Assembly (NCBI GenBank): GCA_040954595.2
Contig: CM082585.2
Coordinates: 7,851,353-7,915,352, forward strand
Direction: 5' to 3'
Length of the DNA stretch: 64,000 bases
Source of the DNA: Balanoglossus misakiensis
Taxonomy: Eukaryota > Animalia > Hemichordata
Shown here: positions 1 to 64,000 of the stretch, piece by piece
Numbering within the stretch: the first letter of the stretch is position 1
Layout: each line of letters starts with the position of its first letter
Translations under genes and position numbers: made by a program
Notes under the pieces: generated by a model
The model's input: the letters and a program-made list of their open reading frames with translations, nothing else
Told to the model about the DNA's origin: nothing
Databases searched by the model: none

Positions 1-556
1 CGAATGTCGTTGCAGGAAACAAAGCGAAGAAAATGTTCCAGAAGGTGCATGCCCTGTCTGACACAATGCACTCCAAAATACAAATGATTTAACAACAGAA
101 ACCGCAGTATGGACTACAGCGGGCGACATAGCACAACTGCCCTATTTTTAATATGTCACACGTGCGTACAAAATAATCTAATGCAAATTGAAGTTCCATT
201 TCAGAGCCATGCACGTACTGTACACCTCTAAAGTAGTATATCGAGAAAACACAAAAACAAGACACTGTCATCCAACTTTCTTTGATTCAAATAACAATCT
301 CTGCACTTGTTAACACACACACACCTGACATTGCAGTGACCATTTAAGCAATACTGAAGACAAAAAATGGATAGAATATTAATTTCCCAGTCATTCTTGA
401 TTTTAGTTTACTTCATTCGGCATAGAAATAAACAAATCTATGCATGTACAAAATATATAATTTCCCATAGCATAAAGTAACAAAACATCTATGACTGGAA
501 AACAGGAAAGGCTTTTCTGGAAATATGTATTTTACAGGCACACACTCACTACATCA

Positions 557-3500
557 ATGGAACTCAGATTACTCTTGGCTCTGGGAAGTCTTGTACTCCT
601 ACTGACAGGTAAGCTATCAATGAACATCGGAATTTCATTTCTTGGAACATTATCCAGTACATGATCAGGCACACACTGTACCAATTAAAAGTTACTGATT
701 ACCTAGTTAGTTACCAAACAAGCACATTATTTGGGTTAATTTGTCCTACAAAAGTATTTATTTTTCCCAAAATGATTGTTAATTGAATTTCGAGGAAATT
801 TATTAGCTACACCAGCAGGAAAATTAAAACACTATATCCAAATCAACAGTTACTTTTTCGCATACATCTATGTATTGGTCAGAAGCTGATAACACCAATG
901 TCTAAATATATTAATATAAATATCCTACAGCTACTCCAACCAGTACTACAACCACCCAGTCAACAACAGGTAGTTATATGTTTTTTTTTCTATTTTTGCC
1001 GTTTTATTGTTATATGTAATCAGTAACAACGAATAAGCTGGGAAAATATATTAATATATGAATTTATTAATCCTACAGCCGCCACGACAGGTATTACAAC
1101 CCCGCCACCACCGACCTCAGCAAAATCAACAGCAGGTAGTTATACTTTTTATGTTAATTTTGCCATTTTATTGTTATTTGTATTCAGGAACAACGAATAA
1201 GCTGGGAAAATATTTTAATATATGAATTTATTAATTCTACAGCCCCTACGACACTTAAAACAACCCTGCCGCTGACAACCTCCAGAAAAACAACAACAGG
1301 TAATTATACTTTTATTTTATTTTTTGCTATTTTATTGTTATTTGTAATCAGGAACAACGAATAAGCTGGGAAAATATATTAATATATGAATTTATTAATC
1401 CTACAGCCACCACGACAGGTATTACAACCCCGCCACTGACGACCTCTGGAAAAACAACAGCAGGTAGTCATACTTTTTATTTTATTTTTTGCTGTTTTAT
1501 TGTTATTTGTAATCAGAAACTACTAATAACCTGGGAAAAATATATTAATATATGAAGTTATTAATTCTACAGCCACCACGTTAGTTACTACAACCCAGCC
1601 ACGGACAACCTCCGCACAAACAACAGCAGGTAATTATACTTTTTATTTTATTTTTTGCTGTTTTATTGTTATTTGTAATCAGAAACTACTAATAACCTGG
1701 GAAAAATATATCAATATATGATTTTATTAATCCTACAGCCACCACGACAGGTAAAACAACCCTGCCACCAACGACCTCTGGACAAATAACAACAGGTAGT
1801 TATAGGTTTTTTCTATTTTTGCCATTTTATTTTTTATCTGTAATCAGGAACAGCGAATAACCTGGGAAAATATTTTAATATATGAAGCTATTAATCCTAC
1901 AGCCACCACGTTAGTTACTACAACCCAGCCACGGACAACCTCCGCACAAACAACAGCAGGTAATTATACTTTTTATTTTATTTTTTGCTGTTTTATTGTT
2001 ATTTGTAATCAGAAACTACTAATAAGCTGGGAAAATATATTAATATATGAATTTATTAATTCTACAGCCACCACGACAGATATTACAACCCAGCCACCAA
2101 CGACCTCTGGACAAATAACAACAGGTAGTTATAGGTTTTTCTATTCCATATTAGTGTTATTTATAATCAGGATCAGCGAATAACCTGGGAAAATATATTA
2201 ATATATGAATTTATTAATTCTACAGCTGCAGCCACCACGACAGATATTACAACCCAGCCACCAACGACCTCTGGACAAACAACAACAGGTAGTTTTACTG
2301 GTATTTTGCTGTTTTATTTCTATTTGCAATCAGGACCAAATAATGCGCTACTTGATGCAATCGAACAGGGGCAGTCACCTGTCTATAGACGTGTGCAATT
2401 AAAGTAAAGGTTTATTCATGCATGCTTGAATAAACACTTCCAACTTGATTGGGTTATTTTTGTGACAATCATTATCAAAGGCTCAGTCAACATATTTCAT
2501 CAAAGTTTGAGTGCTTTACATTACATTATCCAGATAGCAGGGTGTCATTCCTTTAGCAGCTTTCAGTCTTTGATGACATGAATTTTGACATATGAGCATT
2601 GATAAGGAATCTCACACACAGCAATAAGATGGTTTGTCTGGGTTCCAGCCAGAGCTTTGGGTATTACCCAGGCTGAGAAATTGTTACAGCTGTTGCCATT
2701 TTAAACCTGTGAGTAAAGAACCTTACCGTGTTTGGACAGTATAAAATTCTTTTCCAATGCTACACTTCAAGTTTATGACGTCATCCAATTAAAGTATACA
2801 CATACGGTACCAATAGAGCATGTGGATAGATAATCGACTGGAATCCAGCAAGACCAGATAAGTTGACCGTCCACTGCAAGAAAAAGTCACAAAATAGTAG
2901 GATAGGTGTTAATAGAATATGGAAACAAAATATTACATCATTTCATACCATTGTGAATAGGGCAAACGAGTAATGGTCATCACCACTTTTTTTGTGTGTG
3001 AATCTATTCCATTCCAGCTTGGACCTGCCATGCGTTATCCGATCCCATATCTGGGAGTCTAGACTGTACAAATGGGTTCTACTACAACAGTACATGCACA
3101 TTCAGCTGTGATACAGGCTATGATGGAAATGGTACAGTATCAAGTGTGTGCGAATCGACTCAAAATTGGGATCCACCAATTGATTACACATGTACAGGTG
3201 AGTGATAAAATGTTCGACTGATGGAACTTTCTTATTAAATGTACAGATAATTCAATACCATGAGTTTTTCATTAGTTCACAGCAATTAAATGATATTCAT
3301 TCAAAAAACAATTAGCTGTAAATATCACAAGATATAAAAATACAAAGCACAAACTGACATAATATATCATGCAAGATATTTGCCACTATTGTTTAATAAA
3401 GAGAAATTGCACCTAATTTTACGTATCTAATAATTGCATTTTCAATTTTGAATCTATTCCTCTCCAGCTTGGACATGTCCTGCATTATCAGATCCCACAT

Positions 3501-6500
3501 CTGGTAGTCTAATCTGTTCAAATGAGTTTTACTACACTAGTATCTGCACATTCAGCTGTGATTCAGGCTATGATGGAGGTGGTACAGAATCAAGGATTTG
3601 TGAATCAACTCGCAATTGGGATGCATCAGATAATTTCATGTGTACAGGTGGGTGATTGCAATGTCTACTGATGGAACTTCCTTCTTTGAAATGTCCAGAT
3701 AATTCAATACATTGCAACTGATTAGTTGATGGTAATTAAATAAATAGCAGTATACATTACAAGACACAAAATATAGCATATTAAAAATATAACTGACATA
3801 ATACCGTAAATCAAGAAAATTACGTGACAGGAAATTTTCGCGATATACATGTTACGCGCCGATTAATTTTCGCATTCTCATCATTGCGGTATTTTCCATT
3901 CCAGCTTGGGCATGTCCTGATTTACATTACCCAACATCTGGAAGTTTAAACTGTACAAATGGGTTCCATTACAATAGTAACTGTACATTCAGCTGTGATT
4001 CAGGCTATGATGGAAGTGGTACAGTATCAAGAATATGTGAATTAAATCGTAATTGGGATGCCTTGGATAACTTCACATGTACAGGTGTGTGATAAACCTT
4101 TCCCTGCCTTCTACAGAAGAGAATTAGCGAGCAAAACTACTGTAGAGTAAAATAAACATAAAACATCAATTCATCTGCAGGATATCTTCATGCATGGCAA
4201 CCAACGTTCTTGCGAACAATTACTGTTTTACAGACATCGAGCCACCGTTGTTTCAAAACTGTCCGGATAACATTACAACGACAACAACTGATGAGGAACA
4301 AGGTCTGGCAAACGTTTCCTGGACGGAGCCTACTGTATCTGACAATTCTGGAGAAACGCCTTCTCTTATGAGAACACACCAACCTAATGATGGCTTTTTC
4401 ATTGGAAGTACATTGGTCACTTATACTGCATGGGATGCCGATGGAAACCAAGCTGAATGCACATTTGTTGTCCATGTACAAGGTAAAGTTATTCTTACTA
4501 TGATCCTGTCTTCTTTTTAGAGCCCATTTGTAAACCTTCAGAAGCACATGCGTTTATCAACATTGTATTTTAACATGAGCTAAGGTTCTAATGCTAATCT
4601 GTTTCAGATCTACCTCCACCAACACTGCAATATGTTTGGGCTTCCTCATATCAACGTGGAACTGTCAGACTGCAAGTGCGGTTGAACTATGATTACCATT
4701 ACTACTACGGCTACTATTACGAGTATGAAGTGTCTTACTGGATTGTTCCGGATGCAGATAACAGCATTACGATAAGGGATAACGGAACAGATAGATATGC
4801 TGACACTACCTTATACAACTTGAACCCAAACGAAACATATGAGATGTCAATTGTGATATTTCATTATGGTCGTATCAGTGAGCCCTTCTTGATGAATTTT
4901 ACTGGTAGGTTTCAACAAGTCTCACTGGCTTTCAATACTAACAACTAAATATCATGCTTTCACATGACATATATCCCGTAGTTTTAGGCTTAGATTCTAT
5001 TGGCAAAGAAACACAGGACTAAATTCTTGTTAATTTAAGTACACAGAATGTAAAATAACACTGAATTACGATTGAAACATTCACACAAACTATTGTTTTC
5101 TGCAAATTAACTATTTGGTAATGATGAAAAAAGGAAAGGTTAGTTGGAAGTGAGATTTAACAGCACTATCACTGAATAAGTAGAAGTTGCAATTCTGAGG
5201 AACATTTATCCTGGTTTAGGTGATTGCAAATGTTGAATAGGTTTAGGTAAAAGTTTCTGATATGCTGCCTTTGAATTAATGCAAATTGTGTGCATATTAG
5301 CAGGTTTCAAATGACTTCTTAATTCCATGTCACCTACACATACTAGGCAATGCAATTATAAAATGGATTCTTTCAAAATGTGATGATAATAGCAAAACTT
5401 TTATTCTTGGTACAGATCTTTGCGCAGATGACCCATGCCAGCTGAATGGTATCTGTGAAAGCTTTACTATAAGATGGTATTATGGACACTTTTCCGAATA
5501 TTACAACTGTAACTGTCGACCTGGTTTTGTGGGCCATAACTGCACAGGTGAGAAATCACTGACAAAGGCGTTACCAATAAATCTAAAATTCTGTAATAAA
5601 TGGATTGCTGTCACATTTAGAATATGGGGAATCTAAGGCTAAAAAGTACTGTTGTTTGGTTTTGTACAGGATTCAGTGGCTAGACGGTGTAGTTGGAAGT
5701 GCGGGGTCAACTCCCAGTCCATTCAGTAAATTGCAAATTGAAGCTATTCACAACATTCAATTTTTTTAACAACACAAGTTTTATAAAGTAACAATCCATT
5801 TATGTATGGTTGTTTTACTTATCTGATTTTATCAGCATATCGACATTTCAGGTCAACATCTCTTCATCTGATAATGCGTTTACAACCAGAATTCAGAGAT
5901 AATGGGCAATTTGCTCTGGTGACGTGGGCATTTTTTCTTCTTTTAGTTGAAATTTGTGCCATGAAAATGTGTTGATGAAAGAGATATTGATATTTTTCAG
6001 AACTTTTCATATATGCTGAGTTAATTGATACCACAACAACAACAGTGACAGTAAGATGGAGGCTGACAAGTGAAAGTTATCAATGGGAAATCAAAGAAAT
6101 TATAGCCATCGATTTGATTGACGAGGAAATGGTTGAATTTCGTTCTTTTGAGTACTACTTGCAGCGTGAAACCACATTGGGTCATCTGAGACCAGGAGCA
6201 TCATACGTTATTAAAGTTACCGCATTTGGATGGAACAATTTCAACATCAGCGCCGATGACATTATTGCGAACATAGGCAAGTAACCAGCAAATATAGACA
6301 AAATTAACACAGCAATGTTGGTTTTGTAAATTTATGATGATATAGTTGACTCTTTTGAGCCTGTTCTTGTAGTAAATAACGACGGGTGACAATCGTAGCT
6401 AATTGTTTTTGATCTCAAACCTTCTCCTATAAACAAAAGTTTGAAAGTGTGAAAATACAACAAAGATGTACGCTTTGCCTTTTTCGACTAACCCCCCTCT

Positions 6501-9500
6501 AAAACATGTTTGCTCTTACTCCAAAGTAAAAGTGATTAATCTTATCAGTGTTTTCTGTTAAAGTTATCATTTGTTTGGTAACTGTAGATTTTACTGATAT
6601 GATTAATTGTTAAGTTTACTAGTATGAACTATGACCACAAAATATGATGTTTCTTAATGCTCTTGCAATACTAATTATCAAGACATCAACACTTGTCTAG
6701 GAATGTTGCTGATCATAAATTACACATCAGGCAGATCGAGGTGCCTCTTGGGTCTCATGTTTGTTACTTTCGTCACAGCTCCGGAACCACCAATATGGGC
6801 AGGTATCACCAACTATAACTCAACAAGTGTTTCTCTCTACTGGAATCCCGGATATACAGAATATGATTCGTTTGACGTTGGGTATGTGTGTGAATCTACC
6901 GGACTGATGGCAAACACCACACTGAATGTGACATCTACAGATACCACTTTGGTCGACTTGCTACCGAACAACACGTGTTGGGTTGATATCACTACGTGGA
7001 GTAATGGTCTTAGAAGTGCCAATAAGTACACAGTGATTATAAGAACAGGTAAAAGACATTTTGGTGTTTATTTGATTTTCGTCGCTGTTTTTTCTCTGTG
7101 TATGCGTATCACACTGATATCATGGATGCTTGACAATTTTACCAACAGCTCCAGATTATTGTGCTGATTCACCATGTGGATTTAACAGTAGCAACTGCCA
7201 AAGTGATAACAATGGATACAATTGCTTCTGCCCCTCCATGCCCGACATAGGTAAGGCTTGATCAACTTTACCAATGATCTCTGTTGATCCAAAATATATC
7301 AATTGTTTCTATTTCTTTTAAACATGCAAAGCAGTTAATTATAAAGTAGATTTTGCATTGAATAGTCATCTTTGGAACACAGCGTTTCCTGCCTGCGATT
7401 TGTTGAAGCCATGCAACGATCGTGTTATCGGTTAACAATGACCATGTTAACAATTAGGACAACCATTGCCTGGAAATCATCTGCACATGTGCACACATGA
7501 CGAAATGTGTGTTGATAGCTGCAGCTGACCCCACAATGTGTGGCATCTACTGTTATTCCATGGTCACTCAATATGTACCAGTACCAGTATATACCAAATA
7601 TTCTACCACTTATATCCATTTATGGTTGGGTAGACATTTTCGCTCATGACCATGTTCTGCAAGACCTTCGCCTACATTTGTTAGTGAAACTGTGATTCAA
7701 TAAACCTCTGCATGGGCTGCTTTCAATGATGGCCAAGACCTGTTATAACACAGGTTACCTTTTTACTTTAATACATCTGCCTGTCCTTTCCTTCTGAATT
7801 GTTATCTTGCAATCAATTCTTGCAAACGTCCTGTTCACTAATCTGATGACTAATTTCTAACCTTTACTGTCTAGAGCCGACAACAATTACAACATCTACC
7901 GATCCGACAGAAGGTAAAAAATCAATCAAGTATTGAAAACACCTATTCATTTATTTTGAGTTACATCCATTTAAAGGTTGTTAATATTCATCAAAAGAAG
8001 AGCTTCCAAAATTGTCTTTTTTGTTGCAAATTACTGACATTGAAAGTGTGTTGCCAAGTGCTCTTGAATTATAATAAGTTGTATGTCTTTATTAAATATA
8101 GTACTAATATCATGTTCAACTAATGTAATTACTCTTATGATATATATCTGCAGGTATACCAACAGTGACTTGGGTTTATGCGTCATCACATCAGCGTGGG
8201 ACTGTTGAATTGTACTGGGATTTGGACTATCAGTGTGGTGACTACTGCCAACTTGATGTGTCTTACTGGACTTACCCTGATGAGATTGACACCATCACAG
8301 TCACACAAAATGCAACATATGATTCTGGTTCAGTTAACCTGCAAAACTTGATACCTAACGAAACCTATGTAGTATCATTTGTGGTATTTCGTGGCGGAAG
8401 TGAAAGTGAGCCGTTTGTAATGAATTTCACCGGTAGGTTAAAATTATGAATGCACACACAGGTTGATTTCTGTGTATGCTGATTTTTGGACAGATGTATG
8501 TATTCACATTATATATATATTGTACACATGTATATTCACTTCCACTTTTTTTAAGTTTTGCTTTCATTTCCCCAGTGTGAACATATTAAACTGACCCTGT
8601 CATTTATTGGTACTCAAAATGTAAATTTGGTATACATGTACAAGTATAAATAACAATGCAATTAGTACATTCACTAGTTACTTAATATGATGAAAACATC
8701 TAGGTAATTGTACTAATGTAAACATTAATGTATTCATTGTCAACATTTCCCTTTATTTAACACATTATCTAGGCAGAAATCGTAACAGACTTTTACAGTA
8801 CGAGATAATGCTTTTTGCCAATTTGCACCACTTTCAGATTTGTGATGCTTTACTAAATGACACTGGAAAATTGCAATGCCTAAAACATCAGTGCAATAAC
8901 AAATAAATTGTATACATAGATATGTTATTTTATACATAGCCAAATTAAATCAATAGTTATGCACTGTTACTGGCGATATGTGATGATATTTTCATTCCTT
9001 ATTATTCTCAAACAGATCTTTGTGCTATCAATCAATGCCAAAGTGTGACATGCAACAGCTACACTGACGCAAGCAGATATGGGTATTATGACGAAAGTTA
9101 CTACTGCTACTGTCTACCAGGTTTTTTTGGCCAGAACTGCGATGTTGGTGAGTATTAAACTTGTGCTTTTCTAGCAGTCCTTAATCAATCAACCTAAATG
9201 TGGAGTACATCAAATGGATATTATGGATTGTAGAGTAATATTCACTCATCATTTTCTCCCAATCTGTTTCAGAACTTTTGATCAATGGTGAATTAGTTGA
9301 CACGACAACAACGACATTAACTATCCGATGGCATTTATCAGATGAGAGATATAGAGGGAACATCAAGGATTTTATAGCGATTGACTTGACTGGAGCCGAC
9401 ATGAAGGAATCCCGCTCTTATGAGTACTATATACGCCGTGAAACAACGCTTGGTCGTCTGAGGCCAGGAACATCATACACCGTGACCATTACAGCATTTG

Positions 9501-12500
9501 GATTGAATGATTTCAACATCAGTGATGCAGTCATAGCTAATTTAGGTATCTGTATTCAACTGCTAAATGCTAAAGATATTTGCGCCTTTAGTGCCTTGAG
9601 TATAAATATATTTACATGAGGCACAACAAGCGTTAAGTTACACATGGGTTTCCAAATGTTGTCCCTGTTATTTAGGCACAAGAGAAACAATTTGGCGGGC
9701 TTAGAACTTATTGTACATTGAACTGTTTACGTCACAGCTCCAGAACCACCAACATGGGTTGGTATCAGCCACTACAATTCAACAAGTGTGTCCATCTACT
9801 GGAATCCTGGATACACAGAACATGATTTCTTTCAAGTGACGTATATGTGTGAATCTACAAATATAACACTCAATGCAACGTCTAGTGATGTAACTCTCAA
9901 TGACTTGCCACCCAACACCACTTGTCAGATTGACGTCAGCACTTGGAGTAACGGTTTGCGAAGCACAGCCACGTATACAAAGATGATAACGACAGGTAAA
10001 TTGTTGGTTTCATTTGAAAGAATGAGAATGTAATACCACAAAAGTCAGACAGACAAGTCATGTCATTGTGACACGCAGACTGACAAAGTGCAGGCATTTT
10101 ACTGTGTCCAGTTAGTGATTATCTACACTGGTCAATTATGATTGTTCATTACTTAATATATGGCGAATTTGATTTCCCCTGTCCAGCTCCTGACTTCTGT
10201 GCCAGTTCACCCTGTGGTTTTAACACCAGCAGCAGCTGCAGGAGTGATATCAATGGATTTACGTGCTCATGCCCAGCCATTCCAGGTATGGTTGAATTAT
10301 CTTTTTGGATATAAGAAACTTCACTTCAGGCAATTTGTCATATGGAAAAATTAATGTACTTCAAATAGGCACAGTGGTGCTCGAGCCTCTTCTGCACTGT
10401 AACAATAAAGTACTATTCCCATGTTATCTGTACCAACTCTAGTCTTTACACCAACTGGGACTGAAACATCATCTAAATGGACCACTGAACAAGCTACAAC
10501 ACAACCTGTGACAACACCTGAGGACACCACGCAACCCGAGTCGACAGCAGCCACCACTTGGCCTAACATCACAACATCGTCACCAACAGCAGATCTATCA
10601 ACTACACAATATGTTGCCGAACCAACTACAACATGTAATTATTTCTGTTTATTACAAGTAGGATATTGCTTTTGGGTGGTGGCATGTCATCTTACTTTGA
10701 ATTTAGTATTTATAGACGATCCCCACTTTGAACATATTATAGGTCGAAATTATGCAATATTAATAAATAAAGCACACAAGAAACCAACAGTATTTTTTTT
10801 CAGATCCACGCCTCCCACAAGTGTACCGGGTCAAAGCCTACACATATCAGCGTGGAACTGTTGAATTAAAGATTGAATTGGATTACTGGAACTATGATGG
10901 CTACGACATCGAAATCTCTTACTGGGTGTATCCTTATATGAATGACAGCATTGTAATATCAGAAAATGGCACATACCACTACCATGAAACTACTCTATAC
11001 AACTTGGAATCAACTGAAACATACGTAGTATCGGTTTTGGTATATCATGGTTCTAGTGTAAGAGAGCCGTTTGAAATGAATTACACCGGTAAGTTTCAAT
11101 TTTTATCAGTCTCTGTGTGTATATGTGTGTATATCTATGCAATGTGTTTAATGTGTGTTCATTTCTTTCTTTCTTTGTGGTATACTTAATGATACAATGC
11201 ACAGTAAACAAATTAATGATCATCAACTAAATGCTTCCAACAGTACTTATAATCAATCAAAATTAAATCAATAGGTTTGTAATGCACTGTTACTGGCGAT
11301 ATGTGATGATATTTTCATTCCTTATTTTACTCAACCAGATCTTTGTGCTATCAATCAATGCCAAAGTGTGTACGCATGCAACAGCTACACTGAAGCAAGC
11401 AGCAATGGGTATTATTACGAAAGTTACTCCTGCTACTGTCTACCAGGTTTTTTTGGCCAGAACTGCGATGTTGGTGAGTATTAAACTTGTGCTTTTCTAG
11501 CAGTCCTTAATCAATTAACCTTAATGTGGAGCACATCAAATGGATATTATGGATTGTAGAGTAATATTCACTCGTCATTTTCTCCCAATTTGGTAATGTT
11601 TTCATCATGCTTTCATATTTGGTTTGTGTCACTTTTACAATATTCAACCTCCTATATTTATCAGGATTTTCAGACAACATTGGATATTTCACATTTTACT
11701 AATAATTATGGGATGCAATTAGCAAATACTATTGCTGGGCATTACCTATAAGTACCTTTAAAATTGTAAACAATTTAATAAGTCATTGAGATATGAATCA
11801 TATTCACTCTTATTTGCTTTGGACCTTATTGATTCTTGTCAGGTAATTAACGCCATATAAGTGACATTAAACTGAAATATAAAACCTTACTGATGATTCT
11901 CTATTAAATGAACTTTACTTATAAATGATCTTTTACACTTTGTTTCAGAACTTTTGATCAATGGCGAATTAGTTGACGCGACAACAACGACATTAACTAT
12001 CCGATGGGATTTATCAGATAACAGATATAGAGGGGACATCAAGGATTTTATAGTGATTGACTTGACTGGAGCCGACATGAAGGAATCCCGTTCTTACGAG
12101 TACTATATACACCGTGAAACAACGCTTGGTCATCTGAGGCCAGGAACATCATATGTTGTGAACATTACAGCATTTGGATGGAATGATTTCAACATCAGTG
12201 ATGCAGTCATAGCTAATTTAGGTATCTGTATTCAACTGCTAGAAATAATGCTAAAATATTTGCGCCCTTAAATGTGAAACCAGAGTATAAACATACTTAC
12301 ATGAGGCAGAGCGTTAAGTTACACATGGGTTTCCAAATGTTGTCCCTGTTATTTGGGCACAGGAGAGTGTGCTTAATTTTTCCTTATGCTAGCACTGCCT
12401 CTTATTGTACACTCATGACTGAGGCTGCATGACTGAACTGTTTATTATACATCACAGCTCCAGAACCACCAACATGGGTTGGTATCAGCCACTACAATTC

Positions 12501-15500
12501 AACAAGTGTGTCCATCTACTGGAATCCTGGATACACAGAACATGATTTCTTTCAAGTGACGTATATGTGTGAATCTACAAATATAACACTCAATGCGATG
12601 TCTAGTGATGTAACTCTCAATGACTTGCCACCCAACACCACTTGTCAGATTGACGTCACCACTTGGAGTAATGGTTTGCGAAGCGCAGCCACGTATACAA
12701 AGATGATAACAACAGGTAAATTGTTGGTTTCATTTGAAAGAATGAGAATGTAATACCACAAAAGTCAGACAGACAAGTCATTTCATTGTGACACGCAGAC
12801 TGACAAAGTGCAGGCATTTTTACTGTGACCACTTAGTGATTATTCTACACTGGTCAATTATGATTGTTCATTACTTAATATATGGCGAATTTGATTTCTC
12901 CTGTCCAGCTCCTGACTTCTGTGCCAGTTCACCCTGTGGTTTTAACACCAGCAGCAGCTGCAGGAGTGATCTCAATGGATTTACATGCTCATGCCCAGCC
13001 ATTCCAGGTAAGGTTGAATTATCTTTTTGAAACTTCACTTCAGGCAATTTGTCATATGGAAAAATTAATGTACTTCAAATAGGCACAGTGGTGCTCGAGC
13101 CTCTTCTGCATTGTAACAATAAAGTACTACATGTATTCCCATGTTATCTGTATCAACTCTAGTCTTTACACCAACTGGGACTGAAACGTCATCTAAACAA
13201 ACTACAACACAACCTGTGATAACACCTGAGGACACCACGCAACCCGAGTCGACAGCAGCCAACACTTGGCCATCCAACACAACAGCATCGCCAACAACAG
13301 ATCAATCAACTACACAATATGTTGCCGAACCAACTACACCATGTAATTATTTCTGTTTATTACAAGTAGGATATTGCTTTTGGGTGGTGGCATGTCATCT
13401 TACTTTGAATTTAGTATTTAGTAGAAGATCCCCACTTTGAACATATTTGTCTATAGGTAGAAATTATGCAATATTAATAAAGCACACAAGAAACCAACAG
13501 TATTTTTTTTCAGATCCACACCTCCCACAAGTGTACTGGGTCGAAGCCTTCTCACATCAGCGTGGAACTGTTAAATTAACGATTGATTTGGATAACTATT
13601 ACTATGATGGCTACAACATCGAAATCTCTTACTGGGTGCATCCTTATATAAATGACAGCATTGTAATATCAGAAAACGGCACATACACCTACCATGAAAC
13701 TACTCTATACAACTTGGAATCAACTGAAACATACGTAGTATCGGTTTTGGTATACCATGGTTCTCGTGTAACTGAGCCGTTTGAAATGAATTTCACCGGT
13801 AGGTTTCAATTTATCAGTCTCTGCGTGTATATGTGTGTATATCTATGCAATGTGTGTAATGTGTGTTCCTTTCTTTCTTTGTGGTATACTTATACACTGT
13901 ACAGTACACAAATTAATGATCGTCAACTAAATGCTTCCATCAGTACTTATAATCATTTATTAAGACATGACTCTCTTGTTATATTGCCACTGGGAAGTGA
14001 TAATAATTAAAGTCTCTTTCCTAAAACAGATATCTGCGCTGTTAATCCATGCCAGTCGAATGCTACATGCAGCAGCTATATTCGAACATACAGCTCTGGA
14101 TACTCTTCTGAATGGTACAACTGTCATTGTCTCCCAGGGTTTCTTGGCCAAAATTGTGAAACGGGTGAGAGAGGTCATGCTGTTTTCACAATTTCTAGGT
14201 TCTCATCCAATCGCGACGATGTACTTTGTAACGAATGATAATTGAATATGATGTCCGCCATAGTTTGTTGCTTAATGGTAATGGTTCTTGGATTTCTAAT
14301 TTCATTACGAAATTAATGGTCAACTATTTGCAGGAATATACTTCTTCCATTCTTTAATGTTATCATTACACTTGTCAATTATGTTGTGTGTGGCAAAAAG
14401 TACAGTCCATCCACCATTAAGATATTTTATTACAAATTAGACACATTATACCAGTAGTGTGTACAATGTATTAGTTAGAAGATTTTTGTATTTTTGAAAC
14501 CAGCTTATTTTTTATTCATAAATTGCTACTTTTTCTTCTAGACATGAAGTACTTGAACTTCTTTATGGTGACAGCTGCATGGGCACTTGTAAATTGACTT
14601 TTGTTTTAAAAGCTTCTACTTTCAATGCCTTGGTTAGTTTAATATTTTTTCTTCTTTCAGAACTGTTAATCTACATGGAATTAGTGGACACGACAACAAC
14701 AACGCTAACCATCAGATGGAACTTAACAGATGACAATTATCGATGGGAAATTAACGATATAATAGCCATTGATTTGATTGATGATCAAATGATTGAATTC
14801 CGTTCACTCAAGTATTATGGTCGCCGTAAAACAACACTGGGTTATCTGAGGCCAGGAATGTCATACGCTGTGACTGTTACGGCAACATTCAAATGGTACA
14901 ATTTCAACATTAGTGATGCAGTTATGGCATATTTAGGTAACATTAACTAAACACTGCAAATTTAAATATTGCAACATCAATGATTTAGGATTATAATTTG
15001 GAGTAAATCCTGAACTCAAATTATGTTTGGTACTCATGCAAATATGACCAAATTTTAAACAAAATGTGTTTCCTGTATCACGCCCTTTAGAATCAAGGCA
15101 GGAAATTATAAACAGGAAATATATTTTTCCTGTATATCACATAGGACTGTGTAACGTACGTAATTGAAAACATGCTTGATAATTGACTTTTTACTTCACG
15201 TGTGGGGTGACCTTTCAAGTAGAAAAAAAGGTGTGTTAATTGTTAACATGTTAAGCACTGATTTCAAACAATTTACACATGAGTGACCGAAACATGGAGT
15301 ACCAAAAACTGTGTCTAAATCTTCTAAAACCTGACAGTTATAAAGACACAATTGATTTTAGTTCAGTCGGTAGAATTCTGCAATCCTCTACAGTAAAACC
15401 TCATTGTCACCTATTCACATTGTTTCTTCTATCACAGTTCCAGAACCACCCATTTCAGCTGACATCACCTACTATGACTCAACAAGCATATCTGTATATT

Positions 15501-18500
15501 GGAACCCTGGATACACAAAATATGATTTCTTTGAAGTGACCTACATGTGCGAAACACAGTCAAATATCACATTGAATGTGACATCTACAGATATCACTTT
15601 GGTCGACTTGCTGCCAAATAGAACATGTGTGATTGATATCAGCACATGGAGCAATGGTGTAAGAAGTGTTGACAAGTACACAATGCTGACAAGAACAGGT
15701 ACATTTATTATATTTGTTACATGAGCAAACTATAATGAAAGTGCCTTTGCATAATTAGGTATACTGAAAAATCAAATAATGTTCACTTGTTTTACATCTT
15801 AAGTTTGTTTTTAACCTTCAACTATCTTTATTTTGCCTGATAATTGAAATTGGGCAAGGCAACTAATGATTTGCAAGTCACAATAATAAACATCAGAATC
15901 TTTGGCATCTGACACTCAATCACTTAATTTTCACTTGCAGCTCCTGACTACTGTACCAGTTCACCATGTGGTTATAACACTACCAGCAGTTGCAGAAGTG
16001 ATATTAATGGATTTACATGCTTGTGTCCAGCTATGCCTGGCAACGGTAAGTTTGGGTTCATAAATAGGAGAAACATTTGAATATCTTCCACTCAATTGCG
16101 TTCAAGTACTCACAAAGTCACATCCAGCATATGAGAGTCAAACACAAGTTAATTTTAATACAAAATTTACCAACTGCAAAGGGTGTAGTAAATTTACTTG
16201 TTCTTTGAAATATAACTTAGATATAGTGTTCTGCTGACTGATTAACAATCATCATTAACCGATAGAACTTTGAGAGACCCAATATTTATTTGAGTTGATA
16301 CACTTAAAATCAAACAAATGCTCTATATGTTCAGATCTGCACATGATGCACAGTCCAGAGGGAACAAATGGGAATTTTGAATAAAAACACAAATGATAAC
16401 ACCGAATCTTGTTCTGAGTGCATCATGGTGTCAAGATGTTCAGTCTCTGAACCACTTACATGTTCTGCATCATAACTTGTAATATCCACAAAAACTAACA
16501 AGTTAGCTTAAATCAAAAATGTCAATTGCAGCTGTGCCAATATATAGTAATTAGAGTGCCCTTGTCCATGCATTTCAGATGTTACAACTGAAGTAAATGG
16601 TGTTCCAACAACCACAGTTAGTTCATCAACGATTAATGCAGGTTAGCTGTGTTTTTTTAATTGATTAAGATCATAGGTGTGCCAAAAATATCACCAAGCA
16701 TTGATGTACATATTCCTGCTAACAAGGATTAAGCTCTTAAGTTTGATAACATGTTGTTACTATGTTATTGCCTTTTTCATGCTATGGTCCTACACTGTTG
16801 TTTCCCTCAACTAGGTTATACTTTAGGTATAACACTGGAGCTGGTTCATTACGGAAGTAGAGATATTAACGTTACTTGGGAAGTGACCGAACACCCTTGG
16901 TACAGTTGGATCGATTATGACTTTGCCGTAACTTTTGAGTCATGTACAGCGAGAAGCTTGCAGTGTCACGAGTGCTACTCAATGCAACTTGACGGACTGA
17001 ACCCCGGTGCAATGTATGCTATACGAGTCTCAGCGTCTACTCCTGAAAGGGCGGAAGTAACGACCAGCAACTATATAAACATCCGGACAGGTGTGTTTGT
17101 ACAGATCTAGGACTCAGCTTATTAGGAAATAAGGAAATGTCAGTTATAATTGCCACTGCCACAACAATAGCAAAGGTGGAATGGTTTAATTAAGCCATTA
17201 AGCTGTAAATGTGTGGATTCTCAACAGAAAACTAAATATTGAGGCTCGAACAAGATTGTTACTGATGATGCATTCTGTATACTTTTAACTTCTTCTTTTT
17301 TCCAGTTCCTGAACCGCCTCTTTATGTATATGTGCACTATGCAAGTCCAGTTGTACTTTCCGTACTCGTTGCACTAGCACATGACATGGTCTACTCCAAC
17401 ATCGAGATTGCATACTGGCCAGTGGGTGAACCCCATAGAAGAAAGACAGTCACGGATGGAACCATTGATGACTTGCTTTCCAATGCGACATACACCGTTT
17501 CCGTGGTTGTGGTCAGTGGCGACCTCAGAAGTGAGCCATATGAGTTGATTACGGCAGGTAGGGGACTGTGAACTCGAACTTAATTTTTTGTGATATAACA
17601 TACAAATACAATGTAACACAATTTCAATGGCCATCTACACCTGATTAACTAACATCCCTCCATGTTAACAGCATGCGTTCAAATTGATATTTCCAACCAA
17701 AAATGCACATATTTGTCGAATCTCTTTCTCTCTTGTCATGATCATGGCATCTTTTATACATTAATTTCCCACAGATCACTGTGGAAGCGAGCCTTGTATG
17801 TGGGGAGCAAACTGTAGCAGTACCCACGATGCCTTTGAATGTCAATGCCCTCCAGGGACAGTGGGAGAGAGATGTGAAATTGGTCAGTGACTGATTACTT
17901 GTTAACAAAACATGTTTTGCCTAATTACATTTTTTGTGTTAATTTTTAACAAAATTACAGCATTTTGATTATTGCCAATTGTTGAACATTACTAATTTGC
18001 AGTTAGTCTTACAACTGGTATGATTGTATTTTTCAAATCCATTAGACGTGAACGAATGTTCTATCTCAGAGGTCTGTGGTCCACACGCTTATTGTATCAA
18101 CATCCAAGGATCTTACTCTTGCATTTGTTTTGATGGATTTGATAAAAACATCACCGGATGGTGCGTGGGTAAGGATCTCAATATAGTCAAACTGTAGTTT
18201 CACATCGAACCTCAGCCAACCACTTTCTTTCCAAGATGAAGTAAACCACTACAACAACATAATTTTAAGCATCAACCGTTGTACTATTGAGTTATTCGCA
18301 ATATTTTTCAAATGGTACATCAACTGAAGCTTTGCAGTCAACTTCATAAACAATGTTTACAGTCAACCAACTGTTATGCTTATCAATATGTCATGCATAT
18401 ATGCTAAGAACCTGCGCCATTATTACCAAATGAATTCAAGACTGGACCTACATCATACCTTCAACAGGACCTTGCTTTGATAAGCTAAAATCGTCAGGGT

Positions 18501-21500
18501 TAAGGAAGGCGAACAAAATACGCTGCAATTGATTCACAGAACTATATACCACATTTTCGCAAGAGAAAATTGCATTGAGCACATCATCAATCTTATTTTT
18601 TTTATTGACAGACATTGATGAGTGTAGGGATGGTACTGATAACTGCACGTCGGCGTCTTGCATAAATACCGTTGGATCCTATAGATGCCAGTGTTGGTCA
18701 GGGTTTAGAATGTACGATAATACAACATGTGAAGATATCAACGAATGCACAGAAAGGATGCCATGTCACCAAAACGCACAGTGCGTCAACTATCCTGGAT
18801 TGTACAATTGTATCTGTGACGATGGACACTTTTCAGATGGCTATGAGTGTTTTGGCAAGTTCTGGTTAATTTTATACTACATTTGTGAATATGGGCAAAT
18901 TCATCAATTGTTGTGAAATAGTCACCTCTGTTGATATCACAAAAATTTCTCAACGCGAAAATTTTCCATATGGAATAATTATGTCACTTATTTATCCACT
19001 GACAGATTATACTTGTTAAGGAATTGAACTTTAAATTCCAGTATAGTCATTGCATATACCGCATTACGCATTACAGTCATATATAAGAATGCAAAATAAG
19101 CCCAGTCACTCAAACACAAATGGAAACATATTTTTTTTCCAGAATTAGAAATCTCTGTAGAAGTATCGACATTAAACACGACATCAGTAACCATAACATG
19201 GCGTCTGACAAATGACTCCTACTGGAGCCGTTTCAAAGATAACGTCACGGTCGATATACGTGGAGATATGGGACTACAGACAAAACATATGCCTTCATGG
19301 CCTCGAGAAACGACATTGTCCGGCTTGAAACCAGGAGCAGATTATGCAATCACTGTCACAGCATTCGGAGACAATGGTTACTCTCACAATACCAGTCACG
19401 AAATTGGTGTGATGTTAGGTAAGCAAATAAATATAGAAAGAAAATATTCCCAAACACAAAGCCCGACTCTCAGACAACATTATTGACGCCTGTTCTATGG
19501 CTAAATTGCCATGGAATATCTGACAAGTTTTTATCAACGAACACTACAGTGTAAAAGTATACAAGCACCTATGCATTATACCCAGGCAACATGAAAGTTG
19601 AGATCTTATTGATGACAGATTTTTACAAGCACTGCCATTCTGTGAAAACAAATGTCTCGATCACAATGCATGGGCATATGTAAATGATTGTATACCTTAA
19701 AATAGAAAACTTTTAGGAATAACCTACCAAGTCCGTAGACGTAGACTTGACTGAAGCAGATTCCTATTGTGAATTTACAGCCCCTGAACCACCTGTGTCA
19801 GCTAATGCCATCTATGATGGTGGACAGGATGCGGTGGTATACTGGGATCCTGGATTCACCGAGTATGACGCATTCGAAGTGTGGCAAACCTGCGAGCTTG
19901 GTCATTCACGAACGGTTCAGAATGTGACAATGATAGTGAATTTACCGCCGAACAGTACCTGTTGGATAGACATTGAAACGATTAGCAGAAATGTACGAAG
20001 CGATGACAAGTATCGCCATACCATAGAGACAGGTGATTTATTCTCACATATACCGGTAGACATTCTCATGTTTAATATATCTGGGGGTTTTTATTCAAGT
20101 ATTGCAAACAAGTGAAAACATACCAGTCATCTAAGTATTACTAACCACAAGCTGGTTAATACGCATATACCAATTACCTAGGATGTTTGAGACTTTTGAG
20201 CACACATCCAAGAATGTTTTGGGAAGTTTAAAGTCCTAGAGCTATCAACAATGAAAATGTTGTGCATACGATTTCACAGGCCCTGATTACTGCGAAGGCA
20301 GTCCATGTGCTGAGGGTGCAACTTGTATCAGTGGTAACCAAGGCTTTCACTGTATATGTCCAAGTGGGAAAACTGGCAATCTCTGTGAAGTTGGTGAGCA
20401 ACATGCACTAGTTTTTTTTAGTCATCAAGTTAAATTTATTTTCATCCATGGCATCGATTTCAAACTTGGGCAAACATTTACATAATCTGGGGTCTCCACT
20501 TATTTCTTTGAAATGTGATTACATTTGTATGGTAAAATCAAGGGTATGGTAATCAAAGTAAATGATGTAATGCTTATTATACCCTTCATGTTTTTTTTAA
20601 AGTGGCGGATAGCTGTCAAAGCAACCCATGTTCTGGTGGTGCAACATGTGTAGTTGTTGCTGTTGGATTTGAGTGTTTGTGTCCACTTGGCAGAGATGGT
20701 GACAGGTGTGAATTAGGTAAATCCGCACATATTTCATACATTTAATTTTAAAGGGGGACGGTTGTCGTAACTGAGCATGTGCGATGTTTCTGTTTACAAA
20801 CATACCATTGGTTATGTTTCCACTATTCATGGAGACCAAGGCTGCCAACCAATACATGACGCTTTGTTTTTGTTTTGTTTTTTGTTTATGAAAAGATGTA
20901 AAAGCTGTGAAAATGTCGGCTGAGTTGGCAGGTGCCAACTTCACTGAGGATCTAAGGGACAGGGATTCAGCAAGATATAGACAACTTGAAGCAGACATCG
21001 TTAAACAGGTATGTTGACACCATAACTGTCAACTACGACAGGTGTCATTTCTGAAAATGTACACATCATTATTACATAACTGTATTCAAATTATACTTTT
21101 CATTTCCTTTGTAACACATTCTGTCCAACTTAGATGTTCTGTGGATCAATTTATAAAATGTATATTAAATTCCCCTTCAGATAACATCAGTTCTATTCAA
21201 TGCCACTGCTTTTCAGAAGGTGGAGATTGTCGAATTTAAGTAAGTTAGACTTTAATATTATTGAATATTTCCATATTATTTACTTTAATATTAATTATTT
21301 TGGATTATTTCTATTGTTTTTGAAAACTTACATAATCTCTTTGTATACACATACAGAAAACTTGTCTACAAAATGTCGATTCTAGCATTAACCCATGAAA
21401 AACCTTTGCAGATGTCAGTTTTTGTTATTTCAATAATATGGAATCACAGTCACTGAGATGAGGATTAATTTGCTTTTATTTTCGGTTAGACCTGGTTCAA

Positions 21501-24500
21501 TAATAGTGGTCATGAACATTGTGTTGCTTGCCAACTCAACTACTTCAGATGAAGACATGCTGATTCAAGATTTGACCACCAACTTAGAAACAAATGGATT
21601 GCTGAACTACACAGTTGATACGATTGAACGCTATGAAGGTAAGATGTGCTTAAAAGGATGGTAAATGAAACATTTTGAGTAGAGAAAGATTAGAAAGAAT
21701 GATCTTAAAACATTGATGAGCTGTGTTATAGAACCACAATTAGGGCAGTAAATCTTCAACATCGACCATTACATCATGACTGCCTGTTATGTAAGGACAA
21801 CAAAACCACATTGCTCTTGTATATAAACCAAACGGTTCCTTTTAGATCACTGCCAGGATGCTCCCTGTTTGAATAATGGAATGTGCGTATCTGAAGAAAC
21901 AGACTATCGCTGCTACTGTAGGGATAACTTCATTGGTAGACACTGTGAAACAGGTAGGAAAATAACACCCTGTCATAAAATATTGTTCATCAACATCAAC
22001 ATTTTAATTTGCCAAACCCAATACACACTGAGAAGTGTCACAGGTTTCTTGAGAGTCCTTCGTATCTAAACGTTTAGCTAAATATTCCGTAAACCCATAC
22101 TTTTTTACACAGCTTTCAATGAGAAGATACATTTATTGAGTGGATACAAGTTTCTAAGTGTAACCGAGGAGGAAGAACTTGAAAACCCTGTATATGGTGT
22201 GGCGTCCTTGGTGACAAACCCAAGTGTTGTTCTGCGTTATGAGATGGTGTCCAGTCGCGACAGTTCATCGTTCAATTTAGATAATATATCGGGAGAACTT
22301 AATGCTACATTTCAAAAGTTTGACCATGAAGAGAAAACTAGGTATGAGGTTGAGGTAGACATCTTCGATTTGGAGGGAGCCACGCGTGTCCTTGTGATAT
22401 TTGACGTCATCAATATCAACGATAACAGCCCCATCTTCACACACACGCCATATATAAATAGTGTAATGGAGTACGCGCCTGTCGGGAGTCTTGTTGCCAT
22501 GGTCACAGCAGTAGATGCCGACGAGGGCGCGGTGTTGACCTACTCACTCTCCGGTTCAAACTCGTACATCAATTCTCTGTTCTACATCAACGACTACGGG
22601 GCAATCACTGTGGAGGGAATCCTGAACAGGCAACGTTTGAGGAACGACAGCCAACTGGAAGACGGTAAACTGCTCGTATTCGCGTCCGTCAGCGACGGCG
22701 AACGAACTGGACAGGCGACGGTCTTCTTGCAAATCGAGCCCCTGCACGTCAGAGACACTGAGGTGGACGAAAGAAGTGATATGGTTGCCATCTACGAGAA
22801 TGCAACAGTTGGAACCACGGTAGCCGACGTCGGCATATCAGTCCCCGAAAATGATGACACCACTTACAAGTACAGAATCATTGGCTTCAAAGATTCAGGC
22901 GACTTTCCGTTTACAGTTAATGAAACAACAGTAAGTTTATCAGTATTTAATTTTCAGACATAACTCATTACAATGGTTAATGGTTTTAACAGGCAAAGTT
23001 TCAGAATCAGAATTAACAACATATGCACGTTATGGTAGAAAAATCTTGAGAGAATCATGCTATTGTCTGGCTAAAAAAAATGTATTAATCTCCTATTTTC
23101 TTAAATTTACATTTCATAATGGAAAACAAATAACAAAGGGAAATTGTTTATTAAATGTTTCTCTGTTGCCACTCTTCAGGGAGAAATAACAACAAGACTT
23201 CTGCTAGATAGAGAGAAAGAAAGCTCTTACATTTTTTCTGTCATTGCAAGAGAAAGTGAATGCCTATCTGAAGTTGAGGTTTGTATTGTTCATATTTTAC
23301 AAGGATATTTACACAATGTAGTACTGTGGATATGAACTTTATTGGATATTCTTCATGTTGACTCTCGGAACATTAGCGACTTCCTACCAGTCTGATGTAT
23401 AGAGACCTCTATACTGGGAATCAGGGGTGAAAGATAAAAAAAGTTCACTCTCATATTGTTTGTTTCTTGTTTTCATAGATATACCTTGAAATCGAAATAG
23501 GAGACGTGAATGACGAAAGTCCTATATTCAGTGAAACATCATACAGCGCCACCTTGCGGGAGGATGCTGTTGAGGAGGAGCTTATCATTGTGAGTGTAAA
23601 ATTATGATTTTATGGAACTGCTGTAAGCTAAATGCATTACAGAGATCAGAACATGGTAGCTGTTCATCTTTGCTACTAAATATTTGCGATCATACCCATC
23701 CATATTCTAAACTTTATTATAGGTCAAATATACAATTTGTATACATATATGGACTTCCAGCAATAATGACCAGTATGTGATGTCAGGTGTTTTGAAAATA
23801 GTTAGCAATCCTGCCCCACAGGTGGCACCTGCCATCGGTCACACACTAAAGACAAACGTCTCCGATACCATCCTTACATCCGCATTTATTTGGCTCACAG
23901 ATTCCAGCCATCCTGGCAACAGATGAGGATGTTGGACTGAATGCTGATATCAGATACTACTTAGCAGGACCTGGAAGTGATCTCTTTGACATCGACCCGA
24001 AGAGCGGCAAGGTTCGATGTAAGGCCAATTCAAACTTCGATTATGAAACAGTTGTAGAGTATCGCTTGGCCGTAATTGCCAAGGATAAGGATGGCAGCGA
24101 TGACAGCAACATGGCAAGTGTGCCTTTGGTTGTCAGGATCACAGATGCCAATGACAACAGCCCCGTTTTCACGACACAGCACTGGAACTTGACTGTAAGC
24201 GAGGATTCCCCAGTCAGGACCTCTCTGGCATCAATACAAGCTACAGACGCTGATGAGGGTCCTAACGGTGATATTTTGTATTATATCCGGGACGGAGGCG
24301 AGGGGAAGTTCAGAATGGAGCTGACAACAGGCGTGCTTTCCACAAGTTCTGAACTTGATAGGGAGACGCACGATACCTATGTCTTGGACGTGATCGCGAG
24401 AGACCAGGGGTTTCCAGCAAGAGAGACTCTCATACAGGTGCATGTGACAGTTACAGATGTCAATGACAACCAGCCAATCTTTGGCCAGCAGTTTTACACT

Positions 24501-27500
24501 GGACACACTCCAGAAGGAAATACTGGAAATCCATCAATCCTGACTGTTCATGCTGTTGATCCCGACTTGAATGAGAATGGCGCGATATCATACTCCTTGG
24601 AGGACCCTTCAATCTTCAGCATCGATCATGCCACTGGGGTTCTATCCTCCGCGTCTCCACTGAATCGAGAGGATATTCCGTCGTTTGATCTCGTTATCAT
24701 TGCAACCGATGGTGGAGTGCCCGCGAAGTCAACTTCTGTTCAAGCGAGAGTTGTAGTTGAAGATGTCAATGACAATGAGCCTAAATTCTCCTCGGACAGC
24801 TATGCCACAACAATGCTTATGTCACCTGACGGAATCAGGCCTGGCACGTTAGTGACACTGATAACAGCCACAGACCTCGACATCGGCAGTAATGCTGAAA
24901 TCGCATTCTCGGTGATCGATGAGGACCATAACAGGACGTTTGAAATTGCTCCTGATGGTGTTGTGAAAGTAAAAGAAACTTTCAGCAGTAATGGTCCAAT
25001 CACTTTTAATATATCCGCCAAAGATGGCGGCTCACCTCAGCTGGAGGACACAGCAGTGCTGACCATAACATTCAAACAACCCTCGGAAGAATTTGAATTC
25101 AATGAAACTGCATATGATTTCAGTATAACGGAGAATGAACATGGCCAAGTCGTGGGAACTGTCACAGCCTTCAGCAGAAGAAATTTAGATATCATTTTCG
25201 ATCTGCCATTTGATATACCCGGCATCACAATAGACAGTCAGATGGTAAGTTACTCTATACAAAATAACTCAAGGCTGGTAATAACGAGCCAATAATACAA
25301 AAGGTGGGTGAACACTATCAGTGATTAAAATATACAAAATGACCAGCCGTCTTCACCAATTACATTAACACACATTTAAGTTTCATATTCATGGTCAACA
25401 AATTTCTGTAAATCAGCAGCATGCAATTTCGTCTCTGAATCTCTGCTTTACAGGGTGATATCAACATAACTCGTCCATTTGACAGAGAAGAACTGTCTGA
25501 AATATCATTCAACGTGCTTGCTCATGGCTATGATGAAGATCGCGGATTTGCCTTTGCCACAGTGAGTTGTTAACTAGTGCAAAAAATATATGTTAAACAT
25601 CAATAACGGTATGTCTGACACAATGTAATTAAACTTCTGCTGAACAGAGCAAATAAGTGCCTATTATTCTGATTTACAAATTTCGCATATTGTTAATATT
25701 TCCATGCACTCAGCAGAAACAGTTTTTTGATTATCTAAATTCTTATTCAGGTAAAAATAAGTATAGAAGATGCGAATGATGAAACTCCATACTTTGTTTA
25801 CCCTGGAGAACCTGTCTTATGGAGGGAATTGGTGGAAAATACTCTCAACACATCATTCTTACAGTTGCATGTGGAGGATGACGATGACTTCGGCCCTAAT
25901 TCTGAAATTGAATATGCTATCGATGATGGAAATGACGGTGAGTAATAGTAATGCATGTCACATGTAATTAACTATTCTCCCCTTTCCAAGGAAAATTACT
26001 GAATGTACACAAGCTCATGATCTGTTTTCAATTATATACATATTTTCCCATCTCTTACAGATGGTATATTTGATATAAATAGATTGACTGGTCTTATCGA
26101 CGTGGTTACAGAAGCAGACAGGGAGTATATTGAGTCGTACACTTTGATTGTTATGGTAACTAACAGCAACAAAATTGTTGATTTATGTGTAACTTTTGGT
26201 TCCCTATATTAAGGTGATGCTTTATGTTACTGTACCTTTCCAATGGTTTTAAACCCTTATTTCAAACCAGAGACAATCACCACAAACCACATCTAGATTC
26301 AACACTATGTTATGATTGAAAACATCACACATGTAGTTAGCATTCACCTGGTATATTAAATGTTCATCAGCAATTTCTGTTGTCTAGGCAAGAGATCAAG
26401 GTGATCCAGTGTTGTCGACGAGTGTTACCATAATCGTCGATATATTGGACGAAAATGACAATGAACCAAATATAACAGTGGGTGCAACCACGGAAAGTGT
26501 TGGAGAAAACATACCAAATGGAACTGAGGTAAGAAAGGTGGAAACATAATACAAATACTGAATGAAATCCATACAGGTACACATCAGTGCTTTTTTAATG
26601 AAGAACCTACATTAAGGTATATATATCCCTTCTACGTTTAAGGGAATGTCTATGCTTTGAACCACCTTGACCATATTTAACCATACATTGGCATGTAAAG
26701 TGCACCTTCTAGTACCATCTACACCAGAACACATGGGAACCATAATGCATTCTTTTGTTATAGGTAGCGTTTGTGGTAGCCACTGATATTGATGCTGGCA
26801 ACAATGCTGAAATCATCTTCCAACTGGAAGATGCTTCAAACGGCAACTTTTACATTGATGGCAAGTATATTATATCTAATTTAAATTATGGAAGTTATAT
26901 GGGCACAACTCGAATCAATAATTACTCTGCTATTTATTCTATTGAAAATGACACAGCTGCGTTTTAATGTAATCAGATTTTTTATTCACTTGCAACTAGT
27001 ATCCAGCCTCTTTTGTTGACAATTGTATGAATCAAACTTAATCCACCATTTTACCTTTTCCAGAACTTTCTGGTTCGATACAGACTGCCAAATTACTTGA
27101 CCGAGAAACAGTGGACACACACACCATAGAAGTGGTGGCTGTTGACAAAGGCGACCCCAGGAAAACCTCCTCACCTTTACAGATTACATTCATCATAGAC
27201 GACTACAATGACAACCCTCCAGAGTTTGATAATGCCACCTATTATACACAACTCGGAAAGGATTCCCCACCCGGTACTGAGGTGTTGACTGTGTCTGCTA
27301 CAGATAAGGATGCTGGAATCAATGCCATGTTCTCATATGATATTACAGGTATGTCCAATGGTGTCACAACTGCGTATTGAAGTACATTTCGATGTCACAT
27401 TTCATATTAAACACGGTCAACTCAAGTGTTTTCTCAGTTAAAGAGAAACATGTTGGTTACATACCCCCGGTACTGGTACAGACAGACTGGTTAAATTAAA

Positions 27501-30500
27501 CAACCATTAATAAGTCATCACATTTTCAGTTTTTATCAAACTATATGTTATTGGTAATGACATCACAATTATTTTGAATTTATTTGTGTTTCAAGGTAGA
27601 GGAAACTGTAGTCAAAAGCACTTTTCAATTAACTCAACAACGGGAGTAATCTTGTCCACTGCTAATCTCTACGACCAACAGTCTGGAGTCTGTGTGATAT
27701 CAGTCAGATGTATGGATATGGGAACGTATCCGTTAAGTTCCACCACTGAAGTGAGCCATCATATATCACTTTACATTTAAGCAATAAAACACCCCCAGCC
27801 ATGGTATACCACCAGTTTTGACCAGTTCACGACATATATGCACTCGCTATCGCTCGTGCGTATATGGAGTTGAACTGGTCAAAATCAAGTGGTATAACAT
27901 GGCTGGGGGTGTTTTATCACTATTATATTATGCAAGTATATTGAAAATTTGCATAAAACATTTTAAAAAGGCATTTTCTTTTACTATGATATATGACTGT
28001 GGTATATGACCAATATATCACAGTCACGTGTCGTGTCTCGACCAATAAAATAGCGTGATTTACACCATCAATATACTGGTATAATATAATGTAAAATATA
28101 TAACATTTAGAAAGAACTATTTTCACAAAATAGTATTTACCTATAGATGCAGATATTCCATGGGATATACCAGTCCATCCTCTGCACGAATTAATCAATT
28201 TCTGCATTGTAGTGGCAATATCATGTTCCAAGTCCATTCCCTGAATGTCCTTTTAATGTAAACCTGCAGGTCAAAGTCAACATAGAAGAAGTCAATTTCC
28301 CACCAGCATTTTTGTCGGATTCGTACAAAGCTACAGTTCTTGAAAATGCTGCCATGGGCACTTTGCTGAGTACAGAGCCTTACTCAATAAAAGCGATAGA
28401 CAATGACACGGACCACAACGGTGAAGTGTTTTACAAAGTCAGTGACAATGGTAAGCACACTTATATTGTACATATGTTTAATTTACTTCCCCTCACGCCT
28501 ATAAGTCTGTTTTGGGGCGATCACAGTCCCTCGGGGAAATAAACGTATGCTGTTACCCCCATGGCCACTCAATCTGTATAGTTACCCCCATGGCCACTCA
28601 ATCTGTATATATTATTATCCATCGACTAAATTTTGTACTTATTGAGAAAAATAAGTAATTGTTAAAAATAATACTGTTCTTGCAGACTTGTTTTCCATCA
28701 ATCGACTGACGGGTGAAATTAGAGTCGAACAAACTCTTGACCGAGAAACACTGGATTCTCTGGAATTGATCATCACAGCTCACGACGACACACCTGATCC
28801 AAAGTCTGCGACCACCACGCTTAACATCACAATTGCCGATGTCAATGACAACGGACCAAAACTACCAAGACAACCGTCCGTCACAATCCTCCAGGCAAGC
28901 AACACTCTCTGACTTTGTCTGTTTCACCAACAATGCAAATACTAAGTACTGTTAGCTCAACTTTCTTTGTCTAAACCTTAAGGCCTGTCTAATCTTTAAA
29001 CCCGTTTATACCATAAACACTTTTCCCAATCCCTTTGACATAGAACCACATGTTTAAAGAACCTATATAAACTGGACACCTGTGTAAACTGAATATTTTA
29101 TTCAGTCCCTTTGGTGGTCGGTTTAGACAGGTTATACAGCATCAGTACATTTAAGCTGTCGTGCTCTGGTGATGTTGCAATTGCATTGATCATTCTTTCG
29201 AATGTTCTTGTTAACAATGGCTAAAACTTCACTTACACTTTGCATTTGGTAGGATGGTAAACCGGGAGGTGTAGTGGCAAACATGAAAGCATCAGATAAA
29301 GATATTGGAAGAAATGCTGACTGTTTCTATAACATCGCTGAGCTTCGGTTTGACGGTCAAAGTACTGATACCCCATCGGACTATTTAAACATTAACCCAA
29401 CAGAAGGAATTATCACAACTAAGGAGAAGTTATACAATTTAAATCTGACACAAACTATACAAATTGAGGTAAGAAACATTATTGGGACTAATGATTTATG
29501 TTTTATGGTGTGTAATATACTTAATTTCTGCATAAGATTTACACAAATCATCGAAACCATTCGCAAATGTGATACTCATGTCTGTTACCATAAGCATGAC
29601 CAAATTATCATATCATGTTTCTATTGGATTTGAATGTTCATTTACACTTTTGGCTTTCGCATTGTAGTTACAGCAAAAGTAATTCATTATACTCAATTTT
29701 CTATTTGTTTCACTTGCTACTTTTAGCTCATCGTATGGGCACGGAACATAGCACCCATTGTGCTCGGACCATCTGGAACCGCCGATGTGAACCTAGCAGT
29801 ATCATGGTTGACTATTATCTTTAAATATGAATACACACCCAAGTGCAGAGAAGGTAAGACTAATTGACTCCATTGGACACACCATAATCGCATACTTTAT
29901 ATATGAAAATGCATCCTCATAAGAAGACTTAAGGAAGAGTTTTGATTATACATTCATGTGTTTAGAGTACTTAATTCGTCAAACTATATCTCAGAATAAA
30001 GTCTTTTTATGATGTAGTATTAGCAAAGAAAACGGCAAAGAAATAATTCTACTATATTCGTCTTAACCTAGAATGTTCACGAACAGAATGAAAATGCTGA
30101 AAAGTGTAACAATATTCTTTTACAATAGATGAATATTTTGTGAGTATCCCCGAAGACACACCAAGGGGACACATATTGAATGTGACATTTGAGCCAGAGA
30201 AGAATAGTACCAGACCGTTGCCACAACTACAGTATGCTCTCAGAGCCGAAACAGTAAGAATTTCTCTCCAGAATTATACATGTGAAATCAAATACATGTG
30301 CGTGTTTCGAAACGAATAGTTTCAAAGCTTTCCCAACAAAAAGTACCAGATTAACAACTTGAAAAAAGATCATTGAAATGTAAGAAACATGTAAGAAATT
30401 CCTAGCCGTACTTACTGTCTTAAATCTTTCCCTTGAAACTCTCTTCTTCAATTTGTCCAGGATGCATTTACCATTGATGGTGACACTGGAGAAATATCTG

Positions 30501-32392
30501 TTGACCGACTTCTGGATGTAGCTATTTATAACTTGACAATCATTGTAAGAACTCTGGACACAGAAAACGGAGAAGGGTAAAAAAAATTATTTTATGCTCT
30601 ATTCAACTCTATATCATATCAAACCTCATTAATCAACGTGATACAGCTAGCCATACAAGTAAATCAGACGACAGCAAAACATTGTTTGATGTTAATAAAA
30701 TCATCTCAAAGTTGGTTTAAGACAGAATATATATAATTGTATTGACTCACAGGGATAAATGTCAAAATTGTAGGCATTATCTTGAGTTTATATGTTGCCA
30801 TGTATATTAAGGAAGTGAGATTGAAAGGTTTAACCTTCCTCTTGTGAAACATACACAATCCTTATACAAACACATGGAAATTACATTGGATGATGAGCCA
30901 TATCTCATTTGCTACAGGTCCTGTATTCTTTTGGTTGATGTTAATCAAGTAACAACGACAGAAACTGTGCCATCGACAGCAAAACCAGGCAAGTCATCAT
31001 TGTAAAACTTGTGTTAAAAACATGTTTGTCGAGAGAAACATGTGACTTTTATATTTGGGGAATAATTATGACATGGTTATTATTTACGTCAGCATTGGAA
31101 CAGAGTTAACATGTACTATAAGTACATATAAGGCAACTGAACTGGCATCCCTGCCTCAAATAATTAATCGGTTGGTTGATTGATTTATTGATTGATACAT
31201 TCATTCATTCATTGATTGATGATGAGAATGTGAGTCTGTTGGGGGTGGGTGGATGAGTGAATGAGTATCATTCTCACAAAGATTCTTCATATGATTCCTA
31301 TTTATCAATGCATGCATTTTGTTTACTTTGTTTCTCCCAGTTAAGCCCTATGACGAAGAATTGTTTATCTACTTAATCGTCGTAGCAATGCTCGCGGCGA
31401 TATTTCTAATTCTGTTCATCACCACCAGTGTCATCCTGTATTTGCGTACTCGAACAAGGTGAGCTTTTTGAAGTCATTGGTTTTTGCGTTCACACAATAG
31501 CAAGAGTAAATATGCTGGACCAGACGAGACAAAACCAATTACTGTGAATTCTGAACAAGATATATGAATATGCTGAAATAACTAACATACTATTCCATTA
31601 CTCTGTCCCAACAGCAGTACCAGATATAAACCAGCGAATAAAACATCCGAGCCATCAATTTCAGTAGATTCACATGCACAAATGGTAAGGTTTATCCGAG
31701 AGTTGCACTTTAATAAGAAACTGCTTTATTGATGGTTTTGGTAATTTATCGCGGTACGATATATTCTTTTAAAGCATACATTCGGAAGTCAAAGTACCAG
31801 CCCACCACTTTGTTATAAATGCTGTATAACCCGGTACAGTTAAAAGAATTAAGGGTACATATCAAGACCACATTATAAAAAGAAGGATTTCAAAACTTTG
31901 ACCACATTTACAGTTTAACTGTAGTTGTTCCAACCTTACATAAATTGTTAGCTCTCAAAAGTTGTTTTCACTCTCTTTCATTCAGTACATCCCTAGAGGG
32001 ACAAAATGTTATGTAAGCCCTAATGCCTAATGTGTATTTTTCCCCAGATGCCTGAACGAAGAGGCCAACCCAACTGGATGTTGGTACGGTCTTTGCCCGA
32101 GGAACCCGACAGTGTGAAAACCTTCAAAGATGGTCAAGATGAAGAAAGAACAGCGGACAGGTACACGCACATGATGCAAGACTTCTCGGTTACTCGGCAC
32201 CAACCAACTGAAGACATCCACAGAGAATCTGGCCTTTATACTCCAATGGGACAGAATCTGAATCGCGATTACGACTACGACGAACCCAAAGATTTCATTG
32301 GTGCTTACCCAGGAACTGAGCGCCCGCCGATACCGGACGTAGACTACGACGAAGACGAGCTATCTTTCCCAGACTACCTGGTTCCAACATAA
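557..32392 (+). CDS. Giant mucin/Sushi/HYR/FN3/EGF/SEA + cadherin-repeat type I membrane protein, about 72 coding exons, about 4414 aa
   Basis: ATG 557 starts a signal-peptide exon (MELRLLLALGSLVLLLT, 557-608). Consecutive AG/GT(GC)-bounded exons join in frame to the stop at 32390-32392, and the summed exon length of 13245 nt is divisible by 3. Domains were recognised from Cys/Trp patterns and cadherin DRE, DxD and DxNDNxP motifs. AATAAA at 32472. Confidence 0.85.
931..2288 (+). repeat. Tandem exon+intron array (about 164 bp unit) encoding a Thr/Pro-rich mucin segment
   Basis: A 39-nt exon 931-969 is followed by eight 57-nt phase-1 exons at 1079, 1243, 1407, 1573, 1739, 1903, 2068 and 2232. 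Each is flanked by ctacag| and |gta, with near-identical introns. Confidence 0.9.
3018..4084 (+). CDS. Three Sushi/CCP domain exons (part of giant gene)
   Basis: 180-nt exons 3018-3197, 3468-3647 and 3905-4084, e.g. WTCHALSDPISGSLDCTNGFYYNSTCTFSCDTGY...CESTQNWDPPIDYTC. Confidence 0.88.
4234..4482 (+). CDS. HYR domain exon (part of giant gene)
   Basis: DIEPPLFQNCPDNI...VSWTEPTVSDNSG...FFIGSTLVTYTAWDADGNQAECTFVVHV matches the HYR pattern. Confidence 0.9.
4608..16641 (+). repeat. Four tandem six-exon modules FN3a-EGF-FN3b-FN3c-EGF(5 Cys)-Thr linker (part of giant gene)
   Basis: Modules start at 4608, 8154, 10804 and 13514. Homologous exons include FN3b at 6001, 9273, 11949, 14661 and FN3c at 6779, 9738, 12458, 15438. 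All are phase 1. Confidence 0.88.
16815..20716 (+). CDS. FN3-FN3-EGF-3x calcium-binding EGF-FN3-FN3-EGF-EGF exons (part of giant gene)
   Basis: Exons at 16815, 17306, 17775, 18046, 18612, 19143, 19781, 20280 and 20603. DVNEC/DIDEC/DINEC...CxNxxGxYxC cbEGF signatures are present. Confidence 0.85.
20896..21638 (+). CDS. SEA domain (3 exons) with FKPG^SIIV motif (part of giant gene)
   Basis: Exons 20896-21008, 21181-21239 and 21490-21638 give ...ANFTEDLRDRDSARYRQLEADIVKQITSVLFNATAFQKVEIVEFKPGSIIVVMNIVL... Confidence 0.8.
22113..30988 (+). CDS. About 14 extracellular cadherin repeats (part of giant gene)
   Basis: Repeated xEx, AxDxDxGxN, LDRE and DxNDNxP motifs across 18 exons, including the large exons 22113-22930 and 23901-25244. 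Confidence 0.92.
27784..27917. mobile_element. Palindromic non-autonomous element in a cadherin-region intron
   Basis: ataaaacacccccagccatg-g-tataccac...ttttgaccagttca pairs with tgaactggtcaaaa...gtggtata-a-catggctgggggtgttttat around a central cactcgctatcgctcgtg. Confidence 0.7.
28552..28609. repeat. 29-bp direct tandem duplication (intronic)
   Basis: gttacccccatggccactcaatctgtata occurs twice in tandem. Confidence 0.85.
31341..32392 (+). CDS. Transmembrane helix and cytoplasmic tail (part of giant gene)
   Basis: Exon 31341-31458 encodes LFIYLIVVAMLAAIFLILFITTSVILYL followed by basic RTR. Exons 31615-31684 and 32048-32392 encode a tail of about 140 aa. Confidence 0.85.
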
Positions 32393-33503
32393 TCATGAGG
32401 AATCTCCACAGTCTCAGGATAACTATATGACATTTCTGCCAACAGTCGTTTCTGCAAAAAACGCAACAGTGAATAAAGTGTCAATAAACTATCATGGCAG
32501 ACTTTGAACTCAAACTTTTGGCGATGAGCTACGTCATTGAGTGTGCTATAAATCTTTTTGCTGCACTATTATGGTTTGAATATTCCATGTTGAAAATTTC
32601 AAGAAAATGACAATATTGCATCAGTGTTTTTTTTTAATTCTCCACGTAAGGCTATGGAATATGGTAACCATGCACTACATCTGTGTAGTCCCCTACCTTA
32701 ATAATCTTGTCAAGTGTTATGCTCTGAATGTAACACTTAAATTTCTATAGTCATGATACTCGGAATGTGGCCAACACAAAATTGCAGTCATCTGTGCATG
32801 TGTACATACATATGCTATAAAAATACAAATTTAAAAAAAATTATGATTATATAGAAACAGACTGAGTCAGATGGCACAGGCCGATTGGGCCCATAATCTC
32901 CTACTAGCATACACAAACTAGATTGATTGATGATGCATGTTATAGTGAGGTATTTAAAGGGCCTATAATGACAATTGAAACTGTTTCTTGGAAGCCAGAA
33001 AAAATTGGTAACATCTGTGTACTTACATTTCTTGTCATTTTCATGATTTTCCCTTATATTTCACAACAGTTGGAGTTTGTTGTTGCTGTTGTTGTTTACA
33101 CTGTAACATTCCCTTGCACATATTTAACTGTATTATCCAAGATGATTGTCTCATGTTAGGCTTTGAATAAACTCCCAACAGACACTGCAGACCAAATCCT
33201 TGAAAAAGAGAGATCATTCATTGTCAATTATCTCCTCATTTGCTTATTTAATAAACTTTTCTAACAAAATTAGTGCTATATTTACTGCACTGATATTGGT
33301 GAAATGTGTTACAAATATCAATCTGACCAAGATCTGGCTGTGTTATGAAACATTTAGTCATGTCAATTAATGGTTAATTTGTATATTTAACTAAGTTGTT
33401 TAGAGTTGAGGGCAATAATCCTCCTTCTCCGCCCCCCCCCCCGAAATCAAATGGTTCTTCCCTTATCCCCCCCCCCCGATAAATAGGCAGCAGGGTCGTA
33501 CAC

Positions 33504-33518
33504 AGCGCCCTCCTGTGG
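33504..33518 (-). promoter_or_regulatory. CTCF-like motif in CpG-richer intergenic segment
   Basis: The minus strand reads CCACAGGAGGGCGCT, close to the CCASYAGRKGGCRS consensus. This is a motif match only. Confidence 0.35.
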
Positions 33519-35020
33519 TGGGTACATGCATTACGCTCATCCCCCATCATCTACTGTATACGCGAATGACAACGAAAGCACCTACACGATTTAGACAGTA
33601 TTCTGTGGGCTGTAATGTGGCTGGTAGCTGTAAAATTTCATTAAACAAGCAAAGTGCACCATATCGGGTCTTCTTTCTCATTCAGTACAGTTACAAGGGC
33701 CTCCATTTCCACGCCAGTAGCTCACCAACCTGCTTGCCCGCACGTGGCCACATGGCTGGTACTATACGTCATAAAAAATAGAACAAAATCGTTTTACTGT
33801 GCCTGAAACTAACCTTATGGTGTTCTTGTTCAGCTTCCGTTTGTCGCTTACCTATCAAAACTGGTAAATTGTGTTGATTTTCGACCAAACAGCTGCCAGA
33901 CCCATGTCATCTTGCAGGCGACCATGTTGAAGGGTGGGTATCGTCAGGTATGGGGGCGTCCTTGCGTGGGACTAGCGGTTGAGGGCGCATGAATTCTATT
34001 GTCTGGTGTCATATTGTAAATGCGTCATTGATATTACACCATTCCACTTGCGATTATTTACCATCATTTATGAATTTTGAAATTCATAAAACACAAGACT
34101 AAATCGTGATGTGAAAATACTTTGAGGCCTTTTATTTACAAATATCCTGTCTCACAAGTGATATGTTTCATCAATTAAAGTACAACAGAAATACTTCAAA
34201 TATAATATTAAACTTATATATACAGATAATATTATTTTACACTTTGAGTTTCTACTATAAATAAAGATGGAAAGTACAGTACTGAGCTATAGATAGTTTC
34301 ATCTTTATTTTAATGTTTGCCTTCTGTAATTAAATGTTAAAACCTCTCTGCCGTGAAGTGAGAAATGAAGTGCAACAAAACAGTAATAAAACTTTATAAT
34401 ATTATGCAAATGAGAGGCAAAAGGAAAGATCACTTCCTGGTACACACCCACGCAGTTGAGCTTATCAGCCATATTGGACTGTATCCCTTCATTTGCATAC
34501 TTATTGTACAGTTGGTGCAGAAGCGATCCAGTTAATATATAACAAAAATTCCAGTGTACAAACCAGAAAAAAAACGTTTTCATTCAAAAATGAGAGAAAG
34601 AAGATATTTAGCTCTTGTAAATATCCTTTGATATATCATATGAGTGTGGCAAGTCAAAAATTCTCAAAAATATCACTGTTACTACGTACATCGTAACAAG
34701 CAAGTTGTTTAACCACACCACATGAGTCCTTGGTATCGGACATACTGACTGCGTGGAGATACCATTCGAAATTTCAACATAGAGCAAATGACCTTAGAAA
34801 TAAAAGTTCACTGTATTACATCAGTTGGCTTTTGGGCCAGATGTAAGAATACTGATACACGTACCAATCACTTATGCATTTGTGAAACACTTGCATCTCT
34901 ATTGGTGCAACCTCAATAAAATGTAGGAACTGCCAAAAAACGTGAGTTATAAAATGATTGCCCGAGTTTAATTGCTTGATTGATAATTAAAATTCCACTC
35001 CACAAGTGATGTAAATCTGT

Positions 35021-35113
35021 ATAACCCTTTCTCCACAGTAGTTCGGTCCAAACCCATTGTTTTTTATGGTGAAGTTAGACCTCTATAGAGGGAACTGGGG
35101 GTGACAGGGTTAA
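35021..35113. mobile_element. About 90-bp piggyBac-like MITE, copy 1
   Basis: (A)TAACCCTTT...AGGGTTAA termini; internal sequence shared with copies at 60727, 62065 and 56178-57104. Confidence 0.7.
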
Positions 35114-35265
35114 ATATCAGGCAAGAAAAGGCACATGACACCTCGTGCATGATTTCATCAGTCACCAAAAAATATAAACAAGTCTATTTTATATACAAAT
35201 CTGAAAAAAAATCCTTACATTCTACAATATTGACATATCGAGTGGGGATGCTACAGGTGACGCCA

Positions 35266-38200
35266 TTATGGGACCGGTGGATTCGTTCCTCCACCAGACA
35301 TTCCCTGCAGACTGCGCTGCGACACGGCTCTGCTGGGGGCTGCTGTATTGTTCACGCCTGTTCTCTGACTAAGCAGCGACTGCGCCCTGGACACCGTTCT
35401 CGGATACTCCGAGCCGATCTCGGACTCTTCCTGCACCTGCGGACATCAAGAAAGAAGTTTCTAAGAAGCCAAATTTCAAAAATTGCAGAGCGTGTGTTTA
35501 CTAGTGAATACAAACTTCTAAGATTTGCCTTGAAATAGCAATACATTACATAGCCTCACTGCATTACAGCAAGAGGCACAACAATGACAAATTGTGTTTA
35601 TTTCTATAATTTAGCCGATAACAACGATTCCTGGTAACACCACATTCAAATGGCTTAAAACAGTCCAGTCAGACACATTTTCTTTAGTATAAATAATGGA
35701 TATTCCAACGTACCTGCTCAGCAGTCAGGAATGGCTGGATTCTGTCTTCCTTTTCATATTCCGCAAGGTCTTCAGGGGGATACTCTCCATCGACTTGCTG
35801 CATTGCAACATCGACTCTAGCCAAGACAAGCCGTCGCATGAACAAGACTGTGTGACGGTCAGGATCGCCGTCCATGATCCAGCGGTTCCTGCGCGATGTT
35901 TGCTCCATTGGGGCTTTCACTGGGTGAGCATCCCTAGATGTGTACGCATTATAGTTAGTAATAATTCTGACACAAACACTCACACACACATACATACATA
36001 CATACACCCCAGATTATGTGTCAATTAATGACATACAAATCTTTGCCCATTTGTGGAATATTTTGATATCAATCAGCACATATGTCATAGATGGAAAAAA
36101 TGCAAGCATGTTGTGATCCCAAACGAAGGGGAAAAAAGCAATAATTCTCACTGCAGAACTCACCAAGTGTTGAATGTCTTCCATATGTCAATCCTGGCCT
36201 GCGATCCATTTTTATCCAGCAGGTTGAGGACCGGTAGTATGGTGTGTTTCTCGCTGGTGAATTTCTGCAAATATAAAAGTTGAGAGGGAAACAAAAAATT
36301 GTCAAGAAGGTAATGGCGTATTATATATAATGGTAAAGGTATGAAATGTCATTTCAAATAGTCCATTGTTTTCCTTCAAACATAAAGGAGATAAAATTAA
36401 TTTGAAACTCACTCTTGGGCACTGCACTATAGAAATCTGTCCTCCAGACGACGCCACCAATATCTGAGACGTAGGATTGACTTTGCCAACTTGGGGGTCG
36501 AGCTTCTTGCCGACAAACGTACTGCTGGGTTCAGAGGTCATCACAAGGCCCCCCGTGTTGACCGAGTAGGCTGTCAGGGATCCGTTCACGTTGCAGACGA
36601 TGTAATCGGATCCTGTCGCATCGTGGAGCCGGGATATCTGCAGAGAATTGGACGAGAATATTATGTTAAAGTCAAATGTGTATATAGTGGCCAGTCAAGG
36701 GACTTTTATAAACCGGCCTTTAAAGACAGGTGGTCTTTATAGACAGGTCAATTAATGCACATGTCAGTTGCACAGGGACTGTAACATAGTGGCCAGTATA
36801 TAGAGGTGGTCACAATATAGAGGTGGTCACTAACACAGGTTTGACTGTAATTGCACAGGGACCATAACAAGGTGGCCACAAACACACTGGTTTGACTGTA
36901 CTGAATCATTTTCTTGGGCTGGTCTTTATGCTCAAAACAATCATGGTAAAATCACTTTTTCTGCAGCAACTGAGTGAGAAAAGCAACAGGCAAACTTCAT
37001 ACTATAATTGTGACATTATTCCCTCCTCAGATAAAGTGAGTGTTACACCAATGTACTGATGAACATCCCAAACTGAACACCAGGCAATATAGGATCCCTT
37101 TAACTTACATTGAACGAACAGACATCCTCGTATTGACATTGCTGAAACTGATCTTCCGATAGCTCGATGACAATCTTGAGGTCGCTCATCCTGAGTTTGA
37201 TCAGGTCAACACTGACTATGGTGATGTGCGGACCTGGGCACAAAAGGAACATCAAATATCAGTGCAGGGCAGGAGTATCATCAGAAATATTTTGTTTCAG
37301 CCTTTGGGGTGACTCACTGTACGCTTTACTCTCTCTCTTAGTTTCTTATGCGTGTGCCACCCACTGAAAATCTGTGATTGGCTATATATGTATTTGAATT
37401 TTCCATAATAACAGTGATTAAATTTGCATAGGTGAGTGACTGTATAACAAATCACATGACTCATAGTGACGTGCAATCCTGTCACATATCGTATGTGATT
37501 TCCAAGTTGCTCATAGAGTTGTACTGGTAAATAGAGAAACAAAGGGAAGAGAGTAACAGGCACTTACCCTTGGGGTCATGTGCGGGGAACAACAACATGA
37601 ATATTAATTCTCGGCCAGACGGCGACTGTTTACATGAAATAAGTTTGCTGACATTGTTCTGGTGGAAAAAGAGAACATCCATAGTGTTAACAGGCATTTG
37701 CAGAGAACATAATTAATAATTAGTGAACACAAACTTCTTTCAGATGATGCTTCTATAGAATAATAGAAAAGGTTCGAAAACTACATAGAAATCTATAGAT
37801 GTCCATACCTTCACTGGTGTGTAGTGTGTCATGATATAGGTGACAAGTTTACCCGTAGATGCATATCGTTGTACAATATGAAACATGGCTCCAGCCTCAC
37901 TCACATTCTTAGGTGTGTACACATACGTCTAAAATGATACAAATCATATTTGTCACAAATACACACCTTCATTTTATTTAACATGGCACTTGGATATTTA
38001 CATGGAGGCTTATGCTAAGATTCACGGTAAACACTTGAAAGGATTTGTAAACATGAGTGTTTGAAAGACAAAGTTATAATTAGGTGGTTGATGTGATAAG
38101 CATGCCAGTTACATGTAACTGGTTGCTGTGGAAACCAGTCCTGACCAGCAGATACTGATGTCATCCACAGAGTTGAACAATGTCATTCTCATGTAGTTAC

Positions 38201-41200
38201 AAGTTACAATAGTACATAGTCATTTACACCAACTTGGAATTTACTGCCGTGAGTGAAAAGTTGAAAAGCTGACAGACAATTTAAGTAACTTGCAGGATTA
38301 CGGTACACAGCGATCTATAAATGGATACAAAAATGAAAATAATCTAAAATGAAAGTTCAGAGAGCAGAAAATTTCTGTCTTACAGATATCTGTTTTGCTT
38401 GGTCAAATTCTTCATGCCATGGCGTCTGGCTCTGCAGGTTGGCGTGTCTGATTCTCTGCTCAGCTTGCGCTCTGTCTCCCTCCACTATCGGGTCAGCTGG
38501 CGTCTCGGCGCCACGTTTCGACCGCTTGCTTTTCTTGCCACTGGACGGCAGTGTTTCTTCAAAGAACACCTGGAACATAATGAAAGGAATTGATGGCTAT
38601 AATCACTCCATAGCTATCACTCGATAGGTTCAGTGACAGGTTAATATTGTCATCATATCTGAATAGTATATTTTGTCAGATATTTGGGACATTTCAGTGT
38701 TAATAAGCCATCCCCTCTTTCCATGACTTCTCAAAACAGTCCTTATATTCCACGCCAATAGACGACATAGCATTCAGTGCGTTGAGAAATGAATTTGCTT
38801 TTCAGAAAACAACCATGAAAGAGTCAGTTCCCTCCATTTTAAATCGCACGACCAGGAAGTACCCAATTACGCTTCCGTGGAAGTATCTCAGGAATTCACG
38901 TCTCCAGGGATAGCAATTGCCTTAGAAACCATGGTCACTATGTACAAGTTCATGATACATCTGTTAATGATAACTGCCAACATCAAGTTGAAAATTAAAC
39001 TGCCGATTTCACTTCATATAAAAGCCGACTTATAGGAGGAATATCTCAGATATGTACGTTTCAGTGGATAGGACTTCTGAGACAATGGTTGGGTAAGTGA
39101 ATTGCAATCACTATCTTCTGACTGGAAATGTTGCACAGAGCTGGGAGAGTGAAAACAGTGAACGATGTCGGCTGACGGCTACCAGAAGAAGAAAGACAAG
39201 ACAAACATATCTTTGTTCGAAAATCTCAATGGAGAAGACGAGTTTGAAAATGGACAAACGCTGACTGTCACCGAGACTTCATGTGTAGCGCTGGGAATTC
39301 CGGGAGTCGTCCTGTCCCTTTTGTCGGGCTCTGCCTTCTCCATCGCGTCGCTGTTTCTGCTGCTGGCGGGCCAAGGAGGTGTGCCGAACTTCGAGATTCT
39401 ATTTCTGGGGAACATCGCGATCCTGCTTGAGGCTCTTCCCGGATTTCTCTGCCTGAAGCACAGCATTTTCGCCAAGGATTTAAAGGACACCGGTTTGATG
39501 ATAACCGCCGGGATCGGCCGCGCCGCCGCGGACTGCTTTTGGTTCGTGTCCCTGTCGTACCTTCCCATCGGCAGCAGCACGGCCATACAGTTGGGCCTGG
39601 CGCCGATCTTCACGGGAATACTGTCGGCGATCGTCTTGAAGGAGAGCTGGGGGTCGTTCGAGATCGTCGTGGCCCACGTCAACATCGCGGCGTTCCTGCT
39701 CCTGGAGCGCCCCCGGGTTCTTTTCGGGGATCTGTCGCCCGAGAGCGACGACAGCGACGCGCAATCCACGGGGCTGATCGTTCTGGGCATGGTCATGTCG
39801 TGCCTGTCGTCCTTCATCCAGTCGGCCGTGACCGTCACGGTGCGCTACCTGGACGAGCGCGTCAACATCTTCGCCGTGGTCTTCTACCAGGCGTTCATCG
39901 CCATGATCATCTCGCCCATCGTCATGAACCTGATCGGCACCCCCGTCTGGGAGTTGGACCCCCTCACGGCCGGTTCCCTGGCGGGATCCGTGCTCGCCTG
40001 GACGATGGCAAACTGGGCTTTCTACTACGCCCTGCAAATCGAAAAAGCTGCCCCCGTGGCCTTCCTACGGAACATAAACGTGCTGGTGACTCTGATTCTG
40101 GACTGCATAGTGTGGAAAGTCTTCCCGACAGTGTTAGATTTCATGGGAGGGTCCCATATTCTGGTTGGGACCATCGCTGTTGCAATGTCGGCTTGTAACA
40201 GGAGAAGATTACAGGCTCAGTCGTGAAATTTCAAATAGCACAGAAAAGTTCATTTCACTTTATTATTTGTAGAATAATTTAAACAGAATGTAGGATCACA
40301 AACTGTGAATTAATATATTGTCAAAGTCTCTTAATGTAGTTGAAGTTATTACCAATAATGCATTTTACCAGGCCCACGATGTGCAATATCTATTTCATGT
40401 AACACTGCAGCGTCACACAGCTAAAGTGTCAATAAATTATTGATTGAAATTTATGTTGCAGTAAGCTTTACACTGCATAGGACTCATTTTTATGATTAAA
40501 TCTCACATTTCAGATTTCAGGAGGAGAACTGTTAAAAGATACAATGCTCCTTCACATGTAAATGGATCTTAATGTATTCTCTTGATCGTCATGGCCACAC
40601 AGAGAATGTGACAATTTCGCAAACCAACCTTTGGTCCCACATTGGACGTTGGCACGTAAGCCCGCTCCGATAGTTCAAGCCGGTATTTCTTGTATGGTTC
40701 AAACCAACCAAAATGACTAAGGTTCTTCCTGTAATAAGAAAAAAAAAACATTAAAAATACGCTACAAATATCTCAGTCTCAAAATCACTGGTGGAGTTTG
40801 TCCTGAATAAGAAAATCTGTGAACACAAAATCACTTACTTGTGGTACCGCCAGATGAAAATGTAGCCTTGATCATCGACTGTGATCATGTGACCGTTGTT
40901 CTTGAGGAAGCCTATGTAAATGAGTTGACCTTTGTGACCCCTGAAGAGCTCCGCTGGTATCTCCTGACCAATCAGATTGGGAGGCCTGTCCGTGACAATC
41001 TGCAACATTGTCACGAAGTAAACAATGAAAATACTGGCCTGGCGGTAATAGAACTGTAACTGATTTTGATTTTTATAAATTGGCATGATTATTTCTGATC
41101 AAAAAGTTCAAAAGTATCACAATAAACTACTCACGTTATTTTGGAAGACTTTCTTAGTACTGACGAAGACACCCTGGTTAATGTCCGTTGATTTTCTTTC

Positions 41201-44200
41201 CATGTCACATTTGAGGATGTCTCCATTTTGTAGACCGACCACAACATGTCTCTGGAAAGGCAGGAAAAGAAGACTGTTGGAAATTACTGTGAACAATAAT
41301 TTATCACTTTTTTAAACTCTTTCCAACCCAAATGCAAACAACATGTTTAGGTAAAACTGGTTGCCCGCATGGGTGATTAAAGTACACATATCAGTATAAC
41401 CTTTCAATCTTATTAGAATACTCAATATTTATTTGGTACATGTATTTGTTTCATTTCTACAAATGTTCCTGATATGAGCATGATATGCCAATGATATGAC
41501 GATGATATGTAAATGAGCCTAACCTGGGTTCCCAGAATTGTTAGTGCAGGGTGGAAGTTCGCCGACACTGGTCCATAAACAGCAGACTGTGAGCCACTCT
41601 CAGCCAGATCACCCTGCTGGAAGTTGAAATCATAGTTCTCAGCCAGCAGTACAGCTTTCTGCGTCAACGGCGAGGGCAGTATACCATCTTTCTCCTGGCG
41701 GATCTCTAAGTCTTTGACATCTTTCTGGTTCGTCTCCCCTGGTGTCATACACCATAGGACCATGGAACCCTGTAAACAAATTGGTGGATGAGCTGCCGTC
41801 TATAGAGGCCACTTTGTCACAGTCCCTGCACAATTTACACGGTCTATAACGGCCAGTTTCAGAAAGCCTCTTGACAGGATGTGACTGTACATATACATTG
41901 AAACCTTTTCAAACTAATACTCTGAAACCTGCATGCAGACCACTTTTCCAACTTCTCCTTCCAGAACACGCATCTTTATACCTAGAATTTAAAATGTCCT
42001 TTCTTATGTATAACAATGTTAGAGTTTTTAAACTTGAAGAGATTTGGTTGTATAACTTACAGACTGATTGATAGTGGCGATCTGAGAAGAGTCCAGACTC
42101 CATGTTATACATGTGATTGGGTCATTCTCTTTTGCCAAGTTATTGACGTATCTGGCAGCGCGTGGTGGATTGTACCACAAATCGTACACCAACAAATCCC
42201 CTGAAAATAGAAAAAAAAACAATCACTTTTTGAGACTGGAGAGATATGTAGAAAAGATCTATACTGCTCTTTGTCTTATATCAAAGCAATTATATATCAT
42301 TTTAAACAAATATCAGTAATTAAAAATTTGATTGGAAATTGCGGAAAAGCTAGCTTTTTTCTCGACATATTTTTGATAATGACCTATTGATTGATTTTTG
42401 ATGTGTTTTGAATGGTGATATTTTTCAAGATCTGCAGATTCATCTTCTTACCATGCATACTTCCCACTGCAAGAAACCTCTGATTAGGAGCCAAAGCAGC
42501 ACTGTGGATACCACCAGTTTTTTTAGCAACTTTAATTTCAACTGGCTCTGGATATATCTCCTGCAACAGAAAGAACAATTTTTCACTCGGGTGACCTCGG
42601 GCAAAAAAGTGCACCACTGCAAAGACACAAGTATACACAGATCAGATGATGAAAACTGTTTACATGAACTGGGAATTTTGGGGGGGGGGGGAATTTTACA
42701 CAGTTCATATATAATTTCCCAGGGAAAACGACTTACCTGCCAGTATTTGGTTTCCTTGTCTCGATATACTCGGTAAGTAGTACTCAACCCACCATCTGAT
42801 CTCTCTTGGTTAGGAACAATGTTGTGAAACTTCAATATCTTCACATCCAGTTCATCTGCCTTCTTTTCCCTTGGGACAGAAAAAAAATAAGTCAGATGAG
42901 ATTCAAATTTTCACTTGAAAAGAATATGTTCTACTGGAGAAAGGGCATTATAAGTTGCATGTACAGTGAAACCTGTCATTATGGACACATCTGTAATAGG
43001 ACAGATTTTTCCAGACAAAAGTCATCGTTTGAATGGAATATTATTACCCATCTATTAAGGACACCTCTCTATGAAGGATAGATTTTCTGGTCCTAGAGGT
43101 GTCCTTCAATAGACAGGTTTCACTGTACGGTACTTGCATTGAGATATGTCTGGGACAATGCCTACAGGGATGGTGGTACTTACTCTTGGGGAGGAGGGGG
43201 CTGTTGAGGGGTGGGCTGTGGCTTGGCCGGCTGCTGGGGTTTCTTTGACTGCGGTTGAATCGCTGGCTGAGGTGCCGGTGCCGGTCTGGGCGCGAGCGTG
43301 CGTAACGGAAGAGTGTGCAGCCAGATCCCTTTCCTGGAACAGTAAAACAACAGATGCTGCCGTGAAATTCTCATTAAGAAGGAATGAGCTTAATTTTCAA
43401 CCGCTGACCGCGATCACTTTTTTTGCCAAAACTGAGAAGCTAGCCTCATGATGATGAGCTTCAAAATTAAAAATTGATAATATTTCCTATGGTCTAAGCA
43501 ACAGTTAAGTCTATGAAACATTGTTTATTCACGTCCATACTTGGCAGTTGAGAAAATGTTTGAACTTTCAGATGTTAAAATTTTGCATGAATATATAAAT
43601 TTGCAAAAAAATGTGACCTCACATGGGACTGACACTTTGACATAACAGGTACCCACCTGTTCTTGTCTCTGTCCCTGACGTTAGCCATGTGTGTTTTTGT
43701 GATCATATTGTAAGCAGGATCATCTTCACTCCTCCCCTCTGGGTTAGACGTAGCTATGTGCTACAGGAAAAAAATGTGAATATATTTGAAGCTACAAATT
43801 AGGACACAATTTCTCCTTAGAACAATCCATTCTTTGCCAGATAACATTATATTTTCAAGTCTGGTTACCGCGTGCAGATTTGCCAGTAGTCTGGGTGATA
43901 AAAATCTTACAAATCCAAAATGGTGGATTTGTCGAATGGAAGACTAGCCAAAGCTACATACATTGTTGTGTGACACAATGAATCTCACCTCTGCAGTGTT
44001 CATGGTTAAATGATAGGCCATCTTCTTTGCCATTCGCTGTAGAGTGAGATACTCTAACACTGTGTCTCTAGTCATTCTTCTAGTCATCTGTTCAAACAGA
44101 AAAAAATCTCAAAATTAAGCATGATGACAACACAATTTTATTACACTAATTCATTCAATTACTTTCAGTTATTGAAGTCATATGGAAAGTTTCATCAAAA

Positions 44201-46471
44201 TAAATATGGAAGTGTGTTTACCAGCTCAATACAATCCTATGGGTAGGCATAAATTCAACATTGTTGTGTTGTGTGTATATATCCTCCAATACTTACAGAG
44301 AGTAGAAGCTCCTCAGCAATCAGCTGTACAGCCTTATCACTTCCGTGGTATCTCTTGAACACATCTGTTTCCTTCTCCTCTGCCCAGGCAAGCTCTCTGA
44401 AGTTGTTGTGTCATTAGAAAATATGTCCTTCACAAATATTCACTCTCAGACAGCCAAAATTTACAACTTCAGGGAACTTCATTGTATATTTTACATTGAT
44501 GATAAAACTTTTAAACAAACACACACACACAAACACTCACACTACTCTATAGGCAGGTTCGATATGCAAAGGATACTCTGCTATGCCATAATCAGCAGCC
44601 GGATAAGTTTTCCGTTGATAGTCATCCAGGACTTTGTCCACCAGTTCCAAGACAAATTCACGGATCTAAACGAAAACGGGTTGAAAATGATAACTGAAGT
44701 TCCATACTTTGCACTACCAGTATGCCCATGCCTGTTACAAAAAATAATGTTGATAAAACTCACCAAATAATAGTCTTCATACTGCCAAGGTTCGTATGAG
44801 TTGATGCCATATTCACCCATGTACGGGGTGTTGTTTACTCTCCTTCTCTCTCTGTCGTACGACTCCCTAGAAAATGGTAACATTTACATCATTCTTACCG
44901 TGCTAATGACATACTGTACATTGAAACAGGTATCCATCCATCCATCCATCCACTGCACACACAACAAACAAACAGATATACATACAAACAGACAGACAGT
45001 CAGTCAGTCAATCAGTCAGACAGACAGACAGATAGACAGACAGACATTCAGGAAGTCAGCAGGCAGACAGACTTAAGAACAGACCAACAGGCACACAGAG
45101 ACTGAGAGACAGACAGACAGACAGGCAGACCCTGCTAAACAAACTTATAGCAACACGGGAGCCAAAAAACTGAGACTATGACAGATGAGTTCCAATTTTC
45201 TACCTGAGTCTCCTGAGCTGTGACTCCAACGGTGGCAAATCTTCCTTGGCTCTACGTATGATGGATCTGTCACTGTGCACACTCTCCAGATGGCGATCCG
45301 ACGGAAGCCACACACTCTTCTCCGACAAGATCGAGCTGGATCGCTGCGACGGCTGCCGGGACGGAAAGTGGAAAGGTTCTGATGGAAACAAAGGAGAAGT
45401 ATTTAGGTACACTGTTTTCTGCAAATGTTTGGATGATTTATCTTCAGTGCCACCATAGATCCGTAATTGATTTTCTGTAGGCATCTTTTTCAGTTCACAC
45501 CTTTACAACAATTTGAAATAACTGTTTTAATTCAGGCGTGGGTAGCAAAAAATTATTTTCCACAACCAACCACTATGCAGCTTGTCTTAGCACACAGTCC
45601 AAGATATCTTGAATTACAGATAGTTTTTTCTCGACTCTACACATAATGCATCAAATAAAGCAAACAGAGGAACAGGAAATTGTTAGACTTAATTAAAGCT
45701 TACCTAGTACTGAATATGGGGACGGATTCCTCAAACTTCTCTTCAGTTGCAGCAGTTTTTCTCTTTCACGTAATATTTGTTGTTTTTCCACATTTAACAT
45801 TTTTAAGTTATTGTGTATGTTGGATTGCTTGTTTTCATGTTCCTGAAACGGACAAACACAATATTATATCATACTGAAAACAGCAACGCTATATGTCAAT
45901 TCAGGAAAACGTACCCTTACCATTGCTTACATTGGTAAGGGACATAGTAAGGCTCAACAAACTTTAAGAGAACCAAAATACGTGGTATGCATATGGAACT
46001 TGGCAATTATACACACCTGCCTTCGCCTTGCAATGATATCATCCAACAATCTCGGTTTGACCTGCGGTTTGGTGTACGTAGCAGGAGAAGGCAAAGTCTT
46101 TGGAAGGGTGTAGTTACCAACGGCAGTGTGCTTAGCTTCGGGTCCAAACCAATCCTTGATCTCTCGGTTCAAGATGGACCCATTCAGTCTCCCCTGTGGA
46201 AGGAGATGTTGAGGCTGATGAAATGTTTTCCAAACAAATATACATCACCTGTAACCTAAGTGTAGATAATTATTTCACAATGTCACAGAATATGCACAAA
46301 ATCCAATTTTCTCACCATGATGTCATCTTCACGTTTCTTTCTCGCTTCTTCCACCTCTTGAGTCCGATCCCTCAGAGCCTTCAGAGTTTGTGCCTGTCTT
46401 CTTAAAGATTCCAATTTCTTCTTCTCTAGCTCCAGGAGGGCTTTCTCCCTTGCTTCACTTGATAAACTCAT
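35266..46471 (-). CDS. Uncharacterised multi-exon protein with N-terminal coiled coil and WD40-like repeats
   Basis: ATG 46471 (MSLSSEAREKALLELEKKK...). Exons include 46316-46471, 46017-46193, 45704-45842, 45204-45378, about 42452-42560, about 42060-42200, about 41524-41769, about 40839-40998, about 38381-38568, about 36413-36637 and last exon 35266-35436. WD-like strings: IHSAALAPNQRFLAVGSMHGDLLVYDL, ITCITWSLDSSQIAT, FRGHKGQLIYIGF...TVDDQGYIFIW. Not every internal junction was resolved. A probable 5'UTR exon ends near 47443. Confidence 0.7.
36687..36849. mobile_element. Partial pogo/Tigger-like MITE (one terminus ...acaggtttgactgta)
   Basis: Repeated agaggtggtc/agacaggtggtc units end in caggtttgactgTA, similar to the terminus of the element at 42962-43127. 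Confidence 0.5.
39017..39023 (+). promoter_or_regulatory. Candidate TATA box of nested SLC35G-like gene
   Basis: TATAAAA about 150 bp upstream of ATG 39165, followed by a possible short 5'UTR intron (gtaagt 39093 ... cacag 39138). Confidence 0.4.
39165..40226 (+). CDS. SLC35G1-like (EamA/DMT superfamily) transporter, intronless CDS, nested antisense in an intron of the WD40 gene
   Basis: 353-aa ORF with about 10 hydrophobic segments and two EamA-like halves (SLSYLPIGSSTAIQLGLAPIFTGILSAIVLKE; YALQIEKAAPVAFLRNINVLVTLILD). AATAAA at 40431. Confidence 0.85.
   Translation: MSADGYQKKKDKTNISLFENLNGEDEFENGQTLTVTETSCVALGIPGVVLSLLSGSAFSIASLFLLLAGQGGVPNFEILFLGNIAILLEALPGFLCLKHSIFAKDLKDTGLMITAGIGRAAADCFWFVSLSYLPIGSSTAIQLGLAPIFTGILSAIVLKESWGSFEIVVAHVNIAAFLLLERPRVLFGDLSPESDDSDAQSTGLIVLGMVMSCLSSFIQSAVTVTVRYLDERVNIFAVVFYQAFIAMIISPIVMNLIGTPVWELDPLTAGSLAGSVLAWTMANWAFYYALQIEKAAPVAFLRNINVLVTLILDCIVWKVFPTVLDFMGGSHILVGTIAVAMSACNRRRLQAQS
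42962..43127. mobile_element. pogo/Tigger-type (Tc1/mariner superfamily) MITE
   Basis: TA-CAGTGAAACCTGTC ... GACAGGTTTCACTG-TA: perfect 14-bp TIRs with TA target duplication, intronic. Confidence 0.85.
44930..45130. repeat. Compound tetranucleotide microsatellite (ATCC/GACA/GTCA)
   Basis: Runs of atcc, caga/gaca and cagt units in an intron. Confidence 0.8.
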
Positions 46472-47675
46472 CTTTTTTTCTAGTTTCTATATACAAGAAA
46501 GCAAACAGACCAGTAATGATTTATGAATGAATCATTATATCTTTGATTATTGTATTCTGGACTGCAAGGTGTGTGTTTGCTTCAGAAGTTGATGAACAAG
46601 AATCTTATCTCTTTATATTTCACGGGGGACAAAACCAAAATCCCAAACTAATTAAGTTTTTATCTGACATTGAACTTTTGGTATCACCCCTATCTCTAAG
46701 ATGATCTTAGAGAGGGTTATGGTTAGGTTTAAAACAGTCAGCACCAGAGTTATGTGAACCAGTGGGATAAAATTAAATCACAAGGTTGTGCCATTATGCT
46801 AGCAAGAAAGGAAAGTGTCTCTGTTGGAGAAGGTAAGTGTTCCTTATTTAGCTTGTACACTATGCGGGCCTAGTCAAGCTGCACTGTGCATATGGGTCTA
46901 CCCACTATATTATAATCTATAGGCACCTCACTATCTCCGTGATCGCATCATAATCTCCTGCAGTGGTTGGTGTTACAGATTGCTTTTATTAATTTGACAC
47001 TGCTTCAACAGGTTATACTATCTGTCAATTGGGCAGCCAGTTGCAGATAGGACAAGTATTGACCCAAATTAAACTGATAAATGCTTATAGCGGATTTTTT
47101 CACACTGGGTGTAAAACTTTGACCATTAATGACCCTAATAAATACGGACAATAATCACAGAATCCTGATGTCCTTTTGTCATATATTTTATCGACGTTTC
47201 ATTAAACGGTGGCAAACCGGGTCAATCACTGCACAGATTTGCTGAAATCGATAATCAATATCCGATCTCTCGTGCAAGAAGTGTCTTTCTGAATTGAATT
47301 GAATAGTATAACTGTTCATGCACTTTAGTTTGAGTGCCGCCTTTTGTTTCACTGCAAGTGATCAATAAGTAGAGAGACGCGAATGCATAGAAACGGTGTA
47401 AACAACTTCACACTACCATGACTACACGATTACGAAACTCACCTACAGTGATTTGACAAATGACGGTCTGTTGAAAATCAGTTATTCCTCTCAGAAATGA
47501 TCTTCATGGTTGAAGATGTCATGCTGAATGTCCTGATAGCTTCAAATAGTCTTCGTCGGCCGGCTGCGGCGACTACATCACGTTAAAGTTAACACATCTT
47601 CGATGTACTTCTTGGTCAACTGGGGAATCCCAGTGGCAGCCATTTTGAATGTTTAGGTATGTTGATAAGTATGCA

Positions 47676-47698
47676 TGACGTCAGAGAAGGGGGCGGGG
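47676..47698. promoter_or_regulatory. CRE palindrome plus GC box upstream of WD40 gene
   Basis: TGACGTCA 47676-47683 and GGGGCGGGG 47690-47698, just upstream of the putative 5'UTR exon. Confidence 0.45.
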
Positions 47699-48502
47699 TT
47701 ACACGATTCTGAAATTGATTCAGGAAATACTTTTTGCTTGGACTTTCATCCAGTCTGTAACTATGCATTAATATTATGGCGTACCATCCAGTAAAATGAC
47801 ATCCGTAACTATGCACAATTATTTCACAAACACAAGAGGACGCTTTGTTGAAGAAAATGCTTTATTGTTGTAACAATTTCTTACAGAAGTACATAAAACA
47901 TTTAACTGACAGATGAGTTTTACACACAATTTCACAATGCGATATTCACAATTTTCTGTCAATAATATGATCACAAAGGCTGGAAGTGAAATCGTCACCT
48001 GCTGATTGTCAATTACAAGTACATGGAATTCAAAATAAATAGTATGTTTTAAGTACAATTAACATAATTCAATAATTTATTTTCAAATCTTTTGAAATCA
48101 CGTCATAATTATTTTTCCTTTCACAAAAATCTGAAGCACTTGAACAATGACATTAAAATTTACAGCACAGTCTTTATCACTTAAAACCCTTCCCTTGAAA
48201 ATGAAACATCAAGAACATAACAAATCACATTAAATACAACCAAAATTACATTTCAGATATTAGTTAAATAAACAAATCCCAAATATTTCAGCTTAAAATC
48301 AAAACAGTGATTTTTTAGAACACTACAAATGCACACTACTAAAATCCATGAAACCAGCCCAGGTCAGAATTTGTAGATGTTTAATGATAGATTTCAAAAT
48401 TCAAATTTCCCATTTTGATAAGAGATTTTAAGATTTGCTTTGACACCCAGTTCATGTGATTACCAAAACCATAAAAGAAACCCCCCACCCCCAGAAGAAA
48501 GA

Positions 48503-49890
<1,388 letters not shown>

Positions 49891-51475
49891 CTTGACGAGT
49901 GTGAACAGGGATGGGAAAGACCCCCTGAATTGCTTTCGATGGGATACAGGCTCCCTAAGTTGGCTTATTTTATCAACCTGTAGATCTACCCATGTCATGT
50001 GATCAGCTTGTAAATTCAGAGTTATTTTTATGCACCTGCAAGCAGTAAAGCTTTCAAAAGCAGCCAATCCAAGATGAAATACAAATCATAGTTTCAAAAA
50101 TGTTAGTCTGAGATGTATGTGTGTGTAGATGGTGTAAATGACGCCACTTGTAATTTTCATGGATTGCACCAGTAGATTAGATTTAGATTAAATCACATCA
50201 CACATTTATTTTTTGTCTACAGAAACTTTATTTCAAATGTCTACAAAATCGAATCCAGTATGCTACACACCTTCACATATGGTAATATCAAAGAGCAGTA
50301 CAGACAAGCTGCTGCTGTGTATTGGTTGTGTCTGCATATCAGTTAAAAAGGTTCAAAATCATCGGTTATTCAAAATCTGCAAACATCATACTCTAAAATT
50401 AAGTAATACAATATACCCACTAAACCACGTCACAAATTGAACCTGTCATAATTTCATGAAAATACATTATATCTTTACCTAAGCATAAAACTGGGACTTA
50501 AGATCTGGATAAAATACAATCTAGATTGAAATAAAACTATTTCAAGATATATTTATCACAATAAACATACACTTTAAAAATCCCCTGAAATGCTAAAAGT
50601 GCACGATGTCAAGGTCAAACCACCAAATGAGTACAAAAAATATACTATATTCTATATTCTGATATATATAATAAAATCTTTCCTACTCAAATATTTCATT
50701 ATACACCACAAATACACGTTCAACTTAGTATATTCTCAAGGTTATATATTTTTCTCACCAGAATAAACAAGGGGAATAATGCATTCAGGTTGAACTTAAA
50801 TGCTGTCATAGTGTTAACTTTGCAAGATGATTTTCAATTCTGATACGAAATGTATCAAGATTAAAAATTTCTACACCACATGATAAGTTTTATATATATA
50901 TGAAAAATTAGACCGCTTCCTTGATCAATTCATATACACATGATTTCATTGCTCATAGCAATTTAATGTTTCACCCTGAAATGAGTTTGATTGAACCCTG
51001 AAAAATTGACCGCGTCACGACCGAAAGGCTGAGCTATTTTATTATACACCGTAGTATTCGAAAATTTCATTTTCAAACACAGGCACATCTAGTTAAATGG
51101 AATGATTAAGTATAACAATCACAAACCAATGGTTTCACAATTGTATCGAAGTGACTAGGATTGAAAACTGTTGATATGAAACAAGATACAATGATTCCTG
51201 AGAGGGCTCTTTCCCAGTCTTATTAGTGAGCCCATAAATACTGTCAGCCTGGTTTCTGGTGGTTCTGTTAATTCTGGTGTCATGTATATTAGTACTGCTA
51301 TAATCTAAGTCAATCTTATGCTACATTTTTTTTTAAATAGACAATCAAAACTACGAAAAAAGGTGGATCAAAACTGACATGCAGTTTGTAATCACTTGAT
51401 GGCATTGGCAAGTTTAGAAGAAAAACACTACATTCGGCAAATTCAATGTAGGCCTGATTACAAACGAGCTCTCTC

Positions 51476-53893
51476 CTACTCCTGCTTCTTCTGGATTCTT
51501 TGGGATCTGCGGATGGTCTTCGTCTCGGTCTTCGTCACGGTGTGGATCTCCTTGGTTTCGCCCGAAGCCAGTTCTTGCACGGCCTCGTACACCATGAAGG
51601 GAGGGATACCCATGTACAGCACGGAGAAAACCCCGAAGACAATTACAGTGACTAAGTCGGTGCTGAAGTTACCAGATCCAGCCAACATCTCCGGTACACA
51701 ATACATCCAGCCTGTGAAAAATTGACCCAGACATGTTTATATATACTTTCCACGCAGTCTGTTCATCTTCCATACCTTGTCTCCTTAACTTGTTCTCATA
51801 CATCATTTTCATAAGTCTAGCGCCCTCAAACAGCCATAATGAATTTGAACTCAAAGCGAGGCCAATGGAGAAACTGTTGATGGATTTGCTTTATCTTCCA
51901 CTGGCCTCGCTTTGAGTTCAAATTAATGATGGCTGTGTGAGGTTGCCAGACTTGTATTTTTTTATAAATTGTTTATTACAATAAGGCTCTAATTTGTAAT
52001 CAAAAAGGACATCAGAGATTTTCCGGGCTGCCCATTATATATTAAATATTTCTTACCTAAAACTATGCACAAACAGGCCACAAAAGTCTGTGCAATAGGC
52101 CGGTAGAACTTGTCTTTCAAGATGGCATTCAAAAGAAACATTTCCACAGGTACGAGGAGAATGACAGCCAGCAGCAGAATTGCAACAACATCTGCATCTC
52201 CCGTCAAAATTCTCTTGTCCACCTTTCCGTATGCTCGACCTGTCGATACGAAGAAACAAACACTTTTCAGTTTGACCATTTGTTGATTTAAAACTGCACA
52301 ATCAAAATTATTCTGAGTGTCTATCTGTTTCTCTGTCTTGCATCAACACAGATAGCTGTACAACATCAAAAAGCGTGTACTGCACTCAATGAAATACCAA
52401 GTATGTACATGTATGTGCTTCATTTACAACAGAAACACTGTTTACAGATGACAATGTAAATCATGAAAATTGCATTTAACTCAACTTGAATTTGTCAGCA
52501 ATAATGCCTGTGGTTGTTATGTAGTGGTTGTAGTACATGTACAACCCAAAAATGCGTCCTCAACTCTTTGTAAGCAGGTCCTTATCTAATTTGCATATTT
52601 TGAAAAGGTTATTGGCCTTAAAGGTCAGAACTCAAACCATTGAGGCCATTGGCCTTGCATAGCCTATATCGCACTACTGTCCTAGGTAACCATCTGTATA
52701 TATTTTGATCTGGTCCAGAAATGCAAGTGAAATAAATACATGTAGTGCATCCTGAATGCATTTATACACACACATACATACATACATAACCTTGGACTTT
52801 GTTGTGTAGCTACATGCTTGATTGTAGGTCAAATAGAAGGACACCCTTGACTCCATAGGTGAATTTGAACACATAATTGACCATATAAGATAATTGTGAG
52901 TAAATGATAAAAAAAAACTATAAAAAATACTTTGGAAATAGCTGTTTAATACATACACATTAGGGCCATCAGGTTATCAGACTCAAATGCTGCATTTGGG
53001 CCATACACAAAGTAGAGTATCAAATATGGCAGATCCTGAATTTAAATACACAAAGAAAAAAGGTCATTAGACATTAACATTACTGTGCAGAGAACAGATA
53101 ATTTTCAATAGTATTGTTAGTGAGAAAACTGCAATGTATTTCTTTTCCCACCTGAATATTGTTCCAGGTATTTCAAATTTGCAATATCGTTGGCAGTATA
53201 TGCACTGTATATTCAAATAATGCATAATACTAATTGGATTTAAACCAAGGTCATATGCAGACAAAAGTAAAAATATTGTAATTTGTACAAGTGATCAGTC
53301 TTCATACATACAGCAGATTTCCATGTCCAACAATGTGACAAGCAACGACAAAATAAAAGCAACCAAAGATAATAATTATAAAAAAAATACTGAATAAGTT
53401 AATAGGCGTCTGCGATATCCACGACCTAATAACCGAGTTAGTAACCCAGTTACTGTACTGAACTAGTTAAAACAGAATAACGTGTACATTTCACATTTGT
53501 TATGAAATGTAAGCAACATGTTATCTCATATAATTACTTGTGTACGCATTCTTGTGTAATAAGATAGGTACAGAACGATAAAATGCAATGAAAACGTCAA
53601 ACAACCCCCCCCCCCCCCCCTTCATGACCTTGACTAACCCCAACTGCTAACGAATGTCACCCTGAAAAGTAAACAAGCACAAAGGACTATGCAAAGCGGG
53701 AACAGTTTACCCCAAATATATGAGCCGTCATATCGAAAGCGGTCCATCCTAAAATGAACTTATTGGTCCTGGTCAGATGTTTGCCAAAGAAGAAAACAAC
53801 CAAACATGCCACCACTGCAAAAACAGCTACGAGAGAAAATCCAAACACTGCGCCAGTCTTAACACCCGAATTATCTTCTACCGGTACCGCCAT
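51476..53893 (-). CDS. Divergent tandem EBPL/EXPERA paralog
   Basis: Exons 53711-53893, about 52691-52751 (uncertain donor), 52057-52239 and 51476-51711 follow the layout of EBPL. Motifs WTAFDMTAH, AYGKVDKR, KDKFYRPIAQ, GWMYCVPE; C-terminal KKQE. Confidence 0.75.
51813..51953. mobile_element. Foldback/MITE-like inverted repeat in the last intron of the EBPL paralog
   Basis: aatttgaactcaaagcgaggcca and tggcctcgctttgagttcaaatt form a perfect core, with imperfect pairing extending to aagtct...agactt. Confidence 0.75.
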
Positions 53894-54480
53894 TTTTCAT
53901 CTGATAACAAATGGAACTTTTACACGTAGCAACAGATTCGTAATATTTTGGCGGCAATATCTAAAACCTTTAATATTACGCACATACGTTTATTTTCTTA
54001 CAGTTTTATATACATATTCTGGATTTTTAATGCTATATTTCGTTGTTTTTTTAGCGAAATGCTATCTGCAAATAAAACGCAGGCAAAATATGGGATTGAC
54101 CATCCCATAATGCTTCTCCGTTCTAATGTGCATTAGTTGAGAACTATATGGTCATTGGTTAATACGACTTAGATAATTTTTCAATATCCTCGAAATCTCT
54201 TCGTCTGTCAGCATAAATTCTACACTCTCGGATACTCTTAATGTAGTAAGACTGGGTGTGCTAAAAGCCACGGGCGAAAATCGATTGAATTTTCAAATAA
54301 TCAGATAAAACCGTACAGGGTGAAAATGTAGCAGCCAATCATATTTCACGACCAGGGCACCATCATACAGGAAGGTGATGACGTCACAGTCTGGCCGGCA
54401 TTTTGAAGTCGCTGTGGAAAACTGTTGTAGTGAATTTTCCTCATATTTTCATCAAGGTTTACTCGAATTTACGGATTACA
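53894..54480. promoter_or_regulatory. Bidirectional promoter between EBPL paralog and importin alpha
   Basis: Divergent ATGs are 588 bp apart. CCAAT 54335-54339, ETS-like CAGGAAG about 54368, CRE TGACGTCA 54379-54386. Confidence 0.6.
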
Positions 54481-57400
54481 ATGTCTCTCGAAGAAGGAGC
54501 AAGCAACGCAGTGCCAACAAGGATAAAAAATTTCAAGCATAAAGGCCGGGATCAGGATGTAAGTAAATCAAATTGCTGAGGTATTTCCCCAAACATTGCG
54601 TGTGATTCCCATTGGCGTGACGCATGAGATAACAGCTGATAATGTGATTCCAAATTTTACTTCGATTTTGGGTATATTTTTGGGGAAAATTCCGTATTTT
54701 TTACCACTGATCACTTCCAGACGTATCTTTGCTTCTTTAACTGTACTTTTTATGGTTTAACTTACCACAATGTTTTTGAAAATCCGAGTGAATATGTCAA
54801 ATATTTAGGCGACGAAAACCCGAGAATTGAAAAATGGCGGGGAATGAGCAAACAGTTCCATGGCAAAGTGTTGGCACCGTGAACAATAGAGATCCATTGT
54901 GCGTTTGGAAAATGTCATGTGTTTGTTCATTCTGTTTTGCCCGGCTTTTTTACGATTAGAATGTGATCGGAACCCCCGTTTATTTCCAAGAGGCCATGTC
55001 TTATTTCTGAAAATATTGTTCGTTGCAATTCAGTATCATGTTCGAACAATCAGCTGACATGCGATATGATAACAAACTTCTTTCAGGTGTCATACCATGC
55101 TCAGACTTGTTTTCATTTTTGACTCGACTATATTTAATTGCGTGCCTAAATTTCAGTGCCGTTTTGGATCAACCATTGACCTCGGAGGGGGGAGGGTACA
55201 GCAAATATTGTAAAAGAAACATTTTGTTTATATACTGACATTCGCTTTGCCAGGGGGTGCTCCATGGGTGAAGCCCTAAAAGGGTGAGGCCATGGGAAGG
55301 TAACATGTGTGGCTTCTGATAGTGAACACAGTCACTGAGTACATCATGGCTGGGTCTTCAGGCTGGTCTTCGCAAATTACTGTAAAACGGAAAATTTTCG
55401 CAAACTTCACAAGAGCCAAAAAAACGCAAAAAAGCCCTAAAATCCTGGACACGTGTAAACATTTTGACATATACATAACCACTGTCAATGCAAATCATTA
55501 CAGTGATTCCTGCAAACCAAGGAGATGTCTAGAGATAATTGACATCTTCCGAGGTCAGTCAAACAAAAAATAAACCTTTGAGACCTGTTTCCTGTGATCA
55601 GGCCAACCGATTCATTAAAAATAGTTTGGGTCAAAGGTAATGAAGAATGGTGATCTTTTCAGGAACTTCTTTTGTAACACGATATTTATTGACACAAATA
55701 CTTTTTCCTGTCTTTCTCGCAGGAGATGAGGAGGCGGAGGAACGAAATCACAGTGGAGCTAAGAAAAAACAAACGTGATGATGTCATTTTAAAAAGAAGA
55801 AATGTCCCTAGGGTAGATTCTGCAGATTCTGACGATGGGGAGGTTTCTGTGGTAAGTGGTTAGCATTATCTCGGGCTTCATTTTGGGTGGGTGTGGGGAA
55901 TGAAACGATTTTCTAGTAAACCAAGTCAGAACGAAATATTTTCTGCAAGTAAACTGGTTTTCTGTTGGTATTGTTCAGAATACATCCTTGGAAACAATAG
56001 TTCAAAACGCTGCCAGCGAACAGCCGGGAGTACAACTCAGTGCAGTGCAAGCTGCCAGAAAACTTTTATCCAGCGACCGAAACCCACCAATAGACGACCT
56101 CATTGCGTCTGGAATTCTTCCTATTTTAGTACATTGCCTACAGTGTGATGACAAGTAAGTTCCTGTTTTGCCGTCCGTCACCCTTTCACCCCCATGCAGG
56201 GTTTTACATGACGCGCATTTCTGCGTCCTTTACGCACAAAACTGGGCGTGGGACCCGTCAAAAACTAAACCATGCGTCCCTTGGGACGCATGAAATATGT
56301 CTATTGTTGAGACCCTTGTTGCACGTTTCCTGATATCTAATGGGTGTACGCGTACACAGAGAGTCAATTAAACAGTTAATGACCTTATGACCTGTAATCG
56401 ATACTGATAACAGTTTCATAGCAAACTTGTAGCAAACTTGGTTTATTAATGAATTTGATACAGTTTACGTACACGCAGTCACCCTCTTGGGAATTATAAG
56501 TTACACTACGATATCACGCCTATATCGCACTTTGCTGTGTGCAAGCAGTGAACTACCGAGACTCCTATTGCTCTGAAACCAACTCCGTCCATGAGTACCA
56601 GCAGTCTTAGTTTTGTTGAAAACCCTGAACTTAAACTTTAAATATAGATTCAGCTGCAAATTTCTCGAATAAGACTTTAAGAAGACCAAGTTGAGAGTAC
56701 ATGTACTGGTATTCTCCATATTATATGCTTTAGGTCAAAGGGTCACTCATAAGGTGATGTTCAAGATGGGACCCCTAGCCATACTACAGTTGATCTTGGA
56801 ATTACTCCCTATATCTTGTAGACAATATCATTTTATGATTTGGATTGGTATTGATTCTTACAACCGTTGCCCATTCACAGAAGGATTTTCTAATTTCCAG
56901 CATTGATAAAATGATAAAATATTCTGGTGAAATAAATTGGGACCCCTATGGTTTGATGTAGGACCCCCATTTTTCAACACTAGGAGTCCCAGGGACTCCC
57001 AAAAGTAAAAAGCGATGTAAAACCCTGCCCATGTTCCATCTTCAGAGGTCCAACCCGACCATAGAACTATGGGTTTGGACTGAACTGTGGTGGTGAAAGG
57101 GTTAAGTTAGTAGATAGATATAGCCTGATGCTCCTGGAAAGAAGATTTCCGTCTGAACTTGTATCAGCTACTGCAGTAGAGAGCCATTGTTCTCTACACA
57201 ATTTGTCCTTCACTGTATGCAAATCAGGTGCAGTCTGCAATACAGACTGTATGTAAACATTATTTCAGTTAGGTAATTTTGTGCACTTTCATCCGTGCAG
57301 AACAGTGACTGACACTGTGGTGTGTCTGATAGCCCCATGAATGAATGAAAATGTAGTGTATTATGTAGTATCCCCGCTGCAAAGCATGTTCAACTTCCGC

Positions 57401-59884
57401 GAGGAATTTACCATTAACCCGTCTCGACTTATCTTCATCTTTCATATCACGTTGTCATTAATTCATTCTACAAAGTGCTGATGATGATTTCAGCCCGTCG
57501 CTACAGTTTGAAGCACTGTGGGCGTTGACCAACATAGCATCAGGAACATCATCTCAAACGCAGGCAGTCGTCAATGCTGGGGCAGTGCCTCTCTTTCTGA
57601 GATTGCTACTCTCCCCTCACCCGCACGTCTGCGAGCAGGCGGTATGGGCGCTGGGAAATATCATCGGTGAGTTGGTTAACAAAAGAAGTCTTTGAATGGT
57701 AGATCGCGTCTTTGTTATGTATTCCCAGTGCATTTAGTGGCCGTTCTGTCTGATCAGTGGCAAAAAGAACCGACAACAATCCAAACAAATCATAACAAGT
57801 TCTGTAATTTTTTTTCCTCTCTCTCTCCCGCAAAGGCGATGGCCCACAGTGCAGAGACTACGTGATAAGCCTGGGCGTCGTGAAGCCACTGTTGTCATTT
57901 ATCAATCCAGACATTAGACTTTCGTTTCTTCGGAACGTGACGTGGGTCATAGTGAACCTGTGTAGGAACAAAGACCCGCCTCCGCCGGTGGAGACCATTA
58001 CAGAGATCCTACCAGCATTGCGTGTGCTTATACATCATTCAGATACAAATGTAAGCATTGTTTGAGAATGATGCCAATATTTCAGTGAAGAAATTGGTAC
58101 ATAATTTCTCTCATTGACCAGAATCATCATCATATGTAAGAAATTTGCTCCAGTTACCATAGGGACGTGGACATTAATGTCTCGTTATGAAAGTCATGCA
58201 CTGATTGGATGGTGTCCAGACGTATGAATTGAACCAGCCAATCACTATGATTCTAACATTGCCACTCTGTTGTTTTCTCAATCTCAGATACTTGTAGACA
58301 CTGTGTGGGCACTTTCATACCTAACAGACGGGGGCAATGAACAGATCCAGATGGTCATCGACTCCGGAGTGGTTCCTTACCTCGTTCCGTTGCTTAGCAA
58401 CCAAGACGTCAAAGTTCAAGTAAGTGCCCAGATGTTTGTTCGTCAAACATTACTGATTTTGAACTCTGGTTATGTGAAACATATTATGACAAATGTCGAT
58501 GACAGATTTTATTGTGTTGACCGTTTTGTTTGGATGGTTTTGATTTACAGACAGCAGCTCTGAGGGCAGTTGGAAATATTGTCACAGGAACAGATGAACA
58601 GACGCAGATAGTTCTCAACTGCGATGCACTCTCCTACTTCCCAGCTCTATTAACACACCAAAAAGAAAAAATTAACAAGGTGAGACCGTGCAGCTTCAAA
58701 TATGTTCACCCATTTCCCCCCTAATACAGTGGTTCGATCCCAACAGATCCCCAAGTTTGTGTGCGCATACGTACTTGATGCACACGTCTGATCAGGAATC
58801 GAAATTGAAAATTCAGGATGCAAATACTGAGCTGTGGAACAGACCTGGCGGTTCCTTTTAATCAATAATGAGCGTTGCTGTGTACTCACCCGTTTGCAGG
58901 AAGCTGTATGGTTTTTGTCCAACATCACAGCCGGTAACCAACAACAAGTACAGTCTGTGTTAGATGCAAGATTGATCCCTCCTATTATTCATCATCTCAG
59001 CAGGGTAAGTATCTCTCGTCTCCACCAGACAACGTCCAAGTTTCATCTCTTACTATCCAAATATCCAAAGATGGCCAGGAACCCTGGTAGCATTTACTTG
59101 GGTACCGCCTTAACTAAAAACACTGATGTTTGCTGTCTTTTCCCCGCAGGGCGATTTCCAGACACAGAAGGAAGCAGCGTGGGCAATAAGCAACCTGACC
59201 ATCAGTGGCAACTGGAAGCAGGTGTTTTACTGCATCGAGCAAGGCGTCATCGAGCCCTTCTGCAACTTGCTGAGCGTCAAGGACAGCCAGGTGGTGCACG
59301 TGGTGCTGGACGGCATCAACAACATCCTCAAGATGGCCGGCGATAAGACGCAGCACATCGCCAACATGGTGGAACTGTGTTCGGGTGAGTCCCACAGCAA
59401 TGTGCGTTTGTGAATTCTCGTAAAAAATCTCTAAATGATTAAACCTGAAGGCCAGCTGGACTTTTTACTAAAACAGCAGTGTCTTTTGAAAGTGGGACAA
59501 GGTCTGACGTCAACTTTTCATTTTTCAGGTCTTGATAAGATCGAAGCAGCACAAAACCATGAAAACGAAGAGATTTATAAACTCGCCTATGAAATTATTG
59601 ACCACTTCTTTTCAGCTGAGGTAAGTACTGATAACTTAAATTTGTAATTTAAATTGAGCACTGAATTCGCTTTCCTTTGACTCGGCTATATGTATATGAT
59701 TTCACGAAAATGACAATAGTGCATGTACATATCGAGGGACTTTCAGAAACTGAAACGTGTCTTGTTTGTGTTTTCTTGCTCCTCACAGGATGATGAAGAT
59801 GCAGAGATAGCACCTGAGATGTCCCATCAAGGCTTCCAATTTGATCCAAACACCAACATACCGCAGGATGGATTCAAATTCTGA
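54481..59884 (+). CDS. KPNA3: Importin subunit alpha-3/4 (karyopherin alpha, KPNA3/KPNA4 clade), 11 exons
   Basis: IBB domain (RIKNFKHKG...[29 protein letters not shown]) and ARM repeats ([68 protein letters not shown]). Exons start at 54481, 55723, 55979, 57494, 57836, 58288, 58551, 58900, 59150, 59529 and 59789. Stop at 59882-59884; distal AATAAA at 62693. Confidence 0.95.
56178..57104. mobile_element. piggyBac-like MITE copy (inverted), split by the 831-bp element
   Basis: tcaccctttcacccccatg [insert] ttccatcttcagaggtccaac...ggtggtgaaagggttaa reconstitutes the reverse complement of the 60727/62065 copies. Confidence 0.7.
56197..57027. mobile_element. 831-bp non-autonomous DNA transposon (hAT-like CAGGG ends) in importin intron 3
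   Basis: 13-bp TIRs CAGGGTTTTACAT...ATGTAAAACCCTG, flanked by direct repeat CCCATG (56191-56196, 57028-57033). No transposase ORF. Confidence 0.75.
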
Positions 59885-60726
59885 GGACCTGGATTAGCTC
59901 TTACACAAAATAAACAATTCATTGTGCTTCCAATGAAAAAAAAGAAAGAAGGGGAAAAAACGCCGCGAGATAAAAAAAAATTACAAAATACAAACAACAC
60001 GAGAAATTTGGACTCAACAGGGAAAGTGCAACATTTAGACAGTTTTGAGACAAGATCATCTTCACTAAATATGAGCAACACGTGTGTTGAGAATTGGATA
60101 CAAACAGATCCTCAATGAAATCGATGGAGTCTGATCTACTTATCTTCAGAGAATGCTGGAGTGTGCCCCCATCCCCCAATCTCATTCTGTGCAATTGGAG
60201 ACAGAGGCCAAGGATAGAACACATCAACATAATACAACGCCAGCCCTGATCAAGCAGTGGATGTGGTGTTCGGCACAATTGGAAACTCTTAGAAGGAAAA
60301 TGAGTTTTTTCCCCCATATCGTTGCAGTGTGAATGTCCACAGCAATGTTGCATTTCTATGTACAAACCTGTCAACAGTGCCCCGCTGCCTTGTGAAATGG
60401 GTGGTGGTGTCGTCGCGACTGCTTGGACCGCCAACACCGTGCTTGCTGTGAACAACTCCGGTTGCCCTGGGAAACAATCTTTGCTGTCAACAGCGCCCAG
60501 CAGCCTCGGCAAGCACGTATGCCGTCGGCGTGGCGACGTTTGCCCTCTTCACAGCAGAGCAGGGTAGATGCACTGTTAACACGTTTGCAGCCAGAGAGAC
60601 AGAGAGAGAGGGTGATCACAGGCGTTGACTCTGGAGAAAGTCTGCGGGTACCACCGCTGTAAGTTATCCTGGTTAACAGCCGTGATCGCCAAACCACATG
60701 CTTACTCGGCCCTGAAGCATGCAGCT

Positions 60727-60819
60727 TTAACCCCTTTCATCACCATGGTTCGGTCCAACCCATTGTTTCCTATGGTACAGTTGGACCTCTAAAGAGGGAA
60801 CTGAAGGTGAAAGGGTTAA
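60727..60819. mobile_element. piggyBac-like MITE copy
   Basis: TTAA-CCCCTTTCA...TGAAAGGG-TTAA with TTAA target site, in the probable importin 3'UTR. Confidence 0.75.
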
Positions 60820-62064
60820 ACCTAGCGTGCTTGCAGCAATGCACGTTCGCTCAATATCAACTCCTAACCGTATGAAAACACTGCATTCTCACGACGGCGT
60901 GATCGCACAAGAATAAAACTCCAATTGGGGTGAAAATTTCTACGTTTGCTGTGAAAGCATCGGTGGCTGTTTATTTTCACGGTTTAGTTTTTACTCTCTC
61001 TGTTGTAATATTTTTTTTTGCCTCTGGTCTCTCAGTTGGGATTGCTAAAGACAGCCACTGTATGATTTCCTACCAGTAAAACTTCAGAAAGTGAGATTTT
61101 TCTCTTTTGAAATATTGGATTTCTCACCGGGCTTGACAGAAAAAAAAGTAAAAATTGATAGGAAATCTTGACATCTTGCATTTTAAAATAATTTCTGGAC
61201 CGTAGCTGTTGTATAGTGGGTTGGCTACTGTTGTTTTGAGTGCACTGTTCTGGACTTGGTTAGTACACTAGTTAAGTAATCCAGGTCGTGCTTAAACTTA
61301 CAAATGATATTTAAAGTGAAATCTTTTGATTTGACTGGCTAAATCCAGCCTGGCCTGTAGGTCTAAAAGATGGCTCGATGAACACTGGTTATTGCTAGCG
61401 TGCAGTATTTTGCCACAATATAGTACTCATGGGTGCACTGCTGTTGTGAAAAATCGTTAGAAGTTTATATTTCCCGCACAAAACTGCCATGAAAAATGTC
61501 CATGGGATGTTACTTGTCCCGTAGTATTCGCAGAAGTAAATAATTATGCTGTCTCAGCACGTCATAGAAGGAAGCCATTTGTGTATGTAGTTGGGCACTT
61601 AGTGACTTTTGTTTGTATTCTGCTATCAGCCGACTGTTGGAGTCATTTGCCAACATGGTGTCTTTCTCGGACGTCTTGTGTCGTTGTGCATGTATAATAA
61701 TTGTTTTAAATAGTACAAAATAGCGCTGTCGTACTCAAGAGAGAGATGTCAGATTGAGAGGGATTTTTTTCTGTTTCTTCGAGTAGCTTTGCTTGTAATG
61801 ACGACATCTTTGTAAAAGTAACCGGGTAGCGTTAGTAACTGCAGCTTTACAGGAGCATTTTTTCCTCTTATTTGTAATTATACTTCTGGCCGCCATGCTT
61901 TTTTCTGGGAGGGACAGCTTAACATTTTAATTTCTGTGTTTTGTCTTGCCCATGATTGATTTAATTAATTAATTTACAGCTGTCCTGATGGGCTGCGTTT
62001 GAGGAGGCTTCTGCAAAAGTGTCGGAAGCCCTCCTCGGTTTATGACGAATCTCATCCCAGCTAG

Positions 62065-62159
62065 TTAACCCTTTCACCACCATGGTTCAGTCCAAATCCA
62101 TTGTTTTCTGTGGTAAAGTTGGACCTCTAGAGAGTAGAACTGGGGGGTGAAAAGGTCAA
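62065..62159. mobile_element. piggyBac-like MITE copy
   Basis: TTAA-CCCTTTCACC...GGTGAAAAGG-TCAA; internal sequence matches the other copies. Confidence 0.7.
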
Positions 62160-64000
62160 GTCAAACTGCGTTGTGTTCACAATGACTTTTCAAATGCAAG
62201 TGGATTTTTGATAACACATACAGATGCGTATAATTTCTTTCATTGGCAACGAATCCAAACGGTTTTTAAGCTTATGAATTTTTATGTCTGATAGTTGTTA
62301 ATTTCTGTATTTTTTTTAATCGTCGGACTGAGTATATTGATAAACTTATCACAGTATTCACAAACTGAGAGGATATTTATGGCAAAGGGTCTTTTACATT
62401 TCTTTTGCAAGTCGGTATCTGATTGGTTGATAAGCCGCTGTGTTTTCCCTTGTTGTTCAGGTAACCCAATCAGGGTATGTTTTACAGAGATGGGTCAGAC
62501 CCATTGTGTTTTTTTTTTCATAAAGCCAGTTTGCTTCTTTTGACCACATTCAGTAGTTGTCAGTGTTGCTAAGTGTTTGTGACTTTGGCAACGACCAAAA
62601 CAGGGGCAGACTTATTTTATTTTTACCAACAGGTAAACAAGACAGCACATAGATGAAGGGGGATGCACATCAATTTTATATATTAATGAAAAAATAAACT
62701 TGAAAAATTTTGGGCCTGCTTGCTGTAACTCTCTCAATTCTATGCAGGGAGCTTGTTTTTATTGAACTCACTTTGTTTATTTGGGTATTCAGTGTGACAT
62801 ATTTAACCGATCTGAAACTCAAAAATAATATTTGAATAATAGGGGTCTGTCGTGTATTAGAAAGGGGTTGAATTTTACATTATCAAAGGCTGAGTACAGA
62901 ATATAAAAAAAAATTACCAAAGTTTCATCTGACAAGCGATGTTGATGATTCAACTGGTGGATTATAAATTTTGTGGTTTTTAAAAGGCAATGCTACCACA
63001 TTTGTTTAATTGACCTGGATAAAATTTAAATTTTAGCTCAAAACAACTGCTTACAATAATAGTGTTGTTTTCTTGAAAAGTCCTATACATTGCTGTTCCT
63101 GGAATTGATAAACTCGTATTTCATGTGTTTTCTGGACTCATACCTTTTGACGGTGCTCAATTTTCAAATTTCTAAAGCAAAACGGGGTGGGCAAGTGTAT
63201 TATATTGATTAAGGGGTCACACACAATTATATCATTATTCTAAGCCTGCCATGTAAATAGCCAAACTACAGCTCATATCCCTGTGTCCGGGGAGAAGATA
63301 TATTAATAACTGCAAGAAGTCAAGCAACTGGCATCTTATCCGAGATTTCAATACAAAGCAAAAACCGTGTATTTACTTTTGATTTTGTGTAGTTTTTTGA
63401 GAATTGACATTTTACACAGTGGGGTGACATGTTTATTTGTCGTGTTACGCCAAATAGAAAATTACAAAAAAAAATGTAAAACCGAGATGACAAAAAAAAT
63501 GGTTTGATGGCAGGTCCTGTGATACGTAGATTTTGTTGTTTCTTCTAGTGATGCAACATACGAGAGGTGTATTATATTAATGCCCCTGGCCAGACAGAAA
63601 TTTCCTTGTGTTTCCCACCCTCTCTTGTATACACATTTTTCGGACTGATCGGAATTTGCAGGTACCACAGGGCTTGCCACGCACCACCTTCAATGCACGT
63701 GTTAACCACAGAGATTAGAATACTCTTTTAAAAAGGAATAAGTTAGAATGAACTTTTTGACTTTTACCAAGACTGTACTGTACTGATCTGCTTCAGCCAA
63801 CCTTTTTTTCTACCTATCATACAAAATGGAAATTAACAAGAGTAAAAGAATTAATTTTAGGTGTGCAGGTACAGATAGAGAGGAAAAACAAAAAAATGCA
63901 AAATTTGAAAGAAAAAATACAAAAAAAAAATTAGAAATGGTACATTAGAATGCTGTTTAAAACTGTACTGTACAAATGTAAGATTTCACGTTGGAGCAAA

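Follow-up and report, generated by a model that had tools for sequence, protein, structure and literature searches.

A predicted surface protein of the hemichordate Balanoglossus misakiensis carries a large, non-cadherin head on a stalk of 14 cadherin repeats. The stalk apparently defines a family not described before (CDH88C and UECDH were compared by eye over their first 400 letters only); the principle itself has precedents. We put the chances at about even that the protein behaves like a transmembrane mucin lifted up by a cadherin stilt, its head predicted to be releasable.

Gene structure

Exons were placed by hand in a window of 64,000 nucleotides, the whole stretch of DNA analyzed. The model has 72 exons on the + strand and one open frame, from the ATG at 557 to the TAA at 32392: a predicted coding sequence of 13,251 nt (4,416 aa), whose sole stop is terminal. 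Introns measure 100-729 nt; all 71 acceptors are AG, and donors are GT (66) or GC (5). The coding sequence's two alternative frames hold 236 and 378 stops, a weak control because exon boundaries were picked to keep frame. The features are:

557..608, +: exon 1, start codon and signal peptide
931..2288, +: exons 2-10, nine Thr/Pro-rich mucin exons of 39-63 nt each
3018..4084, +: exons 11-13, 3 Sushi domains (Pfam E 5e-8 to 3e-7)
4234..4482, +: exon 14, HYR domain (Pfam E 7e-23)
4608..16641, +: exons 15-38, four copies of the cassette FN3a-EGFa-FN3b-FN3c-EGFb (5 Cys)-short mucin
9265..14159, +: young tandem duplication in the cassette array
16815..20716, +: exons 39-47, two FN3, four EGF (three of calcium-binding type), two FN3, two EGF
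20896..21638, +: exons 48-50, SEA domain
21846..21953, +: exon 51, EGF between SEA and EC1 (Pfam E 1e-7)
22113..30988, +: exons 52-69, 14 cadherin repeats (aa 2745-4226)
31341..31458, +: exon 70, one transmembrane helix
31615..32392, +: exons 71-72, cytoplasmic tail of 149 aa, stop at 32392
32472..32488, +: two AATAAA signals 3' of the stop codon, starting at 32472 and 32483

The predicted order is signal peptide, Thr-rich mucin, 3 Sushi, HYR, 16 FN3, 15 EGF-like, SEA, 14 cadherin, transmembrane helix, and Tyr-rich tail. This agrees with the preliminary description, which had read the same modules, with about 14 cadherins, in one frame. An AG acceptor immediately 5' of exon 1 suggests an additional 5' UTR exon upstream.

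Pfam was scanned on single exons, with an fn3 cut-off of E<=0.1. Matches were found in 3/3 Sushi exons, the one HYR exon, 13/16 FN3 exons, and all six cadherin exons scanned. The remaining three FN3 exons are paralogues of matching exons or match a self-built FN3 profile. The EGF clan was matched in 13 of 14 EGF exons, which together encode 15 domains. Self-profiles return 3 Sushi, 1 HYR, 16 FN3, 15 EGF, 1 SEA, and 14 cadherin repeats, totals that are circular, each profile being made from the model's own domains.

Head and SEA domain

The head comprises 2,740 aa, of which mucin (~290 aa plus two short linkers) makes up about one-tenth. Mucin exons 2-10 follow a tandem exon-plus-intron unit of ~165 bp and encode 167 aa, 63% of them Ser, Thr, or Pro. 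Five-cysteine EGF-like modules account for 4 of the 15, and the cassettes' FN3a and EGFa bear variable loops rich in Tyr and Trp. Cassette duplication still enlarges the head; counting introns, the two halves of the young duplication (9265-11468 and 11941-14159) are 87.6% identical at the nucleotide level. Each of the 47 introns in the head is phase 1 and those of the stalk are of mixed phase, which makes the gene a clear natural example of exon shuffling.

The SEA motif FKPG|SIIVV straddles the exon 49/50 junction, with a predicted autoproteolysis site at G2661-S2662. Scanned by itself, the first SEA exon matched Pfam SEA weakly (E 0.012); relatives match it clearly (E 1e-7 to 4e-13). The motif G|S[IV][IV]V, known for self-cleavage in MUC1/MUC17, occurs in 5/5 SEA-bearing members: the Balanoglossus protein, P0033, P0121, P0125, and P0130. 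SEA was undetected in P0082, P0133, and the amphioxus model. In a relative's AlphaFold model, the G-S pair sits in the turn joining two SEA strands. In the PDB, the SEA sequence of a relative had a single weak match, ADGRF1 (E 0.28); the fold search matched cadherins only.

Since the autoproteolysis motif is retained in the SEA domain, the head probably forms a chain of its own that can be released. In MUC1/3/12/17 the SEA motif is G|S[V/I]VV, and two EGF-like domains flank the MUC17 SEA (PMC13643018). Cleaved SEA halves dissociate only under force (PMC10556640). A GS motif is no proof of cleavage: MUC16 is uncut at the analogous site (PMC4456727).

Stalk and tail

The calcium motif DxND(N/E/H) is intact in 9 of the 13 linkers between cadherin repeats, altered in 1, and missing in 3: EC2-3, EC7-8, and EC13-14. 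Because these three lack the motif in every member covering them, the stalk is probably jointed, not a single rigid rod. The calcium-rigidified spacer proposed earlier would then probably hold for the canonical linkers, but not along the whole length. (Both the jointed linkers and the self-cleavage motif had been missed.) With tandem repeats and calcium linker motifs, the protein belongs to the cadherin superfamily as an atypical member. EC1-3 have an ordinary cadherin fold in a relative's structural model, and the ESM Atlas yielded generic cadherin and EGF clusters only. A metagenome scan returned 35 loci at 28-37% identity, taken as generic cadherins.

One strong transmembrane segment (aa 4248) leads into a tail with nine Tyr, RSLPEEP, two YxxP, and one PxxDY. 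PxxDY occurs in 4/9 hemichordate tails; the other 5/9 lack it, as do the two amphioxus tails. It is the motif favored by the SH3 domain of Eps8, a protein of microvilli (PMC9407544). No Pfam family, catenin-binding families included, was matched in the last tail exon, and the tail end is not of class I PDZ type.

Relatives

The 14-repeat stalk recurs in the same register in seven Ptychodera and two Glandiceps proteins, at 42-58% identity. For the amphioxus stalk the register z is 6.4, versus <=3.8 in the other 248/250 proteins (2,744 windows). Hemichordate and amphioxus proteins share 14 collinear repeats, the same three degenerate linkers, and a transmembrane segment straight after. Judged by sequence, the stalk family is common to acorn worms and amphioxus, with amphioxus the more distant.

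The heads differ. Types in relatives include one EGF; mucin plus EGFs; and mucin-MAM-SRCR-CUB-11 Sushi-FN3/EGF-SEA. At one extreme is P0133, nearly headless, with a complete-looking signal peptide-EGF-14EC-TM order. The earlier picture of a constant stalk beneath a variable head is thereby borne out across Ptychodera, Glandiceps, and amphioxus. EC1 had also been described as buried behind ~2,700 aa; with a head predicted to be releasable, this would hold only until shedding, and P0133 has just one EGF before EC1. There are at least three subfamilies, and Ptychodera paralogues lie in tandem. (A fucolectin-like reading of the first residues of P0082 had no Pfam match and was dropped.)

Every named relative except one is called 'Fat 4-like' (in NCBI mostly 'protocadherin Fat 4-like'), a label that masks a multi-gene addition to the deuterostome cadherin toolkit. 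A search for relatives of 3,358-5,000 aa recognized 0/410 candidates; it was insensitive, and P0130 (3,886 aa) turned up afterwards. No echinoderm or Saccoglossus member was recognized in the best 150 of 2,923 matches, mostly long arrays.

Literature outside subscription papers yielded no description of a 14-EC stalk family or its domain order, and the literature searched contained no named family with the order Sushi-HYR-FN3-EGF-SEA-cadherin-TM, as first supposed. Nor does this architecture appear among the ten ambulacrarian cadherins of a 2023 survey. Neither PMC4729200 nor PMC13554239 mentions 'cadherin' in its main text.

Comparison with known proteins

The closest parallels in membrane mucins are MUC3/MUC12/MUC17 and MUC1, which also have N-terminal mucin, an EGF-flanked SEA with G|S[V/I]VV, and a single transmembrane segment (PMC13643018). 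The Balanoglossus SEA has this motif and EGF flanks. However, in SEA mucins SEA adjoins the membrane and Pro/Thr/Ser-rich sequence dominates the ectodomain, whereas here ~1,540 aa, including 14 cadherin repeats, separate SEA from the transmembrane segment. Unlike MUC3/12/17, the head is mostly folded FN3/EGF/Sushi, its mucin is short (far below that of MUC17), and there is no class I PDZ end.

Among cadherins, Fat4 and Dachsous resemble the stalk in their long arrays, at ~30% identity, and Dachsous cadherins also reach the transmembrane segment. Neither has a head ahead of EC1, and the Balanoglossus tail lacks the Dachsous/Fat motif of the compared sequences. Fat/Fat4 (34 repeats, then EGF and LamG) was rejected: there are 14 repeats here, no LamG, and a best Fat4-like register z of 2.7-2.9. 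Dachsous (27 repeats) was rejected on repeat number and its different tail; its C-terminal half gives a weak hint of shared register, with z 3.3-3.6 for single proteins and 2.9-3.4 averaged, against a background maximum of 3.8 (2,744 windows). Neither register exceeds background, and the stalk could not be traced to Fat4 or Dachsous. A classical or type III cadherin was set aside as well: no catenin-binding family was matched in the last tail exon, and no LamG/EGF follows the repeats in the model or its relatives. In CDHR5, PCDH15, vertebrate CDH23, and type III cadherins, too, mucin, SEA-like, or EGF parts accompany the cadherin repeats. These parts are membrane-proximal, whereas those of the Balanoglossus protein lie before EC1, and no catenin-binding family was matched in its tail.

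A binding head on a calcium-stiffened cadherin-like or Ig stalk is familiar from FRAS1/ECM3, NG2/CSPG4, and bacterial RTX adhesins; their repeats are CSPG or bacterial Ig, not true cadherin, and they are not known to have an SEA release site. Hedglings and lefftyrins likewise set a non-cadherin N-terminal module atop a cadherin stalk, but with Hedge/VWA or LamNT-EGF-furin heads and SH2 or phosphatase tails, and in non-bilaterians.

The preliminary description contrasted the reversed domain order with that of named cadherin families. The order is not unique: a non-cadherin head also precedes the cadherins in Nematostella, Hydra, and echinoderm CDH23. Nematostella XP_048580321 and Hydra XP_047135447 likewise run from signal peptide through such a head to a long cadherin array and transmembrane segment. 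Their heads are unrelated (C1q/TNF-like in Nematostella, LamG3 plus TSP1 in Hydra), and their repeats number ~52 and 28+; the Nematostella register z, 3.8, is within background. Five echinoderm CDH23 sequences have EGF modules (and, by eye, LDLa-like ones) before EC1 in their first 400 letters; these proteins have another stalk and ~3,800 aa (PMC10734073 supplement 1). In Saccoglossus, amphioxus, and mouse CDH23, EC1 comes first. Among the echinoderm supplement sequences, a motif search gave 0 matches within the first 400 letters of each (PMC10734073). Type III classical cadherins have 14-17 repeats (PMC10734073).

Proposed function and alternatives

A transmembrane mucin on a cadherin stilt might operate as follows. 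By analogy with MUC1, SEA would cut itself at G2661-S2662 during folding, and the head would stay bound noncovalently. Nine intact linkers would be stiffened by calcium and three would serve as joints, holding the head ~60 nm out (by rule-of-thumb domain lengths). On a mucociliary epithelium, the glycosylated, Tyr-rich head could then capture microbes, particles, or mucus until shear releases it, much as gut mucins are shed under force, and leaves a half-SEA/EGF/14-EC stub. The tail may recruit SH3/SH2 adaptors (Eps8/Nck-like), linking the protein to apical actin.

This reading is supported by a stalk conserved in register while heads vary, by the SEA motif in all five SEA-bearing members, and by PxxDY tails. 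It is countered by the lack of an SEA match in some members, the short mucin, the patchy PxxDY, and the missing PDZ end. Also, per-repeat identity is kept more strongly than a passive spacer requires. If correct, it unites SEA mucins and long cadherins, both known devices of the apical surface, in a single chain, and bears on the mucociliary surface coat of the deuterostome ancestor. Both hemichordates and amphioxus are mucociliary feeders with expanded glycoprotein clusters (PMC4729200). A bolder version is speculative and rather doubtful: the family would come from the deuterostome ancestor as a jointed 14-repeat mount for exon-shuffled heads, with a mucin-type SEA as the fuse of a receptor that force switches between two states. 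While the head is attached, the receptor would sample mucus or microbes with antibody-like Tyr-rich loops; once it is lost, the stub would be unmasked for adhesion or signaling.

Alternatively, though we consider it unlikely, the protein is a recognition receptor (in innate immunity, allorecognition, or gamete binding), its head diversified for foreign or partner surfaces, and stalk and SEA only for display and release. Heads in the family use SRCR, MAM, CUB, Sushi, and HYR; FN3a/EGFa loops are variable and Tyr/Trp-rich; and the Ptychodera paralogues are in tandem. In the young duplication, 15 of the first 45 FN3a codons differ, all of them residue-changing, beside an intron that is 98.8% identical. 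However, this excess has p 0.02 against pooled neutral sites (one of 6 tests, uncorrected) and p 0.22 within the exon, and identity is down to 88% in the following intron; the pattern may thus reflect a conversion boundary. Older pairs have dN/dS of 0.08-0.5, and there are about ten genes, not hundreds. The recognition and mucin-stilt readings are mutually compatible.

There is a similarly low chance that the stalk itself is the adhesion unit and the head a removable cap, paralogues pairing in trans by side-on EC1-4 overlap once the head is shed, on the model of protocadherins and Fat4-Dachsous. EC1 lacks the N-terminal Trp, an EGF precedes it in most members, and no catenin-binding family was matched in the tail; moreover, EC1-4 of protocadherins are straight, unlike the EC2-3 linker here, which has no calcium motif. 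Consistent with adhesion are the complete-looking P0133 with almost no head, the repeat identity and linker pattern constant from acorn worms to amphioxus, the several subfamilies, which would allow heterophilic pairs, and the ordinary fold modeled for EC1-3.

It is very improbable that two adjacent genes, one for a secreted mucin/FN3/EGF protein and the other for a cadherin, are fused only in annotation. Junctions 21638/21846 and 21953/22113 have canonical splice sites and keep phase; the introns there, flanking exon 51, measure 207 nt and 159 nt, neither contains AATAAA or ATTAAA, and the 159-nt intron preceding EC1 has no ATG. No cryptic signal-peptide-like exon passed the filter in the 71 introns scanned, and neither a stop-bearing head exon nor a second signal peptide was found. 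Fusion in annotation would fit the low intron-50 acceptor score (2.8, versus a median of 8.6), and 20 AATAAA in other introns of the gene make short secreted isoforms possible. The relatives are likewise gene models, several N-terminally cut, and Chess et al. regarded the majority of CDH23 models in echinoderms, including longer heads, as erroneous two-locus fusions (PMC10734073). Nevertheless, the head-cadherin join is supported by gene models of other species: SEA-EGF-EC1 is an unbroken peptide in P0033, P0121, and P0130 (two other genera), and the head end is 60% identical to P0121 over 414 aa. The single gene first proposed is supported, and a re-check of the 'mis-fused' echinoderm CDH23 models is suggested.

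Gene model

Seventy-two exons on the plus strand, from 557 to 32392, were assigned from the window sequence, which is intron-rich animal DNA; splicing is predicted. Every acceptor has AG, and the donors are GT (66) or GC (5). The 13,251-nt coding sequence specifies 4,416 residues, and its sole stop is terminal. Pfam searches with single exons matched Sushi (3/3), HYR, fn3 (13 of 16 exons), the EGF clan (13 of 14), SEA (weakly), and cadherin (all six exons scanned). The protein has 14 cadherin repeats (residues 2745-4226) and one transmembrane helix. The domain matches bear out the preliminary description of one gene joining these domains.

The GC donors follow exons 17, 43, 60, 64, and 69 (5/71, or 7%), although some may reflect boundary choices; roughly 1% is usual in animals. 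Four EGF-like exons (7149-7250, 10187-10285, 12909-13007, and 15941-16045, plus strand) have five cysteines: the sixth is absent, and the next exon has none. The free cysteine could cross-link heads; alternatively, a micro-exon may have been missed.

Relatives and their heads

With the largest cadherin exon as query, three proteins stood at 49-56% identity among the 120 matches listed, the others at 29-36%; two further searches added six relatives. These comprise seven proteins from Ptychodera flava (P0033, P0042, P0121, P0122, P0125, P0129, and P0133) and two from Glandiceps talaboti (P0082 and P0130). Eight are named 'protocadherin Fat 4-like' and one 'uncharacterized'. Their stalks are 42-58% identical to that of the window protein. 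In a tree of 13 rows, four Ptychodera paralogues form the sister group of the window protein (100/100), and two or more additional hemichordate subfamilies are present. Five Ptychodera members come from contigs of a single length, and the accessions of two are consecutive. These relationships make it likely that the window is enteropneust DNA.

Two amphioxus proteins from one cluster, P0240 and P0266, have exactly 14 repeats in the hemichordate register. None of 200,000 permutations reached the register score of P0240. The amphioxus z is 6.4; of the 250 proteins compared, the remaining 248 reach 3.8 at most. Amphioxus sits on a long branch, and its model may be missing the start. Judged by sequence, the window gene belongs to a family of deuterostome cadherins that has apparently not been described before, in which heads are shuffled and a mucin-type release site is predicted.

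Across these relatives the predicted stalk is constant and the predicted head variable:

P0130 (Glandiceps), complete model: signal peptide, mucin, MAM, SRCR, CUB, EGF, 11 Sushi, FN3/EGF blocks, SEA, EGF, 14 repeats, TM
P0121 (Ptychodera): EGF/FN3 blocks, SEA, EGF, stalk
P0082 (Glandiceps): mucin and calcium-binding EGFs; no SEA
P0133 (Ptychodera): signal peptide and one EGF as head

P0121 matches the end of the window protein's head at 60% over 414 residues. All 47 introns upstream of the SEA domain in the window gene are phase 1, whereas phases vary among the 20 from stalk to tail (12/6/2). Phase-1 introns throughout a modular region are a signature of exon shuffling, which suggests that the head was built this way. 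A six-exon cassette occurs four times in the head; one pair is 87.6% identical, introns included.

Release site, stalk, and tail

All five SEA-bearing members contain the motif F[KR]PG|S[IV][IV]V, overlooked at first. G|S[V/I]VV is described as common to MUC1, 3, 12, 16, and 17 (PMC13643018). MUC1 reportedly cuts itself there during folding; its chains remain bound, and the SEA domain unfolds under force (PMC13643018; PMC10556640). Two EGF-like domains flank the SEA of MUC17 (PMC13643018). The analogous MUC16 site is described as uncut (PMC4456727), which by analogy would caution against reading cleavage from the motif alone. For the SEA-EGF-EC1-3 part of P0130 (cadherin repeats being EC1 to EC14), AlphaFold predicts the G-S pair in a turn joining two strands; with pTM 0.40 and mean pLDDT 79.9, domain orientations are unsure.

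Nine of the 13 linkers between repeats carry the calcium motif DxND(N/E/H), and one is altered. The EC2-3, EC7-8, and EC13-14 linkers lack the motif in every aligned row covering them, a feature also missed earlier. The Ca2+-rigidified spacer first proposed is probably jointed: calcium would stiffen the nine linkers, and the three without the motif would bend.

The hemichordate tails are tyrosine-rich, with PxxDY in 4/9, [RK]xLP in 5/9, and YxxP in 6/9, counts inflated by relatedness. We take [RK]xLP and YxxP to be of SH3/SH2 type. PxxDY is given as the preference of the Eps8 SH3 domain (PMC9407544). The P0033 tail contains a duplicated block, and the amphioxus P0240 tail has 21 tyrosines within repeated short motifs.

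Proposed working

The chances are about even that the window protein is a transmembrane-mucin-like surface protein: a jointed cadherin stilt would raise the head above the surface, the SEA domain would cut itself and leave the head releasable by force, and the tail would tie the protein to apical actin. By rule-of-thumb lengths, the stalk would measure about 63 nm and the head at most 190 nm. So far the family is known from acorn worms and amphioxus, a range that fits mucociliary feeding as described in PMC4729200 and PMC13554239.

A diversified recognition receptor is an unlikely reading, compatible with the transmembrane-mucin-like one. The cassette exons FN3a (FN3) and EGFa (EGF-like) have variable loops rich in Tyr and Trp. 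Between two FN3a copies (10804-11088 and 13514-13798, plus strand), 15 of the first 45 codons differ, all residue-changing, beside an intron 98.8% identical (p 0.02, uncorrected); this hint of fast change was lost after correction. Similarly doubtful is adhesion by the stalk, unmasked once the head is shed. Two separate genes are very improbable: the introns at the SEA-EGF-cadherin boundary (207 and 159 nt) contain no polyadenylation signal, the second contains no ATG, and no cryptic signal-peptide exon passed the filter across the 71 introns.

Comparison with known systems

The window protein is an atypical cadherin without the defining features of Fat, Dachsous, or classical cadherins; there is a weak hint that the stalk derives from Dachsous. 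MUC17-type mucins share its SEA-EGF core, but their SEA adjoins the membrane.

A head ahead of cadherins recurs independently in other animals. Hedglings, lefftyrins, FRAS1, NG2, and RTX adhesins also offer comparisons for a head on a stalk. (Hedglings and lefftyrins are documented as families in PMC6030884, PMC5097364, and PMC12549020.) Two giant cnidarian cadherins have unrelated heads: C1q/TNF-like repeats before about 52 cadherin repeats in Nematostella P0124 (XP_048580321), and LamG3 plus TSP1 before the array in Hydra P0182 (XP_047135447). In echinoderm CDH23, EGF-type modules precede EC1 in sequences from five species (first 400 letters of each; PMC10734073). The authors of that survey removed longer N-terminal parts as mis-fusions; these may be genuine heads. 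In the available text of the same survey, none of its ten cadherins is described with the window protein's order (PMC10734073).

None of the window protein's parts is new, and cnidarian proteins and echinoderm CDH23 set a precedent for its general layout; what stands of the claim to an architecture outside named families is the apparently undescribed family itself. The original observation is real, and richer than first read.

Other genes in the window

39162-40226, plus strand: intronless, GC-rich ORF of an EamA-family transporter (Pfam E 8e-16)
about 48500-49900 and 51400-53900, minus strand: two small membrane-protein genes, spotted by eye
54480-59000, plus strand: armadillo-repeat gene, presumably importin-alpha-like

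The ORFs scanned from the two small genes had no Pfam match. The EamA ORF is possibly a retrocopy; it appears, by eye, to sit within an intron of a gene with several exons on the minus strand, at about 35200-47600.

Follow-up and report, generated by a model that had tools for sequence, protein, structure and literature searches.

Recently duplicated FN3 modules as a candidate target of positive selection in a predicted acorn-worm surface protein

A 64,000-nucleotide stretch of Balanoglossus misakiensis DNA (the window) raises the question of whether two recently duplicated copies of a protein module have diverged under positive selection, as a preliminary description had proposed after counting codon differences between them.

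A predicted surface protein carrying a young duplicated block

The gene model, in which exons were chained by hand using splice sites and tblastn, comprises 72 exons (donors: 66 GT and 5 GC) and keeps an intact frame from the ATG through to a single stop, encoding 4413 amino acids (Table 1). The product is predicted to be a single-pass mucin/FN3/EGF/SEA/cadherin surface protein, in which the mucin region is followed by three Sushi domains, HYR, four FN3a–EGF–FN3b–FN3c–EGF5–S/T units, further FN3 and EGF domains, SEA and cadherin repeats; a hydropathy scan reveals one strong hydrophobic segment (residues 4241–4273). Pfam recognizes the HYR exon (7e-23) and the first Sushi exon (2.6e-7), the other two Sushi exons being called by similarity. 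Tandem cadherin repeats are present, with PF00028 matching the two largest exons (E = 4.3e-66, four stretches; E = 7.5e-13, two stretches), and these repeats and the single hydrophobic segment agree with membership of the cadherin superfamily. The SEA region is matched by tblastn to that of the protein P0023 (58%) and, weakly, by Pfam SEA at 20907–21008 (E = 0.011), and the FN3 and EGF labels within 16815..21953 were read off the translation, with no Pfam scan. Pseudogene decay was rejected since the frame is intact and the exonic indels are in frame.

Table 1. Features of the predicted gene and of its duplicated block (positions in the window)
Feature	Position	Strand	Basis or remark
Whole predicted gene	557..32393	+	splice sites and tblastn; signal-peptide-like N-terminus, tyrosine-motif cytoplasmic tail
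Thr-rich mucin region	931..2288	+	nine mini-exons, mostly 57 nt; ~165-bp tandem repeats
Three Sushi exons and one HYR exon	3018..4482	+	Pfam, similarity
Old module unit 1, FN3a-EGF-FN3b-FN3c-EGF5-S/T	4608..7913	+
Old FN3a exon of unit 2 (outgroup)	8154..8432	+	Pfam fn3 3e-5
Young copy A, EGF-FN3b-FN3c-EGF5-S/T-FN3a	8942..11259	+	self-BLAST, alignments, intron lengths
Six-Cys EGF exon, copy A	9016..9147	+
FN3a exon, copy A	10804..11088	+
Duplication junction, in FN3a-EGF intron	11240..11275	.	unit-4-type upstream, unit-2-type downstream
Young copy B, EGF-FN3b-FN3c-EGF5-S/T-FN3a	11260..13953	+	self-BLAST, alignments
Six-Cys EGF exon, copy B	11339..11473	+
FN3a exon, copy B	13514..13798	+
Remainder of old unit 4, EGF-FN3b-FN3c-EGF5-S/T	14030..16641	+
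Further FN3 and EGF exons, SEA (3 exons, 20905-21638), EGF	16815..21953	+	tblastn, translation
Cadherin repeat exons	22113..30576	+	Pfam Cadherin, tblastn to P0023
Transmembrane and cytoplasmic-tail exons	31341..32393	+

All module introns are in phase 1, so that whole blocks can be gained with the frame preserved. The exon boundaries of the young copies A and B are canonical (AG/GT), and ~350 bp of the EGF–FN3b intron of copy B are missing from copy A. Measured from the acceptor, the junction between the copies lies at 74–79 nt in each of the three FN3a–EGF introns, which are homologous but weakly similar. Such an in-register intron junction is what unequal crossover gives, and the six-exon block was therefore likely copied in this way. 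The duplicated FN3a and EGF exons lie at opposite ends of the block and are not a neighbouring pair copied jointly. Of the 19 indels between the copies only two fall in exons, and neither shifts the frame (p = 8e-5), indicating that the exons are constrained.

Amino-acid replacements and tests for selection

Our recount reproduced the reported codon differences, namely 19 nonsynonymous and 2 synonymous codons in FN3a, 10 and 4 in FN3b, 3 and 3 in FN3c, 1 and 1 in the 5-Cys EGF and, in EGF, 6 nonsynonymous (the five reported plus one beside the indel) and no synonymous codons, with one 3-nt indel. A sixth duplicated exon, S/T-rich and missing from the preliminary description (10443–10634 versus 13163–13342), adds 9 nonsynonymous and 3 synonymous codons and a 12-nt indel. 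The statement that the copies differ almost only by amino-acid-changing substitutions thus holds for FN3a and EGF but not for the whole block (48 nonsynonymous versus 13 synonymous codons). Random changes are about three quarters nonsynonymous by default. Likewise, six of the seven intron stretches are highly similar, as had been described (1.2–5.4% different, 26/853), but the FN3b–FN3c intron, with 36/188 differences and six indels, is not.

Codon models were run with our own GY94 implementation, not PAML. Pairwise maximum-likelihood dN/dS was 3.2 for FN3a (two-sided p = 0.074) and 3.8 for FN3a and EGF together (p = 0.036), with p = 0.17 for EGF alone; it was 0.79 for the other four exons together. 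A model with shared dS gave 2.3 for FN3a (p = 0.016). After correction for choosing the best exon or pair, p was 0.011–0.054 if FN3a has two synonymous changes and 0.045–0.21 if it has three. In a four-copy branch model, dN/dS of FN3a on the young branches was 3.8 (p = 0.037); on the old branches FN3a was the fastest module (0.52 versus 0.11–0.31 in the others), which makes it an a-priori candidate. Site models over five exon types favored positive selection in the comparisons M7 versus M8 (p = 0.018) and M8a versus M8 (p = 0.013), but not M1a versus M2a (p = 0.16; p = 0.09 for FN3a alone), and gave no signal on FN3b, FN3c and EGF5; purifying selection persists on FN3c and EGF5.

Comparison with the introns separates the two exons that had been singled out. 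The pN of FN3a, 0.10, is 2–3 times the divergence of introns and of synonymous sites (p = 0.014, or 0.0001 when the outlier intron is left out), whereas EGF diverges at the rate of its flanking introns (6/129 versus 9/193 nt, p = 0.25–0.31); together with p = 0.17 above, this led us to reject selection on EGF by itself. Non-CpG exon divergence against all introns gave p = 0.16. CpG transitions account for 11 of the 15 synonymous differences but for only 4 of the 22 nonsynonymous differences in FN3a, so that CpG hypermutability was rejected as the cause. Nonsynonymous transversions in FN3a (13 on 215 sites) exceed neutral references of 16/1054 (p = 0.0004) and 29/1242 (p = 0.005). Also rejected were altered N-glycosylation, the three sequon positions being identical in A and B, and asymmetric evolution of one copy (derived changes 6 versus 4 and 3 versus 3). 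Altogether, of the proposal that positive selection is focused on the FN3a–EGF pair, the part concerning the N-terminal half of FN3a is moderately supported and the part concerning EGF alone is not supported; the signal over the block as a whole is not significant.

In that half (codons 1–45; 10806–10940 in copy A), there are 16 nonsynonymous changes on 99.6 sites and no synonymous change on 35.4 sites (likelihood-ratio p = 0.002 for a window picked after the data were seen). A scan covering all six exons, with 3000 simulations under strict neutrality, found 11 changes in 22 codons, with p from <0.001 to 0.004 over three neutral rates; with clusters collapsed, the signal weakened, p being 0.006–0.09 at the low neutral rate and 0.23–0.54 at the high rate.

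A predicted FN3 face and competing explanations

The predicted fold of FN3a copy B is a seven-strand beta sandwich (mean pLDDT 89.8) whose Foldseek matches are FN3 domains, e.g. tenascin 1ten (TM ~0.73–0.80); Pfam fn3 matches the old FN3a copies and misses the young ones. Positions were classed as outward or inward from the model strands and the five non-young copies, exposure being inferred without model coordinates. Among predicted outward positions, 7/8 are changed in strands A and B versus 1/19 in the remaining five (p = 7e-5, for a contrast picked after the changes were seen), and among predicted inward positions 1/24, the core being almost unchanged. The sites that differ between A and B tend to be the more variable ones among the five other copies (p = 0.002); for sites variable among the P. 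flava (Ptychodera flava) copies alone, the overlap has p = 0.08.

The packing of the changes into one half of FN3a is likely explained by selection reshaping a predicted binding surface, and positive selection on one predicted face of FN3a is, on balance and at modest significance, the probable reading. A six-exon block would have been copied, and the two FN3a copies would then have diverged by amino-acid changes, with selection acting on the predicted outward face that strands A and B form together with the BC loop. This face may bind a putative partner that keeps changing, and the cadherin/SEA stalk would display an array of such binding modules at a surface that is epithelial or faces mucus. 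The putative driver is most likely a surface-binding microbe or parasite, with gamete or self-recognition partners as alternatives; the results themselves single out neither immunity, allorecognition nor gamete binding.

The main competitor, unlikely but of real weight, is relaxed constraint combined with chance: exposed FN3a residues would drift with dN/dS near 1, multi-nucleotide or slippage events would inflate the count and synonymous changes would be few by luck. It fits the dN/dS of 1.25 over all six duplicated exons, which does not differ significantly from 1 (p = 0.46), and the value for FN3b, which on the young branches is 0.88, up from 0.22. Moreover, two positions differ in each of three FN3a codons, and an indel-prone Tyr-rich loop contains codons 27–29; multi-nucleotide codons are a known source of false positives in selection tests, according to an excerpt of 10.1101/165969, and tests lose significance without them. 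The within-exon p of 0.074 becomes 0.11 without the three codons and 0.15 without codons 27–29 too. However, under neutral drift dN cannot rise above the neutral rate, which the pN of FN3a exceeds, the six alternating changes of strands A and B (positions 8, 10, 12, 20, 22 and 24) are all single-nucleotide, and substitutions cluster at the 3-nt scale no more than at random (p = 0.47).

Gene conversion or an allele mosaic, with the first half of one FN3a overwritten by a distant paralogue or an old allele from outside the window and so mimicking speed, is improbable. In its favor, the block has diverged unevenly along its length (p = 4e-14 for heterogeneity among introns when the FN3b–FN3c intron is included), and donors probably exist, as several genes or fragments of the family lie on one 39.76-Mb contig in P. 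flava. Yet an older donor tract would carry synonymous differences, which the 16 nonsynonymous changes lack; derived states are interleaved (6 in A, 4 in B, 9 unpolarised), and neither young copy is closer to the old FN3a exons of the window (47–50% amino-acid identity). More improbable still is an assembly artefact in which A and B are two haplotypes placed in tandem and their differences allelic. A neutral-site divergence of 3–5% is within reach of alleles in a very polymorphic animal, and high heterozygosity affects hemichordate assembly, in an excerpt of PMC11175523. Against this, the junction is in register within 5 nt in weakly similar introns, which fits recombination over an assembler join, frame and module order are preserved, the module had already been duplicated twice earlier within the same gene, FN3a–EGF recurs in three P. 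flava copies, and the 64,000 nt contain no N; were the copies allelic, the nonsynonymous excess would still need explaining.

If selection on the predicted face is real, a candidate binding surface has been mapped for one type of FN3, and the two 94-residue FN3a domains, whose 19 residue differences lie mostly on that face, allow a direct test; if this reading fails, what remains is a young duplication of the ordinary intragenic sort, under relaxed constraint.

Relatives in other acorn worms and known systems

The nearest relatives of the predicted protein come from Ptychodera flava and Glandiceps: the cadherin stalk is 41–56% identical in P. flava XP_070539361.1, XP_070537579.1, XP_070539252.1 and XP_070537575.1 and Glandiceps talaboti XP_077993211.1, and generic Fat/Ds/CDH23 matches reach only ~28–36%. 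P0023 has the same SEA–EGF–cadherin–TM order, and in tblastn its residues 42–1657 are collinear with the gene at 40–68%, which places the latter in an enteropneust SEA/EGF-cadherin group, no particular P. flava orthologue being assigned. The N-terminal heads differ, with MAM–SRCR–Sushi in XP_070539252.1, S/T and calcium-binding EGF in Glandiceps, and Sushi–HYR and four units here. As here, P. flava XP_070537580.1 carries an FN3a–EGF–FN3b–FN3c–EGF5 unit after a mucin region, and XP_070537577.1 has two FN3a–EGF pairs. Identity to P. flava is 33–40% for FN3a and 30–45% for EGF versus 46–61% for the other four module types.

An HMM search with the four FN3a exons returned 11 proteins at E ≤ 0.001, two of which, both from P. 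flava, cover nearly the whole domain; the other nine were dropped as partial FN3-repeat matches (three of the nine inspected). With the P. flava unit as query, only two proteins, both from P. flava, matched among those of 572–1822 residues and none among those of 1823–5000 residues, and the young FN3a exons had no exact match in the protein collection. The literature searched on hemichordate SEA-domain cadherins and the P. flava cadherin repertoire yielded neither the family nor a function for the enteropneust group; supplements of the hemichordate genome papers may list the genes, and the word 'cadherin' is absent from the main text of PMC11175523.

We tentatively suggest that acorn worms may possess a family of giant cadherins, as yet undescribed, that would serve in recognition; its conserved SEA–cadherin–TM stalk would carry a swappable head and an FN3a–EGF array that repeatedly duplicates and diversifies one FN3 face, giving several binding specificities per polypeptide, i.e. 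a natural monobody array for microbe, gamete or self recognition. Should selection on the predicted FN3a face be real, the case would also add a cadherin family specific to its lineage, from a group of deuterostomes in which we found no described recognition receptor of such architecture. The kind of phenomenon is already known; it is the family for which we found no description.

Repeated ectodomain modules are a familiar target of selection. Two large extracellular proteins that likewise have tandem domain repeats are abalone VERL and sea-urchin/sea-star EBR1; their domains, ZP-N in VERL and TSP/CUB in EBR1, differ from those of the protein here. In these egg receptors, expanded domain repeats go with positive selection on the receptor, according to excerpts of PMC8830517 and PMC5521101. 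The aggregation factors of the sponge Amphimedon (AqAF) are clustered modular extracellular genes with phase-1 intron modules and an excess of nonsynonymous variation, as excerpted from PMC5400394. They differ in their Calx-beta/VWA/Wreath domains and in varying between individuals, versus between intragenic copies here.

Fat/Dachsous and classical cadherins likewise combine many cadherin repeats, a single membrane pass and EGF domains. Unlike in these, the cadherin repeats here are membrane-proximal and preceded by ~2600 residues of mucin/Sushi/HYR/FN3/EGF/SEA, and the catenin-binding Cadherin_C domain (PF01049) has no Pfam match on the last exon (114 residues) or in P0023, P0121 and P0036. 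Fat cadherins have ~34 N-terminal cadherin repeats, then EGF and laminin-G domains; 13–14 Pfam cadherin stretches and no laminin-G were found in three relatives scanned, and the cadherin exons here lie C-terminal to the FN3/EGF array, so that the definition of Fat does not apply. The automatically assigned names of the enteropneust SEA/EGF-cadherin relatives are 'protocadherin Fat 4-like' or 'cadherin-23-like'.

Gene architecture and the young duplication

The predicted surface-protein gene was assembled by hand as a chain of 72 exons (557 to 32393), which encodes 4413 aa in a single open frame; the product begins with a signal-peptide-like sequence and crosses the membrane once, by one predicted segment. 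GC donors are found in 5 of its 71 introns, a proportion higher than usual. According to Pfam searches with selected exons, a Thr-rich mucin region, three Sushi domains and a HYR domain precede four FN3a-EGF-FN3b-FN3c-EGF5-S/T units (FN3a, FN3b and FN3c, three FN3 exon types; EGF5, a five-Cys EGF; S/T, S/T-rich); these are followed by more FN3 and EGF, SEA, EGF, cadherin repeats, the transmembrane segment and a tyrosine-rich tail. Several tyrosine motifs and one proline motif in this tail (31615-32393) are taken to resemble SH2/SH3 docking sites. By the tests of domain content and order applied, the gene belongs to neither the classical nor the Fat cadherins. Only 4 of the 120 matches listed for the large cadherin exon exceed 40% identity (Ptychodera flava, 56, 55 and 41%; Glandiceps talaboti, 49%), the remaining ones lying at 28-36%; this suggests an acorn worm as the source. 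P. flava XP_070537580.1 contains a unit of the FN3a-EGF-FN3b-FN3c-EGF5 type downstream of a mucin region, and XP_070537577.1 two FN3a-EGF pairs. The cadherin stalk is common to the gene and its relatives, whereas the N-terminal heads differ. Residues 1-35 of the Glandiceps relative P0036 presumably resemble the final stretch of an F-type lectin domain, possibly another head on the stalk, despite having no Pfam match.

Self-comparison reveals a young tandem duplication (8942-9266 vs 11260-11592, 93%; 9265-11468 vs 11941-14159, 88%), each copy comprising six phase-1 exons: EGF, FN3b, FN3c, EGF5, S/T and FN3a. FN3a and EGF lie at opposite ends of the block and therefore were not copied as an adjacent pair. 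The junction-bearing intron resembles the unit 4 intron upstream and the unit 2 intron downstream, with a switch point 74-79 nt from the acceptor, the same in three of three introns; units 2 and 4, which are old, retain weak homology downstream of the switch (p 0.0025; upstream, p 0.17). Judging from sequence, this anatomy fits an unequal crossover between old paralogous units. The exons of both copies are under constraint: all cysteines are kept, and only 2 of the 19 indels are exonic, both in frame (p 8e-5).

Coordinates of the duplicate copies and of a transporter ORF
Feature	Position	Strand	Basis
Copy A	8942-11259	+	self-comparison
Copy B	11260-13953	+	self-comparison
EamA-family transporter ORF, 354 aa, intronless, GC-rich	39162-40226	+	Pfam 7.5e-16

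Divergence between the copies

Codon-by-codon comparison reproduced all the earlier counts of nonsynonymous and synonymous codons: 19/2 for FN3a, 6/0 plus a 3-nt indel for EGF, 10/4 for FN3b, 3/3 for FN3c and 1/1 for EGF5; the S/T exon, absent from those counts, gives 9/3 plus a 12-nt indel. CpG transitions make up 11 of the 15 synonymous differences. The introns, described as highly similar, are so in six stretches (1.2-5.4% different; 26/853) but not between FN3b and FN3c (19%, 6 indels). In this outlier (9546-9737 vs 12222-12457), blocks have apparently been replaced, and its length is less than half that of its ~500-bp counterpart in units 1 and 4. Note that the EGF-FN3b intron of copy A (9148-9272) is 125 bp long, as compared with 453-496 bp for its counterparts in the three remaining units, hence a deletion of ~350 bp that stopped a few bases short of the acceptor without destroying it.

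Over the whole block, the nonsynonymous excess is not beyond chance (dN/dS 1.25, p 0.46). The ratio reaches 3.2 (p 0.074) for FN3a and 3.8 (p 0.036) for FN3a and EGF together, versus 0.79 for the other four exons jointly; corrected for having singled out the best exon or exon pair, p is 0.011-0.054, or 0.045-0.21 with three FN3a synonymous changes. With introns and synonymous sites as neutral reference (kappa 1), FN3a pN (0.10) is high (p 0.0001 without and 0.014 with the outlier intron). The exon has 13 nonsynonymous transversions on 215 sites (p 0.0004-0.005), but its total non-CpG divergence does not exceed that of all introns (p 0.16). The S/T exon also lies above its flanks (p about 0.01), yet its own dN/dS is 1.1, and EGF diverges no faster than its flanking sequence (p 0.25-0.31). 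Altogether, the initial observation is confirmed, and positive selection, proposed for FN3a and EGF, is partly supported, for half of the FN3a exon.

More specifically, FN3a codons 1-45 harbor 15 of the 19 changes; at the nucleotide level, 16 differences there are nonsynonymous and none is synonymous, whereas dN/dS is 0.5 in codons 46-94. A scan of the six exons under strict neutrality picks out 11 changes in 22 codons (p <0.001 to 0.004); without three clustered codons, p is 0.025 at a neutral rate of 2.8%, 0.10 at 4% and 0.28 at 5.5%, the lowest rate best matching the 13 observed synonymous codons. The AlphaFold model of FN3a (pLDDT 89.8) displays a seven-strand FN3 fold whose structural matches are FN3 domains; strands are named by the FN3 convention. 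With the hydrophobicity of five other copies used to class the strand positions, the predicted outward positions changed in 7 of 8 cases in strands A and B and 1 of 19 in other strands (p 7e-5, a contrast picked after the data were seen), compared with 1 of 24 predicted inward and 10 of 43 loop positions; the predicted ABE and C/C'/F/G sheets likewise differ (p 0.008). Charge is altered by 8 of the 19 changes. Six are A-derived, four B-derived and nine without assigned polarity; both copies have changed.

Older copies lend independent support. In a four-copy branch model, dN/dS on young branches is 3.8 for FN3a (p 0.037); on old branches it is 0.52, where other modules show 0.11-0.31; FN3b climbs to 0.88 on young branches, indicating that general relaxation is also present. 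Site models favor selection in M7 vs M8 (p 0.018) and M8a vs M8 (p 0.013) but not in M1a vs M2a (p 0.16); FN3a accounts for three of the top five sites. FN3a and EGF are the modules least conserved in P. flava (33-40% and 30-45% identity; others, 46-61%).

Competing explanations and a candidate mechanism

The main alternative is relaxed constraint combined with multi-nucleotide events (cf. 10.1101/165969): when the three multi-nucleotide codons are removed, p is 0.11 for the within-exon test and 0.057 under the shared-dS model. However, this would not readily account for a dN that is two- to threefold higher than neutral, nor for the six alternating strand positions that each changed by a single base. 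Conversion of the FN3a tract by a paralogue outside the window should have brought synonymous differences, none of which occurs in the changed tract, and a one-sided polarity, whereas both copies carry derived changes. Finally, copies A and B are unlikely to be alleles joined in tandem, because the junction anatomy, with its in-register intron switch, would be hard to get from an assembler join.

Most likely, the protein would be a long surface stalk presenting an array of FN3a-EGF modules, gained through unequal crossover between phase-1 introns, with one predicted FN3a face under recurrent selection to alter its binding partner. By analogy, our first guess would be a microbial or parasitic partner, since sea-urchin genome scans (PMC5521101) identified adhesion, matrix and receptor proteins as the most strongly selected and argued for pathogens as drivers. 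Gamete receptors with repeat expansions (PMC8830517) and sponge aggregation factors (PMC5400394) would be the analogues for the alternative kinds of partner. The phenomenon is of an already known kind; no description of the family was found in the literature searched on hemichordate and P. flava cadherins.

Other features

In the mucin mini-exon array (931-2288), divergence is likewise greater in exons than in introns (pairwise means: pN 0.20 and pS 0.15 for 8 exons, 0.11 for 6 introns, the pairs being non-independent), and the exons at 1573 and 1903 code for the same peptide. The three Sushi exons (3018-4084) have a pN (0.14-0.19) below pS (0.26-0.40), i.e. they are under purifying selection and provide a useful in-gene control. 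The EamA ORF is apparently nested within an intron of a minus-strand multi-exon gene, and exons 58228-59413 (+) resemble what we take to be importin-alpha armadillo repeats.
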